A stretch of DNA of 64,000 nt from an uncultured Bacilli bacterium (GTDB taxonomy: Bacteria; Bacillota_I; Bacilli_A; RF39; UBA660). The translations under genes were made by a program, and so were the position numbers. The stretch lies in assembly GCA_944331895.1 (NCBI GenBank), contig CALVIX010000003.1, positions 74,953 to 138,952 of the forward strand, in the 5' to 3' direction. The notes beneath the pieces are model-generated. The model was not told the DNA's origin and ran no database searches. It was given only the letters and a program-made list of their open reading frames with translations. Positions 1 through 64,000 of the stretch are shown one piece after another. The first letter of the stretch is position 1. Each line of letters begins with the position of its first letter.

Positions 1-605
1 AAAAAGACATCACTAATAGCATCGTTAATTTTCTTTTGTTTTCTAAAATAGCGGATAAATTGAATATCATTATAGTTAATATAAATATAGTAGATAAACC
101 CTGAGAATGACAGCAATAATCCAATCCAAAAATTTACTCGCACCATGATAAACATAAGCACAATGATTTTTATGGAAGAATTGATCACCTCAAAAATAGC
201 GTCAATATAAAGTGGAACATCTACAGTATCTGAATTGACCACATTGTAAAGCCGCCCATGCGATACTTTATCCGTAAAATGTTCATCGACGATTGCTAGT
301 TTCTTTAAAAATTTTCGATATAAATTTTCACAAAAATATAACCCATTTTGCGTATAAGCTCGATAATTTTCCCACCAAAAAAGAGAGATGAAAAAATAAT
401 TCAAACCTAGAATACCACACCATAAAAAAGCTTCATCCGGCTGATTTTCAGTTGCGTATTTAATAATCATAGAAACTGCAAAAGGTACGACTAATTCTAG
501 TAAGTGTGCCAAAATAGAACATACATATTCTATCGATAAAACACTCCATTTTACTTTTGATACTTTAAAAGGTGCAGTAAAAAAATCAATCACTTGATGT
601 ACCAT
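1..605 (-). CDS. ABC exporter, N-terminal transmembrane domain (5' part only; gene runs off the window start)
   Basis: Absent from the ORF track because it has no in-window stop. My translation from ATG at 605 gives MVHQVIDFFTAPFKVSKVKWSVLSIEYVCSILAHLLELVVPFAVSMIIKY...DKVSHGRLYNVVNSDTVDV..., with several hydrophobic spans and the G-x-L-x-x-x-x-x-D loop typical of MsbA-type ABC membrane domains. Confidence 0.5.
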   Translation of the reverse strand, partial: MVHQVIDFFTAPFKVSKVKWSVLSIEYVCSILAHLLELVVPFAVSMIIKYATENQPDEAFLWCGILGLNYFFISLFWWENYRAYTQNGLYFCENLYRKFLKKLAIVDEHFTDKVSHGRLYNVVNSDTVDVPLYIDAIFEVINSSIKIIVLMFIMVRVNFWIGLLLSFSGFIYYIYINYNDIQFIRYFRKQKKINDAISDVF

Positions 606-684
606 CTCACACACCCCTATTCTATATAATATAGTATATCAAAACTCATATTGAAAAACAATAAAAAAGGATGATTTCTCACCC

Positions 685-1710
685 TTAGTCACCAGCTGCT
701 GAACTATTTGTACTGAATTGTAAATCGAATGAAATGTTTCCACCAGATGCATTGTTTTCACAGTCTACATCCTGTCCTTCAATCCACATATAGATTCTAA
801 CTTTTGTAATACCTTTACTCAATGTAATCAATTGTTGATATTCAGCAAAACCATCATCAGTTTTAATTTTTGGTATTACTGTTTGGAATTTATCATTTGC
901 CTGCGTTGCATTCGCATTTCCTAATGTAATATTAGCATCTGAATTAAACTCAGCTTTGATTCCATCATATGGTACTGGATCGTTTCCAGTTCCTGCAGTA
1001 ATATCATCAATTCCATAAGTGTCACGTGCGTTTGCTACACCAAATGATGTATGTGAATCTGCATTTGGTTCCCAGATCGTCACAGCTGACCCTACACCGT
1101 TATTCAAACCTTGAATATTAGGGATTGTATCATCACTTGTCGTATTTCCTAATACTACGAATGCAACTCTCGTAGCATTTTTAATTCCGGTATCAGCGGC
1201 ATCCTTGAAAGAAACTCCTGAATTCGTCGTTAAATAGATTGGTGCTTCAGATTCTGTACGTAAGAAAATATCGTATGCTACATAAGAACCATTTGCTCCA
1301 TCCGCATCTATTTGTTTCGTTGAACTTAATACCCAGTCTCCAGTATCATTAGAAGTAACTTCTCCTAGATACATATTCATCGTACCACCGGCATCCATAA
1401 CACCTGCACTTGATACTGGTTCTAGCATCGCAGGTAATTGGTTCTTTGCTGCTGTATAATTTCCCTTTGCTCCCGTGATATCTGTCGTCGTCAAAATAGA
1501 TTTCCAATTTTGACCATCAGCAGAAATTTGTAGACCACTTTTTGCAGCTACGTTAACATCAATTGGATTTACTGAAACAGTCTTATTTGCTGTAAACCAT
1601 GCGTAAGTTGCAGTACCTAAGAAAATTCCAGTTCCAACGAGTAGTAACAATGACAAAAGTAATCTTCTCTGTTTTCTTTGATTTCTCTTCTTTTTCTTAT
1701 TACTATTCAT
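685..1710 (-). CDS. Secreted TasA-like protein, family A (SipW-cognate-type signal; EGQDVDC C-terminal motif)
   Basis: 341-aa ORF with RBS GGGAGAG upstream. Basic n-region KKKKRNQRKQRR, one hydrophobic span, then GTATYAWFTANKTV. Paralogue of 12881-13870 (shared NATRxAF, IWEPNxDxHT, PYDGxxAE, ITKVRIYMWxEGQDVDCE). Confidence 0.6.
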   Translation of the reverse strand: MNSNKKKKRNQRKQRRLLLSLLLLVGTGIFLGTATYAWFTANKTVSVNPIDVNVAAKSGLQISADGQNWKSILTTTDITGAKGNYTAAKNQLPAMLEPVSSAGVMDAGGTMNMYLGEVTSNDTGDWVLSSTKQIDADGANGSYVAYDIFLRTESEAPIYLTTNSGVSFKDAADTGIKNATRVAFVVLGNTTSDDTIPNIQGLNNGVGSAVTIWEPNADSHTSFGVANARDTYGIDDITAGTGNDPVPYDGIKAEFNSDANITLGNANATQANDKFQTVIPKIKTDDGFAEYQQLITLSKGITKVRIYMWIEGQDVDCENNASGGNISFDLQFSTNSSAAGD

Positions 1711-1797
1711 AAATCAATCTCTCCCTATTCTTAACATCTTAATTTTATCAAAATTTTTTTCATAAAGCAACATGTTTTTGACACTAATTGACAAATT

Positions 1798-2364
1798 TTA
1801 CACTTGCGTTGCAGTAATTGTTACTTCTACATGATCTATTAAATCTTGATACACTTCTTCATTATAATTAGTTGGAAAATTTACGATCAATTGATAGTGA
1901 TTCGTCATCTCTTTTTCTTTTTCAAACCTCTGCTTTGGAGTTGAAAATTTAAAGAAATACATTCCGTCTTCATCCTGTATAATTTCTTTATTCTGAAAAT
2001 CATTGACCGTGGCATCATTCAGATAGATTTTATAATCGACAGGAATATTCGTCGTAGTTTCCAATTCTAATGTATATTCCAAATCAACTTCGCTGACATT
2101 ATCATCTTTAAAATTAGAAACATCTATATTGAAAATATAATCTTTTCCATCCGGTTTTACATCGAACATTTTTAATGTTTGCGATTCCGTCGTCGGATGA
2201 ATGATGTAAAATGCGATATCTCCGACAGCTGTTCCCGAACCATCTGTAAAAAATCTCGCAAATACAACCCTCATTCCGAGTAATAATAATAGAATACCAA
2301 CGATCGCAATCGTAATCTTTTGAAATTGCCAGAATTTCTTTTTATCAATCATCTTTACCACCAT
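1798..2364 (-). CDS. Membrane-anchored or secreted protein, family B (paralogous to the N-domain of 20558-21487)
   Basis: 188-aa ORF with one N-terminal span followed by VVFARFFTDG. YIFNIDVSNFKDDNVSEVDLEYTLEL aligns with YNIVINLNSFKNNHLKSNSDIDYEVSL of the 309-aa ORF. An alternative start at 2352 (ATG overlapping the sipW stop) is possible. Confidence 0.5.
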   Translation of the reverse strand: MVVKMIDKKKFWQFQKITIAIVGILLLLLGMRVVFARFFTDGSGTAVGDIAFYIIHPTTESQTLKMFDVKPDGKDYIFNIDVSNFKDDNVSEVDLEYTLELETTTNIPVDYKIYLNDATVNDFQNKEIIQDEDGMYFFKFSTPKQRFEKEKEMTNHYQLIVNFPTNYNEEVYQDLIDHVEVTITATQV

Positions 2365-2920
2365 TTTTCATCTGAATACCAGAATAATAAATAGCAAAGT
2401 CGGCATTGTCTGGCAGATGCTTCTTCCCAGTATACGCAAAAGCAATAGAGAACAAAAACAAAGTCACGCAGATCATAGCGATAATTTTAGGTGTCGATAG
2501 CACCTTAAACCATACGCCAAACTGAGGCAATATCTTGACCACTTTTCCCACTACTTGTTCTTTTAAAATAACTTTATCTTGTTCCATATTTGCATCACCT
2601 TTAGTGACATATCCCGTTTGGGTTACCTGCTGTACACGGTGCGTAATGAGAGTATCTCCATCCTTGTAAGTAATAATATCTCCTACTTTAATATTTTCAT
2701 CTGATAATTTTACGATAATTAAATCATTCGTCGTAATCGCAGGAGCCATACTGTTACTTCCAATCTGAAAAAACGTATAGGAAAAGAAATTAACATACTT
2801 ATTGGAAAGTACTTTTATACTTACGAAAGAGTATAGACAAAGAACAAGCACGATTCCTAATATGACAAATAGGATATTGCTGATTACTTTCATAGATCTA
2901 TACACGATCTCACTCTTCAT
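2345..2920 (-). CDS. sipW: Signal peptidase I, SipW (ER/archaeal) type, catalytic residues present
   Basis: 191 aa with N- and C-terminal membrane spans. Ser box IGSNSMAPAI, GDIITY, His box ITHRV, TKGDANMEQD; this matches the SGSMEP / THR / GDNN layout of B. subtilis SipW. Confidence 0.8.
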   Translation of the reverse strand: MKSEIVYRSMKVISNILFVILGIVLVLCLYSFVSIKVLSNKYVNFFSYTFFQIGSNSMAPAITTNDLIIVKLSDENIKVGDIITYKDGDTLITHRVQQVTQTGYVTKGDANMEQDKVILKEQVVGKVVKILPQFGVWFKVLSTPKIIAMICVTLFLFSIAFAYTGKKHLPDNADFAIYYSGIQMKNGGKDD

Positions 2921-2939
2921 GCGATCACCACCTTTGATT

Positions 2940-3515
2940 TTATTCTTTTATATACTGTTCAAACTGAATCGTTATTGGAATCAAAAACTGACTATCAGGA
3001 TCTTGTCCTAGCTCAGAATCTGTCTCGTTATATTGATCATCCCACACCCAATGGAACGTCACCTGAATCGTATCTGTTTTACCAGCTTCGATATCATCTA
3101 ATGTTACAACGCGACGATATACGCCATTTTCTTCTATTAACTGTGTACCGTTGACACCAACAACTTCATCTACTGTAATCTGATCATATTCTTGCTTTTC
3201 TAAGTCCAACTTCAATTGATATTGAAACGAAACCTCCGTATCCTTAGGATCGATTTCGATCAAAAACTTTCCTGTTACACCAGGCGCGAACTTCGAAACA
3301 GGATTTCCATTTCGATCGACATAGGAAATCTCATCGATGTAAAATGTTCGATCTGTCTGATTTAAATCGCTATCATTTACGGTAATATGCCATTTCGCAA
3401 CTGTGAGTTCACTTTCGTCATCGATACTAGTTTCAAATAATCCAAAGCTTTTCGTTATTTGAAATATCGTAAGACAACAAAAGAGAATACTTATTACTAT
3501 GAGTATTTTCTTCAT
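2940..3515 (-). CDS. Secreted TasA/camelysin-like protein, family C
   Basis: 191 aa with signal-like N-terminus ending ITKSFGLFETS. VAKWHITVNDSDL, APGVTGKFLIEIDPKDTEVSFQYQL and VTFHWVWDD are all mirrored in the plus-strand ORF 15144-15734. Confidence 0.55.
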   Translation of the reverse strand: MKKILIVISILFCCLTIFQITKSFGLFETSIDDESELTVAKWHITVNDSDLNQTDRTFYIDEISYVDRNGNPVSKFAPGVTGKFLIEIDPKDTEVSFQYQLKLDLEKQEYDQITVDEVVGVNGTQLIEENGVYRRVVTLDDIEAGKTDTIQVTFHWVWDDQYNETDSELGQDPDSQFLIPITIQFEQYIKE

Positions 3516-4042
3516 TCATCCTCGTCTTCGATTGGCGCCTTAATCTCGATAATCACACGGTATAGTTCATATAAGAACAATAGTAAAGTTGGTAAAATAA
3601 CTAAAATGAGAAATCCAAAACGAGATTCTAATATAGATAGGATTTGTCCAAGTTCTGGATAAACCTTCGCAGATTCCGTTCTTCCAATTAAACTAGAACT
3701 TGAAATGTCATGATTATCGTTAATCGTAAATGTACGTTCATCTTCATCTACTGGCAACACCTCTGTTACAGTTCCATAATGAATACTTGGTATTCCATTC
3801 GTTACCTCGTAGAAGAAAATCTCGTCGTTTTCTTTTACTTTTTCCATTTCTCCTTGGCGAAATAATACTAAATCACCATCGTTATATTTATCAGAATCAT
3901 CATCGATGATAATAAAACTATAGCCTAACATCTCTGTTACTTTATAATCATTGTAGCAAAGTAAACATGATGTGACTAAAATAATCACTGCCAAATAACA
4001 TACTCCGATGACTCCTAATATTCCTTTTAAAACTAATTTCAT
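3512..4042 (-). CDS. SipW-like pseudo-peptidase (nucleophile Ser replaced)
   Basis: 176 aa with the same N-TM / beta core / C-TM layout as SipW. NDGDLVLF aligns with NTGSLILV of SipW, which puts IIIDDDSDKY where GSMxP should be (Ser to Asp). Acidic C-terminal tail. Confidence 0.5.
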   Translation of the reverse strand: MKLVLKGILGVIGVCYLAVIILVTSCLLCYNDYKVTEMLGYSFIIIDDDSDKYNDGDLVLFRQGEMEKVKENDEIFFYEVTNGIPSIHYGTVTEVLPVDEDERTFTINDNHDISSSSLIGRTESAKVYPELGQILSILESRFGFLILVILPTLLLFLYELYRVIIEIKAPIEDEDE

Positions 4043-4086
4043 ATCCCTACTCCTTCATGTTTCTATTTTATCACAAAAACAATTCA

Positions 4087-5634
4087 TTACCTAGCGATTT
4101 CTTTTTTTTCCATGATTTTCTGAACTTTCTTTACTCTTATTAAATCATCGATAGATATATGAAGTTTTTGTAGTTGATAATATATAATTATCTTTTTTAA
4201 ATCTGTCTTACACTGTTTTAACTGTTCTGTTGCTAACATATCTTCTTTTAGATCAACGCCTAGTAATCGATAGTTAGAAATCAACATAGAAGCGACATTT
4301 CCTTCTTCCGATATCGTCAAATTATTGATCATTGTATTGTTCGGATTTAAAACGAATTGATAAAGATTTTGATGTTCTTCATCTACTTTTTCATATGTCG
4401 TTTGTGGATCTTTTTCAAAACACATATCAGCTAAGAATGCATAATATTGACTCACGAGCAATAATGATTTAAAAATCGTTGAATTGTCTTTCATGTGCTC
4501 TTTGACAGTATAGTGAAACATCACCTGATCCACTTCGTGATATTGTGCTTCTATCTCGCTGATCACCTGATTGATTTCTGGTGTGATTTTGTCTACTTTT
4601 GTCTTAGAAAAAGTCCCCCGAGATTTTTTATTTAATTTTGTTAACTTCTTTTCTAATTCTTTGATCTTCTTAAAATGTTTTTGCAATACATTACGGTCTA
4701 AATCTTCTTTGTATAACGATCTGATTTTGGCAATCAACGCTTCATATTTCTGATAATTTTCGTATTCTTCTAACGAGTGTAATAATTTGAAAGCAACATT
4801 TTCTAACTCGGATTCTTTTCCTTCAAAAGAGTTTCCAAAATACGTATTTATTAAATTTTTAATTTTTTCTTCCGTATAATCATCTACATTATAAGCTCCT
4901 GACACAAAACAATATAATAGATGTTCCTTCTTCCCAAGCTTTTCCATCTCTAACTTATGACATAGATAACTATAGTCATCGATCAAACTTTTTTCTCCAT
5001 GTTGAAAACGCGATAACATCTCTGCATTCGTACGAGTGATGTATTGTTCGAATTTCTTCTTGTGTTTTAAATATAGATGGCGAAGATTCAATTCAATTTC
5101 TAAAATTAAATATGGATCTTTCCAATAGAGTTCTTCAAATACTTTTTCTAACGTTCCACTATTGATATAGTTTTGATAGGAAAAGAAGGATTCCATATAT
5201 TGGTGTGAGAACTTCGTATAGTTAAAATCGGATGCCTGCAAAGATATCCCTACTTTGTTAAATACAGATATCACTCTTTTTAAAACGTGATTATTATCGT
5301 TTAAACGATTCATCTTATAGCGTGAAAGTTGATACATATTTTTATCTAGTCTTAATTTTTCATACGCCGTTGCTAAATTATTCGTATAGGATAATGCTTT
5401 AGAAAGTTGCATCAGCGCATCATGGTATTCTTGAAAAGACTGTGGCTGTAAAGATAAATATGGTTTTTCACGGTTCACAAGTTCCGTATAAATCATATTT
5501 ACCTTTTCTTGATAAGTTGCAATTTCACGCTCTATTTCATTTAAAAACTTCGTTTGGTTTTTTAAATTGTTCGTCGGTAAACTTTGAAATACTTCACGGC
5601 TTAATGCGATTTCTTTTTCAATTCTTTCCTTCAT
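4087..5634 (-). CDS. Cytoplasmic K/E/L-rich helical protein, unknown function
   Basis: 515-aa ORF with no hydrophobic span and no motif I recognise. Its start is overlapped by the small ORF 5618-5746. Confidence 0.6.
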   Translation of the reverse strand: MKERIEKEIALSREVFQSLPTNNLKNQTKFLNEIEREIATYQEKVNMIYTELVNREKPYLSLQPQSFQEYHDALMQLSKALSYTNNLATAYEKLRLDKNMYQLSRYKMNRLNDNNHVLKRVISVFNKVGISLQASDFNYTKFSHQYMESFFSYQNYINSGTLEKVFEELYWKDPYLILEIELNLRHLYLKHKKKFEQYITRTNAEMLSRFQHGEKSLIDDYSYLCHKLEMEKLGKKEHLLYCFVSGAYNVDDYTEEKIKNLINTYFGNSFEGKESELENVAFKLLHSLEEYENYQKYEALIAKIRSLYKEDLDRNVLQKHFKKIKELEKKLTKLNKKSRGTFSKTKVDKITPEINQVISEIEAQYHEVDQVMFHYTVKEHMKDNSTIFKSLLLVSQYYAFLADMCFEKDPQTTYEKVDEEHQNLYQFVLNPNNTMINNLTISEEGNVASMLISNYRLLGVDLKEDMLATEQLKQCKTDLKKIIIYYQLQKLHISIDDLIRVKKVQKIMEKKEIAR

Positions 5635-5746
5635 TTTCTACACTCTTTTCCACTTCTTTTTTCTTCGTTTCTAATTCTTTTAAATAATCATTTATCACTT
5701 GATAACACTCGATCAATTCATCTGTATTTACTGTTTCTAAATCCAT
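5618..5746 (-). CDS. Small acidic coiled-coil ORF (42 aa), not in the ORF track
   Basis: AGGAGG (5753-5758) sits 6 nt upstream of ATG at 5746. Translation: MDLETVNTDELIECYQVINDYLKELETKKKEVEKSVENEGKN. The RBS abuts the stop codon of the giant ORF (5757-5759), and the ORF's stop overlaps the 515-aa ORF start by 17 nt, suggesting translational coupling. Confidence 0.4.
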   Translation of the reverse strand: MDLETVNTDELIECYQVINDYLKELETKKKEVEKSVENEGKN

Positions 5747-5756
5747 ATGGTTCCTC

Positions 5757-8700
5757 CTATTTTATTATAACATATTCTGTACAATCTCCTATCAAAGTAT
5801 CTCCGTCGTATAATCGAAATACAAACCGATATGTACCACTTTTTAAATTTGATTTTAAATATAAATTCTTATCGCTTTCCGCAGCCGGCATTTCTGAAAG
5901 TAAATATTCATTTTCATTTTTCTGCTGCATATTGTTTGAAACATAATCTAACAAGTTGACTTGAGAGTATGTCGTATCGTAAATCTCATCGTAATTTCTT
6001 CTAAACAAGCTAACGCGTATATTTGGATTAGATAAATTAGAAGAGTACTTTACGTGGAAAATAAGGGCGTTATTTCCTAGTGTCGTATACCCTGTTTCTT
6101 TATCTACGATCGTCTGTCTCTCATCTAAAGAAACGTCTAATCCATAACGACTATTGATAATCTCAAATGGAATTGTAATCTGATCCGATGAATTCGTTCC
6201 AAAATAGATCCCATCTGGCGAACCAAACGATTCGATTTTCATCGTGTAATTTCCACTAGCCAAGTTAACGTTATTCGTATGAATTTTAATACGACTCAAT
6301 ACATTGGCAACCTTATCTGCAAGTGGAATACGAATACTTCCATCCATACGTGGATAATAAGTAACTCCATCCAACTCGTAAGTAAGTCCAAGTAAGCTAC
6401 TATTGTTCAATTGATTTTGATTCGCATCAAAGATCGTAATGTAAACACCAAGACGCTTATCTAGATATGTCGTATCTACAACAGTTGCTCCACTTGCCGT
6501 CGATTGAGTGAAGTTCGTCGTCAATGTCAAATCGCTATCTTCACCGATATAAATTGGATTTTTACTTAAAGTTCCTTCGACATCGATCACTGCGTCTCGA
6601 TTATCATATAAGTTATAAGTTAGGTTCGCATGTTGAATTCCGAGAACGCTAATCAAAGTTTGATCTTGCGCGTTTCGAAGTTCCATGAGTAAACTCTTTC
6701 CAATCTGATCCCCTTCGATCGTGGTATCTCCAAAATCGACGATAAAGATAAATTCTTCTTCGATAATTCCCATCTCTTCGTCATAGTAAAGTTCCATATT
6801 TTTTTGTTCGTTATAATTATTGTCTGCACTCGTCGATCCCATGGCAATAAAATCACTTAAATAATAAGAACTTTCTCCATATAACGCATGTTCTGCTGTT
6901 GCATTTCGATAATCTTCTTCATCGATGACATGATAATAGTATGTTGGCATCGTCGCAAAGTCGATCATCGTTATCTTTGTTCCAACTGGCAATACGTAAC
7001 TAGATACAAGTGCATGCTGATATCCCGTTTGATAATATGGTTTATCTGTTTCCATATAAAGAGAATAATAAGCACTCAAGGATGATTTCGTTGTAATGTT
7101 CGTCTGTGTCGATGCGAATAAATCGTATTTTTCCCCTGTCGTCATCGCACCTTCATATTCGTTATTTGCATATAATGCAGAATTGATCGTTACGTTGATA
7201 TTGACACGAGTTACCTCGTTATTTAATTCATCGATCGGTGTTATCTCCAAAAGGGAAATGACAACGGTACCAATTTCTCTTGCCTGTGTTAAATTTTTAG
7301 AATGGTACAAATAGAAGATGAAACTAGGTACAGCACTTGAATTCTCCGATTGATAATTGGTTGTCCCAACGACGGAAGATCCTTCTTCGGTTCTAAAGTT
7401 TGTAGATCCTTTCGTAACGAAACCTGTATTAGATGCCTCCATCGAAAGCCCCATGATGTCATCTGCTTTTCCATCTCGATTGACTCTTTCAATCGTATCT
7501 GGATCGACAAGTTCAAACCCTTCTTCGAGATTCTGATAGTTAAATCCTAAAATCTCAAACTGCGTATTCGCTCCACCAGATGTTACTAAAGGTAACTCGT
7601 ACGTACCTAACGTCGCATACTTAGATGCCGTTAAAGTAAGTTCGTACGTTTCAACGGTCTCTCCAATTACCCACATATAATAACTAGCATCGCTCGGTGT
7701 AGGTTCAATATACTTCACTTCTACTGTTCCTTCGACATCTTCATTTTCATAGTTACTATAAAAACCATCTTTCGTAATATCGTGATTTGTATTGTGTAAT
7801 CCTAAGACGTAGCTTCCTGATGTGAATGCATAGAACTCTCCAGAAGCAACAGTATCCCCTGCATCGTATTTTTGATGGTAAAATGCAGTTAATACGCGAT
7901 CGTTACGATCTAATTGATACATTCCAAAGAACGTCATTCCACTCACTTCTCCATAGCTCGTGACGGCTTCGTTTGTCGCGATATTCATGTTTTTGCCTTC
8001 TAACATATAAACGCGATTATCGACATTTTTCGTGACACTTCCGCCTTCAGTAATCGTAACACTTGCCTCAGTCTCATTCTCTCCATCGATCTTTAAACTA
8101 TTAAATTTTTGTAATAAGTTCGTTCCGTTATCTAAAAATAGAGTACTATTATTTGCTAACTTTAATTCCTTGACACGACTAATACTAAATTTTGTCGTCG
8201 AAAATTCATTCGTACGGTCTGTCGTTCCTTCTAATTTAATTGCAGAATTTTTAAGAGTTACAATATCTGCTCTTTGAATAGAAATATTTTCCTGGTACTG
8301 ATCAAAAGTACCATAATTTGAAATATCGATATAACTATAACCTTCTGTACTAGATGCGTTTCCAGAACCAAAGATAGAACCTTTGATATAAAATTGATCA
8401 TATCCATCTCCATCGATTGTAATTTGGATTCCTTCTGTTACACTGATAAAAGAATAGTCGTAGTTTGGATCTCCTTCGGCATTGGCTTCTCCTCCTCCAA
8501 AGACAGTTCCATCGATCATGATATCGCTCTTCGTTAAATTTTCATTCGATCCGATATTTAATTCTACCGTTCCATAAAGTACGGCTGTATTGGCTCCCCC
8601 ATATACATTTCCATGGATCGCAGCTCCAGCTATATTGACGTGACTGACAGAACGATTGACTTCCTTCGTTCCCGTATTTGCGGCGTTTCCTCCACCAAAA

Positions 8701-11700
8701 ACATGTTGATCCACTATCGTATTTTGATCTACGTTGAGTGTCGTCGAACCATGGACGATTGCACTTTGTCCATTGCCACCAGCGTAGATACTACTTTGGA
8801 TATGAGAATTTGAAATGTTTACCTCGGTATCTCCCGATACAATTCCAAGATTTCCTCCACCAAACAAATCTCCAGCGATCGATGAATTTTTAAAAACTAC
8901 TTTCGTATCATAATTAACGGCAGCTTGATTTCCTCCACCGAAGAATTCTCCGTTCATCGTAATAGAGTCTACTTGAACATTGGTCTGATCTGTCGGTGCC
9001 ATATTTCCGCCACCATATAAATTGGTATAACTTCCTCCATTTAACGTAACATTAGCGTCTTTGGTAACACCACCTTGATTATTTCCACCATATACATTTC
9101 CGACAGTCAAATTAGATGGATTTTCAGCTTTCACATTTGAAGTTTCTACTGTTCCTGCTTGATTACTTCCACCAAATGCATAAGTAGCTTGTCCGGATTT
9201 CAAATCGACGTTCGTCGTCGTAACACCAGCTTGGTTTCCACCACCATAAATACTTCCGACGGTAGATCCAGATAGAGTCAGATTCGATGTCGTCGTAGAA
9301 GTTTTATTTCCTCCGCCATAGGCGTTCGTAATCGTTCCTCCGCTTAATAATATATTCGTCGTCGCAGTAATTCCACCTTGGTTATTTCCACCATATACGT
9401 TCGTTAAATTACCACCCGTAATACGAATATCTGACTGTGGAACATTTCCTAGGATGTTAGAACCACCATATAATTCTCCAATCGTCGCATTTTCTACCAT
9501 AATCAAGGTAGATTGTGACATGTTCGCTTGTTCTCCGCCACCGTAGACGGTATCTACTGTTCCATTTTTGATCGTAAGTGTACTTGTATTGCTATCGGTT
9601 AGTTTTCCACCACCATACATCGTACCAACGGTACCACCAGTCATTGTAATATTCGTCGTAGTCGTTTTCCCACCGACATTATTTCCACCATATATGTTGG
9701 TTGCCGATCCTCCTGAAATAGTAATCTGGGCATTTTCAACATCGCCACTTTGATTACTTCCACCAAATAAATTCGTAACCTGACTACCATTTTGAAAAAC
9801 ATTTGTCTCCGATACTAAAGTGTTATTTCCACCACCGTAGGCATTTGTAATCGTTCCTCCGTTTAAGGTAACAACAACACTTCCGTTTGGCTCTCCTTTA
9901 GCGTCATTCCCGCCAAATAGATTGGTGATCACTCCTCCTGTCGTCGTAACAGAGACATCTCCTGCTACATATGGTGTAATCGTCTGATTTCCCTTTCCAC
10001 CACCAAATACTTGATTGATAGTTCCTGCATTGACGATAACACTCGTAGAATATGCACTTTGTGTCGTCGTTTTCTGTCCCGAATTGACTACACCAAAGGC
10101 ACTTCCTCCGTAAACTGAACCTGTTACGTTTAAATTTCTCGTACGAGCTGTACCTACAGTCATATCGATATTTTGAGTTACGTAAGTATCTTCTCCAAGT
10201 CCACCACCATAGGCGTCTTTTAAAGATCCATTTACAAGAGTAACTGCACTACTTCCATAAACTGTTCCTTCCTGATTACTTCCACCATAGATAGAATCTA
10301 ATACGGATCCTCCATCCATCGTAATCTCGATCGTGGATGTAACTCTTCCACTTCTTCCAGAACCACTGTGGTTTCCACTTCCAAAAACGGATCCATTTAC
10401 AGTCCCACCGACTAATTGGATGGATGTTGTAGAACTATTAGAAGCACTATAACCAACTGTACCATAGTTCCCACTACCATATACGTTCTTCTTTACGACT
10501 GCTTGATCGGCAATCACAATGTTAGAATGATTTACCGAACCGATGGTTGCATATCTTGAATTTCCGTTTCCACTTCCAAAGACAGAACCAGCTTCAGATC
10601 CCCATATCGTAGAACCATTATTGATATATGTATCATTTCCTATGGTTGCGGTTCCACCAATATAAACATAAGAGTCCCCCGTAAGCGTTCCATCACTACT
10701 ACTACCATCATATCCATTACTTCCCCCAAAGATACTATAATTTACAGTACCTCCAGTAACTTGCAAAATACGATTTCCATATGTAGTTGAAGTTCCTGCT
10801 CCACCAGTGATCGTATCCGCTTCTCCACCTGTCATATAAATATAGGTATCGTTCGTAGACCCCTTCGAACTTGCTGTCAACGGACCCCCGATAAGATTTG
10901 CGATATACCCGCCTTCTATTTTAGCAAGACGTGGTGCATAATGTGTCCCACCTTGACGACCACCTACATAAATACCAGAAGTATGATCGATATCGTGCGT
11001 TCCAAAACGTCCGCTTTTTACAATCGTATTCAGTGCAGGTGTCAGATCGTTATTCGACGAGTAAATTCGTCCTCCCCAACTACCAGATGCACAAAAGTAA
11101 ACAAGTAAGTTATCGTTATTGACAGTAACCCTATCATAATCATTTCCATATACTCCATACGTTTCTGTATATAACTGCGTCCCACTCGTTCCAGTCGATG
11201 ATCCCATCGTTAAAGATACAGAATTATAATCACCAGATTCTATTACAAGTTCATATCGTTCCGGATTGGAAGATGACCCAAAGGTTCCTCCACCCCAAAA
11301 ACTGTCGGAGTTTCTCCCACCTAAAATAGATGTAAAGTTAACATAATTTCCATTTTGTTTAATATTTCTTCCAAATTTTACGTTAAAATAATTACCATAA
11401 AACGTAGCGCTCGCACTATTTCTACTGGAAGGATCTACTTCCCTATGAGAAGTGGTTGTCGAAATAGTCATATTTTCTATTCTAAGATCCGAATAAGCTG
11501 TGACGCTTAAATTGTTAACATTCCATGTTGGATTATAATCAATACTATTATGTATACCAGTCAGCGTAAAAGGTTTCGTGCTTGATTCACTCCATCCCCT
11601 CGACATATTTCCATTCATAACTAAAATGTTCGTATCGCGCGTCGTCAGGTAGTAATAATCTGCGTCTGGATCGAGCTTTTCTTCTGTCCCGTCTGCTTTA

Positions 11701-12863
11701 TAGAATTGAATTAGTTCATATACGTTACAACCATTTCGATTTCCACAATTACCGCTTTCGATCTCTCCTGCCTCACTATAATATCCAGTAATTGATTGTC
11801 CATAACCTACATGGCTTTGTCTATAATATCCCGACATATTACTCTCTGCATTAAATAGATCACTTTCTTCAGTACCAATAATTGTCGGTTGCAAATTTGC
11901 CTCGATGAAACCTCTTCCACTTCGTTCATAATAGGTTGTACCCATTTCATACTCATCATTTTCGTCCTGTAAAAAATAAACGTTACAAGTGTTCGTTTTC
12001 GTCCCTGTTTCTAAAAAGCCAAAAGATGGTGCCGGGCATTGATAAGAACTATGATAATTGGCACTATCATCGTAGCAATCTGTACATGATCCATATTCGA
12101 CATCCGTTCCACCAAAAAGACTTTTCGTCGCTGTCGTCGTAATCGTACTTCCTTTATAATATCCAGCTACTTCTGGATATTCATAAATGTAATTGATCGT
12201 ACTAATTTGATTCATTCCCTTTGATTTCAACTGCGACTGTGCACTATCGATCGTTACTCCACTATTTACATACGCAACCGTTGCATTTGTCCAAGAAGCA
12301 TACATGTGAATTTCAATTTCACCTGCATTTCCAACTGGAACACTTACGTACCTTTTATAATAAGTATCATCATACGAAATCTCGGCACCTTGATAGTTGG
12401 TCATCCATCCATTGAATGCTAGATCGTTGGGGTGATCAGCAAATGGATTATCGATCAACTCTATCTCGATGGCACCGTTTTTCTTCGGATAATATTTATA
12501 GTAGACAAAAGTGTTTTGCCTTTCTGTAAGAGAGACATATCCCGTATGTTGTCCATCGTAGCTAGTACCATGATAGACAACTGTCGTCTTTACTAAATTA
12601 TTATCACCATACAAGTTTTTGTTTGCGAGTGTCGGTAAAGCTCCATCACTACTATATGTATAATTCTGACCCAAATAATAATAATAATCACTATCGGAAT
12701 CATCTATGTAAACTGTATTGCCAACAATCCCACGTGAAACTGTTGCTTTTGGATTTGCTGTTTTCCACGCTCCGTAGGAAAAGGCAATCGTCGTAATAGG
12801 GATAATACACGCTAAAAGAATCAAGAAATATACTTGACGATTCTTCTTGAACTTTTTTCTCAT
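5757..12863 (-). CDS. Giant secreted beta-solenoid protein (2368 aa) with a SipW-cognate-like N-terminus
   Basis: N-terminus MRKKFKKNRQ plus one hydrophobic span, then AFSYGAWKTANPKATV. Aa ~40-490 is a Tyr/Cys-containing region. Aa ~490-1510 is Gly/Asn/Thr-rich with at least 24 [YF]GG[GSN]N units at ~25-aa spacing. Aa ~1520-2368 is beta-rich. No LPXTG or other C-terminal anchor. Confidence 0.75.
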   Translation of the reverse strand: MRKKFKKNRQVYFLILLACIIPITTIAFSYGAWKTANPKATVSRGIVGNTVYIDDSDSDYYYYLGQNYTYSSDGALPTLANKNLYGDNNLVKTTVVYHGTSYDGQHTGYVSLTERQNTFVYYKYYPKKNGAIEIELIDNPFADHPNDLAFNGWMTNYQGAEISYDDTYYKRYVSVPVGNAGEIEIHMYASWTNATVAYVNSGVTIDSAQSQLKSKGMNQISTINYIYEYPEVAGYYKGSTITTTATKSLFGGTDVEYGSCTDCYDDSANYHSSYQCPAPSFGFLETGTKTNTCNVYFLQDENDEYEMGTTYYERSGRGFIEANLQPTIIGTEESDLFNAESNMSGYYRQSHVGYGQSITGYYSEAGEIESGNCGNRNGCNVYELIQFYKADGTEEKLDPDADYYYLTTRDTNILVMNGNMSRGWSESSTKPFTLTGIHNSIDYNPTWNVNNLSVTAYSDLRIENMTISTTTSHREVDPSSRNSASATFYGNYFNVKFGRNIKQNGNYVNFTSILGGRNSDSFWGGGTFGSSSNPERYELVIESGDYNSVSLTMGSSTGTSGTQLYTETYGVYGNDYDRVTVNNDNLLVYFCASGSWGGRIYSSNNDLTPALNTIVKSGRFGTHDIDHTSGIYVGGRQGGTHYAPRLAKIEGGYIANLIGGPLTASSKGSTNDTYIYMTGGEADTITGGAGTSTTYGNRILQVTGGTVNYSIFGGSNGYDGSSSDGTLTGDSYVYIGGTATIGNDTYINNGSTIWGSEAGSVFGSGNGNSRYATIGSVNHSNIVIADQAVVKKNVYGSGNYGTVGYSASNSSTTSIQLVGGTVNGSVFGSGNHSGSGRSGRVTSTIEITMDGGSVLDSIYGGSNQEGTVYGSSAVTLVNGSLKDAYGGGLGEDTYVTQNIDMTVGTARTRNLNVTGSVYGGSAFGVVNSGQKTTTQSAYSTSVIVNAGTINQVFGGGKGNQTITPYVAGDVSVTTTGGVITNLFGGNDAKGEPNGSVVVTLNGGTITNAYGGGNNTLVSETNVFQNGSQVTNLFGGSNQSGDVENAQITISGGSATNIYGGNNVGGKTTTTNITMTGGTVGTMYGGGKLTDSNTSTLTIKNGTVDTVYGGGEQANMSQSTLIMVENATIGELYGGSNILGNVPQSDIRITGGNLTNVYGGNNQGGITATTNILLSGGTITNAYGGGNKTSTTTSNLTLSGSTVGSIYGGGNQAGVTTTNVDLKSGQATYAFGGSNQAGTVETSNVKAENPSNLTVGNVYGGNNQGGVTKDANVTLNGGSYTNLYGGGNMAPTDQTNVQVDSITMNGEFFGGGNQAAVNYDTKVVFKNSSIAGDLFGGGNLGIVSGDTEVNISNSHIQSSIYAGGNGQSAIVHGSTTLNVDQNTIVDQHVFGGGNAANTGTKEVNRSVSHVNIAGAAIHGNVYGGANTAVLYGTVELNIGSNENLTKSDIMIDGTVFGGGEANAEGDPNYDYSFISVTEGIQITIDGDGYDQFYIKGSIFGSGNASSTEGYSYIDISNYGTFDQYQENISIQRADIVTLKNSAIKLEGTTDRTNEFSTTKFSISRVKELKLANNSTLFLDNGTNLLQKFNSLKIDGENETEASVTITEGGSVTKNVDNRVYMLEGKNMNIATNEAVTSYGEVSGMTFFGMYQLDRNDRVLTAFYHQKYDAGDTVASGEFYAFTSGSYVLGLHNTNHDITKDGFYSNYENEDVEGTVEVKYIEPTPSDASYYMWVIGETVETYELTLTASKYATLGTYELPLVTSGGANTQFEILGFNYQNLEEGFELVDPDTIERVNRDGKADDIMGLSMEASNTGFVTKGSTNFRTEEGSSVVGTTNYQSENSSAVPSFIFYLYHSKNLTQAREIGTVVISLLEITPIDELNNEVTRVNINVTINSALYANNEYEGAMTTGEKYDLFASTQTNITTKSSLSAYYSLYMETDKPYYQTGYQHALVSSYVLPVGTKITMIDFATMPTYYYHVIDEEDYRNATAEHALYGESSYYLSDFIAMGSTSADNNYNEQKNMELYYDEEMGIIEEEFIFIVDFGDTTIEGDQIGKSLLMELRNAQDQTLISVLGIQHANLTYNLYDNRDAVIDVEGTLSKNPIYIGEDSDLTLTTNFTQSTASGATVVDTTYLDKRLGVYITIFDANQNQLNNSSLLGLTYELDGVTYYPRMDGSIRIPLADKVANVLSRIKIHTNNVNLASGNYTMKIESFGSPDGIYFGTNSSDQITIPFEIINSRYGLDVSLDERQTIVDKETGYTTLGNNALIFHVKYSSNLSNPNIRVSLFRRNYDEIYDTTYSQVNLLDYVSNNMQQKNENEYLLSEMPAAESDKNLYLKSNLKSGTYRFVFRLYDGDTLIGDCTEYVIIK
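8469..10301 (-). repeat. Coding tandem repeats (~75 nt / ~25 aa) of the beta-solenoid core
   Basis: Repeated xVYGGGNxxGxVxxTNVTLxGGTVxN pattern (IYGGSN, AYGGGN, LFGGSN, IYGGNN, MYGGGK, VYGGGE ...). Degenerate at the DNA level. Confidence 0.6.
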
Positions 12864-12880
12864 ATGATCCCTCCTTTTCT

Positions 12881-13870
12881 CTACGATGGATTTGTCGTAA
12901 ATTCTAATTTAAAACTAATATCTCCATAAGAAGCATTATCTTCGCAATCTACATCCTGACCTTCTAACCACATGTAAATTCTAACTTTTGTAATCGAAGG
13001 CTCTAAATCAAATATTTTAAAATTGTTCATACCACTTTTAGGAGTCGAACTATCCACATTGACTCTTCGAAATAACGATGGATAGGTAGCACTATTGGCA
13101 TTTTGAATTAAAACGTTATTCGCGCTTCCAATCTCTGCAATTACCCCATCGTATGGTAATACCGCACCACCTACTTGCGAAGTTGTAATTCCATATACAC
13201 TCTGTGCATTTTGAACGCCATACTGTGTATGAGTATCATAATTCGGTTCCCAAATAAATGCATTTCTCGCACCAGTTAATCCTTGTGCTAAAGAAGCATT
13301 ATCTGCAGAAGTTCCTTCATTTAGAAAAGCAATTCTCGTTGCATTTTCGATTCCTTTACTCTCTTCTCCTAGATATGTTACAGATGAATTATTAGAAACA
13401 TAAAGTTCTTTCGGAGCAGTCGTACGAAAAAATAAATCAAATGCGATAAAATTTCCTTCGCTATCTTCTCCAAAACTTTCCGTTTCTTCACTTTTTTCCG
13501 TCACCAATACAAAATCTGTCGAATCCGTATTCGTTGCATCTCCACGGAACAATTCCAATTTCCCTGCTCCATCCACTGTACCTCCTGTAGAAACCGGATA
13601 AAATTGAGCTGGTATCTGATTGACACTTCTTCCATAGTTGTCTCTTGCATTCATAATATCTTGCACTGTCACAACCTGTTTCCAGTTTACCGCATCCGTA
13701 CTCACTTCGAGTCCTCCATCAGCCTGTACATGTACATCCAAAGCATCAATACTTACAACTCGATTGCTCGTAAACCAAGCATAAGATGTTGCGACGAATA
13801 GCAAGAAACTAAATAACAGTGGCAACAATAACATTTTTCTTCTCTTTTCCCTCTTTTTACTTCTTTCCAT
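12881..13870 (-). CDS. Secreted TasA-like protein, family A (paralogue of 685-1710)
   Basis: The track ORF starts at 13879, but GGAGGAG (13881-13887) is spaced correctly for the ATG at 13870 (MERSKKREKRRK...). ATSYAWFTSNRVV follows the membrane span. C-terminal ITKVRIYMWLEGQDVDCEDNASYGDISFKLEF. Confidence 0.6.
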   Translation of the reverse strand: MERSKKREKRRKMLLLPLLFSFLLFVATSYAWFTSNRVVSIDALDVHVQADGGLEVSTDAVNWKQVVTVQDIMNARDNYGRSVNQIPAQFYPVSTGGTVDGAGKLELFRGDATNTDSTDFVLVTEKSEETESFGEDSEGNFIAFDLFFRTTAPKELYVSNNSSVTYLGEESKGIENATRIAFLNEGTSADNASLAQGLTGARNAFIWEPNYDTHTQYGVQNAQSVYGITTSQVGGAVLPYDGVIAEIGSANNVLIQNANSATYPSLFRRVNVDSSTPKSGMNNFKIFDLEPSITKVRIYMWLEGQDVDCEDNASYGDISFKLEFTTNPS

Positions 13871-14567
13871 TGTCGACATGCTCCTCCATAATTTCCATAT
13901 TTAATTTGATTTCTCCACCGATAATCGCATCGACACAATCCGGATCATCCCCCTCTAAATAGATGACGATCGTATATTTATCGATATCATTCGGTTTAAA
14001 ATTCTTACGTTCTTTCAAAACAGCGACATCATCAGAATAAAATGGCGTCGTATTATATTCAATCTCGTTTGTCAAACTATTCCTCTTCGCGTAGATCGTC
14101 TGTTTGCCATTTTCATAAACCATAATTCTGATCGCTTCATCTACATTTTTTATGACATCTAATACATTGATCTGATACCAATAATGAATCGTACGCTCTC
14201 CTTCGTTTCCTACGTAAAACGTATAAGCAATATAATTATCCCCATTATGCGCTCCATCTTTTTCATCATTTAAATTATCCGGTAACCAATTGACAGAGAT
14301 ATTATCCATAAATTCTATTTCCTCTGCATATAATTTATTTCGCGTTACCTTGTTGTCTTTGCTTTCGTAAAGTACGATTCCACTATCTAAAGCAAAGTTC
14401 GGATCTAACGTCACAGTGAAGTTTCCACCTTGATATACGACCATCAATACAAAAAAAAGAGCAAGCAAAAAAAGGAAAAGAAAGATTGCTATTCTCTTCG
14501 CATACTTTAATCGTTTCTTGCGCCCTTGTAAATTTTTTGCAGTGACCTTTACCGTACTTACTGCCAT
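13857..14567 (-). CDS. Membrane-anchored or secreted protein sharing the family A C-terminal motif
   Basis: 236 aa with basic n-region RKKRLKYAKR and one span. C-terminus DKYTIVIYLEGDDPDCVDAIIGGEIKLNMEI parallels YMWxEGQDVDCExNASxGxISFxLxF. Confidence 0.55.
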   Translation of the reverse strand: MAVSTVKVTAKNLQGRKKRLKYAKRIAIFLFLFLLALFFVLMVVYQGGNFTVTLDPNFALDSGIVLYESKDNKVTRNKLYAEEIEFMDNISVNWLPDNLNDEKDGAHNGDNYIAYTFYVGNEGERTIHYWYQINVLDVIKNVDEAIRIMVYENGKQTIYAKRNSLTNEIEYNTTPFYSDDVAVLKERKNFKPNDIDKYTIVIYLEGDDPDCVDAIIGGEIKLNMEIMEEHVDNGKK

Positions 14568-14595
14568 ACCACCACGATCCTTTATTATTACTTTA

Positions 14596-14625
14596 ATTTT
14601 ATCATATCTTGTCGCATTTTGTAAA
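14596..14625 (-). promoter_or_regulatory. Sigma-A-like promoter for the 236-aa ORF and downstream cassette
   Basis: On the minus strand: TTTACA, 18 nt, TGaTAAAAT (extended -10). Lies immediately downstream of the terminator at 14661-14689. Confidence 0.4.
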
Positions 14626-14660
14626 CCTAGAAAACACTTTTAAAACAAGTAAGATACGTT

Positions 14661-14689
14661 CAAAAAAAAGAAAGATCTAGTCTTTCTTT
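14661..14689 (-). terminator. Rho-independent terminator of the 95-aa ORF
   Basis: Minus strand AAAGAAAGA-ctaga-TCTTTCTTT followed by TTTTT. The stop codon lies in the loop. Confidence 0.55.
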
Positions 14690-14964
14690 CTCTGTAAGCC
14701 AAAATCAAAATTCGGATCGTCCTTTAATACGTGTATCGACATCGTCTTAAATAGATCATCTAAATCCAGTGTATCATCACTGACGTTATCTTTTTTCTCT
14801 ACCTGTGGAGTCGTTTCATCCAATTCGACAATTTCAATTTCTTCCTCTGGAATTTCCCTTCTATTTTGAGTCTTCCCCTTCTTATTCTGTCTCATCAAAA
14901 GTGCAAAGATCGCAATGAGAGCAATAACAAGTATCAATCCAGCAATCAACATAATCCACAACAT
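14677..14964 (-). CDS. Small single-span membrane protein with acidic tail (95 aa)
   Basis: MLWIMLIAGLILVIALIAIFALLM then K/R, then a D/E-rich tail. RBS GGAGGGG. Has its own promoter and terminator. Confidence 0.55.
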   Translation of the reverse strand: MLWIMLIAGLILVIALIAIFALLMRQNKKGKTQNRREIPEEEIEIVELDETTPQVEKKDNVSDDTLDLDDLFKTMSIHVLKDDPNFDFGLQRKKD

Positions 14965-14990
14965 TACGACCCCTCCTATCTTACTCTAAT

Positions 14991-15019
14991 ATTTTACCAT
15001 ATCTTTTCTATTACCTCAA
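14991..15019 (-). promoter_or_regulatory. Sigma-A-like promoter of the 95-aa ORF
   Basis: Minus strand TTGAGG, 17 nt, TGgTAAAAT. Confidence 0.45.
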
Positions 15020-15143
15020 TCTATTTTTCTGAAATTGTTCTATTTATCACTTTACACCTATTGACATACGTCAAACCTTTTGTTTACATATCCTACTCTG
15101 TTTCATGATATAATGATCTCAAGATGGAAAGGTGTGATCTCAA

Positions 15144-15734
15144 TTGATTAAAGTGAAAAAATGGAAATTATTGATCGCTATTTGTGCTTTGATCTTTTGC
15201 GTCACACAAATACAACAAACTTATGCGAAATATCTAGATACGAAAGAAGGCGATACAGATTTTACCATTGCTCAATGGAAAATCCTCGTCAACGATCAAG
15301 ATATTACAGAAGCTGCAACAATGTCTTCTCTAGTTAACCCAGTATATCTCGAAAACGAGCATGTAAAAGACGGAGTCATCGCTCCTGGACAAAATGGATA
15401 TTTTGATCTGACGATCGATTCAAGCAAGACGGAAGTATCCTTTTCCTATGCGATTCAAATCGCGACATCCGATCAAAGTTCTGTCTCTGATCTTGCAATT
15501 ACTGGATATCAAGTGAACGATAGTGGTCTCGTATCTGTCGATCAAGCAGTCAATACAATTCAAAATAATATATATTACAATGATCCGACCAAAGAAAATA
15601 AAATTCGCGTATACTTCCAGTGGAAAGATGGTGTAGGAGAAACGATGGATAACGCTGCCGATACCAACGCATCGTTAAGTGGAGAGAGCGCTAAACTGAA
15701 AGTTAATATTACGTTTACACAAATTGCAAATTAA
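15144..15734 (+). CDS. Secreted TasA/camelysin-like protein, family C (paralogue of 2940-3515); one of only two plus-strand genes called
   Basis: 196 aa with a TTG start in the track. Signal-like N-terminus ending IQQTYAKYLDT. IAQWKILVNDQDI, APGQNGYFDLTIDSSKTEVSFSYAI, VYFQWKDG. Confidence 0.55.
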   Translation: MIKVKKWKLLIAICALIFCVTQIQQTYAKYLDTKEGDTDFTIAQWKILVNDQDITEAATMSSLVNPVYLENEHVKDGVIAPGQNGYFDLTIDSSKTEVSFSYAIQIATSDQSSVSDLAITGYQVNDSGLVSVDQAVNTIQNNIYYNDPTKENKIRVYFQWKDGVGETMDNAADTNASLSGESAKLKVNITFTQIAN

Positions 15735-15762
15735 AACCACAGTTAATTCTGTGGTCTTTTTT
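15733..15762. terminator. Bidirectional terminator between convergent ORFs
   Basis: ACCACAG-ttaatt-CTGTGGT is followed by CTTTTTT on plus. The reverse orientation is followed by TTTTAATTT. It overlaps the last codons of the 204-aa ORF. Confidence 0.6.
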
Positions 15763-16345
15763 GACTTGCTGTCAATTTAACGATAATTTCAATTTGTTTT
15801 TCTCCTGGATAGTCTTGCTTATAACTATAGCTCTTTTTTCCCCAATAAGTATCTAATTCATCATTTCCGGACTCATACGGCCAATCTAACCCTACTCGAA
15901 AGCTCGCTTTCGCACCGATATCAATTTCCGATTGATCGACTCCCAGAGTTAATTTAAAAGGATAGTTATTCTGTAACATTTCAATTAACTCATCACTTGT
16001 ATAATCCGCATCCGTATATACTTCATCCATAATCTTGATCGATTTTACTTCGTATGTAATATAAGCCAACATCTCTCCAGAATTGCTAATTTCGATAAAT
16101 TCCTCGAAAGATTCCATTCCCGGATAGATCGAATCAATCTCGAAAGTAACATCTTCCTCTAGATCATTTCCATCTTGTTCAAATGTTACCTTCCATGATT
16201 TTACCCCAGTAGTGATACTGTTGGATACTTTATTGCTATAGATAAACCATGCAAAAGAATTTGCCATAAAAGCAAAAATTAGAAAAAATAATGTACTTCT
16301 ACGTATTCTTCGTTTCGTCTTTTTCATGAGTGTTTTCTTCTTCAT
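15743..16345 (-). CDS. Secreted TasA/camelysin-like protein with SipW-cognate-type signal
   Basis: MKKKTLMKKTKRRIRR, one span, then ANSFAWFIYSNKV. IYPGMESFEEFIEISNSGEMLAYITYEV resembles the TasA LKPGD...NNGSL segment. Start uncertain: GTG 16357, ATG 16345 or ATG 16327. Confidence 0.55.
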   Translation of the reverse strand: MKKKTLMKKTKRRIRRSTLFFLIFAFMANSFAWFIYSNKVSNSITTGVKSWKVTFEQDGNDLEEDVTFEIDSIYPGMESFEEFIEISNSGEMLAYITYEVKSIKIMDEVYTDADYTSDELIEMLQNNYPFKLTLGVDQSEIDIGAKASFRVGLDWPYESGNDELDTYWGKKSYSYKQDYPGEKQIEIIVKLTASQKRPQN

Positions 16346-16907
16346 CGGACAACTCACTTTCTTTCTCTTTGATATAATCGAGTATTTCTAAGAAAATTAA
16401 AATTGCAATCGGAACAAACACAAGAAAATATAATCCGTAGGAATTATTTAAAATATGACTTAACCAACTTAATACTTGCGGTCTATAAACGACAACTCCA
16501 TACATTTGATCTTCTCGAATTTCCGGATCAGGTGTATTATTTGCTGTTCCTTGCGTCGTATAATAATAAGTTCCATTCTCTTCTCTTACTTTCTTTACTC
16601 TATGCGTAATGACCCTATCTTTATAATCTCCTGTTTTGCCAAGATAAGTTAAATCATCTCCCACCTGAATTTCATCTGGTTTTTTTTCTTTGATGATAAT
16701 CACATCGTAAATATCGTATTCTGGCATCATACTACCTGTTACAACTGTAAACATGCGATAACTACCAATACTGACTTGATTGTTGAATAATCTTTGAATT
16801 CCAATAACTAATACGATCAAAATCACAAAAATCCAAATCATCACTTTTATAAACCCAAACAGAAACTTAAGAAAAGGATTATTCAGTATTTTTTTCATCA
16901 TCTTCAT
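16299..16907 (-). CDS. sipW: Signal peptidase I, SipW type (Ser and His boxes present; GDNN box reads GTANN)
   Basis: 202 aa with VVTGSMMPEYDIYDVIIIK, GDDLTY, ITHRV, TTQGTANNTPD, a C-terminal span and an acidic tail. Its start overlaps the stop of the upstream 379-aa ORF. Confidence 0.7.
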   Translation of the reverse strand: MKMMKKILNNPFLKFLFGFIKVMIWIFVILIVLVIGIQRLFNNQVSIGSYRMFTVVTGSMMPEYDIYDVIIIKEKKPDEIQVGDDLTYLGKTGDYKDRVITHRVKKVREENGTYYYTTQGTANNTPDPEIREDQMYGVVVYRPQVLSWLSHILNNSYGLYFLVFVPIAILIFLEILDYIKEKESELSDEEENTHEKDETKNT

Positions 16908-18018
16908 TTTTTTTCACCTTCAAATGATCTGTCTTATCGATGTATTCACTCATCGCTTTTTTGTAGATCTTTTCAATTTCACTCGTATCTACAACCTTTT
17001 TATATTTTACTTTTACATATTCTTTTCCAATCAACTTCATCACTTCATCTAAAGATAGTTGATCACTGATATTCATAAGTTGATTGATAGACTGACTTAC
17101 GACACGAGCCTGTAAATTTTCTTTTTCTTCCTCTGTTACCTCTTTTTTATGTAAGGTATCCATGATCAAGCAATTTAACAAAAATGATTCATCCATCATA
17201 TCTTTCAACTTACCTTGATCTTTATAATCTTTATTCGAATGATCCTTTTTTACACTAGGTTCCATATGTGTTTGAAGATAATTCCATAAAGTTAAGGCAT
17301 ATTGGAAATTAACATTTTTCAAAATCAAATTTGTCTTTTTAATCGGAGATGTTACCATAGCTACGTGTAATTTAGCAATACTACGGTATACTTCTGAAGA
17401 ACATAGATCACGAATCTGTTCTTCTACTTTCGTAATTCTTTCAGCAAGTGTTCCTTTATCTCCCTTTTTTTGATCGCTTTCAATCTTACCCGTCAGATGA
17501 ACAGAGATCTCCACCCTTTCATTGTCGATCTTTCCCTTTCCCTGATATTTCAATTCTTTGAGCGAAGAAAAAGATTGCTCGACAAGTTCTTCTTGTTTTT
17601 TTCTCTCGATATACATCTTCATATGATTGATCAACGTATAGATAAAACGATTTTCATAGGTATTAAATGTCTCTTCTTTATTGATATTTAATATTTTAGA
17701 TGGTTTTACTTCCCCAGTCTTAGGATCGATTTCTTGAATCAAATTCGTATTCTTTGACAAATGTTTAATACTATCCACAGTAATTCGACGTGCCAACTCA
17801 ATTTTTACGATCTCTTCTTCGTTGATGATAAAACGATTAGGACTGCGCAAAATATTATCTAAATATCGGATTGTCTCTTCCATTTTTACGAGCCATTCGT
17901 CGTCGTACTCGGATTGATCCATTTTATCTTTCACCTGTAACTCGGAACTTAACGACTGTTTGAATTTCTCTTTCGTCCGATCCGTCGTTTTTCCGTAAAG
18001 TTCTATAATTCCATCCAT
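16879..18018 (-). CDS. Cytoplasmic partner of the McrB-like GTPase (McrC position; no nuclease motif seen)
   Basis: 379 aa starting 13 nt after the GTPase stop. The TYENRFIYTLINHM segment and overall N-terminal region recall the McrC/DUF2357 N-domain (from memory, weak). The C-terminal half is K/E-rich and helical. Confidence 0.45.
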   Translation of the reverse strand: MDGIIELYGKTTDRTKEKFKQSLSSELQVKDKMDQSEYDDEWLVKMEETIRYLDNILRSPNRFIINEEEIVKIELARRITVDSIKHLSKNTNLIQEIDPKTGEVKPSKILNINKEETFNTYENRFIYTLINHMKMYIERKKQEELVEQSFSSLKELKYQGKGKIDNERVEISVHLTGKIESDQKKGDKGTLAERITKVEEQIRDLCSSEVYRSIAKLHVAMVTSPIKKTNLILKNVNFQYALTLWNYLQTHMEPSVKKDHSNKDYKDQGKLKDMMDESFLLNCLIMDTLHKKEVTEEEKENLQARVVSQSINQLMNISDQLSLDEVMKLIGKEYVKVKYKKVVDTSEIEKIYKKAMSEYIDKTDHLKVKKNEDDEKNTE

Positions 18019-18031
18019 ACTCTCACCTACA

Positions 18032-19555
18032 CTATGTTAATTTTTTCAATCTTAATAAGTACTCTTCACACTCTTTCATTTTCCCTTGACCAAACGTCTG
18101 GTCTAAAAATTCGATAAACCCGTCGATTTCATCGCGAATGTAAGATACGTTTAACTGTTCAAACTTACGAAGGATTTTACGTGCCACAAAGTAATCTACT
18201 CCACTGACTTCATCTCCACCACAAGCAATATAAACCGGAACAAATTTTCTCATATGTGCGACAATACGGTTACCAAACGCAATACGGAAATGTTTGATTA
18301 CATAGTTATCCATCTCTTCTATTTTATTTAAAATGTCCGCACTCATTTCGTTTTGATTCATAGCTTCCGCAAAGATACGCTCTAAATAAGAATAATTGAT
18401 ATCCTGTGATGGGGTATCGATCGGTTCGAACACCTCACCTTTGTCATTGATGTCAATTGGCATCGCACGGTCATATACTTTATCTGTTACCATGAAAGTA
18501 GAGTCGTCATTATTGATCGTTCCGATATACCAAGTATTTGGACTAATCTTTAATTTCCCGTCGATCAATTTTTTAGGATCGTTCGGCCAACTACTAGAAA
18601 CTAGTTCGACAATCCATTCATCTTTGTTTGGCATTTCCAAAATAGATAACATCTCTGCAAAGTAATACTCTACTCTGGCGATGTTCATCTCATCTAGAAT
18701 CACGGTATATACATCGTCCGTATATCCAGCTTCATAGATCGTCTTTAACACTTCTGTCTCATTAAACTTCTTCGTAAATTCGTTAAAGTATCCAAATAAT
18801 TCAGTACGATCACGCCATGATGGCTGAACAGATGCGATACAAGAATCATGCTTTAAAAATTTTCCCCAAGCATATGCTAGAGATGTTTTTCCGGTACCAG
18901 AAATACCTTGTAAAATAATGAGCTTCGTAGACGCTAAAGCAGCGATAAAAATACGAATCATCTCTGACTTATAATAAAGATGTAATTGACTTGCTGCAAA
19001 ATTTCGAAACAACTCCACTAGTTCTTCCAAAGTAAACGTATTGTTGTAATTCTTTTTTGTATAGCTTTGATATGCGAGATCCACTTCGTTTAACTTAGCA
19101 AATCTAATTCCATCTGCATTTACATTCTCCTCTTCTGGATCAGTTGGTTCTTCTACTTCACTCTCATTCGGTTTCAACCCTAAATGCGATACCTTCATTG
19201 CCAAAATATCTTCTTTTTCTTTGACTAAACTAGATACCTCGTCATTTAATTTTGCAACTTCCTCCAAAAGCTCTTCTTGTTCTACTAAGGTCTTGCGAAA
19301 GCGAATATACTTTCGAACCAAGAAAACGATCAAGAATACAAATGCCACTACAATCAAGATTAAAAAGACAATGACAAGAGCGACAAAGATCCATTCCGGA
19401 CCATTAAAATCTTCTTTGTAGAAATTTAAAATACGTAGATAAGCTTTGAAATCGAACATGTGCTTAATTCCCTCGATCGCAGCGAGCGCTATTTGTAATA
19501 AACTACCAAAAAACTGGCTTAAAAATTCATATAAAAATCGAAATACTGTATCCAT
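18032..19555 (-). CDS. Membrane-tethered McrB-family AAA+ GTPase
   Basis: TM span at aa 55-80, coiled-coil at aa ~88-120, Walker A GISGTGKTS (nt 18884-18907), VQPSWRDRTELFGYF, VILDEMNIARVEYYFAEMLSILE, IGTINNDDSTFMVTDKVYDRAMPI (NxxD at the McrB NTAD position). Confidence 0.75.
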   Translation of the reverse strand: MDTVFRFLYEFLSQFFGSLLQIALAAIEGIKHMFDFKAYLRILNFYKEDFNGPEWIFVALVIVFLILIVVAFVFLIVFLVRKYIRFRKTLVEQEELLEEVAKLNDEVSSLVKEKEDILAMKVSHLGLKPNESEVEEPTDPEEENVNADGIRFAKLNEVDLAYQSYTKKNYNNTFTLEELVELFRNFAASQLHLYYKSEMIRIFIAALASTKLIILQGISGTGKTSLAYAWGKFLKHDSCIASVQPSWRDRTELFGYFNEFTKKFNETEVLKTIYEAGYTDDVYTVILDEMNIARVEYYFAEMLSILEMPNKDEWIVELVSSSWPNDPKKLIDGKLKISPNTWYIGTINNDDSTFMVTDKVYDRAMPIDINDKGEVFEPIDTPSQDINYSYLERIFAEAMNQNEMSADILNKIEEMDNYVIKHFRIAFGNRIVAHMRKFVPVYIACGGDEVSGVDYFVARKILRKFEQLNVSYIRDEIDGFIEFLDQTFGQGKMKECEEYLLRLKKLT

Positions 19556-19565
19556 TCATTCACCT

Positions 19566-20546
19566 CTATTTTGGAATATATAACACTTGAAAATAATCTT
19601 TTAAAGTATCATATAATTTTTCATCATCTGTAATAATATATGTAAATACACGAAGTAAAACATAAGCTTCTTCGTTCCATACAAAGTGGTCATCTAGACA
19701 AATAGCAATATGAAATCCTTCCCTCGTCAAGCGATAGACTTCCTCTTTGTTCTCTAGATACTCTGTATAAGAAATTTTAAATGCTAGTTTTTCTTTGGTA
19801 ATATCATTATCGATTATATTTAAGAGTCTCTTTTGTTTCTTCGGTTTATCCTTTAATGCTAGAATATAATCCACTAAATAATATTTTTGATATATTCCCT
19901 TGATAATATCTTGTAAAATTTTAACACCGACGTAAGAATATAATATAAATAACTTTTGTTCTTCGATATCTTTATTGTGGAATACCTTTTGAATCGCATA
20001 CTCACTATATAACTTTGAAAATTTTAAATTATGTTCTAATTCACAATCAAAGATTCGATCGTTATTTACCTTAATATAGTTAATGCTAAAGTTTTTATCT
20101 TTAAATTTATCTATAAATTCTTGTTTTGCAAGCAAATCATCTTTTAGCTGATTATAAAACTTCACCTCGAACTCGTCGTCTTGAAGTCCCAATTCATTCT
20201 CTCGAAACTTTGCTACTTTCGCGATAATAGCGCGTACAGAATCACACTCACAAACGCCATCAAAATACAAAATATATTGAAACATCGAAAACATGTACTT
20301 TGCTTTTTTCCGATATTTTGAATCATCTTTGACATTTTCAAGTGACTTTTTTAAATAGTAGACCAAGTTCTTTTCAAATCTTTGATCTACCATTGGATAC
20401 ATATGATAATATCTCGTATTGATATATGCATTGATCAAATCATCATAGATATCCTGATCGAAATAATGTCCCAGAATCATCTGCAAATATTTCTTGATTG
20501 CCTTTTGCGAAAACGAAACATATTCTTTTACAATATTACAGCTCAC
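19566..20546 (-). CDS. Cytoplasmic protein, unknown function (326 aa)
   Basis: Long ORF tightly packed in the operon (10-11 nt gaps on both sides) with no hydrophobic span. Confidence 0.55.
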   Translation of the reverse strand: MSCNIVKEYVSFSQKAIKKYLQMILGHYFDQDIYDDLINAYINTRYYHMYPMVDQRFEKNLVYYLKKSLENVKDDSKYRKKAKYMFSMFQYILYFDGVCECDSVRAIIAKVAKFRENELGLQDDEFEVKFYNQLKDDLLAKQEFIDKFKDKNFSINYIKVNNDRIFDCELEHNLKFSKLYSEYAIQKVFHNKDIEEQKLFILYSYVGVKILQDIIKGIYQKYYLVDYILALKDKPKKQKRLLNIIDNDITKEKLAFKISYTEYLENKEEVYRLTREGFHIAICLDDHFVWNEEAYVLLRVFTYIITDDEKLYDTLKDYFQVLYIPK

Positions 20547-20557
20547 AATACCAACTC

Positions 20558-21487
20558 CTAGTAATTATATTCGACCGTTACAATTCCACTACCACTTCCA
20601 TCGTTCGAATAATCTTTTGTTACATCCTTTTTATAAAATCTCATCACACTACTACTCGATGCGGGCATATCAAACGTAAATTGATTGATATAATCATACC
20701 CATTTATCTTTTCTGTTTGAATGTTATATCCCCGTAAAAATGTCGTACTATTATTATCTACATATACGATATTTGGATCGAAGGATAATGTGATGCTTGC
20801 AGAAACACATTTATTCTTCTCCTCTTGCGTCAACGCATTATATTGCGCGATCGACAATTGATCGCCTACTGCATGCGTTCCAAATGCTTCCTGGACTGTA
20901 TAATATAATAGTGTATTTGTCACCTTCACCTCAAGATAAACATCGTTTTCATGATCGATAATCTCATGACTTAATCCATACGTACCTACCACTAATTTAA
21001 ACTGTGCCGACAATTTTTTATGATAAGGACTTACAGATTCTGCGACAATTTCCGCAACGACACTATCTCCATCCTGAAACGTCTGTGTCGGAGTAATCGT
21101 AACGATAAATTGATCATTATTACTGTCGTGATAGATCGTTCCTTTTTCTTTTGTCGTATTACAGATTACTGTTTCAGAACAATTGAGAGAAACCTCATAA
21201 TCGATGTCACTATTACTCTTCAAATGATTATTTTTAAAACTATTCAAGTTGATGACAATATTATATGGATCCACTCCGTTCCAATAATCAAGTGAATAAC
21301 TCGCACCATCTTGCGTTAACTTGTCACTTTCAAAATAAAAGTTCTGCGTACGAAAATAGAAATTCAACACTTGATGATAAACAAACCGTCCCAACGTAAA
21401 TCCGACTGTCATAAATGCAAAAATTGCAACTACTAATACAACTCCACGCTGAAACTTATTAAGACGTCGTACTCTAATTTTTGGCAT
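20558..21487 (-). CDS. Membrane-anchored or secreted protein, family B (309 aa)
   Basis: Basic n-region RVRRLNKFQR, one span, then FTLGRFVYHQ. The N-domain is paralogous to 1798-2364. Confidence 0.55.
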   Translation of the reverse strand: MPKIRVRRLNKFQRGVVLVVAIFAFMTVGFTLGRFVYHQVLNFYFRTQNFYFESDKLTQDGASYSLDYWNGVDPYNIVINLNSFKNNHLKSNSDIDYEVSLNCSETVICNTTKEKGTIYHDSNNDQFIVTITPTQTFQDGDSVVAEIVAESVSPYHKKLSAQFKLVVGTYGLSHEIIDHENDVYLEVKVTNTLLYYTVQEAFGTHAVGDQLSIAQYNALTQEEKNKCVSASITLSFDPNIVYVDNNSTTFLRGYNIQTEKINGYDYINQFTFDMPASSSSVMRFYKKDVTKDYSNDGSGSGIVTVEYNY

Positions 21488-21977
21488 AACTTAACGACTT
21501 TCTATATTTTCGTACCAGTATAATAAAAGCGATCATAATTGGTAACATCACAATTAGAAAATATCCTAATTGACTTGTCAAAACCCGATACGGATACCCT
21601 AACATCGGAATTTGTCGCACATCTTTTATATTTCCTATCAAATATTCGCTCGACAAAAATAAGCCATCTTGAATCACGTAAGTATACTCTTTCTCGTTTG
21701 TCTTCATGACGTCTTCTACTTTTGTTACGTCGATCTTTCTTTTTCCGTTTTTCGTATTGTAATAGATAATTTCATCCCCTTTTTGGATCGATGATATATC
21801 CTTCTTACTCACGATTAAATTACCTGCTTTCAACTCTTCCGAATTTTCAGTTATCCCAACGATCATCGTATCCCCAATGACGCTATCCGAAAATTGATTA
21901 CAGGTAAACAAGAAAAAAGTTGCTACTAGTACTAATACTGTGTAACATATGATTCCAATATACTTTGCGATTCTCAT
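21474..21977 (-). CDS. SipW-like pseudo-peptidase (Ser and His boxes both lost)
   Basis: 167 aa with N-TM and C-TM as in SipW. KAGNLIVSKK aligns with NTGSLILVK, which puts ITENSEEL where GSMEPEF should be. VTKVEDV replaces THR. Confidence 0.5.
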   Translation of the reverse strand: MRIAKYIGIICYTVLVLVATFFLFTCNQFSDSVIGDTMIVGITENSEELKAGNLIVSKKDISSIQKGDEIIYYNTKNGKRKIDVTKVEDVMKTNEKEYTYVIQDGLFLSSEYLIGNIKDVRQIPMLGYPYRVLTSQLGYFLIVMLPIMIAFIILVRKYRKSLSYAKN

Positions 21978-21994
21978 CTACTATCACCATAATT

Positions 21995-22022
21995 ATTGTA
22001 TCATAAAACCCTTCCATTGCAA
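21995..22022 (-). promoter_or_regulatory. Sigma-A-like promoter of the SipW/TasA-like locus
   Basis: Minus strand TTGCAA, 16 nt, TGaTACAAT. Located after two terminators and 18 nt before the first ORF. Confidence 0.4.
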
Positions 22023-22029
22023 AGATACT

Positions 22030-22051
22030 AAAAAGAAGAACTTTCGTTCTT
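22030..22051 (-). terminator. Second terminator downstream of rpoC
   Basis: Minus strand AAGAAC-gaaa-GTTCTT followed by CTTTTT. Confidence 0.45.
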
Positions 22052-22096
22052 TTATAGTGTGTTATGATATTTATCACATTCCTCATAACAATCCAC

Positions 22097-22125
22097 AAAA
22101 AAAAGAAAGCTAAAAATGAGCTTTC
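22097..22125 (-). terminator. rpoC rho-independent terminator
   Basis: Minus strand GAAAGCT-cattttt-AGCTTTC followed by T8. Confidence 0.75.
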
Positions 22126-22129
22126 CTTT

Positions 22130-25100
22130 TTAATCCATCAATTCTTGTTCTAAAGCTTCCAATGGTTCTTCGTTAAGTAAATCATTTTCTAACGTGAACT
22201 CAGAGTTTCTATATTGTCTTGCTCCTGTTCCTGCAGGAATTAACTTACCAATGATAACATTTTCTTTTAATCCTGTTAAATGATCTACTTTACCATGAAT
22301 TGCAGCATCCGTTAAGATTCTTGTCGTTTCTTGGAATGATGCAGCTGATAAGAAGGAATCAGTTTCCAAAGAAGCTTTTGTAATTCCTAGCAATACTGGT
22401 CGACCAGTTGCCGGCGTTTTTCCTTCTAAGATAAGTTCTTTGTTGACTTCTGTAAATTCATTGATGTTAACCATCGTACCTGGTAAGAATAAAGAACTTC
22501 CAGAATTGATGATCTTAATTTTAGAAATCATACGTTTTGCCATGATCTCTACGTGCTTATCAGAAATATCTACACCTTGACTACGGTAAACTTTTTGGAT
22601 TTCCATCAAAATATATTGTTGTACTGTAATTGGATCTGTTACAACGAGTAACTCTTTTGGATTGATTGCTCCGAGTGTTAACCGTTGTCCAGCTTTTACT
22701 TCTTCGCCTTTTTCAACAGCAAGTTTTACTCCATAATTACTTGTGTGTTGTTTTGTCTCTACATCGTTTTTAACACTGATGATAAATTTACCATTCTCTT
22801 CTTCGATATTAGATACGACACCATTGATTTCAGAGATGGTTGCCTTTCCTTTTGGATTACGTGCTTCAAATACTTCTTCGACACGAGGAAGACCTTGTGT
22901 AATATCGTCTCCACCAGCAACTCCACCTGTGTTGAAGTTTCTCATTGTAAGCTGTGTTCCTGGCTCTCCGATAGATTGTGCTGCCATGATTCCAACCGCT
23001 TCCCCTGTTTCAACAACAGAACCAGTTGCAAGGTTACGTCCATAACATTTTTGACATACACCTTGATGTGTCTTACATGTAAGAACTGTACGAATTGGAA
23101 CTTTCGTAATTCCTGCAGCCATGATCTTATCTGCAATTTGCTCAGTAATATACGTATTTCTGTCTACGATCATCTCTTTCGTCTCTGGGTGAATGACTTT
23201 CTTGCTCGTATAACGTCCTACGATACGGTCTTGTAATGATTCGATGACTGTACCATCGTTTTCATTGATGAATGCTTCTGCAAGGACACCATCTTCTGTA
23301 CCACAGTCTTCTTCTTTTACGATGATATCTTGTACAACGTCAACTAAACGACGTGTTAAGTATCCAGCTTCAGCTGTTTTTAAAGCGGTATCTACGGCTC
23401 CTTTACGGGCACCATGTGTAGATAAGAAGAACTCAGAGATCTGCATTCCTTCACTGAAGGAAGAAGTAACTGGAATCTCTACTTGTCCTCCACTTGGTTT
23501 TGCGAAAAGTCCACGCATACCAACAAGCTGAGTATAACTTCCAAGATCTCCACGCGCTTTTGAACTAATCATCGTCGCAATAGAGTTATCTGGATGTTCT
23601 TTCAACCATTTTTCAAGTCCATCTTGTACTTTCAATTTTGCTTTTGTCCAGATATCTACAACTTTTTCATAACGTTCATTATCCGTAATTAAACCACGTT
23701 TAAATTGTTTATTTACTTGGTCTACCATCGCTTGGCTTTCCTCTAGAATTTCTTTTTTATCTTCGCTTTCTACAACGTCTGAAATAGAAATAGAAATACC
23801 AGATAATGTAGAATACTTAAATCCTAAGTCTTTTAATTTATCGAGCATTACTGATGTTTCAGTTGTTTGATAACGCTTGTAAATCTGTGCGATTACCTTA
23901 CCAAGTGCACCTTTATTTAAAGGTGTAACCAGTGGCATTTCACTAATTGCTTTTTTAATGTCGGTTCCCATCGGTAAGAAATATTTACTTGGTGTAACTT
24001 TCTCAAAATTTTCTTGTGATCCATCGTTGATATATTGGAATGTATCAGGGAAAATCTCATTGAAAATTAGTTTACCTGGGGTTGTTACTAAATATTTATC
24101 TAGGCAGTTATCAGGGAAGATTTTATGTTTGAAACTACGTGCTGGAATCGCAACACGAGTATGAAGTGTAATCTCTCTTCTCTCGTACGCCATCAAGGCT
24201 TCGTTCTCGTCTTTGAAAACGCGTCCTTCTCCTTCTAATCCAGCTTTTTCCATCGTTAAATAATAATTTCCAAGTACCATATCCTGTCCAGGAGTTACGA
24301 TCGGTTTTCCATCCTTAGGTGACAAGATATTGTTCGCACCAAGCATTAAGATTCTAGCTTCTGCTTGTGCTTCTTCTGTAATTGGAACGTGAACGGCCAT
24401 TTGGTCTCCATCGAAGTCGGCGTTAAATGCCGCACATACAAGTGGATGCAAACGAATTGCGCGTCCATCGATTAGTTTTGGTTCGAATGCTTGAATACCA
24501 AGTCTGTGAAGTGTTGGAGCACGGTTTAACATAACTGGATGCTCTTTGATCACTTCTTCGACGATATCCCATACACGTTCATCTTGATTTTCAATCATGC
24601 GTTTTGCAGCTTTGATATTGCTTGCTATCTCTTTAGATACCAATCCGTGGATGACATGTGGTTTAAATAACTCAAGCGCCATCTCTTTTGGAATACCACA
24701 TTGATACATCTTAAGCGTTGGTCCAACGACGATAACGGAACGTCCTGAATAATCGACACGCTTTCCAAGTAAGTTTTGACGGAAACGTCCTTGTTTTCCT
24801 TTTAACATACTAGAAAGTGATTTTAAAGGTCTATTTCCAGGTCCTGTGATATTACGTCCACGACGACCATTATCGAATAATGCATCGACAGCTTCCTGTA
24901 ACATACGTTTTTCATTTTGAATGATGATGCTTGGTGCTCCAAGTTCCATCAATTTTTTCAAACGATTGTTACGATTGATTACACGACGGTATAAATCGTT
25001 TAAGTCACTTGTCGCAAAACGTCCTCCGTCTAATTGAATCATCGGACGAATTTCAGGTGGAATGACTGGAAGTGCATCCAAAATCATCCACTCTGGTTTA

Positions 25101-25768
25101 TTTCCAGATGCGACGAATGCATTTAATACATCCAAACGTTTAATTAAACGAATACGTCTTTGACTTTGACTATCTTTAATCTCGTCGATTTCTTTTTTAA
25201 GAGCTGCAGCTTCCTCTTCGACATTGACATCGGCGAGTAATTCTTTAATTGCCTCTGCTCCCATTCCAACGCGGAATGTATTTCCATATTTTTCATAGTA
25301 AGCACGATATTCTTTATCGGAAATCGTCTGCTTTTTCTCTAGAGGTGCTGCTCCTGGATCAAGTACCACGTAAGATACGAAGTATAATACTTCCTCTAAA
25401 TCACGTGGTGACATGTCAAGGACAAGCCCCATACGAGATGGTACTCCTTTAAAGAACCAAATGTGGCTTACTGGTGTTGCAAGTTCTATGTGTCCCATAC
25501 GTTCACGACGTACTTTACTCTTCGTAACTTCGACACCACAGCGGTCACAAACGATGTTTTTATAACGTAAACGTTTGTATTTTCCACAGGCACATTCGTA
25601 ATCTTTCGTCGGTCCGAAGATTCTCTCGCAGAATAATCCATCTCGCTCTGGCTTTAACGTACGATAGTTAATCGTCTCAGCTTTTTTCACTTCACCATAA
25701 GACCATGATCTGATTTTTTCAGGTGAGGCAATCGCAATTCTTAAACCTTCAAAGTTATCTACGTTCAT
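22130..25768 (-). CDS. rpoC: DNA-directed RNA polymerase subunit beta'
   Basis: 1212 aa with [12 protein letters not shown] catalytic motif and an N-terminal zinc-binding Cys cluster. ATG overlaps the rpoB stop by 1 nt (TAATG). Confidence 0.97.
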
Positions 25769-28700
25769 TAATCCTCATCCTCCTCTATCATATCATTTTC
25801 TAAGGCATCGATTTCATCTTCTGTAGGTTCGATATCTTCATCGTCCATTTCATCTAATTGATCTTCAAATTCATTTTCTTCGTCATCTGTAGCTTCCGTA
25901 TCCTCACTCGGTTCTTCCACTACTTCTTCCGTTTTATTTTTCTCGATCTCATCTGTTGATAAATATGGTTCGTCATCTTCTTCTTCGAGTTCTTTCAATT
26001 CTTTATAATTTCCGTCCTGGTCAAGAACTGTAATATCGAGTCCTAATGCTTGGAACTCTTTAATGAGTACTCGGAACGATTCTGGAATTCCTGATTTTGG
26101 AATCGGCGTTCCTTTTACTAATGCCTCATACACTTTGACACGTCCTACAACGTCGTCAGATTTAATTGTCATCATTTCTTTCAAGACGTGAGCTGCACCG
26201 TAAGCATAAAGTGCCCAAACTTCCATCTCTCCAAAACGTTGACCACCAAATTGTGCTTTTCCTCCAAGAGGTTGTTGTGTTACAAGTGAGTATGGTCCAG
26301 TAGAACGAGCATGTAATTTATCGTCAACCATGTGGTGAAGTTTAATCATGTACATAACTCCGACACTGATACGGTTGTCGAATAATTCTCCAGTACGTCC
26401 ATCGTGCAACCATTCTTTTCCATCTTCTGGAAGTCCTGCTTCACGAAGTGCATCGATAATTTCTTCACGATTTGCTCCATCGAATACTGGTGTTGCCATA
26501 TAACAATCTAACGTTTGTGCAGCATATCCTAGATGCATCTCTAGAATCTGACCAATGTTCATTCGCGATGGTACTCCAAGTGGATTTAATAAGATATCAA
26601 CTGGTCTACCATCTGGCAAGTATGGCATGTCTTCCTCTGGTAAGATAAGTGAAATAACACCTTTGTTACCATGGCGTCCTGCCATTTTATCTCCAACGCT
26701 AATCTTACGTTTTTGAACAATGTATACACGGACGATCTTAGATACACCTGCTGGAAGTTCATCGCTATCTTCTTTCGTAAAGATCTTGATATCGTGAACG
26801 ATTCCTTCTCCACCATGTGGTACACGTAGAGATGTATCACGTACTTCACGTGTCTTTTCTCCAAAGATTGCATGTAATAATTTCTCTTCGCTCGTAAGTT
26901 CTGCCATTCCTTTTGGCGTTACTTTACCAACTAAGATATCGTCATCTTTGACTTCTGTTCCGATACGGATAATACCATTTTCATCCAAGTTTTTACGTGC
27001 TTCCTCGCTTACGTTTGGAATATCTCTCGTAAACTCTTCTGGTCCTAACTTCGTATCGCGACATTCAATTTGATAATCTTGAATGTGAATAGATGTATAA
27101 ACATCATCTTTTACTAAACGTTCATTTAAGATTACAGCATCCTCGTAGTTGTATCCATTGTAGTTCATGAATGCGACTGTAACGTTTTTACCAAGGGCAA
27201 TTTCTCCTTTATCCGTACTTGGTCCATCGGCAATTACCATTCCCTTAGTTACTTTTTCTCCTGTTTTTACAATTGGTACTTGATGATAACAAGTTCCATT
27301 GTTAGAACGTTCAAATCCATTTAAATAATATGTATCTGTTCCACCCATCGTCTTTACGACAATTTTACGAGCATCTACATAGTCAACGACTCCGTCTGCT
27401 TTTGCCATAACGACAGCACCAGAGTCTCTTGCAGCAATCGCTTCTACTCCCGTACCTACACGAGGTGCTTCCGTTTTCAAAAGCGGAATTGCTTGACGTT
27501 GCATGTTAGATCCCATGAGGGCACGCTTTCCATCGTCGTGCTCCAAGAATGGAATCGCACTCGTCGTAATAGAGACAACTTGTTGTGGTGATACGTCCAT
27601 GTAGTCTACTTCTTCTGCATTTACCATGATATTTTCACCACGGTAACGAACTGGAACTCGTTTTTCAACGATCTTTCCGTCCTCTACTTTGACTGTTGCG
27701 GTTGCAATATTATAATCCAACTCTTCATCTGCAGTCATATACACGATATCGTCTGTCAATGTTAAATGATCTACACGACGATATGGCGTCATGATAAATC
27801 CATATTCATTTACTTTCGCATAACTTGAAAGTGATGTAATTAGTCCAATGTTTGGTCCTTCTGGTGACTCGATTGGACAAAGACGTCCATAGTGAGATGG
27901 GTTAACGTCACGCACTTCCATTCCAGCACGATCTCGAGAAAGTCCACCAGGTCCTAAACTAGATAAACGACGTTTATTTGTAAGCTCTGCTACTGGGTTT
28001 GTTTGATCCATGAATTGTGATAACTGGCTACTACCAAAGAACTCTTTAATACTAGCAGTTAATGGTCGAATGTTAATCAAAGATTTCGGAGTTACCTCTT
28101 CGATATCTTGCGTTGACATTCTATCGCGGATCACTCTTTCAATACGACTAATTCCAATACGGAATTGGTTTTGTAAAAGTTCTCCTACTTGACGTACGCG
28201 ACGATTTGACAAGTGGTCGATCTCATCAAAAGATCCAATACCTTCAAGTAAATTTAAATAGTATGACACAGATGCGTATACATCTGAAATTGTTAAACGT
28301 TTTACGTCGATCGTCTGATCATTACCGATGATACGAACGACCTTCTCTGGATTCTTCTTAGAGTAAACTTCTACGATTTGTACCTTATTATAAGTATCTA
28401 AATCTTCGTTGATTGTAACTTCTTTTACTCCATATCCAGCACTCATGATACCACGTAATTCAGCAAGTACTTCCTTTGTAACAAGTGTACCTTTTTCGAA
28501 TTTCGTCTTTCCGTCTACGATGATATCTTGCGCTAATTTACATCCGAGTAAACGGTCGCATACATCTAACTTACGATTGAACTTATAACGTCCAACACGT
28601 GCTAAATCGTAACGGAAAGAATCGAAGAAACGACTGATCAATTGGTTCTTCGCACTATCTAATGTAGATGGCTCTCCTGGGCGTAATTTTGAGTGAATAT

Positions 28701-29403
28701 CAAGTAACGCTTCGTCTTTATTCTTGTTTGCATCTTTTTCTAAAGTTCTTTCAAGATATGGATCTTCTCCATATAAAGCGATAATATCTTCGTCGTTTGA
28801 AAGTCCTAATGCACGAAGCAGCGTCGTGATCGGAACTTTTCTCGTACGGTCGATACGAACGTAGATGACATCTCTCGCATCTGTTTCGTACTCCAACCAT
28901 GTTCCTCTCGTTGGAATAATCTGACTTGTAACGACAACGCGTTCGTTCTTGTCGATTTCACGTCCATAGTATGCACTTGGACTACGTACTAATTGAGAGA
29001 CGATAACACGTTCTGCACCATTGATAATGAACGTACCACTCTCCGTCATAATCGGCATATCTCCCAAGTAGATTTCTTGTTCTTTGACCTCTCCTGTTTC
29101 CTGATTGAAAAGTCTTGCCTGTACCTTTAAAGGTGCAGCATAAGTTGCGTATCTTTCCTTGCAACCTTTCATTGAATATCTTGGTTCTTCGAAAGAATAC
29201 TCTCCAAATTCAAGCGAAAGATTCCCAGTAAAACTCTCCACTGGAAAAATATCGTCGAATACTTCTTGAATTCCCTTCGTAATAAACCAATCATAAGATT
29301 TTTTTTGAATTTCTAGCAAATTACCGAGTTCAATTGCGTTTTTAGTTTTTGCGTAATTTCTTCTTTCACGGTGATCACCATATTTTTGTACTGTGTAAGC
29401 CAT
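25768..29403 (-). CDS. rpoB: DNA-directed RNA polymerase subunit beta
   Basis: 1211 aa with canonical beta-subunit blocks ([27 protein letters not shown]) and a ~75-aa acidic C-terminal tail. Confidence 0.97.
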
Positions 29404-29475
29404 TTATTCACCCCTATACCTATCGTAAAACACAAATTACATATACTCTTCATAAGTACATGTCGCCAATTTATA

Positions 29476-29504
29476 ATTTTAGCAGAACACGTGCAAATTG
29501 TCAA
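29476..29504 (-). promoter_or_regulatory. Consensus sigma-A promoter upstream of rpoB
   Basis: Minus strand TTGACA, 17 nt, TAAAAT. It overlaps the 3' end of the methyltransferase gene. Confidence 0.6.
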
Positions 29505-30091
29505 CGCTTCACTGCCCGAATTATAAAAAAACCACGCGATTTATTTCTTATTTCCACTTCATATTCTTTTTCTAACGCTTTCGCGGTACTTTTCGCTCCT
29601 TGATCCTTATGAATCACGATCCATAACTCGCCACGTTCTTTCAGATGTTCCTTCGCTCCAAACAATAACTGATAAAGAATTTCTTTTCCTACCCGAATCG
29701 GTGGATTACTTACGATCACATCGTACTTCTTCTCAATGTTCTTATATCCATCGCTTTTAAAGATATTTACATCTACATCATTTGCTTGGGCATTTTCTAA
29801 AGCGAGCGATAAAGCTCTTTCATTCACATCCGACATATCCACTATAAAACTAGGTCGTTCTTTTTTGATGCAGATTCCGATTGGACCATATCCGCACCCC
29901 AAATCTAAAATATCCCCACTCCACTTTTCCAGTGGAATTGTATCTAGTAAAATATGTGTTCCTAAATCCAACCCTTTTTTAGCAAACACACCCGCATCTG
30001 TATAAAATGTATATTCTAGATTTCGAATTCGAATTTTCGTCTTTCGTTTGTCACTTTTCAAGGCTGCATCATTTTCAAAATAATGTCCCAT
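29501..30091 (-). CDS. Class I SAM-dependent methyltransferase (RsmC/YbxB-like)
   Basis: ILDLGCGYGPIG (motif I) and VSNPPIRVG (motif IV). Sits in the conserved slot between rplL and rpoB, as ybxB does in Bacillus. The track start is TTG at 30124; ATG at 30091 (MGHYFEN) is more likely. Confidence 0.75.
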   Translation of the reverse strand: MGHYFENDAALKSDKRKTKIRIRNLEYTFYTDAGVFAKKGLDLGTHILLDTIPLEKWSGDILDLGCGYGPIGICIKKERPSFIVDMSDVNERALSLALENAQANDVDVNIFKSDGYKNIEKKYDVIVSNPPIRVGKEILYQLLFGAKEHLKERGELWIVIHKDQGAKSTAKALEKEYEVEIRNKSRGFFIIRAVKR

Positions 30092-30227
30092 ATCATCCCT
30101 ACTTATCATCTGATTCAAAGGCAAAAAAGCGGTCTATCGCCACATGACAATATCCCATTTAACACCCTTTCATAAACGGTGAAAGCCCATACTAAAAATC
30201 TTAGTACAGGCCTACCCATAAATATCA

Positions 30228-30599
30228 TTATTGTAATTCTACAGTAGCTCCAGCTTCTTCGAATTTTGCTTTTAATTCGTTAGCTTCGTCAGTAGAAACA
30301 TTTTCTTTAACAGCTCCACCATTATCAGCGATTGCTTTAGCTTCTTTTAATCCTAAACCAGTGATGTCACGAACAATCTTGATAACAGCAATTTTATTAG
30401 CACCAGCTGAAGTCAATACTACGTTAACTGTGCTTGGTCCTTCAGTTGCAGCTTCACCAGCAGCAGGAGCTGCAGCAACTGCTACCGCACTTGGATCTAC
30501 ACCAAATTCCTCTTTCATTGCATCTACTAATTCTTTTACTTCAAGAATTGTCATTTCTTTTAAGCTGTTAATAAAATCTTCTTTTGTAATTTTTGCCAT
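30228..30599 (-). CDS. rplL: 50S ribosomal protein L7/L12
   Basis: 123 aa; MAKITKEDFINSLKEMTILEVKELV... with an Ala/Pro hinge and LKEAK. Confidence 0.95.
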   Translation of the reverse strand: MAKITKEDFINSLKEMTILEVKELVDAMKEEFGVDPSAVAVAAAPAAGEAATEGPSTVNVVLTSAGANKIAVIKIVRDITGLGLKEAKAIADNGGAVKENVSTDEANELKAKFEEAGATVELQ

Positions 30600-30633
30600 T
30601 TTCTTTCCTCCTCTTTCTTAATTTACTCATTTA

Positions 30634-31128
30634 TTATTTTTCTTCTAACTGTTGACTATATAAGTCTAAACAAATTGATAAATCGCGTACTGTTCCCATA
30701 AGACCACCTGCAAGCATTGTAAGTAATCCTTCTCTTGATGGGACAGAAGCAAGCTCTTTTAACATTGCAAGATCTGCGATTTCTCCATCGACGATTCCCA
30801 CCTTTAATTGTAGTGCTTCGTTCGTCTTTGCAAAGTCATTTAAAACTTTAATTGGCGCTACTGCATCGCTACCAAACGCGATTGCTTTTGGACCAACTAA
30901 TTCATCATCGATGTGGATATCTAACGTATCTAATGCTCTTTTTGTCAAAGTATTTTTATAAATCTTTAACTCAGAATCACATTCGCGCAATTTTCTACGA
31001 ATCGCTTTCATATCTGCATCTGTTAATTTTGCATATTCAAAGAATACGACAGATGAAGCATTTTTTACATTTTCTGCGATTTCCTCAACGATCTTTTGTT
31101 TCTGCTCTAAAATCTTTTGATTTGCCAT
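30634..31128 (-). CDS. rplJ: 50S ribosomal protein L10
   Basis: 164 aa. Sequence and position (upstream of rplL) are typical. Confidence 0.93.
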   Translation of the reverse strand: MANQKILEQKQKIVEEIAENVKNASSVVFFEYAKLTDADMKAIRRKLRECDSELKIYKNTLTKRALDTLDIHIDDELVGPKAIAFGSDAVAPIKVLNDFAKTNEALQLKVGIVDGEIADLAMLKELASVPSREGLLTMLAGGLMGTVRDLSICLDLYSQQLEEK

Positions 31129-31273
31129 ACTACACCTCTCTTTCTCAAGTGTAGCACCGTATAAAAACTCCCACGAGTTACCGCAGGAGTTCCAAAGACT
31201 TAATCTTAAGTTCCTCGGTAGGAAAATTTTAAGCTTTCGCTCCCACTGTCTACGGTACTAATATTTCTCACAT
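31129..31273 (-). promoter_or_regulatory. rplJ leader (L10-leader-like) with a putative attenuator hairpin
   Basis: A ~145-nt 5' UTR lies between a consensus promoter and rplJ. AACTCC-14 nt-GGAGTT followed by TTTAT is at 31161-31191. Firmicute rplJL operons carry an L10(L12)4-responsive leader. Confidence 0.45.
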
Positions 31274-31279
31274 GTATTC

Positions 31280-31308
31280 ATTATAACAGATAATATCTTA
31301 GTTGTCAA
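31280..31308 (-). promoter_or_regulatory. Consensus sigma-A promoter of rplJ-rplL
   Basis: Minus strand TTGACA, 17 nt, TATAAT. The -35 overlaps the rplA stop. Confidence 0.65.
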
Positions 31309-31993
31309 AACTATTTAAATCAATTTTAATTCCAGGCCCCATTGTTGAAGATACACTAATGTTTTTAATGTATGTTCCTTTCACAGCAGCTGGTTTTAAT
31401 TTTGTAATTAAAGATACAAAGCTTGTTAAATTTTCTAGTAATTGTTCATCTGTGAATGAAACCTTACCGATGATAACTGCAACATTTCCGAATGAATCAG
31501 CACGGTATTCTACACGTCCTTTTTTAACATCCTCTACAGCTTTTTTCGTATCCATCGTTACAGTTCCAGTCTTAGGGTTTGGCATTAAACCTTTTGGTCC
31601 TAACACCTTACCAATTTTACCTAAAGCAGGCATCATATCTGGAGTAGCAATCATCGTATCAAATTCAAACCAGTTTTCGTTTACGATCTTGTCTAAGTAA
31701 TCTTGATCTCCAACGTAGTCAGCTCCAGCTTCTTTTGCAGCTTTCGCAGCTTCTCCTTTCGCAATTACTAATACTCTTTTTGTCTTACCAGTTCCATTTG
31801 GAAGCACTGTTGCTCCTCTTAACTGTTGATCAGCTTTCTTTGTATCGAGATTTAATCTCATTACTAATTCTACTGAAGCATCAAAACTTGTCGTAGAAGT
31901 TTCTTTGACTAATTTTACTGCTTCTTCTTTTGTGTAAGCTTTTCCTTTTTCAAGTTTTTTACAAGCTTCTACATACTTTTTACTTTTTTTCAT
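31298..31993 (-). CDS. rplA: 50S ribosomal protein L1
   Basis: 231 aa; [10 protein letters not shown]...[16 protein letters not shown]. Confidence 0.95.
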
Positions 31994-32065
31994 TTTTTAC
32001 CTCCTTATGTGGTGATTGACGGAAGAATGCGGACATTTTCCTCCCACTAGGTTCACCTATTTTTC

Positions 32066-32491
32066 TTAGTCTTCTACCTTGATTCCCATGTTACGAGCTG
32101 TACCTTCCACAATTTTCATTGCTTCTTCTACAGTGTATGCATTTAAATCAGGTAATTTAATCTCAGCAATTTCTCTCAATTGCTCTTTTGTAATTGTAGC
32201 AACGATTTCTTTTGATCCTTTTCCAGAACCAGATTTAATCTTAGCAACTTTCTTAAGTAAGAATGCTGCTGGTGGAGTTTTGATTACAAAGTCGAATGTT
32301 CTATCTTCGTAAATAGTGATTTCAACTGGTAATACATCTCCCATCTTATCTTTCGTTGCATCGTTATATTTTGTACAGAACTCCTGTAAGTTGATTCCAG
32401 CAGGTCCTAAAACCGTACCAACTGGTGGTGCTGGTGTTGCCTTTCCAGCAGGAATTTGTAATTTAATCTTTTTTGTTACTTGATTTGCCAC
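32066..32491 (-). CDS. rplK: 50S ribosomal protein L11
   Basis: [28 protein letters not shown] at 32491 lies 6 nt downstream of AGGAGGTG. The track start at 32500 lies inside the RBS. Confidence 0.93.
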
Positions 32492-32636
32492 GAAAAACAC
32501 CTCCTATTATTTTTTTCGCGAGTGGTCCTAATGCATCCGCTTACATATGCTCCCACTTGTCAATTTCTATATATAAAATCAAATATATAGCTAGTACATA
32601 ATAACATATTTCTCTTTATTTGTAAATATGTCTTTT

Positions 32637-33170
32637 CTAAGCTCTTTCGATCTCTGTTAATTTCAATTCGACAATCGTCTCTTGACCGAATAAATCGAGT
32701 GCAACTTCGACTTCTTGATTTTCCATATTGATCTTTTTCACTTTACCGAACATTCCAGAAAATGGTCCACTGATTACCTTTACCATATCATCGATATTTA
32801 ATTCGTTTCCAATTTCAAGGCGACTCATTCCCATGCTTCCTAAAATCTTATCGACTTCTTGCGGTGTTAACGGGAAAGGTTTTGCCCCACGACCAGAAGA
32901 TCCGATAAATCCTGTAACTCCCGGCGTATTACGAACGATAAACCATGCTTCATCACTCATTACCATCTCAACTAAGATGTAACCAGGAAACATCTTCTTT
33001 ACTTTCTCTTTCTTCTCTCCATCTTTTACTTCTATTTCTTTTTGTTCTGGAACGACAACACGATAGATGTAGTCTTCCATCCCCATCGTGCTCGCACGCA
33101 TCTCTAACTTTTCTTTTACCTTATTCTCATGTCCTGAATAAGTATTCACTACATACCATTCTTTTTGCAT
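32637..33170 (-). CDS. nusG: Transcription termination/antitermination factor NusG
   Basis: 177 aa; WYVVNTYSGHENKV, KOW-type C-terminus. Confidence 0.93.
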   Translation of the reverse strand: MQKEWYVVNTYSGHENKVKEKLEMRASTMGMEDYIYRVVVPEQKEIEVKDGEKKEKVKKMFPGYILVEMVMSDEAWFIVRNTPGVTGFIGSSGRGAKPFPLTPQEVDKILGSMGMSRLEIGNELNIDDMVKVISGPFSGMFGKVKKINMENQEVEVALDLFGQETIVELKLTEIERA

Positions 33171-33171
33171 A

Positions 33172-33351
33172 TTATCCCACCAACGTCCTAATTCCAGCTA
33201 AAATAAAATCAGTTAAAGAAAAGAAGATCCCAAAGAAGATGACATATCCAATTGTCGCCGTTGAATATGTAATCATCTCTTTCTTGTTTGGAAAGCGAAC
33301 TTTTTTCATCTCACGTTTTACACTCATGAAAAATTTACCAATCTTTTTCAT
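33172..33351 (-). CDS. secE: Preprotein translocase subunit SecE (59 aa; below the track cutoff)
   Basis: My translation: MKKIGKFFMSVKREMKKVRFPNKKEMITYSTATIGYVIFFGIFFSLTDFILAGIRTLVG. The stop is 1 nt before the nusG start. Confidence 0.85.
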   Translation of the reverse strand: MKKIGKFFMSVKREMKKVRFPNKKEMITYSTATIGYVIFFGIFFSLTDFILAGIRTLVG

Positions 33352-33542
33352 ATTTTCACCTACGATTCATTTTATGTGTTTTCCAAAATAAAAACACTAT
33401 CAACGTGTCTACATATAATGTAACACGAGCTAGTGCTTTTGTCAATTCATTCTGTTATCTTTTTCAAAAAAGATAGGTTTTAAGAAAAGCACATACAAAT
33501 CACGTATATGCTTGATACTTCTTTGAGGTCATCGGTATCATT

Positions 33543-34049
33543 TTACTTCGTGTATTGTTTAGCTTTTTCTTCTGTATTCCTTAAACTGTCACTCTTAATA
33601 CGTTCAATAATTTCAACGACATCTTCATCAGCAAACTCACTCTTTAACAAATCTTCCTTCGTCAAGTAAGTCGAAATCGGTTTTTTTTGTTCAACATCAA
33701 TAGAAAAAACCCCAACTTCCGCAATACTACACTTCTCATCTTCCATCGTCTTTTCATGATAACAATTATTAGATAAAACATCTATATAGTGGTTAGCATG
33801 ATTATCTTTATCTAAACGTGTTTCAAATTTGTAATCTCCATAAGTCACCGTAGGACGGACAATCAAAATATCATCATTCGAATCTGTAATCACATAAGCA
33901 TCTTCTAAAACAGTCCCCTCTAATAAACTAGGCGTACTAACAACTTCTTCACTATTATTAGAAGAACATCCAACGATACCACTACTAGCTAAAACTACTG
34001 CACTTCCAAATAATACTCTTTTCATTCCACGATATAAATTTAATTTCAT
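33543..34049 (-). CDS. Lipoprotein, unknown function
   Basis: Lipobox GIVGC after a signal sequence. RBS AAGGAG. Confidence 0.6.
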   Translation of the reverse strand: MKLNLYRGMKRVLFGSAVVLASSGIVGCSSNNSEEVVSTPSLLEGTVLEDAYVITDSNDDILIVRPTVTYGDYKFETRLDKDNHANHYIDVLSNNCYHEKTMEDEKCSIAEVGVFSIDVEQKKPISTYLTKEDLLKSEFADEDVVEIIERIKSDSLRNTEEKAKQYTK

Positions 34050-34165
34050 AAATAACTCCTTAAAAAAATTTTTATCTATAATAGCACAAAAAAATAAAAA
34101 GTCAACTTCTGATCATAACGTGTTTTTGCATTATTGTACGTTGCGACAAGGCGACCTCATTCATA

Positions 34166-34198
34166 TAGAAAAAGAAGCTTATGCTTATGCCCAGCTTC
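34166..34198 (-). terminator. Terminator of the pilin pair
   Basis: Minus strand GAAGCT-13 nt-AGCTTC followed by TTTTTC. Confidence 0.5.
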
Positions 34199-34245
34199 CT
34201 TATTTCCTTATTTCCTTACTTCCTTGCTTCTTTCATGTTTTTAAC

Positions 34246-35172
34246 TCAATACCCTATAATTTGATTTCCACTTCCGAGTGACGATGTCCAAGCCGCCTGA
34301 TAATTTGCAAGCGATTCTTGTGGTACGCGAATCGTAACATCTGATTTTAAGTTTTTAAAGGTTCCATTCGTCCCCTCGATAATCGTCGGAACTTCCGTAG
34401 ACGTAAATGTGATCGTCTGCAGAGCAGTCGCTCCTTCAAAAACCCAATTATCCAATATCACGACAGATGGTGGGAATGTAATAAAGTTTAGTTGCGTCTC
34501 ATCTTTGAATGCATACGTATTGATCTTTTGAATTCCATCTGGCATATAGATCGTCGCAAGTGGTAGTGGCGTTCCATCTGGTTTGGAAACAAAACTATAT
34601 TCCCATAAAGGTGTTCCTGCGATGCTAGACGGTAAAATCAAATCTTGGCTAGTTCCATTATAAATAATTCCTGACGTAGTCTCATCTAACGCTAATGTCA
34701 CATCGGTTTCTAACTGCCTTGTTCCATCGATTAACGCCTGTTGAATATCTGGAACATATGCATACTCTGGATATGTTAAATCCGCACTCGTCGAACATTC
34801 TCCGTCTTGAATCGATACTTTAGAATCATCATATTCTTTCGAAATACACCAATCTTCCGTTTGGACCAATACTTTAATTTGACCTTTCGCATTCACGACG
34901 ATCGTTCCATCTCCTTCGAGTTCTCCGTCATAATCAACGTCCGGACTCAAAGTACCTTCTCGTACGACGTACATCTTAGAAAAATTGATCGTATCATACG
35001 ATTTATTCATATCGATCGCCTTTAATAAACTTTGATAACTATTTCGCATCGTACTCTTCCTACTCTCATTTACCGAATCCATCACGATTGGAACGGCAAT
35101 CAAGCTGATGATGGCAAGCACTATCATAACGCCCAATAGTTCTAACAACGTAAATCCTTTATTTGATCTCAT
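34246..35172 (-). CDS. Type IV pilin-like protein fused to BspA-type leucine-rich repeats
   Basis: MRSNKG|FTLLELLGVMIVLAIISLIAVPIV (prepilin cleavage/methylation motif). A pilin module ending WCISKEYDDSKVSIQDGECS. C-terminal repeats of the IxxxAFxxCxxL type (INTYAFKDETQLNFITFP, LDNWVFEGATALQTITF). Confidence 0.65.
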   Translation of the reverse strand: MRSNKGFTLLELLGVMIVLAIISLIAVPIVMDSVNESRKSTMRNSYQSLLKAIDMNKSYDTINFSKMYVVREGTLSPDVDYDGELEGDGTIVVNAKGQIKVLVQTEDWCISKEYDDSKVSIQDGECSTSADLTYPEYAYVPDIQQALIDGTRQLETDVTLALDETTSGIIYNGTSQDLILPSSIAGTPLWEYSFVSKPDGTPLPLATIYMPDGIQKINTYAFKDETQLNFITFPPSVVILDNWVFEGATALQTITFTSTEVPTIIEGTNGTFKNLKSDVTIRVPQESLANYQAAWTSSLGSGNQIIGY

Positions 35173-35190
35173 TCTACACTCTCCTAACCC

Positions 35191-35565
35191 CTAAGAACAA
35201 GTTCCATCTTCTACTATGATCTTTTTATCATCTTTTCCTTTTTTGGCACAATATTTTCCATTCGTGATAGAAATTGTAATTTCTCCTTCTTCTGTCACTG
35301 CGATCGTACCTTCTCCTTCGATCTTTCCTTTTACGGATAGTGCTGGTGTCACTTTGCCATCTTTCACAGTATAAGTCTGCGCAACACCATATTCCCTTTC
35401 TACGTTAACTGCTCTTAATAATCCATTCACACTCGAACCAAAAGACTCTTTTCGTGCCTTTTCAATACTACTATACACAATTGGTGTCACCATCACTGCA
35501 ATAAGTGCCAGCAAAATAACAACTACTAATAATTCTATCAGCGTAAAACCATTTTTTCTTTTCAT
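35191..35565 (-). CDS. Type IV pilin / pseudopilin (124 aa, minimal module)
   Basis: MKRKNG|FTLIELLVVVILLALIAVMVTPIV. C-terminal Cys pair (YCAKKG...DGTCS). Confidence 0.7.
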   Translation of the reverse strand: MKRKNGFTLIELLVVVILLALIAVMVTPIVYSSIEKARKESFGSSVNGLLRAVNVEREYGVAQTYTVKDGKVTPALSVKGKIEGEGTIAVTEEGEITISITNGKYCAKKGKDDKKIIVEDGTCS

Positions 35566-35636
35566 ATTATCCCTACTTTACTATTTCTAATCTATCATAA
35601 TTTCTATTATTTTTCAATCATTCGTTTCTTTTTTTC

Positions 35637-35665
35637 AAAACAAAAAGCGATTTTAGATCGCTTTT
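35637..35665 (-). terminator. Terminator after the YihY-family gene (palindromic, possibly bidirectional)
   Basis: AAAAGCGAT-tttag-ATCGCTTTT; on the minus strand it is followed by TTTTTGTTTTG. Confidence 0.6.
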
Positions 35666-35794
35666 ACGTTTCATTGATACGTCTCGTTTCCATTCAAAGG
35701 AGATATTACCAAAATTGTATACTTACTAGTTCACAGTTAAACTATTCACCTACACAGTAGCCTGTAACCAATACATATTGGTAATCGATATGTA

Positions 35795-36652
35795 TCATTC
35801 CTTAGTCTTCTCAAGCTCTTCCGTATTATCCGGACCACTTTTTTCCATCGCTTGATAATACTCTGTATTGATTGCTATTCCAATTACGATACCATATGCC
35901 AAAATGTAGATCCAAATCATCATGACAATCAAACTAGACATACCGCCATAAAAAATATCATAATTGACGAAATGGCTGACATAATATGAATAGATTGCCG
36001 TTGCTAGCACCCAACTTAATGTCGTAAACCATGCTCCACGATTTACATATTTACTTGGAACATGATGCGATGGTGCCATCGTATATAATAGCTTAATCAT
36101 AAAGAAAATCACAACGATGGAAATCGGCCACTTAGCGAGACGGAAAATCGAATATAAATTATACCCAATATCTTGAAAGATACCAAGATCTAAAATAGAT
36201 TTTACAATCACATTACCAAACGCTAAAACAATAATGATAAAGAAAAATAACATCACTAAATTTACAGTTAGAAATAACGCTTTTACTCTTCCGTATAAAT
36301 AACTTTTTTGCTTCATCTCATATAACGTATCTGATGCGACTGTAATCGAATAAGCACCATTACTTGCGATTAAAAAACCGATAATAATGAAAAACCAAAC
36401 ATTAGAGTCGATCGTTCTTCCATTGACAAATGGCAATAACAATTCCGTCACTTCGGATGGCAACGTATTTTCCATCGCTTCCATGATCGTATGTAAATCA
36501 AACGAAAAAAGAGATGCGATGAATCCGATAATCGTAATAATTGGTACGACTGAAAGTACCAAGAAGAACGCTAAATGTCCTGGTAATATCGTCATCGACG
36601 GTCTTCTAATAATTGCGATTAACTTTTTCATGATCTCTTTTATTCTGTTCAT
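35795..36652 (-). CDS. YihY/BrkB family membrane protein
   Basis: 285 aa, polytopic. N-terminus ...MTILPGHLAFFLVLSVVPII is typical of the family. Confidence 0.65.
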   Translation of the reverse strand: MNRIKEIMKKLIAIIRRPSMTILPGHLAFFLVLSVVPIITIIGFIASLFSFDLHTIMEAMENTLPSEVTELLLPFVNGRTIDSNVWFFIIIGFLIASNGAYSITVASDTLYEMKQKSYLYGRVKALFLTVNLVMLFFFIIIVLAFGNVIVKSILDLGIFQDIGYNLYSIFRLAKWPISIVVIFFMIKLLYTMAPSHHVPSKYVNRGAWFTTLSWVLATAIYSYYVSHFVNYDIFYGGMSSLIVMMIWIYILAYGIVIGIAINTEYYQAMEKSGPDNTEELEKTKE

Positions 36653-36680
36653 ATTATCCCTCTTTATACTACATTTATCA

Positions 36681-38738
36681 CTAATTTGAAATTTCTTCTT
36701 TATTGCTTCTCATATCAAGTGTCGCTTCGTTGACTGCATCATCGATCGTTTTAATAGCATCGTGAATCATGCTATAACCAATCGCTGCTCCAAATCCGTG
36801 AGATAAATCTTTCAATTCCTTATTTAATTTTCGAATGTAAGATACAACTTGTTTTTCGTCGTAACCTACCATGTAGATCAAAAATTCATTTCCATTGGTA
36901 CGAACAATATCCGTATTTTCAATCTGCGTCGTAATCAATTTGTTAGCCGCTTCTTTGATGACTTTATCTCCCTCTTCATGTCCATAATTATCGTTGATAT
37001 AAGCAATATTGTTTAAATCGATGATGATAATTGTCTGCGGATATACTTCTGATTCATCCCAAATAGAAATATTATCATTCAAATAATTTCGATTTTTTAA
37101 AGATGTCAACATGTCGATATATTTGATCTTTTCTCCCTTTGGAATTGTAATCTTTTTCTTCGTATCTCTTGTCTTCCACTTATTGAAACCATAAATAACG
37201 GCAAGTACGATTAAAACAGCTCCAATGAGAACACTTATGATTCCTGTTAAAATTGGTTTTGTTCGAAGCGCTAATAGATCTTCATATCCTACATACAAAC
37301 TATTTTGTTCTTGAATGAATGACAAATAGAAATTGAAGAAATCATAAAATATTTTATTAGCCTTAATATCTCGTACAACGTATGTATACGGCGTTTCTAA
37401 GTAAAATTGATAATTTACTTTATAGTCTGATAATTGATCATTCTTATAGTACTGATAAGCATCTGAATCGATCACGACAACGCCATTTGCGATTGGATGT
37501 TCTAATAAACTAGTTATGTTTTCATACTCTTCACATTCGATTCCTTTTTCTTTTAAATATGATGCAATTTTCGTTCCCTCTACTACCTGTACTTTACGAT
37601 TTTTTAAAGATGCAAGTGAGGTAATCACTGTATGATCACTTGCAGGTGTTGCAACTGTTACCTGTTCTGAACCGATAGAAACAGTATTCAATACATCCAT
37701 CTTATAGTTTGTATCTTGGTTTGTTCCATAGAAGAAATCTAAATTATTCGCATTGAAATCTTCTAATAGATTTCCAAGATTTTCATAAGATTTGTATGTG
37801 ATTTCAATTCCTGTCATATTGGAAAATGATTTTAAAATCTGAGCATTCATTCCATACAATCGACCACTAGATAATTGATCGTATGGTGCTTGTTCGATAA
37901 AACCATATAAATATCTTTTACCAACAAAAGTAGCTTTTTCTTTTTCCCCTACTTCTGCAGCAGTATAATATGCATTGGTAAAATTTTCGTTATAAGAATC
38001 TTGAAAACGATCGTCCATCCATTTTTTCGTATATTTTTTCAAAATCGTATTTAATTTTCCAGTATCTCCTAAACGCAAAACGTAATTTTGTTCTAAATCA
38101 CTAAACGTATATGCGATATTCATCTCGTCACTTTCGACAATTTCAGACATGTAAGCCACTTTCGGAATGACGATCGCATCAATCGTCGTCTGTGTTCCTG
38201 TCGCTGTGATCGCCTTAATTAACTCGTCGTTCGATTGGAACGTCTGATATTTAATATTACTTGCACCTTCTAACACCGTTCCAATCTTCTCTAGATCACT
38301 TGTCAATACACCGATCGTCAAATCTTTAATATCGTGTAGATCGTAATATTTTACAGCCGCTTTCGTCACGAGAGCATAAGCATCTTGATAAAACAAAATA
38401 TCGTTTTTCCCTACTTTATCTACCACTTGGAAAGAATAATCGCTCGTATTGTTATTAGCATTTTCATAAGGTGATCGATTAAATTCTAATCCCGTATCAT
38501 TTTCTAAGTCATTCAAATAATCGAAGAAAACACCTGTTCCATCAGAAGAGAAAATTGGGGTGTAATTCATCACTCCAAAATCGATCAACTTATTTTTATT
38601 ATTCTCAATCCATTGCTTTTCTATTAACGTCAAAGTAGAGTTTTTTTCCTCGCGGAAAAATACAAAATACACTCCATAGAAAACGAAAAGAAAAGCGATG
38701 GCAATTACGATCCCAACGATCCATTGTTTCTTTTTCAT
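36681..38738 (-). CDS. Membrane sensor with extracytoplasmic solute-binding-like region and a degenerate GGDEF domain
   Basis: N-TM, a ~480-aa external region, a second TM, then DMLTSLKNRNYL, IDLNNIAYINDNYGHEEGD, and RTNGNEF (nt 36882-36896) in place of RxGGDEF. Confidence 0.7.
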   Translation of the reverse strand: MKKKQWIVGIVIAIAFLFVFYGVYFVFFREEKNSTLTLIEKQWIENNKNKLIDFGVMNYTPIFSSDGTGVFFDYLNDLENDTGLEFNRSPYENANNNTSDYSFQVVDKVGKNDILFYQDAYALVTKAAVKYYDLHDIKDLTIGVLTSDLEKIGTVLEGASNIKYQTFQSNDELIKAITATGTQTTIDAIVIPKVAYMSEIVESDEMNIAYTFSDLEQNYVLRLGDTGKLNTILKKYTKKWMDDRFQDSYNENFTNAYYTAAEVGEKEKATFVGKRYLYGFIEQAPYDQLSSGRLYGMNAQILKSFSNMTGIEITYKSYENLGNLLEDFNANNLDFFYGTNQDTNYKMDVLNTVSIGSEQVTVATPASDHTVITSLASLKNRKVQVVEGTKIASYLKEKGIECEEYENITSLLEHPIANGVVVIDSDAYQYYKNDQLSDYKVNYQFYLETPYTYVVRDIKANKIFYDFFNFYLSFIQEQNSLYVGYEDLLALRTKPILTGIISVLIGAVLIVLAVIYGFNKWKTRDTKKKITIPKGEKIKYIDMLTSLKNRNYLNDNISIWDESEVYPQTIIIIDLNNIAYINDNYGHEEGDKVIKEAANKLITTQIENTDIVRTNGNEFLIYMVGYDEKQVVSYIRKLNKELKDLSHGFGAAIGYSMIHDAIKTIDDAVNEATLDMRSNKEEISN

Positions 38739-38749
38739 CTTTTACCACC

Positions 38750-39229
38750 TTACTGATTGTTCGTCCAGAAAAAATCACTTTCCGTACGATGTTTATATCC
38801 TATATATGGATAGCTTGATTCACTATTACCTTCATTTGTCAAATATACTTGCGTATCGTAAAAGGCAAGTTCATCTTCCGAAAAATTACTTTTTACAACT
38901 TCGGTAAGAGCTTTTGCGGAAGCAACATCCGTCCCATCATTGACATCGATCATTACATTGATAATGCGTCCTGTAATATAGGCATCCGCACTTTTTACGA
39001 AATCATGACCTTCTAATTCAGTTTCTAATTTTTTTAACTTGTCATCGGAAATTTTCACCTTTTCGATTCCATCCAAGCGATTTCCATACTCGCTCTTACT
39101 TCCATCTGGAAATAAAAACCCCCAAACAAAGATACATAGAATAACAAATATCAACAAAATGATACCTGCAATCGCAAGACCTTTTTTATGACTCATGATA
39201 AATCCCTTCATATTCAATCTCCTTCTCAA
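38750..39229 (-). CDS. Membrane-anchored protein, unknown function
   Basis: 159-aa ORF with one N-terminal span. The start is probably an internal Met (MSHKKG). Confidence 0.5.
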   Translation of the reverse strand: MRRRLNMKGFIMSHKKGLAIAGIILLIFVILCIFVWGFLFPDGSKSEYGNRLDGIEKVKISDDKLKKLETELEGHDFVKSADAYITGRIINVMIDVNDGTDVASAKALTEVVKSNFSEDELAFYDTQVYLTNEGNSESSYPYIGYKHRTESDFFWTNNQ

Positions 39230-39268
39230 TCGTCATTCATTATACTATAATTTTGACGTTTTCGCAAA

Positions 39269-40687
39269 TTACATCTGTTTTAAAAGCTCTGTTAATAACT
39301 CCGTTACAAGCTTTGGATTTGCTTGCCCCTTTGATGCTTTCATGATCTGTCCCATCAAATACTTTTGAGCTCGATCTTTCCCAGCTTTGTAATCATTTAC
39401 TGATTCTGGATTTTCAGAAAGCACTTTTTGAATCATTTCCGTAAGCTCTTTCGTATCACTAATCTGCTCCATTCCAAGCGTCTTCATCCATTCTAAAGCA
39501 CTACCACCATTCTCCAAAAGAACAGATAAAATTTGTTTCCCCTGCTTTGAAGAAATCTTCTCGCTTTCCAAAAGCTCGACAAGTTCTGTAAAATTCTCTG
39601 CATCGATCTTTAACTCGTCTAAACTTAATTTTTCTTTATTCATGTAAGAAAGTACATCCCCAGTTAATAAATTAGCTGCAATCACTGGATTACACTCTTC
39701 CAAAATAGATTGTAAAAACATACAAATTTCCTTGTTAGCAAGAAGTGTCTTAATATTATTTTCATTGATTCCAAGTTCTACAAACTTTTCCTTCATCTCG
39801 TCCGGCATCATTGGCATCGAATTTTTTACTTCTTCAATCCATGCATCGCTAATTGTTACAAACGGTAAATCCGGCTCTGGAAAATAACGGTAATCATTTC
39901 CTGTTTCCTTTTCTCTCATGAGGACTGTCGTATTCGTATTTTCATCGAAACGCCTCGTCTGTTCTCTTTCGATCTTATCTCCTCGTTCTAAGATTTCTGT
40001 CTGACGTTTGATTTCGTACTCTAAACTAACTCCTACGCATCGAATCGATCCAATATTTTTAATCTCACATTTTGTCCCAAATGGTTTTCCTTCCTCGTGC
40101 ATCGAAATATTCGCATCGCAACGCATACTTCCCTCTTCGATCTTTACGTCGCTAATTCCAAGATATAGTAACGTTTCACGAAGTTTTTCCAGATAGAGCA
40201 TCGCCTCTTTTGGTGATTCAATCACAGGTTTAGAAACGATCTCGATCAAAGGAACTCCGGCACGATTAAAGTTTAATAACGTTCCTCTTTCTCCGTGAAT
40301 ACTCTTGCAAGTATCCTCTTCGATGTGCATGCGTTCGATCTCGATTTTCTTCTTCTTTCCATCCACTTCGATTTCTAAATATCCATCGTACCCAATCGGC
40401 GTATCTTGCTGTGTAATCTGATACCCCTTTGGTAAATCTGGGTAAAAATAATTCTTACGGTCGAAGTGCATATGCTTATTGATGTGAAAATGCATCGCAT
40501 GACATGCTTTCAACGCCATGTGGATGACTTCTTGATTCAATTTTGGAAGTGTTCCTGGATATCCTAAATCGATCAAAGTCATATTGGTGTTCGCAGGAGA
40601 TTTGAAATCATTTTTTCCTGTAGAATACACCTTCGCATTACTCTTTAATTCGACGTGTACTTCGATTCCTATCGTTGGCTTTAACAT
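39269..40687 (-). CDS. gatB: Asp/Glu-tRNA amidotransferase subunit B
   Basis: 472 aa; IGIEVHVEL, full-length match in form and position. Confidence 0.95.
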   Translation of the reverse strand: MLKPTIGIEVHVELKSNAKVYSTGKNDFKSPANTNMTLIDLGYPGTLPKLNQEVIHMALKACHAMHFHINKHMHFDRKNYFYPDLPKGYQITQQDTPIGYDGYLEIEVDGKKKKIEIERMHIEEDTCKSIHGERGTLLNFNRAGVPLIEIVSKPVIESPKEAMLYLEKLRETLLYLGISDVKIEEGSMRCDANISMHEEGKPFGTKCEIKNIGSIRCVGVSLEYEIKRQTEILERGDKIEREQTRRFDENTNTTVLMREKETGNDYRYFPEPDLPFVTISDAWIEEVKNSMPMMPDEMKEKFVELGINENNIKTLLANKEICMFLQSILEECNPVIAANLLTGDVLSYMNKEKLSLDELKIDAENFTELVELLESEKISSKQGKQILSVLLENGGSALEWMKTLGMEQISDTKELTEMIQKVLSENPESVNDYKAGKDRAQKYLMGQIMKASKGQANPKLVTELLTELLKQM

Positions 40688-42135
40688 GAAGCACCTCCTT
40701 TAGGTGTTAAATCTAAATTTAATTTTGCTTCGATAAAACTTGCCAATTGGTAAATTTTCTTCTCCTCAAAATAATTTCCAATGATATGCATTCCTATTGG
40801 AAGACTATCACAATTAAAACCAACTGGTAAGCTCATCGCAGGAAGTCCTGACATATTTACTGGAATCGTTAAAATATCATCGTAGAAGCATTTAAGAGCA
40901 TCATCTTGTCTTGTCCCAAACGGATAGGCGACATTCGTATTTGTAGGTCCTAACATTAAATCATATGTTTCAAACTGCTTTTTAAATTCCTCTACCATCG
41001 CATGACGAATTTGAAGTGCTTTACGATAATATATATTGGCATTTTCTCCAGATAGTACATAAGAGCCAATCATAATACGACGTTTTACTTCATCTCCAAA
41101 TCCCTCTGCTCTCGTATTTTTATATAGTTCCTCAATATTGTGATAATCATCTGTTCTATGTCCATATCGAATTCCATCGAAACGAGCTAAATTACTACTA
41201 GCCTCTCCTAGAGCGATAACTTGATAAAGAGGTATCGCATATTTTAGGTAATCCATCTCGACGAGATCCACTTGACAACCATGTGCTTTCAACATATCCA
41301 TAACATCAGAGACTTTTTCTCTTACATCCGTGTCAATTTGATCGCTCATATAATAAGTTGGAACAGCAATCTTAAGGCTACTTACATCGGTACCAATTAA
41401 ACTTGTATAATCATCTACAGTTTTTTTACTTGAGGTGTAATCATTATCGTCATACCCAGCTAAAATATTTAAAAGAAGTGCATTATCGTAGACATTTTTC
41501 GTCATCGGTCCAATCGCATCCAAACTAGACGCAAATGCGATGAGTCCATGTCTCGATACACGACCATACGTTGGTTTTAATCCGACAATTCCGCAAAAGC
41601 TAGATGGTTGGCGAATACTTCCTCCAGTATCACTACCTAGGGCACATGAGACAAGTCTAGCAGAAACACTGCAAGCACTTCCACTGCTACTTCCTCCTGT
41701 TACCATCGAATGATCCCATGGATTCAACGTATTTCCAAAATAACTCGTCTCTCCCGTTGATCCCATTGCAAACTCATCCATATTCGTCTTTCCAATGATA
41801 ATCATATTTGCCTTTTTGATTCTCTCTACCACAGTTGCATCGTAGATCGGATTAAAATCAGCAAGCATTTTAGAAGCACAAGTCGTCGTTAAATTTTTAG
41901 TTACAATATTATCTTTAACAGCAATCGGAATTCCAAACAAAACATTATCCGGTTCGATTTCTTCTAACTCTTTTGCTCTTTTGATCGCCCCTTCCTTATC
42001 TAGGGTAATAAAAGCATTTAAATCGCTATTTTCAATTTTTGAAAAAGCTTCCTCTACCAAATCGATCGGTTTAATTTGACGCGTTTTCAATAGTTCATGA
42101 AGTCTTGTAATCGGTAAATTAAGATAATTATTCAT
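40681..42135 (-). CDS. gatA: Glu-tRNA(Gln) amidotransferase subunit A
   Basis: 484 aa; amidase signature GGSSSGSA, GSDTGGSIRQP. Confidence 0.95.
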   Translation of the reverse strand: MNNYLNLPITRLHELLKTRQIKPIDLVEEAFSKIENSDLNAFITLDKEGAIKRAKELEEIEPDNVLFGIPIAVKDNIVTKNLTTTCASKMLADFNPIYDATVVERIKKANMIIIGKTNMDEFAMGSTGETSYFGNTLNPWDHSMVTGGSSSGSACSVSARLVSCALGSDTGGSIRQPSSFCGIVGLKPTYGRVSRHGLIAFASSLDAIGPMTKNVYDNALLLNILAGYDDNDYTSSKKTVDDYTSLIGTDVSSLKIAVPTYYMSDQIDTDVREKVSDVMDMLKAHGCQVDLVEMDYLKYAIPLYQVIALGEASSNLARFDGIRYGHRTDDYHNIEELYKNTRAEGFGDEVKRRIMIGSYVLSGENANIYYRKALQIRHAMVEEFKKQFETYDLMLGPTNTNVAYPFGTRQDDALKCFYDDILTIPVNMSGLPAMSLPVGFNCDSLPIGMHIIGNYFEEKKIYQLASFIEAKLNLDLTPKGGASC

Positions 42136-42424
42136 TGACTACCTTCGGTACAACAATGTACATTCCATTTGAATTTTTACTATTTGAAAATGCGTCTTCT
42201 CTTGTGATCATATCTTTTACCTCATCGCTATTATAAAAATTTTCATTTGTCGTAGGACAAATTAACATCTCTTCGTCCTCGCTCACTTCTGCCTGATTGA
42301 TCTTTTCGATCTCCGTCAAAATCTGCCCTAACTCCTTTTGATATTTCATAACCTCTTCTTCTTTTAACGTAAGTCGAGCTAGGTGTGCTACATCTCTTAC
42401 TTGGTTTATACTTAACTTTTTCAT
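42128..42424 (-). CDS. gatC: Asp/Glu-tRNA amidotransferase subunit C
   Basis: 98 aa; VAHLARLTL; precedes gatA with overlap. Confidence 0.9.
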   Translation of the reverse strand: MKKLSINQVRDVAHLARLTLKEEEVMKYQKELGQILTEIEKINQAEVSEDEEMLICPTTNENFYNSDEVKDMITREDAFSNSKNSNGMYIVVPKVVNE

Positions 42425-42427
42425 ACG

Positions 42428-43474
42428 CTATCCTTTCATTATGTAGATTCTCGCACTAGAGCTTGTTTTCTCCTTGCTGATAAAACCTACCATATCATTA
42501 TTTTCCTTTAAATAAACTTTTATTTGAATTCCTCCCGGAAATGTATTAGAAAGTTCCGTGCTAATCAGTTGACTCACTTTTAATAACTCACTTTTGTTCA
42601 TATACGTACTATGAACATCGATTTCTAAATTTTGCAGCCTTCCACTGACGTAAAGACCCTCTGCTACCATGTACGTTGTCGGAAACAATTCAGTCAACTT
42701 CTTTTTTAAATTTTGAAATGCTGTATACGAATTCATATCTTTCTCTTGTACCCAACTAGATTCTAAGAGTTGATACTGATAGTCGACACTTTGAAAACTA
42801 ATATCCTGTGAAGAAGTGATGCCTACCTGTTTAAAACTTCCAGGTAATACCTCATCCGGACTATTTTGAACATATAATCCCATCAAAACTTTTACGTCCT
42901 TTAAATCTTTTTCTTCTCGTAAATACGTTAGTAACTCTTGCGCTCGCTTCTTTCCAAATTCCAGTACCGTCGTCTCGTCAACCTTTTTATATTGATAAGC
43001 TCCATACTGGTTTTGATATTGTTGATACGGATTTAAAACGACCGCAATACTAATTCCTTTTAGTTTTCCCTCGCTAGATAAATAATTCTGTTCATAAATG
43101 TAAGAAATATATTCTGGAGAAATTGAAATTCCATCGATCGTTACATTGTCTGCCTGATTTAATTTTTCTCTCGATAATAGGCTTGTCAAATCTTTTTCAC
43201 TCAGATACTGTCCAGCCTGATAATAGGTATTATCAGTCGGAAAATAAGAGGTGGAAATATCCATAAGCGAGCTTTCCACTTCTTCGCGATCATAGTGATT
43301 CAAAATGTGACTGACAACATAATCGTTCGAAACTCCACTTTTGTATGGTTCATAAATAGAATAACTATCTTCGTCGAACTTCAAATCTGTCTTTACTTCC
43401 TCCTCTTTTTTATCGCATCCACACAATAATAAAAGAGTACATAGCACTAATACATACTTTTTCATACACATCAC
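42428..43474 (-). CDS. CamS/YerH-like lipoprotein
   Basis: Lipobox LLCGC, ~340 aa. Sits in the conserved position immediately upstream of gatC, as in Bacillus and Enterococcus. Start probably at 43465 (MKKYVL). Confidence 0.5.
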   Translation of the reverse strand: MMCMKKYVLVLCTLLLLCGCDKKEEEVKTDLKFDEDSYSIYEPYKSGVSNDYVVSHILNHYDREEVESSLMDISTSYFPTDNTYYQAGQYLSEKDLTSLLSREKLNQADNVTIDGISISPEYISYIYEQNYLSSEGKLKGISIAVVLNPYQQYQNQYGAYQYKKVDETTVLEFGKKRAQELLTYLREEKDLKDVKVLMGLYVQNSPDEVLPGSFKQVGITSSQDISFQSVDYQYQLLESSWVQEKDMNSYTAFQNLKKKLTELFPTTYMVAEGLYVSGRLQNLEIDVHSTYMNKSELLKVSQLISTELSNTFPGGIQIKVYLKENNDMVGFISKEKTSSSARIYIMKG

Positions 43475-43510
43475 CTGGATAAAATAATTATACCACGATT
43501 ACATATTAGA

Positions 43511-43542
43511 AAAAAGAAAAAACATGGCAAAACCATGTTTTT
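43511..43542 (-). terminator. Strong palindromic terminator
   Basis: AAAAACATGG-caaaa-CCATGTTTTT; on the minus strand followed by a T-rich tract. Confidence 0.7.
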
Positions 43543-43548
43543 CTACAA

Positions 43549-43962
43549 TTACCTATTGATAGAATATTCTACTGCTGTTGCTCCTACAAGCTCTTGATCC
43601 CAACTACTCGTAATCGTTCTCGATGTTCCATTTGGAATCACTTCACCTACATATCCAAAATTCTCAGCAATGATATTTCCATCTTTATCTTTGATGTATA
43701 TGTTGAATGAAAGTAAATATTCATCTTTTCCTGTATCATTACTTACCTCTGTTACAAGTGTCGCCATTCCATTTTGACTAGATAGTGACGTATTTGTAAG
43801 TTTCAATCCTTCCACTACTTGATCTTTCACGATATCCTCACTTGTATTTACTTTTACTTCATCCTCTTTTTTCTCTACTTTTTCTTCTTTCTTATCACAG
43901 CCACATCCTGTTGCAAACATTGCTAAACAAGCAACTAATATTATTCCTATTTTCTTTTTCAT
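43549..43962 (-). CDS. Lipoprotein, unknown function
   Basis: Lipobox FATGC; 137 aa. Confidence 0.6.
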   Translation of the reverse strand: MKKKIGIILVACLAMFATGCGCDKKEEKVEKKEDEVKVNTSEDIVKDQVVEGLKLTNTSLSSQNGMATLVTEVSNDTGKDEYLLSFNIYIKDKDGNIIAENFGYVGEVIPNGTSRTITSSWDQELVGATAVEYSINR

Positions 43963-44035
43963 ATATTTCCTCCTATAATTTATCCTATCATTTATGACTC
44001 TCTAACAAAAATTACGATACAGGAATTTTTCTCGT

Positions 44036-44839
44036 TTAATCAAAATCCAAAGGATTTGACGGATCATAATACCCCTTTTTAATTGCGTCTTGATAAATTT
44101 GTTCTAGTCTTATATTGCTTTGATTAATGAATGCCTGTCCGTATGTACTTTGCCCAGGCTCGACAACTCGAGGGCTATTCATCCCTATGAGCTCATTATA
44201 AACAGAATCTCCATTCACAATCTCTCCATTTTTCTTTATGATAGTAATATCTCGCTCTTCTTCTTCCTTATATTGATCAGCATAGTGTAATATAACATCT
44301 ATCGCTTTCATATAACATCTTCCAAAATAGTCAATCATCTGCTCCTTATTTAATGTGTTAATATCTAGAGTAGCAGCGATTTCGTTTTGAATTTTAGCTG
44401 ATAAATTACCAACATCAAACTGGAACATAAATAAATTGACTCCTTTATATTTGTAAATTATAACTTCCTCTCCGACAGTTCCTAGCGATTCACTTTCTAA
44501 AACGAACTCATCATCGCTTGCCAACGACGTTTCCATTCGGTTACTTAACTCTGTTTTCAACTCAGAATATTGTTCCCCAGGAATTAAATTTAACTGCCAT
44601 GCTTGATCACTTAAAGGATATTGATCTTCATATAATGTTGTTCCTTCTGTATTCTTTTTAAATTCTGAAATACTAAAATCAGATGTCCCATAATCTTCTA
44701 ATGCGGGTTCTATTTTCTGTTCTTTTGGTTTTGTATCTTTCTTCCATGGATGGATAACCAAAAGCAAAATAGCCAATATAAGAACAACCAAAACAACAAA
44801 TAATATTATTAATCTTTTTTTGCTCGATTTATTTTCCAT
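44036..44839 (-). CDS. Single-span membrane protein, unknown function
   Basis: 267 aa. Starts 15 nt after the giant pilin stop. Confidence 0.55.
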   Translation of the reverse strand: MENKSSKKRLIILFVVLVVLILAILLLVIHPWKKDTKPKEQKIEPALEDYGTSDFSISEFKKNTEGTTLYEDQYPLSDQAWQLNLIPGEQYSELKTELSNRMETSLASDDEFVLESESLGTVGEEVIIYKYKGVNLFMFQFDVGNLSAKIQNEIAATLDINTLNKEQMIDYFGRCYMKAIDVILHYADQYKEEEERDITIIKKNGEIVNGDSVYNELIGMNSPRVVEPGQSTYGQAFINQSNIRLEQIYQDAIKKGYYDPSNPLDFD

Positions 44840-44854
44840 TTTGCTTTCCTCCTA

Positions 44855-47800
44855 TTATCCCCATCCGGTTGTATTTCCGGCTCTATCTTGATCGTAGTAC
44901 TGCATATACAGGAATGCGTGTTGCCCACCACATAGTGTTGAATGTTTACAATGTACATACCACGTATCTACGCCATAATCTCCCCAACGAATACTATAGT
45001 TAGCAAATTGTCCATTCTGTTGACCATAATATGCATAGTAAAGAGTCCCTGACATGTTTGAATTCCATGAAGCTCTAATTCCTTGAGTTCTAACTCCTGC
45101 ATATCCTTGGAATGCATCGTTACCACGATAAATTAAGTATCTAGCATCATAACTACTTGCTCCCCAAGATCCTGCTCCAGGAGACCAAACTTGGAAATTC
45201 ACATAACGTTTTACTGGTGCAACATTATCGGCTCCAACCCATGCAGCTTTTGCTACCGAACAACGATTAGATCCATCGTAATTTTTCGTATTCGTACAAA
45301 CTTTATAACAAATATATTTAGAAGCAGTGCGAGTTGATGTTCGACCGCCACCATGGTTTTCTAAGTATCCAGTTGGCCATTGATTTGCACCAGCATAAGA
45401 ACAACTTGTATCCGTATCATCTAACGTATAATATTTTACTCCACTTGCGGCAGAAGCATTTACGGAGAATGTTCTCGTCTTTGCCCAACCACTAAATGAG
45501 GTTGCTCCTGGGTTCACAAGCGTCCAATTTGAACGAATCGTAACCGTTCCTATTGCTTTTGCAGTAATCGTATTACCACTGACTGTTGCTAAGCTTGTAT
45601 TTGTCGACGACCAACTCTTTCTCGTATAACCGCTTGCTGTCATATTTGGTGCGGTTGTAGACTTTCCAACATCCACAGTTACTTTTTGTTGTGCCCCAGT
45701 AATATCATTATTAAATACTACTGTTGTAACAGCTTGCCAGTGTGCATAAATTGTTACGTTCGATGCTGGCATTACGGTTGAGCTTGATACTTTCGTTCCT
45801 CCACTTGCAGCGGTATACCATCCTAAGAATCTATAATTTGCCTTTGTTGGTGTTGGTAAAGTCCCATAAGTTGAACCCGCTGTTACCTTTTTACTTGTTG
45901 GACTAACACTTCCTCCGTTTGCATTGTAAGTAAGTGTAAATTGATTTTGAATTAACTTACTTACCGCAGCAGATTGAGTTTGTAATCCAACTCCGTTCGT
46001 ACACCTTGCACGGAAATTGTATGTTCCGGTTGCTAAACTTCCAAACGTATATGTTGTTTTTGTACCATTTGCTACATAGCTTGCTCCATTGTCTTTGCTA
46101 AATTCAACCTTCGTAATTCCAGATTGTGCATCTGTACAGGTTGCTTTTAATGTTGCACTATTATATGTTGTTGAACTTACTGCAACTGTTGCTGATGGTG
46201 CGGAAGTATCAATTTGTGTTACTGAGAATGAGCTTGCCGTTACATAGTTCGTACCGTCTGTAATTCTTGCAATAATCGTTCCATTTGCTGTAAATGTTAC
46301 TTGTTTTGTCGTCGCTGGACTTGCAACTGTCGTCCAAGACTTTCCACCATCTAAACTATACTGATATGTAAAGTTAGATTGTCTTGCTGGATATGTAATC
46401 GTTACGACTTTCTTCGTTTGCCATCCCGTTTTATCTACTGCATACGTTGGCGTTCCGATTGAGTTTGTCGTTCCACTTACTGCAGTTGACGCTGTTTTCA
46501 CTCCTGCTCCATTCGTACATCTTATTTTAAAGTTATACGTTCCTGTCTTTAAACTACCGAAAGTATAAGTTGTACTCGTTCCACCAGAAACATATGTGCT
46601 TCCATTATCCTTACTGTACTCTATTTTTGTAATTCCCGATTGTGCATCCGTACATGTCGCTTTTATAGCAATGGAATTGGTCGTCTTTGTAGATACCGCT
46701 GCAATTGCTGTTGGTCCAGTCGAATCGACTTGTGTTACCGCAAAACTACTTGCTGTTACATAGTTTGTTCCATCATGTACTCTTGCAATGACTGTTCCAT
46801 TTGATGTAAATGTCACTTGTTGTGTCGTTGCCGGACTTGCGACAGTCTTCCAAGATTTTCCACCATCTGTACTATATTGATATGTAAAGTTAGACTGTCT
46901 TGTTGGATACGTAATCGTAACAATTTTCTTCGTCTGCCATCCTGTTTTATCTACTTTATAGGTTGGTGCGGAAATTGCATTTGTCGTTGCACTTACCGCA
47001 CTTGAAGTTCCTACCGTTCCAGATCCACTCGTACATCTTACTTTGAAGTTATACGTTCCTGTCTTTAGTCCACTAAACGTGTAAGTTTTGCTCGTTCCTG
47101 CATCGACAAATGATCCTCCATTATCTTTACTGTATGCGTATTTTGCAATTCCGGAATCACCAGTCGTACACGTTGCTGAAAGTGTGACACTATTACTCGT
47201 TTTTCCCGTTACCGCAAGTGCTGCTGATACTTTCGTCGTATCAATTTGTGTTACCGCAAAACTACTTGCCGTCACATAGTTCGTTCCGTCGGTCACTCTT
47301 GCAATGACTGTTCCAGTTGCCGTAAATGTAAGTTGTTTTGTCGTTGCTGGCGCAGCAACTGTCGTCCAAGATCTTCCACCATCTAAACTATATTGATATG
47401 TGAAATTAGATTGACGAGCTGGATACGTAATCGTAACTACTTTACTTGTTGCCCATCCTGTTTTATTGACTGCATATGTTGGCGTACCAATCGTATTTGT
47501 CGCCCCTCCAACAGAAGCAGATACTGTTTTTAATCCTGATCCGTTCGTACATCTTACCTTGAAGTTGTAATTTCCAGTTTTTAATCCACCAAATGTGTAA
47601 GTCGTACTCGTATTTCCATTTTCATAACTTGAACCGTTATCTTTACTATATTCAATTTTCGTAATTCCAGATTCATTATCTGTACATGTTGCTTTCAATG
47701 TTACGCTATTACTTGTCTTTGATGCGATACTTGCCACTGCACTTGGTCCAGTCGGATCGACTTGTGTAACTGCAAATGAACTTGCCGTTACATAGTTCGT

Positions 47801-50488
47801 TCCATCGTAAATTCGTGCAATAACTGTTCCATTTGCTGTAAATGTAACATTTTGCGTCGTAGCTGGACTCGCAACAGTTTTCCAACTAGAGCCACCGTCT
47901 AAACTATATTGATATACAAATTGACTCTCTCGCTCAGGATATGTAATCGTTACAACTTTCTTTGATTGCCATCCTGTTTTATCTACTTTATACGTTGGTG
48001 GATTTATCACATTTGTTGCAACACTTAATGTACTTGTCGTCGTCTGCAGTCCTGATCCATTTGTACACCTTGCTTTAAAATTGTATGTACCAGCTTTTAA
48101 TCCACTAAATGTATAATTTGCGTTGACTCCACTACTTACATAACTTGAACCGTTATCTTTACTAAATTCAATTTTTGTAATTCCTGATTGTGCATCTGTA
48201 CATGTTGCCTTTAATGACACAGAATTGCTTTTCTTAGATGTACTTGCGAGTGTCGCTGTTGGTGCAGTCGTATCAATTTGTGTCACCGCAAAGCTACTTG
48301 CCGTTACATAGTTTGTTCCATCCGTTACTCTTGCGATAACTGTTCCATTTGCTGTAAAAGTTAGTTGTTTTGTCGTTGCCGGAGCTGCAACCGTCGTCCA
48401 ACTTCTTCCTCCATCTAAACTATATTGATATGTGAAATTAGACTGACGTGCCGGGTATGTAATCGTCACAACCTTCTTCGTTTGCCATCCTGTTTTATCT
48501 ACTGCATATGTTGGTGTACCTATTGCATTTGTTGCACTATTAACTGTCGTAGACACTGTTTGAAGTCCCGAACCATTCGTACATCTTACCTTGAAATTGT
48601 ATGTTCCTGTTTTCAAACCCGTAAAACTATACGTCGTTTTCGTTCCCCCAGAAACATAGCTACTTCCATTATCTTTGCTATATTCTATCTTCGTGATACC
48701 CGATTCGTTATCTACACACGATGCCGATAGGTTAGCTGAATTACTTGTCTTGCTAGCTACTGACACAGTTGCACTCGGCGCTGATGAATCGACTTGTGTG
48801 ATAGATAAACTGCTCGCTGTCTTATAGTTGACACCATCTGTTACCCTTGCAATTAACGTTCCATTGGTTGTAAATGTTACTTGTTGTTGTGTAAGCGGTG
48901 CAGGTACCGTCGTCCAACTTCTTCCTCCATCCAAACTATATTGATATACATAATTAGATTCTCTTGCTTGGAATGTAATCGTTACAACCTTCTTTGGCTG
49001 CCATCCTGTTTTATCGATTGCATAAGTTGGTGTAATCAACTCTAGTGGATTTCCTGACAATGTTGCACTCTCACTCTTTAACCCTGCTCCGTTAGTACAT
49101 CTCGCCTTAAAGTAATATGATCCTTCCGATAAATTATTGAAAGTATAAGTGTCTTTTGTGCCTCCATTGACATATGTCTTTCCGTTATCTTTGCTGTATT
49201 CTATCTTGCTAATACCAGACTTATCATCCGTACAAGTCGCTTTTAATGTAATTGAATTACTCGTTCGACCACCCATTGCAATTACTGATGTCGGTGGTGT
49301 CGTATCGATTTGTGTAACTGCAAAGCTACTTGCTGTCTTATAGTTGACACCATCTGTAATTCTTGCAATGACTGTTCCGTTTGCTGTAAATGTAATTTGT
49401 TGTTTTGTTCCAGGGCTTGCGACTTCTTTCCAAGATTTACCACCATCTAAGCTATACTGATATACAAAATCTTCTTCTCTTGCTGGATATGTAATCGTTA
49501 CAATCTTCTTTGGTTGCCATCCTGTCTTATCTACTGCGTATGTTGGTGGAATAATATCATTTGTCGTAGCACTAACTACATTACTTGCCGTCTCTAAGCC
49601 GGCACCATTTACAACCCGTGCTTTTAATTGGTAACTACCAGTTTTTAATTTTTTAAAAGTATACGTCTTACCAGCGCCAGCATTTTCCCAAGTTTTTCCG
49701 TTATCTTTACTATAATAAATGGTTCCAATTCCACTTTCTTTGTCCTCTCCTGTTGTAGTCACAGTAATACTATTAGTTGTTTTTTTCGTTACTGCTATAG
49801 CAACGTCTTCTGGTGGAGTTGAATCAATTTGCGTTACTGAGAACGTACTTGCTGTCTGATAAGACAAGCCATCATAAACTCTCGCCACAATTGTACCAGG
49901 TTGTGTAAATTCTATTTTCTTTTCATTTCCTGTTTTGACGACAATCCATGTTTTTCCACCATCTAAACTATAATCAAAAATTAGCCCTTCTTCTCGTTCT
50001 GGATATGTAATTGTCACTGTCTTCTTTGGTGCCCATCCTACTTTGTCAATTTTATATGTCGGCAATAATGGATTAGCAACTTCGCTACATTTTCCTTTTT
50101 CAATCCGATAGTTTTTATTCGTTCCAAAGACACACCAAGTATTATTTTCTACTTGTAATCTAACAAGTCCAGATTTATTTAAAGATATCAGCCCACTTCC
50201 ATCAAATTCTCCTTTTACCGGAATCATTTTTGTATCGAACTCTCTATCTTCTATATATTGAATATCGGTTTGATTGACTACGTATTGTCCTATCGCTTTC
50301 ATATCATGTTCACTATTATATTGCTCTACTGAAGCAACAACTGACTTAACATTTTCTAAAAAGCGATCCTTCCTCGTCTCCTCGATAATTCCCATCACAA
50401 TAGGAATCGTAATTACGGCAAGTACCGCCAAAATAACAATTACCGCTAATATTTCTATTAACGTAAACCCTCTTTTATTTACTTTCAT
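44855..50488 (-). CDS. Giant modular type IV pilin-like protein (1877 aa from ATG 50488)
   Basis: GGAG RBS then MKVNKRG|FTLIEILAVIVILAVLAVITIPIV. A pilin module to ~aa 145. Eight ~172-aa tandem units (xDKTGWQxKKVVTITYPxR ... CTNGSGL). A Listeria-Bacteroides-type repeat (FTLTYNANGG...YRFLGWY...IYAHW), a Big_2-like segment, and a ~220-aa Cys/Trp/Tyr/Gly-rich end. Confidence 0.75.
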   Translation of the reverse strand: MKVNKRGFTLIEILAVIVILAVLAVITIPIVMGIIEETRKDRFLENVKSVVASVEQYNSEHDMKAIGQYVVNQTDIQYIEDREFDTKMIPVKGEFDGSGLISLNKSGLVRLQVENNTWCVFGTNKNYRIEKGKCSEVANPLLPTYKIDKVGWAPKKTVTITYPEREEGLIFDYSLDGGKTWIVVKTGNEKKIEFTQPGTIVARVYDGLSYQTASTFSVTQIDSTPPEDVAIAVTKKTTNSITVTTTGEDKESGIGTIYYSKDNGKTWENAGAGKTYTFKKLKTGSYQLKARVVNGAGLETASNVVSATTNDIIPPTYAVDKTGWQPKKIVTITYPAREEDFVYQYSLDGGKSWKEVASPGTKQQITFTANGTVIARITDGVNYKTASSFAVTQIDTTPPTSVIAMGGRTSNSITLKATCTDDKSGISKIEYSKDNGKTYVNGGTKDTYTFNNLSEGSYYFKARCTNGAGLKSESATLSGNPLELITPTYAIDKTGWQPKKVVTITFQARESNYVYQYSLDGGRSWTTVPAPLTQQQVTFTTNGTLIARVTDGVNYKTASSLSITQVDSSAPSATVSVASKTSNSANLSASCVDNESGITKIEYSKDNGSSYVSGGTKTTYSFTGLKTGTYNFKVRCTNGSGLQTVSTTVNSATNAIGTPTYAVDKTGWQTKKVVTITYPARQSNFTYQYSLDGGRSWTTVAAPATTKQLTFTANGTVIARVTDGTNYVTASSFAVTQIDTTAPTATLASTSKKSNSVSLKATCTDAQSGITKIEFSKDNGSSYVSSGVNANYTFSGLKAGTYNFKARCTNGSGLQTTTSTLSVATNVINPPTYKVDKTGWQSKKVVTITYPERESQFVYQYSLDGGSSWKTVASPATTQNVTFTANGTVIARIYDGTNYVTASSFAVTQVDPTGPSAVASIASKTSNSVTLKATCTDNESGITKIEYSKDNGSSYENGNTSTTYTFGGLKTGNYNFKVRCTNGSGLKTVSASVGGATNTIGTPTYAVNKTGWATSKVVTITYPARQSNFTYQYSLDGGRSWTTVAAPATTKQLTFTATGTVIARVTDGTNYVTASSFAVTQIDTTKVSAALAVTGKTSNSVTLSATCTTGDSGIAKYAYSKDNGGSFVDAGTSKTYTFSGLKTGTYNFKVRCTSGSGTVGTSSAVSATTNAISAPTYKVDKTGWQTKKIVTITYPTRQSNFTYQYSTDGGKSWKTVASPATTQQVTFTSNGTVIARVHDGTNYVTASSFAVTQVDSTGPTAIAAVSTKTTNSIAIKATCTDAQSGITKIEYSKDNGSTYVSGGTSTTYTFGSLKTGTYNFKIRCTNGAGVKTASTAVSGTTNSIGTPTYAVDKTGWQTKKVVTITYPARQSNFTYQYSLDGGKSWTTVASPATTKQVTFTANGTIIARITDGTNYVTASSFSVTQIDTSAPSATVAVSSTTYNSATLKATCTDAQSGITKVEFSKDNGASYVANGTKTTYTFGSLATGTYNFRARCTNGVGLQTQSAAVSKLIQNQFTLTYNANGGSVSPTSKKVTAGSTYGTLPTPTKANYRFLGWYTAASGGTKVSSSTVMPASNVTIYAHWQAVTTVVFNNDITGAQQKVTVDVGKSTTAPNMTASGYTRKSWSSTNTSLATVSGNTITAKAIGTVTIRSNWTLVNPGATSFSGWAKTRTFSVNASAASGVKYYTLDDTDTSCSYAGANQWPTGYLENHGGGRTSTRTASKYICYKVCTNTKNYDGSNRCSVAKAAWVGADNVAPVKRYVNFQVWSPGAGSWGASSYDARYLIYRGNDAFQGYAGVRTQGIRASWNSNMSGTLYYAYYGQQNGQFANYSIRWGDYGVDTWYVHCKHSTLCGGQHAFLYMQYYDQDRAGNTTGWG
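45956..50059 (-). repeat. Eight in-frame tandem repeats of ~515-518 bp
   Basis: The anchor motif (ccatcctgttttatctactgcatatgttgg and variants) recurs near 46440, 46955, 47470, 47985, 48503, 49018, 49535 and 50050. Confidence 0.8.
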
Positions 50489-50521
50489 CGCAATCACTCC
50501 GTACTAGTCTATCATATTTCA

Positions 50522-50550
50522 AGTATACTATATGGTAGAAGTTTCGTCAA
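50522..50550 (-). promoter_or_regulatory. Sigma-A-like promoter of the giant pilin gene
   Basis: Minus strand TTGACG, 17 nt, TATACT. Confidence 0.5.
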
Positions 50551-50569
50551 TAAAATCGATTTGATTTCA

Positions 50570-50593
50570 AATAAAAAGTCCCTCACGGGACTA
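50570..50593 (-). terminator. topA terminator
   Basis: Minus strand AGTCCC-gtga-GGGACT followed by TTTTATTT. It overlaps the stop codon. Confidence 0.65.
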
Positions 50594-52618
50594 TTTTTCG
50601 TAATCGCAATTGCTACATTTAATTTTATCTTTCTTCTCCGTCAACATACTTCCACACTCTGGACATTTCTCTCCTGTAGGACGATCCCAATAGGCAGTTT
50701 TACATTTCGGAAAATTGTTACAACCATAGAAAAGTTTACCACGTTTGCTTTTACGTTCGATAATTTTTCCATCGCAATTTGGACAATCACAAACGACAAC
50801 TTCTTCTTTTGGCTGTGCCTTGATATATTTACATTCTGGGTAATTACTACAAGCTACAAACTCTCCATAACGTCCTTTACGTACGACTAAATCACTTCCA
50901 CATTCTGGACAAACTTCTCCCGTTTTTTCAGGGGCTTTCTTCTCCATTTGATCAAACGCTTCTTTTACGGCAGGTTCAAAATCTTTGTAAAATTCTTCCA
51001 ACGTTTGATACCAAACTTTTTTACCTTCTGCAATTTCATCTAAATCTTCTTCCATTGCAGCAGTATATTTTACATTAATAATATGCGAGAAGTGTTCTTG
51101 TAATCGATCCGTTACTTCAAAACCAATCTCTGTCGGTTTAAATTTTTTCTCTTCTAAAACGACATACCCTCTCGTTTTAATGTTATCCATAATCGTCGCA
51201 TAAGTACTTGGACGACCAATTCCTAATTCTTCCATCGCTTTTACTAGCTTGGCTTCCGTATAGCGAGCTGGTGGTTTTGTAAAGTGTTGTTCTTTCGTAA
51301 TATCGTTTGATACGATCACATTTGATTGATATTCGTCTAATGGTGGCAACGTATTTTCTTTCGTATCTTCATAGTCTTGATATACCTTTAAATATCCGTC
51401 GAAGACAATCACTTGACCGGTTGCCTTAAATTGATAATCATTGTTGTCTAAAATTACAGTCGTATTTTCCGTTTTTGCATCTTTCATGAGGGATGCTAAA
51501 GCACGATAATAAATCATACGATATAATTTAAATTCATCATCAGATAGGTATGGTCTTACATTTTCTGGTGTTCTTTCGATGCTCGTTGGTCGAATCGCTT
51601 CGTGTGCATCCTGAACGTTTTCCGTCTTCTTTGCCATTTTGACATATCCTAAATATTCTTTTCCATACTTCGCTTCAATCCACTGATAAGTACTACCGAT
51701 AAATTCGTTCGATAAACGAGTTGAATCTGTACGCATATAAGTAATGAGTCCGACTGTCTCATCGGCTAGTTCTATTCCCTCGTATAACTTCTGTGCAACA
51801 CTCATCGTCTTTTTTGCACTCATATTTAATTTATTTGAAGCATCTTGTTGGAGCGTACTTGTCGTAAAAGGTAATTTTGACTTCTTATTCTTTACTTTTT
51901 TATCGACTGATTCTATCTTAAATGCATTGGAAAGTTGATCCAACACCTCGTTTGCTTCTACCTCGTTATGAATTTCAAAGTCTTTGTGGTTCTTTTGAAA
52001 TAAATCCGCATCAAATTCTTTAAAGTGTGCATGAATCGTCCAGTATTCTTCCGCTTGGAATGCCTCGATTTCACGTTCGCGATCGACGATTAGTTTAAGT
52101 GCGACAGACTGTACTCTTCCTGCTGACTTTCCACCAGTTTTCGCCTGCATTAACTTACTCAAACGAAATCCGATGATACGGTCTAAAATACGACGTGTCT
52201 CTTGTGAATTTACAAGATTTTGATCGATTTTACGTGCATGTTGAAATGCATCTAATACCGCATTTTTCGTAATCTCGTGAAATACGACACGATCGTAATT
52301 GTTCTCTTTTAATCCCAACGTGTCATATAAATGCCAACTGATCGCTTCTCCCTCGCGGTCGGGGTCGGTTGCAAGATATACAAAACTTGCATTTTTTACA
52401 TCTTTCTTTAATTCATCAATCGTCTTTTTCTTTCCTTTGATCGTCGTATACTTCGGTTTAAAATGGTCTTCGATATCGACACCTAATCCATATTTTCCAC
52501 TCGTTGAAAGATCTCTAATATGACCTTTACTCGATACGACTTTATAATCTTTTCCTAAGTATTTTTCAATTGTCTTAGACTTACTAGGAGACTCCACAAT
52601 CACTAAATTCTTTGCCAC
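50591..52618 (-). CDS. topA: DNA topoisomerase I
   Basis: 675 aa; TOPRIM N-terminus LVIVESPSKSKTI, C-terminal CxxC zinc ribbons, GTG start. Confidence 0.95.
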   Translation of the reverse strand: MAKNLVIVESPSKSKTIEKYLGKDYKVVSSKGHIRDLSTSGKYGLGVDIEDHFKPKYTTIKGKKKTIDELKKDVKNASFVYLATDPDREGEAISWHLYDTLGLKENNYDRVVFHEITKNAVLDAFQHARKIDQNLVNSQETRRILDRIIGFRLSKLMQAKTGGKSAGRVQSVALKLIVDREREIEAFQAEEYWTIHAHFKEFDADLFQKNHKDFEIHNEVEANEVLDQLSNAFKIESVDKKVKNKKSKLPFTTSTLQQDASNKLNMSAKKTMSVAQKLYEGIELADETVGLITYMRTDSTRLSNEFIGSTYQWIEAKYGKEYLGYVKMAKKTENVQDAHEAIRPTSIERTPENVRPYLSDDEFKLYRMIYYRALASLMKDAKTENTTVILDNNDYQFKATGQVIVFDGYLKVYQDYEDTKENTLPPLDEYQSNVIVSNDITKEQHFTKPPARYTEAKLVKAMEELGIGRPSTYATIMDNIKTRGYVVLEEKKFKPTEIGFEVTDRLQEHFSHIINVKYTAAMEEDLDEIAEGKKVWYQTLEEFYKDFEPAVKEAFDQMEKKAPEKTGEVCPECGSDLVVRKGRYGEFVACSNYPECKYIKAQPKEEVVVCDCPNCDGKIIERKSKRGKLFYGCNNFPKCKTAYWDRPTGEKCPECGSMLTEKKDKIKCSNCDYEK

Positions 52619-52647
52619 CTAATCACTTCCTTTTTTTATACCACTCA

Positions 52648-52676
52648 TTTATACACTATAAATTTTGCTTTGTCAA
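52648..52676 (-). promoter_or_regulatory. Sigma-A-like promoter of topA
   Basis: Minus strand TTGACA, 17 nt, TATAAA. Confidence 0.5.
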
Positions 52677-52715
52677 CTCTATTATTATGATTCTACAATC
52701 TTCTTTTCTTTCCTT

Positions 52716-53660
52716 TTATTCTCTCAATCCGGCCTCACATTTATTTCCCCACGTATCGACGAGTGTATGATTTTTATAGATATTTAAAACTTCACAATGG
52801 TTTGGACATTTCTTACACTCACGTCCAATCGTTTCGAATGAAACATCGCGCATATCTAAAGAAAATACTTGGTCACTTTTCTCTCTCATCGCAAGTTCCG
52901 CAATACCAATCGCTCCCATGAGATGACTATCTGAATCGACGATCACAGGCATACCTAAAATTTCTTCAAATTGTTTTACAACGCCTATATTTTTAGAAAC
53001 TCCTCCCTGAAAGATAACAGGTCCTACAATCTTTTTTCCTTTTCCGACATTGTTCAGATAATTTAAGACGATACTCCGACATAAGCCAGCAACGATATCT
53101 TCTTTCGCATATCCGATCTGCGCTTTATGAATCAGGTCCGACTCAGCGAACACTGTACACCTTGCAGCAATCTTGACAGGATTTTTCGAACGTAATGCCA
53201 TCTTGCCAAATTCGTTAATATCGATACCGAGTCTTTTCGCTTGGCTCGATAAAAAGGATCCTGTCCCTGCTGCACATAACGTATTCATAGCATAGTCGAC
53301 AAGCCTTCCATTCGACAACAAGATAATCTTAGAATCCTGCCCACCAATTTCTAAAATCGTCCGTGCATCTGGATATCGTGATAACGTTCCCTTCGCATGG
53401 GCTGTAATTTCGTTTTTCACGACGTTCGCATTCATCAAAAGACCGATCAATTTTCGTGCGCTCCCTGTCGTTCCAATTCCATGAATCTCATAATCTTTTG
53501 GCAATTCATTTTGAATCAACTTCATCAGCTTTCTAACTGCTTCTGTAGGATTTCCCTCCGTCCATATATAGGAAGATGCAACAACTTTATGATTTTCATC
53601 GATTACGACAGCTTTCGTAGAAATGCTTCCAATATCTATCCCTAAATATCCCTTTCTCAT
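52716..53660 (-). CDS. BcrAD/BadFG-type ATPase (acyl-CoA dehydratase activase-like)
   Basis: 314 aa; LGIDIGSISTK, GIGTTGSAR, EIGGQDSK, CAAGTGSF. Confidence 0.75.
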   Translation of the reverse strand: MRKGYLGIDIGSISTKAVVIDENHKVVASSYIWTEGNPTEAVRKLMKLIQNELPKDYEIHGIGTTGSARKLIGLLMNANVVKNEITAHAKGTLSRYPDARTILEIGGQDSKIILLSNGRLVDYAMNTLCAAGTGSFLSSQAKRLGIDINEFGKMALRSKNPVKIAARCTVFAESDLIHKAQIGYAKEDIVAGLCRSIVLNYLNNVGKGKKIVGPVIFQGGVSKNIGVVKQFEEILGMPVIVDSDSHLMGAIGIAELAMREKSDQVFSLDMRDVSFETIGRECKKCPNHCEVLNIYKNHTLVDTWGNKCEAGLRE

Positions 53661-54733
53661 TTTTCCTTCCTCTTTTCTTTCAACATGTCATAAAAAGCTT
53701 CTAACCTCGTTTCAATTCCTACTTCCGTCGTTCCCGCATCAAAGGTAAAAAAGATGACAGGTACATCGTAATCATGACATACTTTCTGAATAATCGGCAT
53801 CGCACCAATCTCTGGTGTACAAAACGATGACTTAATATGTATGATTCCATCGTACCCTTCTTCACATAGATACTTTGTCCACGCGATATTATCTGCGGCA
53901 TCTGCTCCCATCTTATATTTAATATATCGAGATACATAACGTAACAAATATTTTATATGGTGTTTCTTTTGAAACAATAAGTAATTTACATTCGTAAATC
54001 GTTTGATAGAAATATGATACTGCGCTAATGCTTTTTCTAAATAATAATTAGAGAATGGTTCCATCAAAGTATAAAGTTCTCCGATCACACCAACACGAAT
54101 CGGATGTTGTTCTTCTTTTAATGGAAGTGCATACATCTTCTTCATATATTCTTTATATCTTTGTTTTAATTGTGTCATATTTTTTACCTTCATGAATTTA
54201 TGCAGCATCTCTCGCTCTAAATTTTCAAAACTTCCCTCTTCTCTTTCAAACCCGATTCTCTTGCGTACCTCATCTTCAAAGTGGTCCATATATGCAACCA
54301 TACGTTTTGTAATCCGCGCATACTTCAAAAACTTACGGATCTGAAACTTGGGATCGATCTCTTTTACCATACGATACATGCGGCTTATATTCATCTTTCC
54401 CTTGCTTACTAAATTTACATACTCAAATTGATATCCTAAACTTTTTAATATTTCAATCTGTAATTCACTATAGTAACCATACTTACAACCACCACCTGCT
54501 TGCAACAAAATATTAGCCCCATTTTCTAAGCTTTCGATTAAAGTTCCTAAAGTATATTTAAATGGAGTGCAAACAAAGTCTGGACTATATTTCGTACCTA
54601 ACTCAATCGTACGACTCGTAATTTTAGGAGCGACTAAAATCTTACAATGGAATACATGTGAAAGTAAGTACTTCACAGGAACATAATAATTTCCCATATG
54701 TGGAAATGAAATCACTTTTTTCTTATCTTTCAT
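53657..54733 (-). CDS. Activase-associated protein (CoA enzyme activase uncharacterised domain-like)
   Basis: 358 aa, overlaps both neighbours. FPHMGNYY...SPDFVCTPFK pattern typical of partners of these activases. Confidence 0.5.
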   Translation of the reverse strand: MKDKKKVISFPHMGNYYVPVKYLLSHVFHCKILVAPKITSRTIELGTKYSPDFVCTPFKYTLGTLIESLENGANILLQAGGGCKYGYYSELQIEILKSLGYQFEYVNLVSKGKMNISRMYRMVKEIDPKFQIRKFLKYARITKRMVAYMDHFEDEVRKRIGFEREEGSFENLEREMLHKFMKVKNMTQLKQRYKEYMKKMYALPLKEEQHPIRVGVIGELYTLMEPFSNYYLEKALAQYHISIKRFTNVNYLLFQKKHHIKYLLRYVSRYIKYKMGADAADNIAWTKYLCEEGYDGIIHIKSSFCTPEIGAMPIIQKVCHDYDVPVIFFTFDAGTTEVGIETRLEAFYDMLKEKRKEK

Positions 54734-55637
54734 ACAACATATCCATAAAACTTTCTATTCTAGTTTCTATTCCTGCTGTCGCATCCATATCATCGATCAC
54801 TAAATTTAAATGTGGCAAATGAATTTTTCGCATGACAAGTTCATTCACCAATGAGTCTGGTCCACATGGAAAAGTTGAAATAAATATCACCCCATCAATC
54901 TGATTTTCTAATAGTGCGATCGATCCAATCGCCTCTTTTTGATATTTCCAATAAAGTTCTCGACTATATTTTTTTGAAGCTTTTCTCGTAACACTTTCAT
55001 CAAACTCATCACTATAAATCAGTACACCACTATTTTTTTCAATTTGATCAGCTATTGGTTTCATGAAATAATCATCGTGAATCGTATAAGAATGTCCAAC
55101 GACTAACACTTTAAATCCACTGCTACTCATACGATTATAATTCTTAGAAATTTGTTTATTCCGAATCATCTCATCCATTTTACAAGCAAGAGAATATGCC
55201 TTTCTGATTTCAGAATAACTTTTAGATAGCTGTCTTCCCATTTTGAAAAATCCTTTTTTCTCCGTTTCGTGATTTTCATAATCTATATTGTAATTTAACA
55301 AAGGAACGTCAATTAGATTCTTAACAATATCGTAGGCTGCTAAAAAATTCGTACACGTCTGTAAATCAGTGCCATAATTATCGATTCGTGGAACGATGAT
55401 ATAATCTACCTTTCCTTTTAATGTGGCTACATGTCCTAGGTAAGTTTGAAAAGATAGACACATTTCATCATTTGCAAGTCGTTTGCCATTTTTGATCACT
55501 TGTTGATTGGTCTTTTCACTCTCTATCACTTCACACCCGAGATGCTCGAAGAAATATCGCCATTTCGTATGAAACTCTTGATAGAATAATCCTCTTGGGA
55601 TGCCAACTCGAATCTTGTCCATATCATCACCTATCAT
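54723..55637 (-). CDS. Activase-associated protein (DUF2229-like)
   Basis: IRVGIPRGLFYQEF...WRYFFEHLGCEV...MCLSFQTYLGHV. An alternative start at 55622 (MDKIRVG) has a GGTGA RBS. Confidence 0.5.
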   Translation of the reverse strand: MIGDDMDKIRVGIPRGLFYQEFHTKWRYFFEHLGCEVIESEKTNQQVIKNGKRLANDEMCLSFQTYLGHVATLKGKVDYIIVPRIDNYGTDLQTCTNFLAAYDIVKNLIDVPLLNYNIDYENHETEKKGFFKMGRQLSKSYSEIRKAYSLACKMDEMIRNKQISKNYNRMSSSGFKVLVVGHSYTIHDDYFMKPIADQIEKNSGVLIYSDEFDESVTRKASKKYSRELYWKYQKEAIGSIALLENQIDGVIFISTFPCGPDSLVNELVMRKIHLPHLNLVIDDMDATAGIETRIESFMDMLYER

Positions 55638-55710
55638 GATCCTATGAATACAAAAAACAATTTATGTATATTTTTTTGAAACTCTCTCACAATAAAAATG
55701 GGAGGTTCTT

Positions 55711-55884
55711 ATGAAACAAGATACAAATAAACATATTCACTGTGATGTACAAGATTGTAAATACAATCATTGTGACAGTAACTATTGCAAATTAAATGAA
55801 ATTAAAGTTTGCAGTTGCGCTCCACAAGAGGAAAAAGAAGCTACGATGTGTGATAGTTACGTAAGAAAAGAAGACGAGCAATAA
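55711..55884 (+). CDS. DUF1540-like Cys-rich small protein (57 aa; below the track cutoff)
   Basis: GGAGG at 55701-55705, then MKQDTNKHIHCDVQDCKYNHCDSNYCKLNEIKVCSCAPQEEKEATMCDSYVRKEDEQ. Confidence 0.6.
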   Translation: MKQDTNKHIHCDVQDCKYNHCDSNYCKLNEIKVCSCAPQEEKEATMCDSYVRKEDEQ

Positions 55885-55898
55885 CTCGTCTTCTTTTT
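55871..55898. terminator. Bidirectional terminator between convergent genes
   Basis: AAGACGAG-caataa-CTCGTCTT, followed by CTTTTT on plus and T-rich sequence on minus. Confidence 0.6.
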
Positions 55899-56421
55899 AA
55901 AAGTATAAATTTTCTCGTTTTTCACTTCCTAATAAAGTTCTAGGTCCGTGGCCTGGATATAACGTAATATCATCTGGATATTGTTTTAATCTTTCGATAC
56001 TCTTTTGCATCTCTTTCATACTACCTGTTTCTAAATCTGTTCTACCGATACTTCTATAAAATACGAAATCTCCTACCATCATCACTTTTTCTTCTTCGAA
56101 ATAATACGTAACAGAATCACTAGAATGTCCAGGTGTAAACATTACTTGAAACTTAAATGGCCCAATCTGGTACTGTTTTTCTTCTAAAGATGCCCGATCA
56201 TATACTGGAACATGATATTTTGATACAAGATCCTCCAATGCACCTACGTGATCGAAATGGCGATGTGTAATGAGAATCGCATGTACATTCCTCTTTCCAA
56301 TCGCATCGATAATCTTACCTGCTTCATCTCCAGGATCGACGATCAAAAGATCCTCACCCTGTTCTAATAGATAACAATTTTCCTCTAAAATTCCAACGAC
56401 AACAGAATTAATTTTCATCAT
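55897..56421 (-). CDS. MBL-fold metallo-hydrolase
   Basis: 174 aa; ILITHRHFDHVGA, GHS...D, PGHG. Confidence 0.8.
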   Translation of the reverse strand: MMKINSVVVGILEENCYLLEQGEDLLIVDPGDEAGKIIDAIGKRNVHAILITHRHFDHVGALEDLVSKYHVPVYDRASLEEKQYQIGPFKFQVMFTPGHSSDSVTYYFEEEKVMMVGDFVFYRSIGRTDLETGSMKEMQKSIERLKQYPDDITLYPGHGPRTLLGSEKRENLYF

Positions 56422-57373
56422 TCTCTTTTAACCTCTCTATCTTTTCAATACCTGGGAAAGTTTTTTCTAGTAATGATATTCTAGCTAATTCTGGTACTTC
56501 ACACCCACTCGCACGTTTGTGTCCGCCACCACCATATTTTTTAGCTAATTTTCCTAGATCTACTTTATCGTTACAACTGCGGAAACTTACTCCTCCACCT
56601 GCATTTACAATTGCGATAAAATCAACTTCTTTTTCATACTGTAATGCAAGTTCATTACCTAATTCACTGCGATATTTTTCGGCAAAGACGATACCAACTG
56701 GATGTCCATCGATCGTTGCCTTCCACATTTCTTTTGCCTTTTTTGCCACGTAGTTCTGAATCCGTAACTCTTCTATTTCTAAAAGTTGCTCTTCAAACTC
56801 ACTGAAGTAGAAATGATGTACTTGTTTTAATCTTTCCGTGTAGCATTCGATATATTTTTCCTTCCCATATAAATCGAATAATTGTCCTAACTGTTTTGCT
56901 CTAACTTCTCCATTTTTAAACCAACACCACGTATCTAACTGTCTTACCAGTTCAACGTATTCTTCTAGCGCTGTATTATGTAAAAAAGCATCTGGAAACT
57001 TTCTTTTCAAATATTGATAGAATAAAGTCGTTCCACACTGCTCTACTCCATTTGCATCCGTCACAACAACAGTTGCAAAATCATATTCTCCAACGAACAA
57101 GTTACTCGCATGATGGTCAAACACGCGTACTTTATGTTTCCACTCTTTATGATTTTGTAATAACTCGCAAGTCTCTTTTGGAAGCCCTAAATCAGTAATA
57201 TACAACATATCGTACTGTTGACTTTCCGGGTTTTCTAAAAAAGACTTCACACATTCAGCAACTTCCGATACTTCTACTAATGCATGATCCACATGTCCAA
57301 ACACCATATTACATAATATGACAGGACTTGCTCCATCGATATCTCCTCCGTGCGATATGATAAAAGGTTTCAT
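56408..57373 (-). CDS. DHH/DHHA1 family phosphoesterase
   Basis: 321 aa; HGGDIDG, FDHH, GGGGHKRASG. Confidence 0.75.
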   Translation of the reverse strand: MKPFIISHGGDIDGASPVILCNMVFGHVDHALVEVSEVAECVKSFLENPESQQYDMLYITDLGLPKETCELLQNHKEWKHKVRVFDHHASNLFVGEYDFATVVVTDANGVEQCGTTLFYQYLKRKFPDAFLHNTALEEYVELVRQLDTWCWFKNGEVRAKQLGQLFDLYGKEKYIECYTERLKQVHHFYFSEFEEQLLEIEELRIQNYVAKKAKEMWKATIDGHPVGIVFAEKYRSELGNELALQYEKEVDFIAIVNAGGGVSFRSCNDKVDLGKLAKKYGGGGHKRASGCEVPELARISLLEKTFPGIEKIERLKENDEN

Positions 57374-57999
57374 TTTCCCCCTCCTTCCAATATTTTCTTT
57401 ACTGGTCCATATGTCTTTCTATATCCTTCGATTAACCCATATGTTTCAATTGCTTCTAAGTGTTGTTTCGTCGGGTATCCTTTGTGCTTTCCAAACCCAT
57501 ACATCGGATATTTATGGTCTAGTTCTATCATCATGCGATCCCGTGTCACTTTGGCTATGACACTTGCTGCAGCAATCGTAATACTTTTCGCATCTCCTTT
57601 GATGATCGATGTGGTATCGATATCGATATCCAGTGGCATCGCATCGACTAAGACATGTTCTAAAGGTATTTCTCTTGCAACTTTTTCAATCGCCTCGATC
57701 ATCGCTTCTTTGCTTGCCTGATAAATGTTGATCTCATCAATTCTCTCTGGAGAACACATGCCAATTTTAACACATACTGCATGTTCCATAATATAATCGT
57801 AAAATTGTTCTCTTTTTTTCTCTGTTAATTTTTTAGAATCGGTAAGTCCTTCTAATTCGAAATCATGTGTTAGCACAACACACGCTGTAACTACTGGTCC
57901 AATCAATGGACCTCTTCCTACTTCATCAACTCCACCTACATATTCAATTCCCTTGTTCCACAATTCTTTTTCATACGCATATAAATCTATTTTGTCCAT
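57370..57999 (-). CDS. rnhB: Ribonuclease HII
   Basis: 209 aa; GVDEVGRGPLIGPVV, DSKKL. Confidence 0.92.
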   Translation of the reverse strand: MDKIDLYAYEKELWNKGIEYVGGVDEVGRGPLIGPVVTACVVLTHDFELEGLTDSKKLTEKKREQFYDYIMEHAVCVKIGMCSPERIDEINIYQASKEAMIEAIEKVAREIPLEHVLVDAMPLDIDIDTTSIIKGDAKSITIAAASVIAKVTRDRMMIELDHKYPMYGFGKHKGYPTKQHLEAIETYGLIEGYRKTYGPVKKILEGGGK

Positions 58000-58742
58000 G
58001 CTATTTCTCCTTGCTTTTTCTCTTCTTTTTGTTTCAAATATACGGGAATATATGCAATCAACACCATGACAATTCCGGTAATTTCTAATATCAAAAGTGG
58101 ATAGTTAAAATACTTTAAAAACGGATATAACTGAAATACGTGCGAAGGAATTTCACTCGAGAAAATATAATTTGTTTTAAAGATCATATTAAATCCAGTT
58201 GCAAATAATAATATTATGTTCGCTACGATCAATACTTTCCATAAATCCTTCTTCTCTATGTGAAAATCATATGCGTAATATAAAAAGAAACTACCAAGTA
58301 AAAAAACATGATGACTAATAATCCATTGATAAAAGATAAACGAATCAAAACTACTCACCATCTTAGGCCAAATAATTGCTGGCAATGGTCCTATAAAAGC
58401 TAAAAAATAAATCACATGATACCAACTTCTCTTTCGTAGCAAGCAAGCGATCATAAAAGAAAAACTTGCGATATAACAAAAGTGAATTGGCAGATGATTT
58501 TTCCAAGTATAAATGCCATAATAAGCAAATCCATTATAGTAGATTAACATATTGAGATAAAGGATGATTACCAAGGTATACTTGATCACTTCCTTCGTTC
58601 GGTCACTCAAATGATAAATTTGATGTCTATAATGATAAATGAGCCCAAGCCCAATTATGACAAGTAAGATTAACATAATATGAAGTGGTCCAAATAACGT
58701 AAATGTAGTTCCAGCCACCTCATCTACAAAAAATTCCCTCAT
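57987..58742 (-). CDS. Polytopic membrane protein (YwaF/TMEM164-like)
   Basis: 251 aa with ~7 spans. HLPIHFCYI resembles the family's LPLHLC motif (from memory). Confidence 0.45.
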   Translation of the reverse strand: MREFFVDEVAGTTFTLFGPLHIMLILLVIIGLGLIYHYRHQIYHLSDRTKEVIKYTLVIILYLNMLIYYNGFAYYGIYTWKNHLPIHFCYIASFSFMIACLLRKRSWYHVIYFLAFIGPLPAIIWPKMVSSFDSFIFYQWIISHHVFLLGSFFLYYAYDFHIEKKDLWKVLIVANIILLFATGFNMIFKTNYIFSSEIPSHVFQLYPFLKYFNYPLLILEITGIVMVLIAYIPVYLKQKEEKKQGEIAWTK

Positions 58743-58790
58743 ATATATACTCCTTACTTTTTTACATTATATCATAGATCGATCTTTATC

Positions 58791-58826
58791 TACAAAAACA
58801 AAAAGCTAAGTTATTGAAAACTTAGC
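58791..58826 (-). terminator. Second terminator downstream of the tRNA pair
   Basis: Minus strand GCTAAGT-8 nt-ACTTAGC followed by TTTTTGTTTTTG. Confidence 0.55.
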
Positions 58827-58858
58827 GTATGACCCTTATCATTATGATAGTAGTAATT

Positions 58859-58893
58859 AAAAAATGACACTCTCTCATCTCTGATTGAGTGTC
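58859..58893 (-). terminator. First terminator downstream of the tRNA pair
   Basis: Minus strand GACACTC-14 nt-GAGTGTC followed by ATTTTTT. Confidence 0.45.
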
Positions 58894-58909
58894 AACACTA
58901 AATTTTTTA

Positions 58910-58955
58910 GAGGCGACATTCACTTGCAGAATCGAATGTTCCTCTTTTTTATTTT
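58910..58955 (+). terminator. Plus-strand rho-independent terminator with no annotated upstream gene
   Basis: GAGG(C)GACATTC-11 nt-GAATGTTCCTC followed by TTTTTTATTTT. Confidence 0.45.
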
Positions 58956-59053
58956 ATGCAAGTTCTCTTGCTTACATACTAATAATCGCATAAATTATAT
59001 ATATAGTCAAATTATATATATATATATATCTTAAATTCGAGTAATTATTAAAA

Positions 59054-59130
59054 TGGTGGGTGATATAGGACTCGAACCTATGACCTCTTGCACGTCAAGC
59101 AAGCGCTCTAACCAACTGAGCTAATCACCC
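59054..59130 (-). tRNA. tRNA-Val (anticodon GAC), CCA encoded
   Basis: Hand-folded cloverleaf: GGGTGAT/ATCACCC acceptor, GCTC-AGTTGGTTA-GAGC D arm, CTTGC-TTGACGT-GCAAG anticodon arm, ATAGG-TTCGAGT-CCTAT T arm, ACCA. Confidence 0.9.
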
Positions 59131-59131
59131 G

Positions 59132-59208
59132 TGGTGTTCATGGCGGGAGTCGAACCCACGACCTCTTCCTTCGGAGGGAAGCACTCTATCCAGCTGAGCT
59201 ACATGAAC
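59132..59208 (-). tRNA. tRNA-Arg (anticodon CCG), CCA encoded
   Basis: GTTCATG/CATGAAC acceptor, CTTCC-CTCCGAA-GGAAG anticodon arm, GTGGG-TTCGACT-CCCGC T arm, ACCA. Separated from tRNA-Val by 1 nt. Confidence 0.9.
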
Positions 59209-59216
59209 ATAATCTC

Positions 59217-59245
59217 ATTATACCCTACTATTTCTCTTTTGACAA
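59217..59245 (-). promoter_or_regulatory. Sigma-A promoter of the tRNA pair
   Basis: Minus strand TTGTCA, 17 nt, TATAAT. The -10 ends 8 nt before the tRNA-Arg 5' end. Confidence 0.55.
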
Positions 59246-59258
59246 TTTTTTTCACAAC

Positions 59259-59286
59259 AAAAAAAGTAAGCAAACGAATTGCTTAC
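59259..59286 (-). terminator. leuS terminator
   Basis: Minus strand GTAAGCAA-ttcgt-TTGCTTAC followed by T7. It overlaps the stop codon. Confidence 0.75.
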
Positions 59287-61679
59287 TTTACAACTATATT
59301 GACAAGTTTCTTAGGAACGACAATCGTCTTTACGATCTCTTTTCCTTCGATATGTGCTTTTACATTTTCGATTTCTCGAGCCAGTTGTTCCATCTCTTCT
59401 TTCGACGTTTCAGATTTTGTCTCAATCTTTCCACGTACTTTTCCATTCACTTGTACAACCATCGTAAATGTTTCAGATTCACATTTTGCTTCATCGTAAG
59501 TTGGCCAAGAACTTTCGCATAATGGAGTTCCTAGCTTACAAATTTCATTCATCTCTTCTGTGATATGTGGTGCGATTGGATTTAACAAATGAATCAATGT
59601 ACGTAAATCACTTCTCGTAATCGTCTTTGCTTCTTCAAAGCGATTCACTAAGATCATCAAAGCAGATACAGCTGTATTATACTTCATCGTCTCTAAATCA
59701 TTTGTCACTTTACGAATCGTTTGATTGATCAATACTTCATCCGTATAACCATCTTTATCATTAAGACAATCTTGTAATTTCCATACGCGGTCTAAGAAAC
59801 GTTTACATCCTTTTAATCCATTGGTACTCCAAGCAGCTTCTTTCTCGTAATCACCGATAAACATCTCGTAAGTACGAAGGGCATCCGCACCATAATTCTC
59901 GACGATCTCGTTTGGATTTACTACATTTCCTTTCGATTTACTCATCTTTTCTCCATTATCTCCTAAGATCATACCATGAGAAGTACGAATTTCGAATGGT
60001 TCCTTATTAGGAACAAGTCCGATATTATATAAGAATTGATTCCAGAAACGAGCATATAATAAGTGTCTCGTCGCATGTTCCATTCCACCATTATACCAAT
60101 CTACTTTTCCCCAATACTTCATCGCATCCATAGATACGAACTCTTTATCGTTGTGAGCATCCATATAGCGAAGCCAATACCAACTAGAACCAGCCCAGTT
60201 TGGCATCGTATCTGTCTCTCTTCTCGCCATCTTACCACAATGTGGACATGGTGTATTTACCCAATCTGTAATCGCTGCAAGTGGACTTTCACCATTATCC
60301 GTCGGTTCATAATTTGCAACGTCTGGAAGTAATACAGGTAAATCTTTTTCCGGTACTGGTACCCATCCACAGTCTTCACAATAGATCATTGGAATTGGTT
60401 CCCCCCAGAAACGTTGACGAGAAAAAATCCAGTCTTGTAATTTATAATTTACTTTCTTACGACCAATTTTTGTCTCTTCCAAGTATGCAATCATCTTGTC
60501 GATAGAGTCTTTTTTATTTGTCATGCCATTCAAAACTCCAGAGTTGACCATCTCACCATCTCCAGTATAGGCAGCTTCTTCAATGTTCCCACCTTTGATG
60601 ACTTCGATAATTGGAATATCAAATTTACGAGCAAAGGCATAGTCGCGATCATCGTGCGCTGGAACTGCCATAATTGCACCCGTTCCATATCCCATCATAA
60701 CATAGTCTGAAATATAGATTGGAATCTCCGTATCGTTTAATGGATTGATTGCTTTTAATCCTTCTAAGCAAACACCTGTCTTATCTTTTACAAGTTCTGT
60801 ACGTTCAAACGCGCTCTTATGACGAGCTTCTTCTTGATAAGCACGTACTGCATCCATATTTTGAATTCTATCTTTCAACGTTTCGATCATCGGATGTTCA
60901 GGAGCAACAACCATAAATGTAACTCCATATAACGTATCTGGACGAGTCGTAAATACTGTTAAAGTTTCATCTGTGTCTGCAACTTTAAAATCCACTTCTG
61001 CCCCTGTACTCTTTCCAATCCAGTTGCGTTGTGCGATCTTCGTACGCTCTTGGAACTTCGTATCATCAAGCCCATCCAATAATTGTTCTGCATAATCACT
61101 CATGCGAAGCATCCACTGTTCTTTTTCCTTTTGTACGACAGGCGTTCCACAACGTTCACAAACACCTCCACTAGAGTCCTCATTCGAAAGACCAGTCTTA
61201 CACTTTGGACACCAGTTAATTGGTTTTTTTGCTTTATAAGCAAGACCATGTTCATAGAATTTCAAAAATTGCCACTGTGTCCATTTATAGTAATCGGCAT
61301 CAGTTGTTGCAAATTCACGATTCCAATCAAATGAAATTCCAATCGTTTGAATCTGTCCTTTAAATGTTTTAATATTCTCTTGTACGGCATCTTTTGGATG
61401 AATATGATTTGCGATCGCATACTGTTCTGCAGGTGCTCCAAATGCATCCCATCCCATTGGAAATAACACATTATACCCTTCCATACGTCTTTTACGTGCG
61501 AGTGCATCGAGTGCTGTATAACTACGAACGTGTCCTACGTGAAGTCCTGCTCCCGATGGATATGGAAATTCCACTAAGATATAATATTTTTTCTTTTCAC
61601 TTCCGTTCTTAGCCTCGAACGTATTATGTTCTTTCCAATAAGTTTGCCATTTCTGTTCTATTCTTTTAAAATCATACAT
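59283..61679 (-). CDS. leuS: Leucyl-tRNA synthetase
   Basis: HVGH and KMSKS motifs. AGGAGG is spaced 9 nt from the ATG at 61679 (MYDFKRIEQKWQ). The track start at 61736 lies inside the upstream ORF. Confidence 0.95.
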   Translation of the reverse strand: MYDFKRIEQKWQTYWKEHNTFEAKNGSEKKKYYILVEFPYPSGAGLHVGHVRSYTALDALARKRRMEGYNVLFPMGWDAFGAPAEQYAIANHIHPKDAVQENIKTFKGQIQTIGISFDWNREFATTDADYYKWTQWQFLKFYEHGLAYKAKKPINWCPKCKTGLSNEDSSGGVCERCGTPVVQKEKEQWMLRMSDYAEQLLDGLDDTKFQERTKIAQRNWIGKSTGAEVDFKVADTDETLTVFTTRPDTLYGVTFMVVAPEHPMIETLKDRIQNMDAVRAYQEEARHKSAFERTELVKDKTGVCLEGLKAINPLNDTEIPIYISDYVMMGYGTGAIMAVPAHDDRDYAFARKFDIPIIEVIKGGNIEEAAYTGDGEMVNSGVLNGMTNKKDSIDKMIAYLEETKIGRKKVNYKLQDWIFSRQRFWGEPIPMIYCEDCGWVPVPEKDLPVLLPDVANYEPTDNGESPLAAITDWVNTPCPHCGKMARRETDTMPNWAGSSWYWLRYMDAHNDKEFVSMDAMKYWGKVDWYNGGMEHATRHLLYARFWNQFLYNIGLVPNKEPFEIRTSHGMILGDNGEKMSKSKGNVVNPNEIVENYGADALRTYEMFIGDYEKEAAWSTNGLKGCKRFLDRVWKLQDCLNDKDGYTDEVLINQTIRKVTNDLETMKYNTAVSALMILVNRFEEAKTITRSDLRTLIHLLNPIAPHITEEMNEICKLGTPLCESSWPTYDEAKCESETFTMVVQVNGKVRGKIETKSETSKEEMEQLAREIENVKAHIEGKEIVKTIVVPKKLVNIVVK

Positions 61680-61692
61680 ATTTTTCATCCTC

Positions 61693-62043
61693 CTATTTTT
61701 TCTCTCCCAATTTTTTCTGATAATATTTTCCAACAAAGTGATATCCTATTAAGATCAATATAATCAATAAGATAAACCCTACGACTAACTGTAATATCAA
61801 ATTAGGGAGCAAGCTAGCAATCCATGCAGTTAAACTGATAATCACTGCATTCGTAAATGCGAGCGTTCTCGCTAACTTTTGAATTGGAACTTCTTTTAAA
61901 TCGACATGATATCGCATCTCTAAATAGCGTACTTCCGTACTTTGATAGTACTGCTTTAATTTCTTTTTACGAGATATGACAAATAAATAATACATACCAT
62001 ATACCAGTAGAAAGAACAAAATAAATATAATAACTTCTTCCAT
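61693..62043 (-). CDS. Small two-span membrane protein sitting between the T-box leader and leuS
   Basis: 116 aa with RBS GGAGGG. Its stop is 14 nt before the leuS ATG. Confidence 0.55.
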   Translation of the reverse strand: MEEVIIFILFFLLVYGMYYLFVISRKKKLKQYYQSTEVRYLEMRYHVDLKEVPIQKLARTLAFTNAVIISLTAWIASLLPNLILQLVVGFILLIILILIGYHFVGKYYQKKLGEKK

Positions 62044-62264
62044 AAACCCTCCTAAAATAAAAAAGTATCATGTTTAAGGGCGCAAAAGCACGGTACCACC
62101 TTAATTCCATAATACTTTATGATCTCTTTCACTTAACGCGTTCTAACGGCCATAAGGCAACTCCAAAGCGAGTTCATCAAATGGATATGTGATGTTTTCA
62201 CCAGCCACATCATCTCTACGCATTCCAATTTAACTACTACTCTTCTTCCTCGTTTTTCAAAACT
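62044..62264 (-). promoter_or_regulatory. T-box leader, Leu specifier CUC
   Basis: On the minus strand: AGAGTAGTA and GTAGAGA stem I elements; distal GGCTGGTGAAA; specifier loop GAA-CUC-G (CUC at 62170-62172); T-box AATTAAGGTGGTACCGTGC (62088-62106), with UGGUACC as a 7-nt bulge between helices TTAAGG/CCTTAA and GTGC/GCGC; U-tract before the RBS. Confidence 0.8.
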
Positions 62265-62270
62265 AGTATT

Positions 62271-62299
62271 ATTATAATATAGATTTATGTAAGTTTCAA
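62271..62299 (-). promoter_or_regulatory. Sigma-A promoter of the T-box leader
   Basis: Minus strand TTGAAA, 17 nt, TATAAT. Confidence 0.6.
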
Positions 62300-62303
62300 G
62301 CCT

Positions 62304-62744
62304 TTATTTCTGTGATTTTTGATAAACTTTCTGTTTTTCTAGTTCGATTGGCGTTCCAAACCGTGAGTAATCATAATCCTCAATTTCCTCATTATAAACC
62401 GCTGTCACTTCAACCGGCACTGTATTTTGATACCAGACATCAAATGCAGCAGTAACTTCGTGACAGTTTATTACGTTTTCAATATCAAAGACTTCATATC
62501 CATCAGGAATCTCTATCGATCCTCCTATATCCTCATAAGCATCTGGATGAGTATAGCGAACATAAAACATATGCTTTCCAACATCAAATTGTTTCGTCTC
62601 TCCTTCTTGCTCTACCCCATTTTCCATTTCATAAGATGAGCTTTCTTTTGAATCTACCACATCTGCTTCTGGGATCACTAAGCAATTGCTGTTGACAGTA
62701 AAGCAAACGCCAATAAGCTTTTTGGTTTCATACTTTCCTCCCAT
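62304..62744 (-). CDS. Hypothetical protein (146 aa)
   Basis: ORF only; no motif recognised. Confidence 0.45.
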   Translation of the reverse strand: MGGKYETKKLIGVCFTVNSNCLVIPEADVVDSKESSSYEMENGVEQEGETKQFDVGKHMFYVRYTHPDAYEDIGGSIEIPDGYEVFDIENVINCHEVTAAFDVWYQNTVPVEVTAVYNEEIEDYDYSRFGTPIELEKQKVYQKSQK

Positions 62745-62780
62745 GCATATTTCATTTCATAATTCAGATACTGTCAATAT

Positions 62781-63251
62781 TTATTTTTTCTTCTTTAACT
62801 TTTGTATTCCTTCCACCATTTTTTCTTCCGTTAATCCAGTTTTTATACTTGTTAATATAAGGTGGGGCATCAATTCTTCCATATCGCCATCATCATCTAA
62901 AATAATATAGGAAGTTTCTACGTTTAACGTTTGTAAAAATGTTTTAATTTCTTCTCCTCTTTTCTTATTCAAAACCGGTGTATAACCAATGACACGATCT
63001 GCAAGATCATATTGTTTCAAAACATCTTGTAATACTTTTTTCCCTTCTTCTGTTTTTCTCCAAGTAGATGTAACTACAATGTTCGCATTCGTTTGTACCA
63101 CTAGTTTTTTTAAGTATTCTAAGCATTGAGGATCAAATGGATACTCGTATTCAGAATGGGGCTTTCGTGTTTCTTCATACACTTTTTTCGCATAATCGAT
63201 AGAATTCAAAACACCATCAACATCTAAAAAGATAATATTCACTTTTTTCAC
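62781..63251 (-). CDS. HAD-superfamily phosphatase-like protein
   Basis: N-terminal IIFLDVDGVLNS (DxDxV motif I); 156 aa. Confidence 0.6.
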   Translation of the reverse strand: MKKVNIIFLDVDGVLNSIDYAKKVYEETRKPHSEYEYPFDPQCLEYLKKLVVQTNANIVVTSTWRKTEEGKKVLQDVLKQYDLADRVIGYTPVLNKKRGEEIKTFLQTLNVETSYIILDDDGDMEELMPHLILTSIKTGLTEEKMVEGIQKLKKKK

Positions 63252-63323
63252 CTCCTACTTAATATATAATTTTAAACAAAATAGACACGAATTACTTAAG
63301 CAATCCATGTCTAATTTATCTTT

Positions 63324-64000
63324 CTAAACTTCACTTACATATTCTAATAATTTCAAGAATAATTTAATATGTCGCTTTTCTAATCCATGTTTTCCTAGTT
63401 TTCTAACCGCGATTCTCTTCTTCTTAATTGGTTGATCGCCAAATAAAATCGCATCAATTCTCTCCTTCATGTCTGTTTCGATTTGAAGATCGCTAATAAT
63501 CTCTGCGATATCTTCGTTGATCAGACGAACCGCATCTATTTCGATATCGTTTCCTTTACAATTGAAAGTAAGTTGTCCAATTGTTGGAACATTTTCAACT
63601 TCGACAATAAAATCAGGTCCTTCTACATAAGCACTATATTGAATTTTTTGATCGTTGAAATATACGATAACGTCGTTTGCTTGTTTTGTATTACGGAATC
63701 GTATCTTATAGTTTCTACGTTCAGGAATAATCCCACTTTTTCCCTCTACAGACCTAATAATCACAGTATAATTATTTGGTAGATAATTATATTCGATCGA
63801 TGTTAATAAGTAGTAACCTTTGCGATATAAATCACTTACACCATCGTCTTCATATAAGTTGTATTGATTATCTTTTCCAGGAAAGATATGGATTTCCATA
63901 TTTTTAGGTGGTGTTGTATCATTCAAATCGTCCTGATTTCCAAGCGGAATAATTGCCCCTGTTTTTGCAAAGACTGGATAATCTTGGTCCTTAAAAAAGG
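63324..64000 (-). CDS. Glycoside hydrolase family 31-like, C-terminal part (gene continues beyond the window end)
   Basis: The reading frame stays open upstream of the track start (...KDQDYPVFAKTGAIIPLGNQDDLNDTT...). IHIFPGKDNQYNLYEDDG matches the GH31 C-terminal beta-sandwich pattern. Confidence 0.5.
   Translation of the reverse strand, partial: FFKDQDYPVFAKTGAIIPLGNQDDLNDTTPPKNMEIHIFPGKDNQYNLYEDDGVSDLYRKGYYLLTSIEYNYLPNNYTVIIRSVEGKSGIIPERRNYKIRFRNTKQANDVIVYFNDQKIQYSAYVEGPDFIVEVENVPTIGQLTFNCKGNDIEIDAVRLINEDIAEIISDLQIETDMKERIDAILFGDQPIKKKRIAVRKLGKHGLEKRHIKLFLKLLEYVSEV

Follow-up and report, generated by a model that had tools for sequence, protein, structure and literature searches.

A 21-kb CoCoPALM locus of an uncultured gut bacterium pairs SipW-type signal peptidases with a McrBC-derived GTPase and may assemble a surface fiber

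A 21-kb cluster of 19 genes, at positions 685-21977 of the 64,000-nucleotide stretch of DNA analyzed here (the window), comes from an uncultured gut bacterium and belongs to the CoCoPALM class, of which it is a large and expanded example. We favor, with modest confidence, the reading that it encodes a surface fiber (or fiber-based coat) apparatus in which the subunits would be processed by SipW/Sec11-type signal peptidases and their assembly would be coupled to a membrane-tethered, McrBC-derived GTPase. Bell et al. (eLife 2024) named the class in passing but did not explore it; they described a large McrB GTPase clade that carries a fused FtsB-like TM/coiled-coil domain and occurs together with 'pilus assembly factors' of the signal-peptidase family. 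The locus fits this class by virtue of D507, E379 and its peptidases and, as the association had already been named, the system is not unprecedented. A preliminary description of the DNA had proposed a multi-component fiber or sheath assembly system; this remains the most economical reading and is carried by a conserved unit pairing SipW-type peptidases and signal peptides with the GTPase, a McrC-like protein, helical proteins of the cytoplasm and a giant repeat protein, while two elements of that proposal, membership of the TasA family and the 'recruitment' of the GTPase, were unsupported or went too far.

Organization of the locus

The cluster comprises 18 open reading frames of at least 90 residues and one of 42 residues, counted as a real gene because its position and sequence are retained across many related loci (L001, 74%; L005, 70%; L012, 64%; others). 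Eighteen of the 19 genes lie on the minus strand (Table 1); the exception is H196, which is inverted in all displayed loci that contain it. Overlapping stops and starts were confirmed at 2345-2364, 3512-3515, 5618-5634 (the 42-aa ORF with M515), 13857-13879, 16299-16357 (or 16345, the position of the ATG that is the likely start of G204), 16879-16907 and 21474-21487. Two terminators follow the rpoC stop, as originally described: a hairpin with T8 at about 22125-22097 and a weaker hairpin at about 22050-22030. The promoter placed beyond them does match the consensus, but such sites are not enriched over shuffled sequences and the match is therefore not statistical evidence; a second site of this kind, upstream of J236, is a candidate start of a J-to-R operon. 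The locus was correctly described as having no LPXTG motif, sortase or SinR/SinI-type regulator, since neither the motif nor a sortase nor any HTH regulator was found in it. The small membrane protein I95 is restricted to closer relatives (21/79 loci).

Table 1. Features of the locus in window coordinates (↓, predicted cleavage site).
Feature	Description	Position	Strand	Evidence
Promoter-like site	TTGCAA-16-TG-TACAAT	21995..22022	-	upstream of A167, past rpoC terminator hairpins; consensus match only
A167	predicted catalytically dead SipW/Sec11-type paralog, two TM helices	21474..21977	-	TIGR02228 E 2.9e-5, under cut-off
B309	secreted protein, SipW-type site TLG↓RFVY	20558..21487	-	motif in 32/47 orthologs
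C326	cytoplasmic protein	19566..20546	-	no TM helix
D507	membrane-anchored McrB-family AAA+ GTPase	18032..19555	-	TM helix 60-78
E379	McrC N-terminal domain (DUF2357) protein	16879..18018	-	Pfam DUF2357 E 5.8e-12
F202	predicted active SipW/Sec11-type signal peptidase I	16299..16907	-	TIGR02228 77.6 bits
G204	small secreted subunit, mature N-terminus SFA↓WFIYSN	15743..16357	-	motif in 50/50 orthologs
Terminator-like hairpin	3' of H196, between convergent H196 and G204	15736..15755	+	
H196	small secreted beta-sandwich subunit	15144..15734	+	AF2 pLDDT 74.7
I95	small single-pass membrane protein, acidic tail	14677..14964	-	TM helix 4-22
Promoter-like site	TTTACA-18-TG-TAAAAT	14596..14625	-	upstream of J236; consensus match only
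J236	signal-anchored protein, no cleavage motif	13857..14567	-	C-terminal EGxDxDC hairpin motif shared with K/R
K332	secreted family-A protein, site SYA↓WFTSN	12881..13879	-	present in 79/79 loci
L2368	giant secreted protein, SipW-type site SYG↓AWKTAN	5757..12863	-	in 70/79 loci
42-aa ORF	small cytoplasmic ORF, conserved	5618..5746	-	overlaps M515 start
M515	cytoplasmic protein	4087..5634	-	no TM helix; in 61/79 loci
N176	second predicted catalytically dead peptidase paralog	3512..4042	-	SipW model E 2.6e-4; no His, no GxAN box
O191	H196 paralog, site SFG↓LFETS	2940..3515	-	BLASTP H vs O E 5e-12
P191	second predicted active SipW/Sec11-type signal peptidase I	2345..2920	-	TIGR02228 90.2 bits; Pfam Peptidase_S24 E 1.5e-5
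Q188	small secreted protein, site VFA↓RFFTDG	1798..2364	-	profile-linked to H/O
R341	second family-A subunit, site TYA↓WFTAN	685..1710	-	cognate_SipW match
Terminator-like hairpin	closes locus	667..686	-	

Signal peptidases and their predicted substrates

Two plausibly active and two degenerate signal peptidases had been noted, and this division stands. F202 and P191 (E 2e-12 to each other) both exceed the NCBIfam TIGR02228 cut-off of 51.85 bits, and the catalytic Ser and His are kept in 51/51 sequences of their family, whereas A167 and N176 (E 3e-18, BLASTP) match only weakly, the His being missing from 57/57 sequences of theirs and the GxAN box deleted. Profiles of the two families align with 98% probability (hhalign). 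Judged by these residues, F202 and P191 are predicted to be active, and N176 and A167 to be catalytically dead; A167 has TM helices at 7-25 and 137-155.

Seven protein families of the locus share a signal peptide in which a very basic tail is combined with a conserved [S/T]-[F/Y]-[A/G]↓x-aromatic site. All of the N-terminal motifs and basic n-regions quoted in the preliminary description are present, with 4 to 10 Lys and Arg residues in 8 of the 9 secreted or anchored proteins; O191, with 2, departs from the pattern. A scan of the first 70 residues for [STAGNV][FYW][AG]x[FYW] found the motif kept in the orthologs of K332 (72/72), R341 (18/18), H196 (67/69) and O191 (11/12), as well as in those of G204 and B309 (Table 1); it occurs in 0/75 orthologs of J236 and in 0/26 other ORFs of the window, where about 0.018 matches per N-terminus are expected. 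R341 passes the TIGR04088 cognate_SipW model (20.9 bits, cut-off 19), which recognizes only 5/42 K/R members and 0/40 H/O members.

The K/R family and the candidate membrane base

K332 and R341 (41.5% identical, E 1.5e-75) form the most conserved secreted family of the locus, and K332 is the core candidate fiber subunit. R341 has 3021 relatives in the protein database, the 120 best of which contain no Pfam domain, and relatives of the main subunit of the locus were located at 429 places in species-representative genomes. In the AF2 model of R341 (pLDDT 87.2, pTM 0.82) the fold is compact and beta-rich, and the mature N-terminal segment is its sole low-confidence part (<50 for residues 32-52). 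Across 42 K/R sequences, with an overall identity of only about 40%, the A, W, F and N of YAWFTxN never vary, which suggests that the mature N-terminus is constrained beyond the needs of cleavage; a segment that is both invariant and of low confidence is what one would predict for a strand that needs a neighboring subunit in order to fold. The structural comparison with TasA fibers proposed at the outset did not succeed for this family, as the confident R341 model has no fold match in the PDB or BFVD, and donor-strand polymerization of K/R is therefore pure analogy. J236 aligns with K/R over 34 C-terminal columns (E 1.3e-5, hhalign), K/R-like genes have a J-like gene with them in the distant loci L082, L083 and L085, and J236 is a candidate for the membrane base of the polymer.

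Minor secreted proteins, the giant protein and cytoplasmic proteins

The label 'TasA-like', given to the small secreted proteins, is right in part only. No ORF of the locus matches TasA/Peptidase_M73 by Pfam, profile searches against the PDB returned no TasA, and the family HMMs give mature TasA scores no higher than those of its shuffled copies. H196 alone resembles the TasA fold, and weakly: the top PDB match of its model in Foldseek is the TasA fiber 8aur_A (E 1e-4, TM 0.33-0.37); FimG, the PapG pilin domain and the AbpA bundling pilin 7ueg come next. These best matches are donor-strand filament subunits; generic beta-sandwiches score similarly to TasA against the model.

Sequence comparison supports the paralog pairs A/N, F/P, H/O and K/R. 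G204 is tied to H/O by profile comparison only (92% over 174 columns, hhalign) and to K/R over its N-terminal 41 columns only (95%), and has a K/R-type mature N-terminus on an H/O-type body. Q188, found in 7/79 loci, aligns with H/O (91% over 98 columns), but its proposed pairing with B309 is weak (61%) and unconfirmed. B309, the orthologs of which read T[YF]G↓RY at the site, has a further weak profile link to G204 (52%), and no Pfam or PDB relative of it was found.

A unit of about 25 residues ([FY]GGxN...) is repeated in tandem at least 17 times in L2368, a pattern that fits the beta-solenoid suggested for it earlier; neither a Pfam family above threshold nor a PDB relative was found for this protein. 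Neither C326 nor M515 has a Pfam or PDB relative. C326 is likely a partner of D507 and E379; in the distant locus L086, too, the gene immediately upstream of D-E is C-like (E 1.6e-10).

The McrBC-derived pair

The identification of a membrane-tethered McrB-type GTPase was upheld. The only PDB matches of the D family profile are to E. coli McrB (E 8e-4), running from Walker A through the McrB signature, and all of the 28 sequences compared carry identical Walker A (GISGTGKTS), Walker B (ILDEMN) and INNDDS motifs. An N-terminal TM helix and the helical stretch that follows it stand in place of the DNA-binding domain, with weak FtsL-model matches over residues 56-131. Within the locus, conservation is highest in D507, where mean column identity reaches 83%, versus 48-65% in the other families. 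DUF2357 is present in 28/28 E379 orthologs, none of which matched a nuclease family.

Conservation of the unit

The 18 longer ORFs were compared with 79 related loci by tblastn, with counts limited by the 10-kb flanks: K and R were found in every locus, H and J in 74, and D, E, F and G in 50-51 (L and M, Table 1). The set is syntenic, not scattered, across the MAGs of dozens of species of gut Bacilli ('Tenericutes'), with its order kept; some genomes have the two halves exchanged (H..R then A..G) with their content intact. This neighborhood survey supports the locus as one conserved multi-gene unit.

In L082, L083 and L085, more distant D relatives (39-51% identical) have SipW-type, J-like and K/R-like (T[FY]A↓WFSMN) genes as neighbors, giving a compact core made up of D, E, peptidase(s) and J-like and K/R-like genes. 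Seen as a set only in the present clade, the TasA-like small proteins, L2368, C326 and M515 are probably lineage-specific additions. The earlier proposal that a fiber system had recruited the GTPase, the giant protein and the helical proteins thus probably has the direction wrong, since the constant set of the distant loci includes the McrB-like and McrC-like genes alongside the J-like, K/R-like and peptidase genes. Of six distant contexts, however, three (L080, L084 and L086) have D-E pairs with neither peptidases nor K/R genes, a point against the fiber reading.

Discussion

In the assembly pathway that we propose, precursors would insert through Sec with their poly-basic tails remaining in the cytoplasm, and F202 and P191 would cleave after [S/T]-[F/Y]-[A/G]. 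The dead paralogs A167 and N176 may hold or present substrates, in the manner of the peptidase-like SipA/LepA, which serves the pili of S. pyogenes. The freed N-terminus (WFTxN and an amphipathic stretch) would act as a donor strand, and K332 and R341 would then polymerize on uncleaved, membrane-anchored J236. G204, H196, O191, Q188 and B309 would be minor or adaptor subunits, and the giant L2368 an adhesin at the distal end. That the host is uncultured and no filament has been observed counts against the fiber reading, in which our confidence is only somewhat better than even.

A non-filamentous product, in which K/R, H/O and the other secreted proteins form a two-dimensional surface layer, sheath or spore or appendage coat with L2368 as adhesin, is unlikely. 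The preliminary description already allowed a 'fiber or sheath', the K/R proteins are abundant with a fold of no known type, B. subtilis TasA is spore-associated (its PDB name is 'Spore coat-associated protein N'), and, if the MAGs are RF39-like as their names suggest, they belong to an order for which a cell wall and perhaps spore formation have been predicted (PMC10868615). Against these points, the invariant mature N-terminus and the many minor paralogs with distinct N-termini fit end-to-end contacts better than a lattice, and neither sporulation genes nor SLH (S-layer) domains were found in the locus. The coat reading coincides with the fiber reading in all biochemical steps and differs in product geometry only.

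We consider it quite unlikely that the locus serves conflict or defense, with the McrBC-derived pair as a CoCoNuT-related anti-phage or anti-plasmid effector core and the secreted proteins as surface sensors, decoys or receptor-masking coats. D507 does belong to the McrB family, its best annotated relative is the candidate defense protein PDC-M26A of PADLOC (E 3.6e-35), and the distant C-D-E trio in L086 adjoins phage-like genes. The locus also changes far more quickly than the adjacent rpoC (79% versus 94% nucleotide identity in close relatives), and Bell et al. (2024) list CoCoPALM under 'CoCoNuT-like systems'. However, E379 and the rest of the locus have no nuclease or other effector domain, D507 is without a nucleic-acid-binding N-terminal domain, and no other locus protein scanned matches PADLOC. 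Defense islands are typically patchy and turn over fast, unlike this stably syntenic 19-gene set with D507 70-95% identical across species. Nor does the locus look mobile, as no full-length relatives were found on plasmids or viral contigs: plasmids carried no K/R relative and only the AAA+ part of D507, and viral contigs no D relative.

A machine in which cycles of the GTPase ring move or retract a surface filament or an L2368 'leg', akin to the gliding machineries of wall-less relatives, is highly improbable; strong conservation of D507, a giant repeat surface protein and a host lineage apparently related to Mycoplasmatota would suit it, but the locus has no homology to known gliding or twitching components, compact CoCoPALMs do without the giant protein, and nothing indicates how the cytoplasm could pull a cleaved, extracellular polymer. 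Chance juxtaposition of an ordinary sipW/tasA-like operon with a degenerate McrBC pair and unrelated hypothetical genes, to which the two groups of peptidase and secreted-protein genes in the window and the lone D-E pairs of L080 and L084 might point, is contradicted by the recurrence of the same genes and order in dozens of species-level genomes, by compact versions that again set D-E between K/R-like and SipW-type peptidase genes, and by the overlaps tying E379 to F202 and F202 to G204, and can be given next to no credence.

The fiber reading assigns the GTPase a part in assembly. To our knowledge TasA-type and chaperone-usher fibers require no NTPase and so do not account for a motor, which counts against this reading, as does the fact that other known members of the McrB family belong to restriction and conflict systems. 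McrC plugs and stimulates McrB; here a D507 ring, plugged and stimulated by E379 in the same style, may hydrolyze GTP on the cytoplasmic side of the membrane to gate or drive the hand-over of fiber subunits.

Organization of the locus

The proteins encoded by the locus and their relatives identify it as a conserved unit, in which two predicted active and two dead Sec11/SipW-type signal peptidases are encoded together with seven putative substrate families, sharing a constrained cleavage site and mature N-terminus, and a membrane-anchored McrB-type NTPase. The overlapping stops and starts quoted in the preliminary description are real features of the ORF listing, and its count of 19 ORFs, together with an overlap at 5618-5634, is explained by a 42-aa ORF. 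The position and sequence of this ORF are kept across many related loci, and we therefore regard it as a real small gene.

A hairpin with a run of eight T residues and then a weaker hairpin lie downstream of the rpoC stop codon. Because scans for promoters and terminators returned counts no higher than the shuffled expectation, individual promoter-like and terminator-like sites are treated as annotation only. An Rfam search matched no RNA family inside the locus; the families matched elsewhere in the window are tabulated. The gene for the secreted protein H196 is convergent with that for the secreted protein G204, has its own terminator, and keeps its inverted orientation in all of the loci inspected, which suggests that its expression is separately controlled.

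Positions of features in the window and in related loci from other genomes (names beginning with L and three digits)
Feature	Sequence	Position	Strand	Remark
Locus	window	rpoC terminator region to terminator 686-667		19 genes; ORF listing
Promoter-like site, extended -10	window	22022-21995	-	consensus match
A167, B309, C326, D507, E379, F202, G204 (in order)	window		-	ORF listing
H196	window	15144-15734	+	sole plus-strand gene
Terminator of H196	window	15736-15755
I95, J236, K332, L2368, 42-aa ORF, M515, N176, O191, P191, Q188, R341 (in order)	window		-	follow H196
42-aa ORF (MDLETVNTDELIECYQVINDYLKELE...)	window	5618-5746	-	overlaps the start of M515
L10 leader, T-box leader and two tRNAs	window	31153-31273, 62073-62259, 59057-59208	-	Rfam matches outside the locus
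308-aa N_methyl protein	window	34246-35172	-	BspA-type leucine-rich repeats
GGDEF protein	window	36681-38738	-	about 15 kb from the locus
1880-aa N_methyl protein	window	44855-50497	-	many Ig, fn3, BNR, Y_Y_Y and Listeria-Bacteroides repeat domains
McrB-like and McrC-like pair	L080	967-14806		membrane-anchored McrB-like protein; other neighbours
McrB-like and McrC-like pair	L084	3831-18028		membrane-anchored McrB-like protein; other neighbours
McrB-like and McrC-like pair	L086	4635-8267		membrane-anchored McrB-like protein; other neighbours
One GGDEF and two EAL genes	L085	485-3098 and 11446-14295		flank the compact locus

Conservation and core gene set

A scan of species-representative genomes with the alignment pattern of the K/R family (the secreted proteins K332, R341 and their relatives) found 429 encoding stretches. 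Seventy-nine loci were retrieved, with related-gene counts restricted by flanks of 10 kb. Their sources are gut MAGs with the titles uncultured Tenericutes, Mycoplasmatota or Bacilli, Clostridium sp. CAG:451, CAG:628, CAG:914 and CAG:609, and Firmicutes bacterium CAG:884 and CAG:321; judging by such titles, the hosts may be RF39-like Bacilli. Comparison of the window proteins with the 79 loci by tblastn recovered the same gene set in the same order, so that the genes are syntenic across related genomes and not scattered; in some genomes the halves are swapped, with H to R preceding A to G and the content intact. Syntenic loci with a K332 identity of 45-65% (L009, L010, L013, L017, L019, L024, L035, L043 and others) carry the MAG titles Muribaculaceae, Bacteroidaceae, Paludibacteraceae, Sphaerochaetaceae, Oribacterium or Lachnospiraceae, which seem better explained by mis-binning of contigs than by a genuine occurrence in those phyla. 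Divergence of the locus is much faster than that of its flank: when window 685-23822 is aligned with positions 1-20912 of the closest genome (L001), RpoC is 99.3% identical as protein and 94.1% as DNA, while the locus is 79.1% identical as DNA and its proteins range from 69% (A167, a dead peptidase paralogue) to 95% (D507, the McrB-family AAA+ GTPase).

Searches of metagenome proteins returned 3021 relatives of K/R and at least 8000 of D507, the latter filled by close relatives and adding no distant members. No Pfam domain is present in any of the relatives listed; where a name is given, in a few cases, it is 'hypothetical protein' or a generic signal-peptide prediction. Distant members came from a search of representatives at 50% identity, of which 754 are related to D507 at E<=1e-30. 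A mobile-element origin was considered and rejected, as plasmids carry no relative of K/R and, of D, the AAA+ core only, and a search of viral contigs found no relative of D.

Six full-length D507 relatives, 39-51% identical, were inspected. In the compact loci L082, L083 and L085, D is accompanied by a longer form of E (in the window E379, a McrC N-terminal-domain protein), by a relative of the signal-anchored protein J236 and by one or two SipW-type peptidases; the K/R-like proteins encoded there, one to three per locus, have the cleavage contexts T[FY]A|WFSMN or |WFSIR. The gene content of these loci thus defines the conserved, predicted "pilus-assembly" core as J, K/R, the peptidase or peptidases, D and E. 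The secreted proteins H, O, G, Q and B, the giant repeat protein L2368, C326, M515 and the 42-aa protein are found together only in the clade of the window, with a C-like gene alone also present in L086.

In L080, L084 and L086 the D-E pair occurs without peptidases or K/R. One of these pairs adjoins a 2750-aa LRR lipoprotein; another adjoins a second D paralogue, a transglutaminase-core protein and a 1579-aa protein; that of L086 adjoins the C326-like gene, beside phage-like genes. GGDEF and EAL genes flank the compact locus L085, and a GGDEF protein is also encoded in the window; such neighbours are hints at, and not evidence for, control of the locus by c-di-GMP.

Active and dead signal peptidases

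F202 and P191 match TIGR02228, the model for archaeal/ER-type signal peptidase I, with 77.6 and 90.2 bits respectively (cut-off 51.85), and A167 and N176 match it weakly. Profile comparison relates the A/N family to F/P with a probability of 98%, and A167 and N176 are related to each other by BLASTP (E 3e-18). All four proteins have an N-terminal and a C-terminal membrane helix. Sequences from related loci were aligned, 51 of the F/P type and 57 of the A/N type. F/P keeps the catalytic serine and histidine without exception (51/51); in A/N the histidine is missing throughout (57/57), most sequences have lost the serine, and there is a deletion of the GxAN box. F202 and P191 are thus signal peptidases I of the SipW/Sec11 type, predicted to be active, and A167 and N176 are predicted pseudo-enzymes, and the two active and two degenerate copies recognized in the preliminary description were correctly called.

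A catalytically inactive signal-peptidase homologue within a pilus locus has a parallel in SipA/LepA of S. pyogenes, a signal-peptidase-like protein without which pili do not polymerise (PMC4049620). On this precedent A167 and N176 may act as substrate-holding factors. The two cases differ in that SipA is a bacterial P-type homologue working with sortases, whereas A167 and N176 are of the Sec11/SipW type in a locus with no sortase family match and no LPXTG-like motif in its 18 longer ORFs.

A shared cleavage signal in the secreted proteins

Eight secreted proteins (B309, G204, H196, K332, L2368, O191, Q188 and R341) begin with a basic N-terminal tail, containing 4 to 10 Lys or Arg residues (2 in O191), which is followed by one hydrophobic segment and, downstream of it, by the context small-aromatic-small | x-aromatic. 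The corresponding pattern [STAGNV][FYW][AG]x[FYW] is present in nearly all orthologues of G (50/50), H (67/69), K (72/72), R (18/18) and O (11/12) and in 32 of the 47 of B, and occurs in 0/26 other ORFs of the window, against an expectation of 0.018 per N-terminus. The cleavage motif is conserved in seven families. R341 exceeds the cut-off of the SipW-cognate signal model TIGR04088 (20.9 bits against 19); because few members match this model, namely 5/42 of K/R (E<=0.01) and 0/40 of H/O, the signals of the two families would represent a divergent version of the SipW-cognate signal. Mature TasA begins at A28, after GGGTWA (the B. subtilis sequence used is 100% identical to PDB 8aur_A), which places its cleavage in the same register, TWA|AF, as the predicted TYA|WF or TYA|KY of the locus.

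The residues A-W-F..N, at the predicted cleavage site and in the mature N-terminus, are invariant in the K/R alignment. The predicted mature N-termini seem to fall into two classes, one of the WF(T)xN type in K, R and G, to which AWKTAN in L2368 is similar, and one with K, L or R before an aromatic residue in H, O, Q and B. By profile comparison G204 combines an N-terminus of the K/R type with a body of the H/O type and is linked to H/O at 92% over 174 columns (Q188 at 91%); this mixture would suit G204 to be an adaptor between two kinds of subunit, a role that we put forward as speculation. The pairing of B309 with Q188 as paralogues of a "family B" in the preliminary description was not accepted, since BLASTP gave no match and hhalign a probability of just 61%.

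J236 has a basic tail and a membrane helix, and the cleavage motif is found in 0/75 of its orthologues. It has in common with K/R only a C-terminal 34-residue hairpin motif, EGxDxDC (E 1.3e-5), and is probably an uncleaved, membrane-anchored relative. The acidic motif (EGQDVDCE at 306-313 of K332 and 311-318 of R341, EGDDPDC at 205-211 of J236) occupies the last hairpin and contains a single invariant cysteine; it may bind a metal or form a disulfide.

Relationship to TasA and predicted folds

Several of the secreted proteins had been described as TasA-like, a claim for which we found no backing in sequence and at most partial backing in fold. The Pfam family Peptidase_M73 (PF12389) matched no ORF of the locus and none of 40 H/O relatives, and PDB profile searches with the H/O and K/R profiles did not find TasA. 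With hhalign these profiles aligned to TasA over the signal peptide alone (E 0.08) or not at all. Mature TasA scored no better than shuffles against six family HMMs; with the H/O HMM, its score was reached by 300 of 3000 shuffles. TasA and H196 look alike by eye in their C-terminal strands (GNSIKLQFSFEATQ and GESAKLKVNITFTQ, respectively), a likeness that we dropped as evidence because HMM scoring against shuffles gave it no support.

The model of H196 (pLDDT 74.7) has as its top Foldseek match in the PDB the TasA fibre 8aur_A, with an E-value of 1e-4 and a probability of 1.0 at a TM score of just 0.33-0.37. The next matches are FimG, the PapG pilin domain, the archaeal bundling pilin 7ueg (AbpA, E 3.4e-3) and the cannula-like tube 9bab; TM scores overall are just 0.3-0.4, and generic beta-sandwiches score close behind the TasA fibre. 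The R341 model is of higher confidence (pLDDT 87.2, pTM 0.82) and gave no significant fold match in the PDB (best E 0.14) or BFVD. Its sole low-confidence stretch, residues 32-52, runs from the last part of the signal peptide across the predicted cleavage site to approximately residue 16 of the mature chain; in the K/R alignment this stretch includes the invariant A-W-F..N.

The membrane-anchored McrB-type module

D507 has a strong transmembrane helix at residues 60-78, followed by a basic patch, a helical stretch, an acidic linker and the AAA+ domain; the helix after the membrane segment is heptad-like, and residues 56-131 match FtsL models weakly (E 0.0036 and 0.041). A family profile built from 28 orthologues found E. 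coli McrB alone in the PDB, over the segment from Walker A through the McrB signature (E 8e-4). The motifs GISGTGKTS, ILDEMN and INNDDS show no variation across 28 species, and INNDDS aligns with MNTADR of McrB; it fits both the usual reading NxxD and the reading NxD, the signature variant of CoCoPALM. E379, whose gene lies directly downstream, contains DUF2357, the McrC N-terminal domain (E 5.8e-12), which is found in 28/28 orthologues, and none of these shows a nuclease family. Mean column identity is highest in the locus for D (83%), followed by E (65%) and the other families (48-55%). D507 is accordingly described as a predicted-active McrB-type NTPase on a membrane anchor, and E379 as its putative nuclease-less McrC-type partner.

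C326, M515 and the 42-aa protein are without a membrane helix, and Pfam and PDB profile searches found no relative of known structure or family for C326 or M515. Searches of the PDB with profiles of E, C, M, J, B and L2368 likewise gave no match.

The likeness to E. coli McrBC lies in the AAA+ GTPase core, from Walker A/B to the McrB signature, and in the DUF2357 partner; in McrC the DUF2357 domain inserts into the McrB hexamer and stimulates it (PMC11090510). The differences are that D507 has a membrane anchor and not a DNA-binding domain, and that E379 lacks a PD-(D/E)xK nuclease, which together argue that the locus is not a restriction enzyme. A defence role, to which the closest annotated relative of D507 would point (the candidate defence protein PADLOC PDC-M26A, E 3.6e-35), we consider improbable.

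Discussion

We assign the locus to a class that already has a name, as a new member and an unusually elaborate one. In the two sentences that Bell et al. (eLife 2024, PMC11090510) give to it, another large clade of McrB GTPases is named CoCoPALM and its analysis is deferred; the name turned up in no later paper in a full-text literature search, and literature searches on SipW, donor strands and RF39 brought up nothing on such a locus. The class is marked by a GTPase fused to an FtsB-like transmembrane and coiled-coil N-terminal domain and by a McrC homologue with a fused coiled coil. The likeness to CoCoPALM consists of a McrB-family GTPase with an N-terminal transmembrane and helical (putatively FtsB/FtsL-like) segment, an adjacent DUF2357 McrC homologue, and associated genes of the signal peptidase family, represented here by F202 and P191 with the divergent A167 and N176, and again in L082, L083 and L085. 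New with respect to that paper are the full parts list, the signal common to the substrates, the assignment of the peptidases to the SipW/Sec11 type together with their dead paralogues, and the division between a core that is compact (J, K/R, peptidase, D, E) and additions of the clade (H/O/G/Q/B, L2368, C, M and the 42-aa ORF). The outline of the preliminary description has largely held; membership of the TasA family has not, and the existing name CoCoPALM had been missed.

Among known systems, the biofilm fibre operons tapA-sipW-tasA of B. subtilis and sipW-tasA-calY of B. cereus resemble the locus in that a dedicated SipW-type Ser/His peptidase adjoins its substrates, in the cleavage context small-aromatic-small | x-aromatic (GGGTWA|AFND compared with TYA|WFTAN and TYA|KYLD), and in the TasA fibre being the best PDB match of the H196 model. 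They differ in size, with 3-4 genes in place of 19, and in that the locus is without Peptidase_M73 members, has dead peptidase paralogues and very basic n-regions, and has a main subunit family of a different, unmatched fold together with a cytoplasmic NTPase module. Neither Pfam nor NCBIfam matched TapA/YqxM or an HTH regulator (as in SinR/SinI control) in any ORF of the locus, and these searches and a motif search bear out the earlier statement that it has no SinR/SinI-type regulator, sortase or LPXTG anchor. Archaeal donor-strand filaments (AbpA bundling pili, Sulfolobus threads and cannulae) and chaperone-usher pilins share the export of subunits through Sec and cleavage by signal peptidase I, and H196 matches several of them weakly (7ueg, FimG, the PapG pilin domain and 9bab); they differ in having no known dedicated NTPase.

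[quoted passage not shown] The systems are not homologous, cleavage in the locus falls after and not before the hydrophobic segment, and no N-methylation motif, PilB/PilC or prepilin peptidase was found in the locus with Pfam and NCBIfam. Two proteins with the N-terminal methylation motif of type IV pilins (Pfam N_methyl) are encoded outside the locus in the window, so the organism would also have giant adhesins that resemble classical type IV pilins.

As to the role of the locus, we lean towards the assembly of a surface fibre and judge a non-filamentous coat improbable. In the mechanism that we propose, the precursors would insert through Sec and be cut by F and P, with A and N assisting. 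The freed N-termini, by analogy, would serve as donor strands, for which an invariant mature N-terminus that is disordered in the monomer model gives indirect support, and K and R would polymerise on J, giving a fibre decorated by the minor subunits and the giant L2368; the D-E ring would tie GTP hydrolysis to the hand-over of subunits or to gating. To our knowledge, TasA and chaperone-usher fibres need no motor, which counts against the fibre reading.

A more far-reaching proposal, which we advance tentatively and consider rather doubtful as it stands, is that CoCoPALM is a new class of machinery that builds surface filaments and is driven by NTP. In it a McrB-type GTPase, hexameric and tethered to the membrane, would have been exapted, along with its McrC-like plug, from DNA restriction, and would drive or gate from the cytoplasm the polymerisation of Sec-exported, SipW-cleaved K/R subunits of new fold on the membrane-anchored base J.

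The system is widespread, with relatives of K/R encoded at the 429 places found in species-representative genomes, and its hosts are uncultured gut bacteria of reduced genome, in one of which (L012) the locus takes up approximately 1.7% of a genome of 1.26 Mb. With a cleavage motif, dead peptidases and a minimal core of five genes as handles, the CoCoPALM question becomes testable. If the fibre reading is true, the locus would show how an AAA+ GTPase, otherwise known from DNA restriction alone, came to be re-used at the membrane, a motor would have been added to the supposedly energy-free SipW/TasA-type fibre pathway, and a new structural subunit fold would be defined. Should the more far-reaching proposal also be true, CoCoPALM would join type IV pili, conjugative pili and flagella/archaella as an independent way of coupling filament assembly to energy, and would be common in gut Bacilli with reduced genomes.

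Follow-up and report, generated by a model that had tools for sequence, protein, structure and literature searches.

DEAD2, the product of a 176-codon gene in the window (the whole 64,000-nucleotide stretch of DNA analyzed here), is a membrane protein of SipW-type signal peptidase descent that has lost all of its catalytic residues and is nevertheless maintained by selection. It is one of two dead and two active SipW-type copies in the window, the complement that a previous sequence-only reading had counted, and the coordinates of these and of the neighboring genes are collected in Table 1. The role that we rate at somewhat better than even is that of a non-cutting membrane subunit, which by analogy with a streptococcal pilus protein would hold or position the N-terminal segment of a subunit beside the active SipW.

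Table 1. Positions in the window of the DEAD2 gene, its ribosome-binding signal and the other named genes of the locus
Feature	Coordinates	Strand	Remarks
DEAD2, dead SipW-type paralogue	3512..4042	-	176 aa; TM1, beta core, TM2, acidic cytoplasmic tail
Shine-Dalgarno GAAGGAG of DEAD2	4050..4056	-	7 nt 5′ of the ATG at 4042; read from sequence
p191, secreted beta-sandwich protein	2940..3515	-	ATGA-coupled to DEAD2; paralogue of the plus-strand gene 15144-15734
Active SipW-type signal peptidase, cassette 2	2345..2920	-	GSNSMAP, ITHRV, KGDAN..D; TIGR02228 90 bits, above cut-off
DEAD1, second dead SipW-type paralogue	21474..21977	-	167 aa; overlaps the p309 start by 14 nt
p309, secreted or anchored protein	20558..21487	-	adjoins the dead copy in 7/11 loci
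p326, cytoplasmic protein	19566..20546	-	homologous to the C-terminal fusion partner of dead-adjoining active SipW in five related genera
Membrane-anchored McrB-like GTPase	18032..19555	-	507 aa; TM 60-78, GISGTGKTS P-loop
McrC-like partner	16879..18018	-	379 aa; DUF2357 = McrC N-terminal domain
Active SipW-type signal peptidase, cassette 1	16299..16907	-	TGSMMP, ITHRV

A gene that has lost its active site could be a decaying pseudogene or a spurious open reading frame, but the lost catalytic residues are the only observation that speaks for this and we give the idea practically no credence. The reading frame is intact from its ATG start to its TGA stop and has a strong ribosome-binding site, and the stop codon shares 4 nt with the ATG of p191 (ATGA at 3515-3512), so that DEAD2 and p191 are translationally coupled. 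Orthologues of 57–87% identity, found in MAGs labelled uncultured Tenericutes, Acholeplasmataceae, Mycoplasmatota or Bacilli, are all full length, and dN/dS (Nei-Gojobori) between DEAD2 and those of 71–87% identity is 0.08–0.16; both the organism labels and the dN/dS values derive from a single-protein search that yielded five close loci. For the unsaturated pair L029-L030 (dS 0.28) the ratio is 0.13. At 50% identity the family as a whole amounts to 572 clusters at E<=1e-3 and to 227 at the stricter E<=1e-10, with hundreds of diverged full-length homologues, and its position is syntenic across 10 genera. Purifying selection, number of homologues and synteny together refute a pseudogene, in agreement with the sequence-only reading, which had treated the gene as degenerate in catalysis but not in decay.

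Descent from SipW is weak when judged from the single sequence. DEAD2 matches the NF046067 SipW profile at E 2.6e-4 (residues 35–168 on profile positions 32–170 of 189) and TIGR02228 at E 4.6e-3, in both cases under the curated cut-offs (20.6 vs 190 bits and 16.8 vs 51.85 bits, respectively), while BLASTP against the neighboring active SipW is not significant (E 0.45) and a Pfam search with DEAD2 gave nothing, with DUF5305 at E 0.33. The question is settled by profile-profile comparison, on which DEAD2 is homologous to active SipW over its whole length: hhalign of the dead family (22 members) with the active SipW family (18 members) gave 98.8% and E 1e-16 across 159 colinear columns. The first dead-family alignment, A1, held a chimeric row, P0056, and the profile tests were repeated without it, after which hhalign still returned 98.4% and E 4.4e-15 and hmmsearch with the dead-family profile found active SipWs at E 1e-15 to 1e-7. 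Individually, 20/27 dead-family members match TIGR02228 (E<=0.01; best E 3.9e-11) and only 2/27 touch TIGR02227. The chimeric sequence lies on an ENA contig of 3312 bp and joins about 70 N-terminal residues of an active SipW (SDSMAP) to a dead-family C-terminal half at the G-N/D-IFFY box; either an assembly artefact or recombination could account for it.

Structure comparison points the same way. When the AF2 model of DEAD2 (pLDDT 78.9) was searched with Foldseek, human SEC11C and SEC11A were the top two PDB matches at probability 1.00, with E 5.5e-3 and 1.1e-2 and modest TM values of 0.40–0.50, and these are the same SEC11 chains that the active SipW family profile reaches by sequence (E 2e-8 to SEC11A). 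The dead-family profile, when searched against PDB sequences, gave chance matches only (E>0.2) and no signal peptidase at E<=10, so the homology is carried by the profile-profile and fold comparisons. The idea of a SipW-derived pseudo-peptidase is borne out. The architecture that had been claimed for it, an N-terminal span, a beta-rich core and a C-terminal span, is also found: there are two hydrophobic spans at about 11–29 and 134–152, as in the active copies, and in the model the beta core is flanked by two long terminal helices. Ancestry and topology, with N- and C-terminal spans and the beta core outside, are common to DEAD2 and to SipW of B. subtilis, SEC11 and archaeal SPase I (MEROPS S26B), and DEAD2 has kept box C (GDL), the IG motif and the LG motif before the second span. 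The S26B enzymes and the dead family are also alike in being encoded with TasA-like substrates that have an aromatic residue at P2′. Unlike those enzymes, DEAD2 lacks the Ser nucleophile, the His and the box E Asp, and because it also scores far under the curated family cut-offs it cannot be a peptidase of the S26B type.

The positions of the missing residues were mapped by profile alignment and by a 34-sequence MAFFT alignment, which agree. Ser57-Met58 of the active enzyme (box B, S-M-x-P) is opposite a gap of 2 residues that separates D49 from S50 in DEAD2, with variable flanking columns among 143 members; His94 (box D, T-H-R) aligns with Y89, where the family has Y, L or I; and D109, N111 and D115 of box E align with T104, T106 and N110, G-D-x-N...D having become T-x-T...N in a region where the dead family has a 6-residue deletion. 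H88 of DEAD2 was considered as a catalytic His and rejected, being one position off and in a column that is not conserved (N, K, E). No Ser/His pair was found in catalytic positions of DEAD2, which upholds the catalytic degeneracy first suspected from its nucleophile box. As judged from these alignments the catalytic residues are lost in the whole dead family as well as in DEAD2: a regular-expression motif screen of its 146 best representatives detected no SM-P or THR box, and the former catalytic columns are variable among the 143 representatives, drawn from the 572 clusters (E<=1e-3, library clustered at 50% identity), that were aligned for conservation.

What is conserved in those 143 sequences lies elsewhere. 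G132 (100%), N31 (97%), G120 (96%), and L58, Y78, S140 and P151 (92% each) are the most constant positions, together with G143 and T24, and conservation clusters at the two membrane interfaces and in TM2 (T24, L27-L28, N31, S140, G143, P151, Y158-E159), while the beta core is still constrained at GDL, GD-IFFY and IG. The constancy of S140 and N31, and of K/R141 (88%), might suggest a hydrolase that has turned to other residues, e.g. S140 with K/R141, E139 or N31, but these residues sit at the TM1/TM2 membrane interface and not in the cleft, and we know of no S26 enzyme that uses an interface site of the S140 type. Moreover, the LxSxLQSRxGF motif around S140 also occurs in an active SipW of a related locus, L026, that has its normal Ser and His, so the S140 region predates inactivation. 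A replacement active site is accordingly a highly improbable explanation, and the conserved S140 region is probably structural.

That SipW (L026 9637-10242, genome G020; TKSMEP, KTHR, KGDNND) carries the dead-family C-terminal motif LGTVLSFLQSRVGFF...P...FIYQLY, scores equally with the dead and active HMMs, and is placed next to the dead/active split in the tree; on this basis it seems, of the active forms, to be the nearest to the dead clade. The maximum likelihood tree, for which these loci supplied 12 dead SipW-type domains and 22 others, sets all dead sequences apart by a branch with 100/97 support, and within the dead group the cassette-1 type (21474-21977, L025) is separate from the cassette-2 type to which DEAD2 belongs. 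A single dead clade suggests one inactivation, long retention and a duplication giving DEAD1 and DEAD2, and the tree fits such a history of one ancient inactivation followed by duplication. The dead copy that had been proposed for cassette 1 is a true homologue of DEAD2 (BLASTP E 9e-21, 28% identity).

The first 22 kb of the window hold, on the minus strand and downstream of rpoB and rpoC, one tightly packed locus transcribed from high to low coordinates, with intergenic gaps of -59 to +122 nt. In order of transcription it consists of DEAD1, p309, p326, the 507-aa P-loop protein, the 379-aa DUF2357 protein, the first active SipW and p204; then a plus-strand gene for a 196-aa protein, p236, a 332-aa TasA-like protein, a 2368-aa giant protein and a 515-aa helical protein; and finally DEAD2, p191, the second active SipW, p188 and a 341-aa protein that carries the TIGR04088 SipW-dependent signal peptide. 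Within 600-6000 a single terminator-like site occurs, and it comes after the last gene. An active SipW does lie two genes downstream of DEAD2, as had been noted, with an intact GSNSMAP box and a TIGR02228 score over the cut-off. E. coli McrB provided the only PDB sequence matches to the McrB-like GTPase, at a weak E 3.3e-3, and Pfam showed no AAA_5 match in it; its McrC-like partner matches PF09823 at E 5.8e-12 (45.8 bits, cut-off 23.3). The genome is 1.12 Mb (83% complete) and has a LepB-type housekeeping peptidase elsewhere (155 bits), so that the SipW-type genes would be dedicated to the fiber system. An aromatic residue at +2 is what makes TasA ill-suited to LepB and leaves it to the dedicated SipW (PMC10269814), and an aromatic residue at +2 of the cleavage motif, read by eye, is common to all secreted proteins of the locus. 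Nine secreted proteins (window 685-21487) have the by-eye cleavage pattern S/T/V-F/Y/L-A/G | W/K/R/L/N/A-F/Y/W, the vertical line marking the cut, with TYA|WFT, SYA|WFT, SFA|WFI, TYA|KYL, SFG|LFE, VFA|RFF and TLG|RFV as examples.

In a fold search p191, whose gene is the one coupled to DEAD2, had weak beta-sandwich matches to the pilins EbpC and BcpA, to the TasA fiber (8aur) and to archaeal bundling pili (7ueg), at E 4e-3 to 5e-2 and TM below 0.4, and these modelled similarities are compatible with p191 being a fiber subunit but are not decisive. Coupling to a protein of this kind favors a subunit that holds without cutting. In that scheme DEAD2 would span the membrane next to the active SipW, its beta core facing outward, and would bind and position a partner, the likeliest being the signal-anchor or N-terminal segment of the product of the adjoining gene, i.e. 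p191 here and p309 in most relatives. The partner might then be passed to the active peptidase or be kept at the membrane as the base of a fiber. The dead protein would on this account be a fixed component of a surface-fiber locus that also comprises TasA-like and other secreted proteins bearing the cleavage motif S/T-F/Y-A/G | W/K/R-F/Y, two active SipWs and the McrBC-like GTPase pair.

In every one of the 10 genera the dead gene belongs to the same type of locus, adjoining an active SipW, p191 or p309. An active SipW adjoins it in most loci and is within the same locus in all, so the expectation that dead and active copies would be conserved together in related genomes is confirmed. The sequence-only reading had further seen a unit in the order dead copy, small secreted protein, active copy; this was only partly right. 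The arrangement dead, p191, active SipW recurs in 4/11 loci (cassette 2 of the window, L017, L018 and L022), but it does not hold as a conserved unit, since in five genera the dead gene stands directly beside an active SipW fused to a p326-like cytoplasmic domain, in the order p309, dead, SipW-p326 fusion and then the McrB-like gene (L019, L020, L021, L023 and L024). The neighbor of the dead copy is thus p191 in 4 loci and p309 in 7, and with a neighbor that varies there is no single obvious client for a holder. In the fusion proteins, which are 670–834 aa long, a long linker rich in K and E connects the peptidase domain to a C-terminal domain with homology to p326 (BLASTP E 3e-22); they are encoded at L019 10460-12631, L020 7464-9572, L021 7567-9579, L023 10394-12898 and L024 7261-9429. 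In one related genome (G014, locus L034), cassette 1, with p309, p326, McrB, McrC, SipW and further genes, is without a recognizable dead copy upstream of p309; a 117-aa ORF is in the place of DEAD1, and the dead copy is kept in cassette 2.

All of the searched genomes that had a dead-family match belong to two GTDB families of Bacilli with small genomes. A genome search gave dead-family matches in 15/41 relatives, 10 of them strong, with one matched genome in the second GTDB family, and when 399 genomes were sampled across the phylum, the family appeared only in the GTDB family of the window (5/16, plus the genome of the window itself). Active SipW, as detected by TIGR02228, is wider, with 26/41 genomes. 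The McrB-like GTPase is present in 18 genomes of the two families, and 15/18 of these have a strong dead-copy match, against a single weak match (G023) among 22 GTPase-negative genomes of the same families; these counts are descriptive, carry no statistical test, and come from genomes that are related and not independent samples. The tightest association found for the dead family is therefore with the locus type that has the McrB-like GTPase, not with SipW in general. The GTPase-positive genomes without a strong dead-copy match are G020, G411 and G314, in the last of which the GTPase is near a contig end.

This association raises an alternative, which we consider unlikely although it has several observations on its side: DEAD2 could be a transmembrane adaptor and not a substrate holder, docking the single-span McrB-like GTPase, the p326-fused SipW or both through its two conserved helices and interface residues, with the old cleft irrelevant, and would so link a cytoplasmic GTPase motor to the extracytoplasmic fiber machinery. 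Besides the tracking of the GTPase, it would account for conservation being highest at transmembrane and juxtamembrane positions, and it is consistent with the fusions of active SipW to cytoplasmic p326 in five genera, which lie directly upstream of the McrB-like GTPase gene just as p326 is encoded just upstream of the GTPase here, and which suggest that peptidase-like membrane proteins are wired to a cytoplasmic module. On the other side are the three GTPase-positive genomes just named, the beta core that is still constrained, and G023, which has a dead copy but lacks McrBC in the surrounding 20 kb and any McrB-like match genome-wide at E<=1e-20. The same G023 locus (L027) shows a further degeneration: its dead copy at 9623-10102 is followed by a second SipW at 10099-10680 that is independently degenerate, with NNNEMYP for GSMxP, the His kept as INHQ, and GIN for GDN.

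For the holder, the closest precedent is SipA of S. pyogenes, a signal-peptidase-like protein without the catalytic Ser and Lys whose peptide-binding cleft is SPase-like and without which pili do not polymerize (PMC4049620). The role proposed here for DEAD2 is taken by analogy from that proposed for SipA in sortase pili, where it would bind a component at the cell surface and not cut it. Both are dead signal peptidase homologues kept by selection in a fiber or pilus cluster. They differ in that SipA derives from the P-type S26A branch (Ser-Lys) and the dead family from the ER/archaeal-type S26B branch (Ser-His), in that DEAD2 has a second, C-terminal span, and in context, since the DEAD2 locus contains TasA-like proteins and a McrBC-like GTPase and no sortase was noticed in it. 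Among the 50 best Foldseek matches to DEAD2 there was no signal-peptidase-like protein beyond SEC11A/C and, given the PDB profile search as well, SipA and the dead family would be independent inventions. Counted against the holder are the three GTPase-positive genomes without a strong dead copy and the modest fold match to SEC11, and conservation at the membrane interfaces and TM2, not at the former cleft, agrees no less well with a transmembrane or partner-contact function than with the binding of peptides. Together with the GTPase link, that pattern keeps alive both the adaptor and a further possibility in which DEAD2 acts on the peptidase itself.

In that further possibility DEAD2 would be a regulatory decoy or partner of active SipW, a heteromer subunit or competitor that alters specificity or delays cleavage with no presentation of substrate. 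It is favored by the active SipW adjoining in most loci and present in all, by the topology common to both proteins with box C and core strands kept, and by the precedent of eukaryotic SEC11, which works only within a multi-subunit complex (7p2p, 7p2q). SipW is not known to form oligomers, however, and the C-terminal half of the dead protein resembles the cassette-1 and L026 SipW types and not the adjoining SipW, so that co-evolution with that neighbor is not evident; we think such a role quite doubtful. Equally doubtful in our estimate, and extending the adaptor idea, is that DEAD2 serves as the membrane adaptor of an NTP-driven fiber machine in which a membrane-anchored, nuclease-less McrBC-type GTPase on the cytoplasmic side is coupled to extracellular SipW-dependent processing and assembly of TasA-like proteins. 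DEAD2 would there keep the signal anchors of subunits until the GTPase motor releases them. Were this true, pilus assembly would have co-opted both the motor of a restriction enzyme and the fold of a peptidase.

Two other systems bear on the locus as a whole. The tapA-sipW-tasA operon of B. subtilis likewise combines a dedicated SipW with fiber subunits and an accessory protein in one operon, but it has neither a dead SipW nor a GTPase module, and its accessory protein TapA, which helps to start or anchor the fiber, is not peptidase-like. Closer is the CoCoPALM type of Bell et al. (PMC11090510), described there as having a McrB-like GTPase with a membrane span and coiled coil, a McrC-like DUF2357 protein and ‘signal peptidase family proteins’. 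By sequence comparison the window locus appears to be of this type, with a TM- and P-loop-containing McrB-like protein, a McrC-like DUF2357 protein and two active plus two dead SipW-type genes; the McrC homologue and the signal peptidases are clear and the McrB match is the weak one given above. In its passages on CoCoPALM that paper merely names the signal peptidase association, does not separate active from dead, and defers the analysis to a later publication; its supplements hold nothing on signal peptidases. A literature search found neither that announced follow-up nor any published account of an inactive SipW or of the dead family.

Pseudo-enzymes with a protease fold that bind and do not cut are a recurring theme of which SipA is one example, and the dead family would be a second, independent case on the other signal peptidase branch. 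It amounts to hundreds of sequence clusters, has no name in Pfam or NCBIfam, and is specific to the CoCoPALM loci, themselves little known, of uncultured gut Bacilli with small genomes; for these loci it provides a clean marker. The ‘signal peptidase family proteins’ of these loci can now be divided into cutters and non-cutters. A third SipW-type kind of about 390–410 aa, with a multi-span N-terminal domain ahead of the peptidase domain, occurs in many genomes of the family, for example at C3:28876-29253 of genome G000 (outside the window) and at 7492-8673 of L025.

Follow-up and report, generated by a model that had tools for sequence, protein, structure and literature searches.

Gene content of the locus

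The window analysed here, a 64,000-nucleotide stretch of DNA from an uncultured Bacilli bacterium, contains a giant open reading frame, g12, on the minus strand (5757..12863). It is intact, encodes 2368 amino acids plus a stop codon, and has an AAGGAGG ribosome-binding site 6 nt 5' of the ATG; we reproduced both the position and the length reported in an earlier reading of this DNA, made from the letters alone (the sequence-only reading). The giant invariably belongs to a locus of 18 genes, whose other products include four SipW-type signal peptidases, two of them catalytic and two degenerate, and a further eight exported proteins. No description of the locus or of the protein family was found in the literature searched, and a promoter scan at the locus did no better than shuffles.

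Genes are on the minus strand unless noted. The two catalytic peptidases are of the SipW/archaeal type of signal peptidase I: g16 (2345..2920), with the motifs SMAP, THRV, and GDAN..D and a TIGR02228 score of 90.2 bits, and g06 (16299..16907), which scores 77.6 bits against the same model. The degenerate paralogue g14 (3512..4042) is without the SMxP and [TS]HR motifs, either of which is found in 0/70 of its orthologues, and the second degenerate paralogue, g01 (21474..21977), belongs to a group in which SMxP or [TS]HR occurs in none of 20 orthologues. Two paralogues of an exported family that we call family A are present: g11 (332 aa, 12881..13879) is the usual upstream neighbour of the giant, adjoining it in 47 loci, and g18 (341 aa, 685..1710) has a terminator-like hairpin on its 3' side (686..667).

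Small exported subunits are encoded by g17 (188 aa, 1798..2364) and g15 (191 aa, 2940..3515), which flank g16 and carry the same cleavage cassette as the giant (see below), by g08 (196 aa, 15144..15734, plus strand), and by g07 (204 aa, 15743..16357). Profile comparisons with hhalign link g15 to g17 at 95.8% probability and g08 to g15 at 100%. The product of g10 (236 aa, 13857..14567) has an N-terminal membrane span without a cleavage cassette, and its C-terminal 40 residues are related to the C-terminus of family A (hhalign 90.8%); we regard it as a candidate for a membrane-anchored base. Immediately downstream of the giant in most cases is g13 (515 aa, 4087..5634), which has neither a membrane span nor a known domain. 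Further conserved members of the locus lie at 16879..21487: g05, a DUF2357 protein of 379 aa; g04, with a membrane span and a McrB-like AAA+ domain (507 aa); g03 (326 aa); and g02 (309 aa), exported with the same cassette.

The modules of this locus are permuted but contiguous in about 80 species. Among 33 loci with at least 9 kb of sequence on both sides of the giant, a catalytic SipW-like gene is found in 32, family A in all 33, and the AAA+ gene in 31. In 12 loci, the gene that directly precedes the giant is a longer SipW-like ORF of 374-422 aa.

The giant defines a protein family without annotated domains

The giant has 417 homologues of 2300-3300 aa, none with a Pfam domain, and retains its full length in over 266 species, represented by metagenome-assembled genomes of uncultured gut Bacilli/"Tenericutes". 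Searches of g12 against Pfam and NCBIfam matched no domain, the only Pfam signal being a single sub-threshold Hexapep match, and a sequence search against PDB chains gave no match. Identity to distant homologues is 37-63% outside residues 31-44 and is unusually even along the 2368 aa. The Ig-like array at the C-terminus is the best conserved part of the protein, and the most variable folded segment is aa 241-340. The predicted mature form has about 2337 aa, a mass of 251 kDa, and a pI of 4.5.

Head domain

The signal peptide and a short tail are followed by a family-specific, all-beta, Tyr-rich head (aa 45-480, 11424..12731), modelled by AF2 with a pLDDT mostly of 80-96. The six Cys that had been noticed in this Tyr-rich region are indeed there, at positions 260, 263, 276, 293, 373, and 379, and they are conserved in the groups 260/263/276/293 and 373/379; three further Cys are found at positions 19, 591, and 2361 of the protein. 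Foldseek searches of PDB and viral structures gave no significant fold match to the head. Of 1.84 billion representative clusters, only 140 contain it; the full-length proteins among them are usually giants of 2300-3100 aa, and many other matches are shorter proteins or fragments.

Repeat core

A putative beta-solenoid core of ~1000 aa (aa ~481-1530, 8274..11423) was recognised from its repeats and from the periodic strands of the AF2 model. The proposed ~25-residue repeat is borne out, with a period of 24-26 and autocorrelation peaks at 24-26 and 49-50. The accompanying count of at least 24 [YF]GG[GSN]N units holds only with relaxed patterns (22-26 units), the strict pattern being found 15 times; with 0.1 expected by shuffling, the enrichment is still about 150-fold. 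Rungs of 24-26 residues with the pattern [YF]GG[GSN]N..V..T.V.L.GG.ITN and a conserved GG turn are most regular at aa ~950-1460, and we estimate that the core holds 35-40 of them, a number that differs among orthologues. No Pfam model matched the rung motif.

The AF2 model that includes the core is all-beta with periodic short strands (pLDDT 88.7, pTM 0.82). For aa 1-1100, the best Foldseek matches were the beta-helix proteins SepA, EspC, Hbp, and EtpA, all of them non-significant (best PDB E 0.17), and a search of BFVD reached E 7e-4 at best, with low probability. Matches of the same segment to norovirus P-domains and herpesvirus gB (E 0.2-0.9) were set aside as noise. For the right-handed parallel beta-helix suggested by the sequence-only reading, Foldseek gave no significant match. 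A long repeat-built beta-solenoid rod, as predicted for the giant, is also what characterises the Gram-negative SPATE autotransporters (SepA/EspC/Hbp) and the two-partner-secretion protein EtpA, with the reservation that these fold matches are non-significant, at E 0.17 or worse. In contrast to those proteins, the giant has no autotransporter or two-partner-secretion domain detected with Pfam, and its export appears to need no more than a Sec-type signal peptide at the N-terminus and a signal peptidase of type I.

C-terminal Ig-like array and absence of an anchor

Residues ~1531-2368 (5760..8273) form a predicted array of Ig-like beta-sandwiches (AF2 pLDDT 85.4, pTM 0.58). That the C-terminal ~850 aa are stacked beta-sandwiches had been suggested from the sequence, and the structural comparison agrees: Foldseek returned 367 PDB matches at E<=1e-3, led by the Ig-like domains of PrgB with E 1e-15 and a probability of 1.00, and followed by macroglobulin-type domains of alpha-2-macroglobulin and complement and by integrin ectodomains. 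Modelling by domain segments, the check proposed at that time, gave confident models (pLDDT 85-89).

PrgB of Enterococcus faecalis has a tandem Ig-like stalk, to which the predicted C-terminal ~840 aa of the giant would correspond. Sequence identity between the two is only 9%, and TM-scores are low because multi-domain chains were compared. The giant further differs from PrgB-type Gram-positive adhesins in lacking an LPXTG sortase signal or wall-binding module, and in its Ig-like array, which is no variable spacer but is conserved better than any other part of the chain. The conserved C-terminus reads ...GTY..VF.LYDG...IG....Y.IIK, with invariant residues up to the last two positions. The CdiA/Rhs-like delivery of a toxin was rejected because the C-terminus consists of conserved Ig-like domains and not of a polymorphic tip. 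A FimH-like reading, in which a C-terminal domain would be a donor-accepting "pilin domain", was rejected at the sequence level only, hhalign having detected no similarity.

The absence of an anchor was confirmed. Regular-expression scans of g12 revealed no LPXTG, SLH, GW, or YSIRK motif, nor any hydrophobic span beyond the N-terminal one, the C-terminus included, and Pfam and NCBIfam revealed no sortase or wall-binding domain (LPXTG, SLH, GW, choline-binding).

Predicted signal peptide and cleavage cassette

The N-terminus of the giant has the features first described for it, namely the start MRKKFKKNRQ, a single hydrophobic span (aa 11-29), and then AFSYGAWKTANPKATV. Residues 1-32 (12768..12863) comprise a Lys/Arg-rich start, a hydrophobic helix (aa 2-30 in the AF2 model), and the cassette S-Y-G, with a predicted cut before A32, and are predicted to be a Sec signal peptide of the SipW/TasA class. 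In 149 of 159 distinct orthologue N-termini, the hydrophobic span ends in a -3/-2/-1 cassette of the form [TS]-[YF]-[GSA], with 2.8-2.9 bits per position. Cassettes of the same type close the signal region in 7/8 of the other exported locus proteins, the exception being g10 with Y-x-G-G-x-F. The hydrophobic region and cassette together measure 22 residues in the giant versus 21 in family A, and hhalign aligns the signal region of g12 with the N-termini of the locus families at 76-94% probability. The signal peptide of TasA, whose sequence we verified against 8AUR for this comparison, ends in T-W-A|A and those of this locus in T/S-Y/F-A/G/S, so that both are small-aromatic-small cassettes. By analogy with TasA, whose mature form begins at residue 28, the locus peptidases would use the cassette as their -3/-1 site and cut g12 at S-Y-G|A, removing its signal peptide.

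TIGR04088, the curated model of SipW-dependent signal peptides, did not match g12, nor did it match N-terminal fragments of 60-67 aa from g12 and four orthologues even at E<=10, or N-terminal fragments of five locus proteins; g18 is the only locus protein that passes it (20.9 bits versus a cut-off of 19). Because none of the N-terminal fragments was matched by this model, the motif argument rests on our own conservation analysis. Since the cassette is common to the giant and its neighbours, and given the near-constant presence of a catalytic SipW-like gene in the loci, processing of g12 by a SipW-type peptidase, as originally proposed, is well supported by inference, and g12 is very probably a substrate of the signal peptidases encoded in its own locus. 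Large size is in itself no barrier for a substrate of Sec and signal peptidase.

We consider it unlikely that the signal helix instead stays uncleaved as a signal-anchor, which would make the giant a type II membrane-tethered spike with its head near the membrane and its Ig-like chain pointing outward. Several features fit such a tether: the giant has no other anchor, its hydrophobic span of 19-22 residues is long enough to cross the membrane and is preceded by a strongly basic segment, a disordered linker separates helix and head in the AF2 model, TIGR04088 does not recognise the N-terminus, and g10 of the same locus, which has no cassette, appears to be anchored in this way. However, a pure anchor would have no need of the small residues at -3/-1 and the aromatic residue at -2 that are so widely kept in the orthologues. 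The presumably cleaved neighbours also have a matching cassette, at a matching distance from where the hydrophobic region begins, and the locus encodes two dedicated catalytic peptidases.

Family A and its relationship to TasA

Among the closest known parallels to this arrangement is tapA-sipW-tasA of Bacillus subtilis, where a dedicated ER/archaeal-type signal peptidase I is likewise encoded beside its substrates. [quoted passage not shown] The mature N-terminus of family A, WFTSNRVVSIDALDVHV in g11, is highly conserved, as expected of a donor strand in the TasA system (PMC9674648). The differences are considerable: there are 18 genes here versus three, four peptidase paralogues of which two are degenerate, and nine exported proteins together with a membrane-bound McrB-like AAA+ protein and a DUF2357 protein, and the giant has an unconserved tail and no TasA- or TapA-like domain detectable with hhalign.

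The label "TasA-like" that had been given to the neighbours of the giant is unproven. PF12389 (TasA/camelysin, Peptidase_M73) matched no locus protein and none of 33 scanned family A members, and family A, searched against PDB as single sequences and as a profile, gave no match, TasA included. Against an alignment of 111 TasA-family sequences, hhalign gave 52% for g07, the locus member closest to TasA, 19% for family A, at most 11% for the others, and 0.2% for the giant; family A compared with a single TasA sequence was not significant. A family A profile found 2752 matches in a set of 5.8 billion proteins, of which the best 120 have neither names nor a Pfam domain. Small exported subunits with links to a SipW-type peptidase or donor-strand assembly are likewise known from the SipW-dependent matrix pilin BsaA of Clostridium perfringens and the TasA-like bundling pili (AbpA) of archaea; as far as their descriptions go, those systems have no giant beta-solenoid partner, degenerate peptidase paralogues, or AAA+ protein (PMC7395162, PMC11580942, PMC9245690).

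A shared N-terminal donor strand is not supported

The sequence-only reading went on to propose that, after SipW cleavage, the segment AWKTANPKATV inserts into a family A subunit, the giant then acting as nucleator, like TapA, or as tip adhesin of a family A fibre. The proposed strand corresponds to the tail WKTANPKATVSR (aa 33-44, 12732..12767), which is flexible and poorly conserved. Between the signal helix and the head, 12-14 residues are disordered, with pLDDT <50 for aa 30-40 in the AF2 model, and this is a plausible length for a donor strand. The motif on which the proposal was built, [FY]-[AG]-W-x-T-[AS]-N, is present in both family A proteins (YAWFTSN and YAWFTAN) but not in the giant, which reads Y-G-A-W-K-T-A-N; because the giant has one extra residue, only W-x-T-[AS]-N is common to both. 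That shorter motif does occur in the tail of this genome and of several of its closest relatives. The proposal can further draw on the family A mature N-terminus, conserved strongly enough for a donor strand, on the family A gene that usually directly precedes that of the giant, and on TapA, for which such a mode of action has been proposed, by way of an N-terminus that resembles the TasA donor strand (PMC9674648).

Against this, the similarity of the tails is confined to a shallow clade. W-x-T-[AS]-N is restricted to the closest relatives, at about >=73% identity, some of which lack it. Across the giant family, positions +1 to +20 after the cassette hold 0.7-1.4 bits, versus 2-3.9 bits at +1 to +17 in family A, and nowhere in the protein is conservation lower than at residues 31-44, which are 11% identical to distant homologues. 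The family A strand stays WFTANR in the same genomes, and the tail of the giant does not co-vary with it. When the N-terminus of the giant is aligned with that of family A by hhalign, the alignment ends exactly at the T-Y-A cleavage cassette. Many orthologues moreover have a further domain of ~300 residues between the signal peptide and the head, which starts at residues ~46-60 in some orthologues and at ~290-400 in many others; three orthologues with such extensions gave no Pfam match. The PDB profile search, Pfam, and hhalign gave no support for a TasA fold of family A.

Since the tail is the least conserved part of the protein and many orthologues have these insertions there, TapA-like N-terminal docking is unsupported, and we consider the donor-strand proposal quite improbable. 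At the level of sequence, what links the giant to its neighbours is a signal-peptide cleavage motif alone, and no fibre-docking strand is shared. Consistent with this, no giant domain showed homology to the subunit families in hhalign comparisons.

A probable rod-like surface protein of a larger assembly

Taken together, g12 is probably a Sec-exported, rod-like cell-surface protein of ~251 kDa and one of the core components that uncultured gut Bacilli with small genomes encode in this conserved 18-gene surface-structure locus. Counting rungs and domains, we estimate that the rod would measure roughly 50 nm. Its predicted architecture runs from the signal helix through the disordered tail of 12-14 residues and the family-specific head to the beta-solenoid and the Ig-like array. 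Other locus products would keep the mature protein on the cell without a covalent bond, and its N-terminal tail would not be the docking element. We favour an orientation in which the domain-variable N-terminal end is distal and the constant C-terminal Ig-like array proximal, as the conservation patterns, our only basis here, would suggest.

It is very unlikely that the giant is cleaved and then released as a soluble or matrix-forming protein, such as a biofilm scaffold, with no specific attachment to a fibre or cell: its lack of anchor motifs and of detectable homology to the subunit families would fit, as would the extracellular matrix built by TasA-type systems (PMC9674648), but the even conservation of the whole protein and the strict linkage of its gene to 17 others, which holds even where the genome measures about 1.26 Mb, favour a defined assembly with conserved partners.

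How such an assembly might work can be sketched tentatively. The giant could be the shaft or tip of an undescribed surface appendage built by the whole locus, in which the two SipW-type peptidases would trim the Sec-exported subunits (family A and five small families), the two catalytically dead paralogues would serve as signal-peptide-binding assembly platforms or retention factors, the McrB-like AAA+ protein and its DUF2357 partner would provide energy or control, and g10 would form the membrane base.

Implications for gut Bacilli

One closed chromosome that carries the locus, OZ006994.1, measures 1.26 Mb, so that the ~21-kb locus, the 7-kb gene included, takes up about 1.7% of the genome, and known domains are almost absent from the 18 locus proteins. 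A family of giant proteins that lacked annotation now has a confident predicted structural model, and the SipW-type peptidase system is here expanded far beyond the three-gene TasA paradigm. The conservation of 2368 residues across hundreds of species indicates an important surface structure, one that probably governs attachment to hosts, mucus, or other microbes. If the tentative appendage reading is true, small-genome gut Bacilli would have, in this locus, a monoderm fibre-assembly machine of a new class that is specific to them.

A giant surface protein with a predicted solenoid core and an Ig-like C-terminus

The gene of the giant (g12), a predicted exported rod-shaped protein, lies where the sequence-only reading had placed it, at 5757..12863 (-), with 2368 codons plus a stop and an AAGGAGG ribosome-binding site 6 nt before its ATG. 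Its N-terminus is indeed MRKKFKKNRQ with a single hydrophobic span at aa 11-29, followed by AFSYGAWKTANPKATV. The proposed lack of an anchor was borne out by a motif and span scan, which found no LPXTG, SLH, GW, or YSIRK motif and no second hydrophobic span. Pfam and NCBIfam returned zero domains, and assignments of the giant to TIGR04088, PF12389, LPXTG proteins, or TapA-like nucleators all failed the sequence tests.

Six cysteines had been described in the N-terminal region and are present at 260, 263, 276, 293, 373, and 379, with further ones at 19, 591, and 2361. Within the head, at ~11725-12086, they form a C-x-x-C...C...C cluster (260, 263, 276, 293) and a C-x5-C loop (373, 379). Neither alignment shows variation at Cys 293, 373, or 379, and one alignment apiece shows none at 260 and 276; the clusters may represent disulfides or a metal site. 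The head (aa 44-480) is a family-specific part of the protein, with HMMER finding only 140 clusters among 1.84 billion representative proteins; the full-length proteins matched are mostly giants, of 2300-3100 aa, and many other matches are to shorter proteins or fragments.

The core had been credited with at least 24 [YF]GG[GSN]N units, but we counted 15 of this strict motif, which is ~150x the 0.1 expected from shuffles; with relaxed rung patterns the count rises to 22-26 units, at a 24-26-residue period. AlphaFold2 was run on two segments (1-1100 and 1400-2368) with an alignment of 35 full-length homologues. The first model (pLDDT 88.7, pTM 0.82) has a helix at aa 2-30, pLDDT <50 at aa 30-40, confident all-beta structure from aa 45 on, and short periodic strands starting at ~aa 430-490. 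Foldseek found no significant PDB match for this part, the top non-significant ones (E 0.17-0.5) being the beta-helical passengers SepA, EspC, and Hbp and the adhesin EtpA, and BFVD gave weak matches only. The predicted beta-solenoid of the core thus rests on the regular spacing of the rungs and on a model that is confidently all-beta and periodic, rather than on a significant fold match. The second model is nearly all beta (pLDDT 85.4, pTM 0.58), and its 367 PDB matches at E<=1e-3 confirm the earlier description of stacked beta-sandwiches. The best match is to the Ig-like domains of PrgB (E 1e-15), followed by macroglobulin-type domains (alpha-2-macroglobulin, complement), integrin ectodomains, and a mastigoneme. 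The giant resembles long beta-helical and Ig-like adhesins.

Distribution of the giant

We detected 417 homologues, all of 2300-3300 aa and without a Pfam domain, one of them named merely "beta strand repeat-containing protein [Bacilli bacterium]". In a set of species-representative genomes, relatives are encoded on 266 stretches, every one from an uncultured gut MAG under the label Bacilli, Tenericutes, Mollicutes, Mycoplasmatota, or Erysipelotrichaceae, labels that presumably correspond to RF39-type lineages; among them are Clostridium sp. CAG:451, Firmicutes bacterium CAG:884, and one closed chromosome of 1,256,474 bp. Several records with a Bacilli-type locus (L009, L010, L011, L018, L019, L051, and others) are titled Vescimonas coprocola, Bacteroidaceae, Muribaculaceae, Sphaerochaetaceae, or Acidaminococcus fermentans, and are probably mislabelled or contaminated bins. 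Neither the locus nor the giant was found described in the literature.

The same window holds a second giant ORF of 1880 aa (44855-50497, -). Its N-terminus bears a prepilin-type N_methyl motif, and Big_7, fn3, BNR, Y_Y_Y, and Flg_new domains come after it, which marks its product as a type IV pilin-like surface protein of very large size.

A conserved locus with catalytic and degenerate peptidases

Matching the ORFs of 82 fetched loci to the window proteins placed the giant in an 18-gene locus (window 685..21977) whose content is conserved and whose three modules are permuted yet each contiguous. Module A comprises g01 (a degenerate SipW), g02, g03, g04 (a membrane span with a McrB-like AAA+ domain), g05 (DUF2357), g06 (SipW), g07, and g08; module B comprises g09, g10, g11 (family A), the giant, and g13; and module C comprises g14 (a degenerate SipW), g15, g16 (SipW), g17, and g18 (family A). 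Of the 33 loci flanked by at least 9 kb on each side, one or more catalytic SipW-like genes are present in 32, family A in all 33, and the AAA+ gene in 31. A terminator-like hairpin (667-686, -) lies directly 3' of g18 and an extended -10 promoter-like site (14596-14625, -) upstream of g10, from a promoter scan that was overall no better than shuffles; both are consistent with a single transcription unit from g10 to g18.

The archaeal-type signal peptidase I model recognizes g16 (90 bits) and g06 (78 bits), which keep the SMxP, THR, and GDAN motifs. Their paralogues g14 (3512-4042, -) and g01 (21474-21977, -) keep both membrane spans and lack SMxP and [TS]HR. Since these motifs occur in 0/70 g14 orthologues and 0/20 g01 orthologues, both are conserved pseudo-peptidases. 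One sub-clade has the order g10-g18-g13-(SipW-like ORF)-giant in 12 loci (L032, L033, L035, L037, L038, L044, L048, L051, L065, L069, L070, L072); this ORF, directly upstream of the giant, has 374-422 aa, about twice the usual length, which suggests a fusion.

Within 16879-19555 (-), g04 combines a membrane span, a coiled-coil-like stretch, and a weakly McrB-like AAA+ domain (PDB 6hz4, E 0.003), and g05 is a DUF2357 protein in which a nuclease motif was not seen by eye.

The shared N-terminal element is a probable cleavage cassette

The giant had been proposed to share the pattern [FY]-[AG]-W-x-T-[AS]-N with both family A proteins and to dock onto their fibre by TapA-like donor-strand exchange. 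Both family A proteins match this pattern; the giant does not, having one extra residue (Y-G-A-W-K-T-A-N), and the three proteins have just W-x-T-[AS]-N in common. Even this likeness is confined to relatives of at least ~73% identity, and not all of them. What recurs in 149 of 159 distinct giant orthologue N-termini is a small-aromatic-small cassette closing the hydrophobic region (TYG 49, TYS 20, TFS 14, SFA 11, and others; 2.8-2.9 bits per position), after which the values drop to 0.7-1.4 bits over the next 20 positions. Family A has a T-Y-A cassette followed by W-F-T-A-N-R-x-V-[ST]-[IV]..D-V-x-V, with 2-3.9 bits over +1..+17. The same type of cassette is found in 7/8 other exported locus proteins, each followed by family-specific residues: [RK]Y in g02, WF in g07, KY in g08, LFE in g15, [RK]YE in g17, and WFTAN in family A. 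The cassette obeys the -3/-1 rule of type I signal peptidases. It also mirrors TasA, whose mature chain in 8AUR (matched exactly by the TasA sequence used here) starts at residue 28, directly after T-W-A. SipW cleaves the signal peptides off TasA and TapA, and residues 28-38 of TasA form its donor strand (PMC9674648).

In a profile comparison, the giant N-terminus aligns to family A with 94% probability, and the alignment stops exactly at T-Y-A. No part of the giant is less conserved than residues 31-44, with 11% identity to distant homologues versus 37-63% in all other parts. Many orthologues (e.g., P0119, P0371-P0409; L035, L042) carry an extra domain of ~300 aa between the signal peptide and the head, which opens with W-D-G...G-x-G-T-x-x-x-P-Y-x-I and has no Pfam match. 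The poorly conserved tail, the alignment end, and these insertions do not support donor-strand docking family-wide, although it may operate within the giant's own shallow clade. The element common to the giant and its neighbours would instead be a signal-peptide cleavage cassette. Together with strict synteny, it suggests that the giant N-terminus is most likely processed by the locus peptidases; an uncleaved signal-anchor there is a less likely but reasonable alternative.

Candidate fibre subunits

The family A proteins g18 (685-1710, -) and g11 (12881-13879, -) share a near-invariant mature N-terminus (WFTANRxV[ST][IV]..DVxV), a C-terminal motif, W-x-E-G-Q-D-x-D-C-E, and ~40% overall identity. 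Both are strong candidates for the subunit of a donor-strand fibre, although neither Pfam nor the PDB gave a sequence match. The curated model TIGR04088 recognizes only g18 and not the giant. The small proteins g02, g07, g08, g15, and g17 are interrelated by hhalign (92-100% probability in 7/10 pairs, 34-78% in the other 3), which also finds an N-terminal region common to family A and g07 and a C-terminus common to g10 and family A. A TasA-family (PF12389) profile built from 111 sequences gave 52% for g07, the best, in an alignment that takes in a YPGM/KPGD-type motif, and 19% for family A, so the TasA-likeness of the neighbours is no more than a lead. The g10 protein (13857-14567, -), a possible uncleaved membrane base of the structure, combines a membrane span with a long basic stretch at its N-terminus, has Y-x-G-G-x-F-T-V-T-L-D in place of a cassette, and ends in 40 residues akin to family A (hhalign 90.8%).

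Orientation and assembly

By hhalign, a subunit-like domain was not found anywhere in the giant. Its domain content varies at the N-terminus, versus a C-terminal Ig-like array that is constant and well conserved and ends in invariant residues. This suggests that the N-terminal end may be distal and that the C-terminal end may meet conserved partners. The locus is like an expanded SipW/TasA export locus; that its 18 genes form a new assembly machine, including the conserved dead peptidase paralogues and the membrane-bound McrB-like AAA+ protein, is a tentative and rather doubtful reading. Both g04 and g05 are kept inside the locus in 31 of the 33 fully flanked loci, and a surface-protein locus is an unusual setting for McrBC-like proteins.
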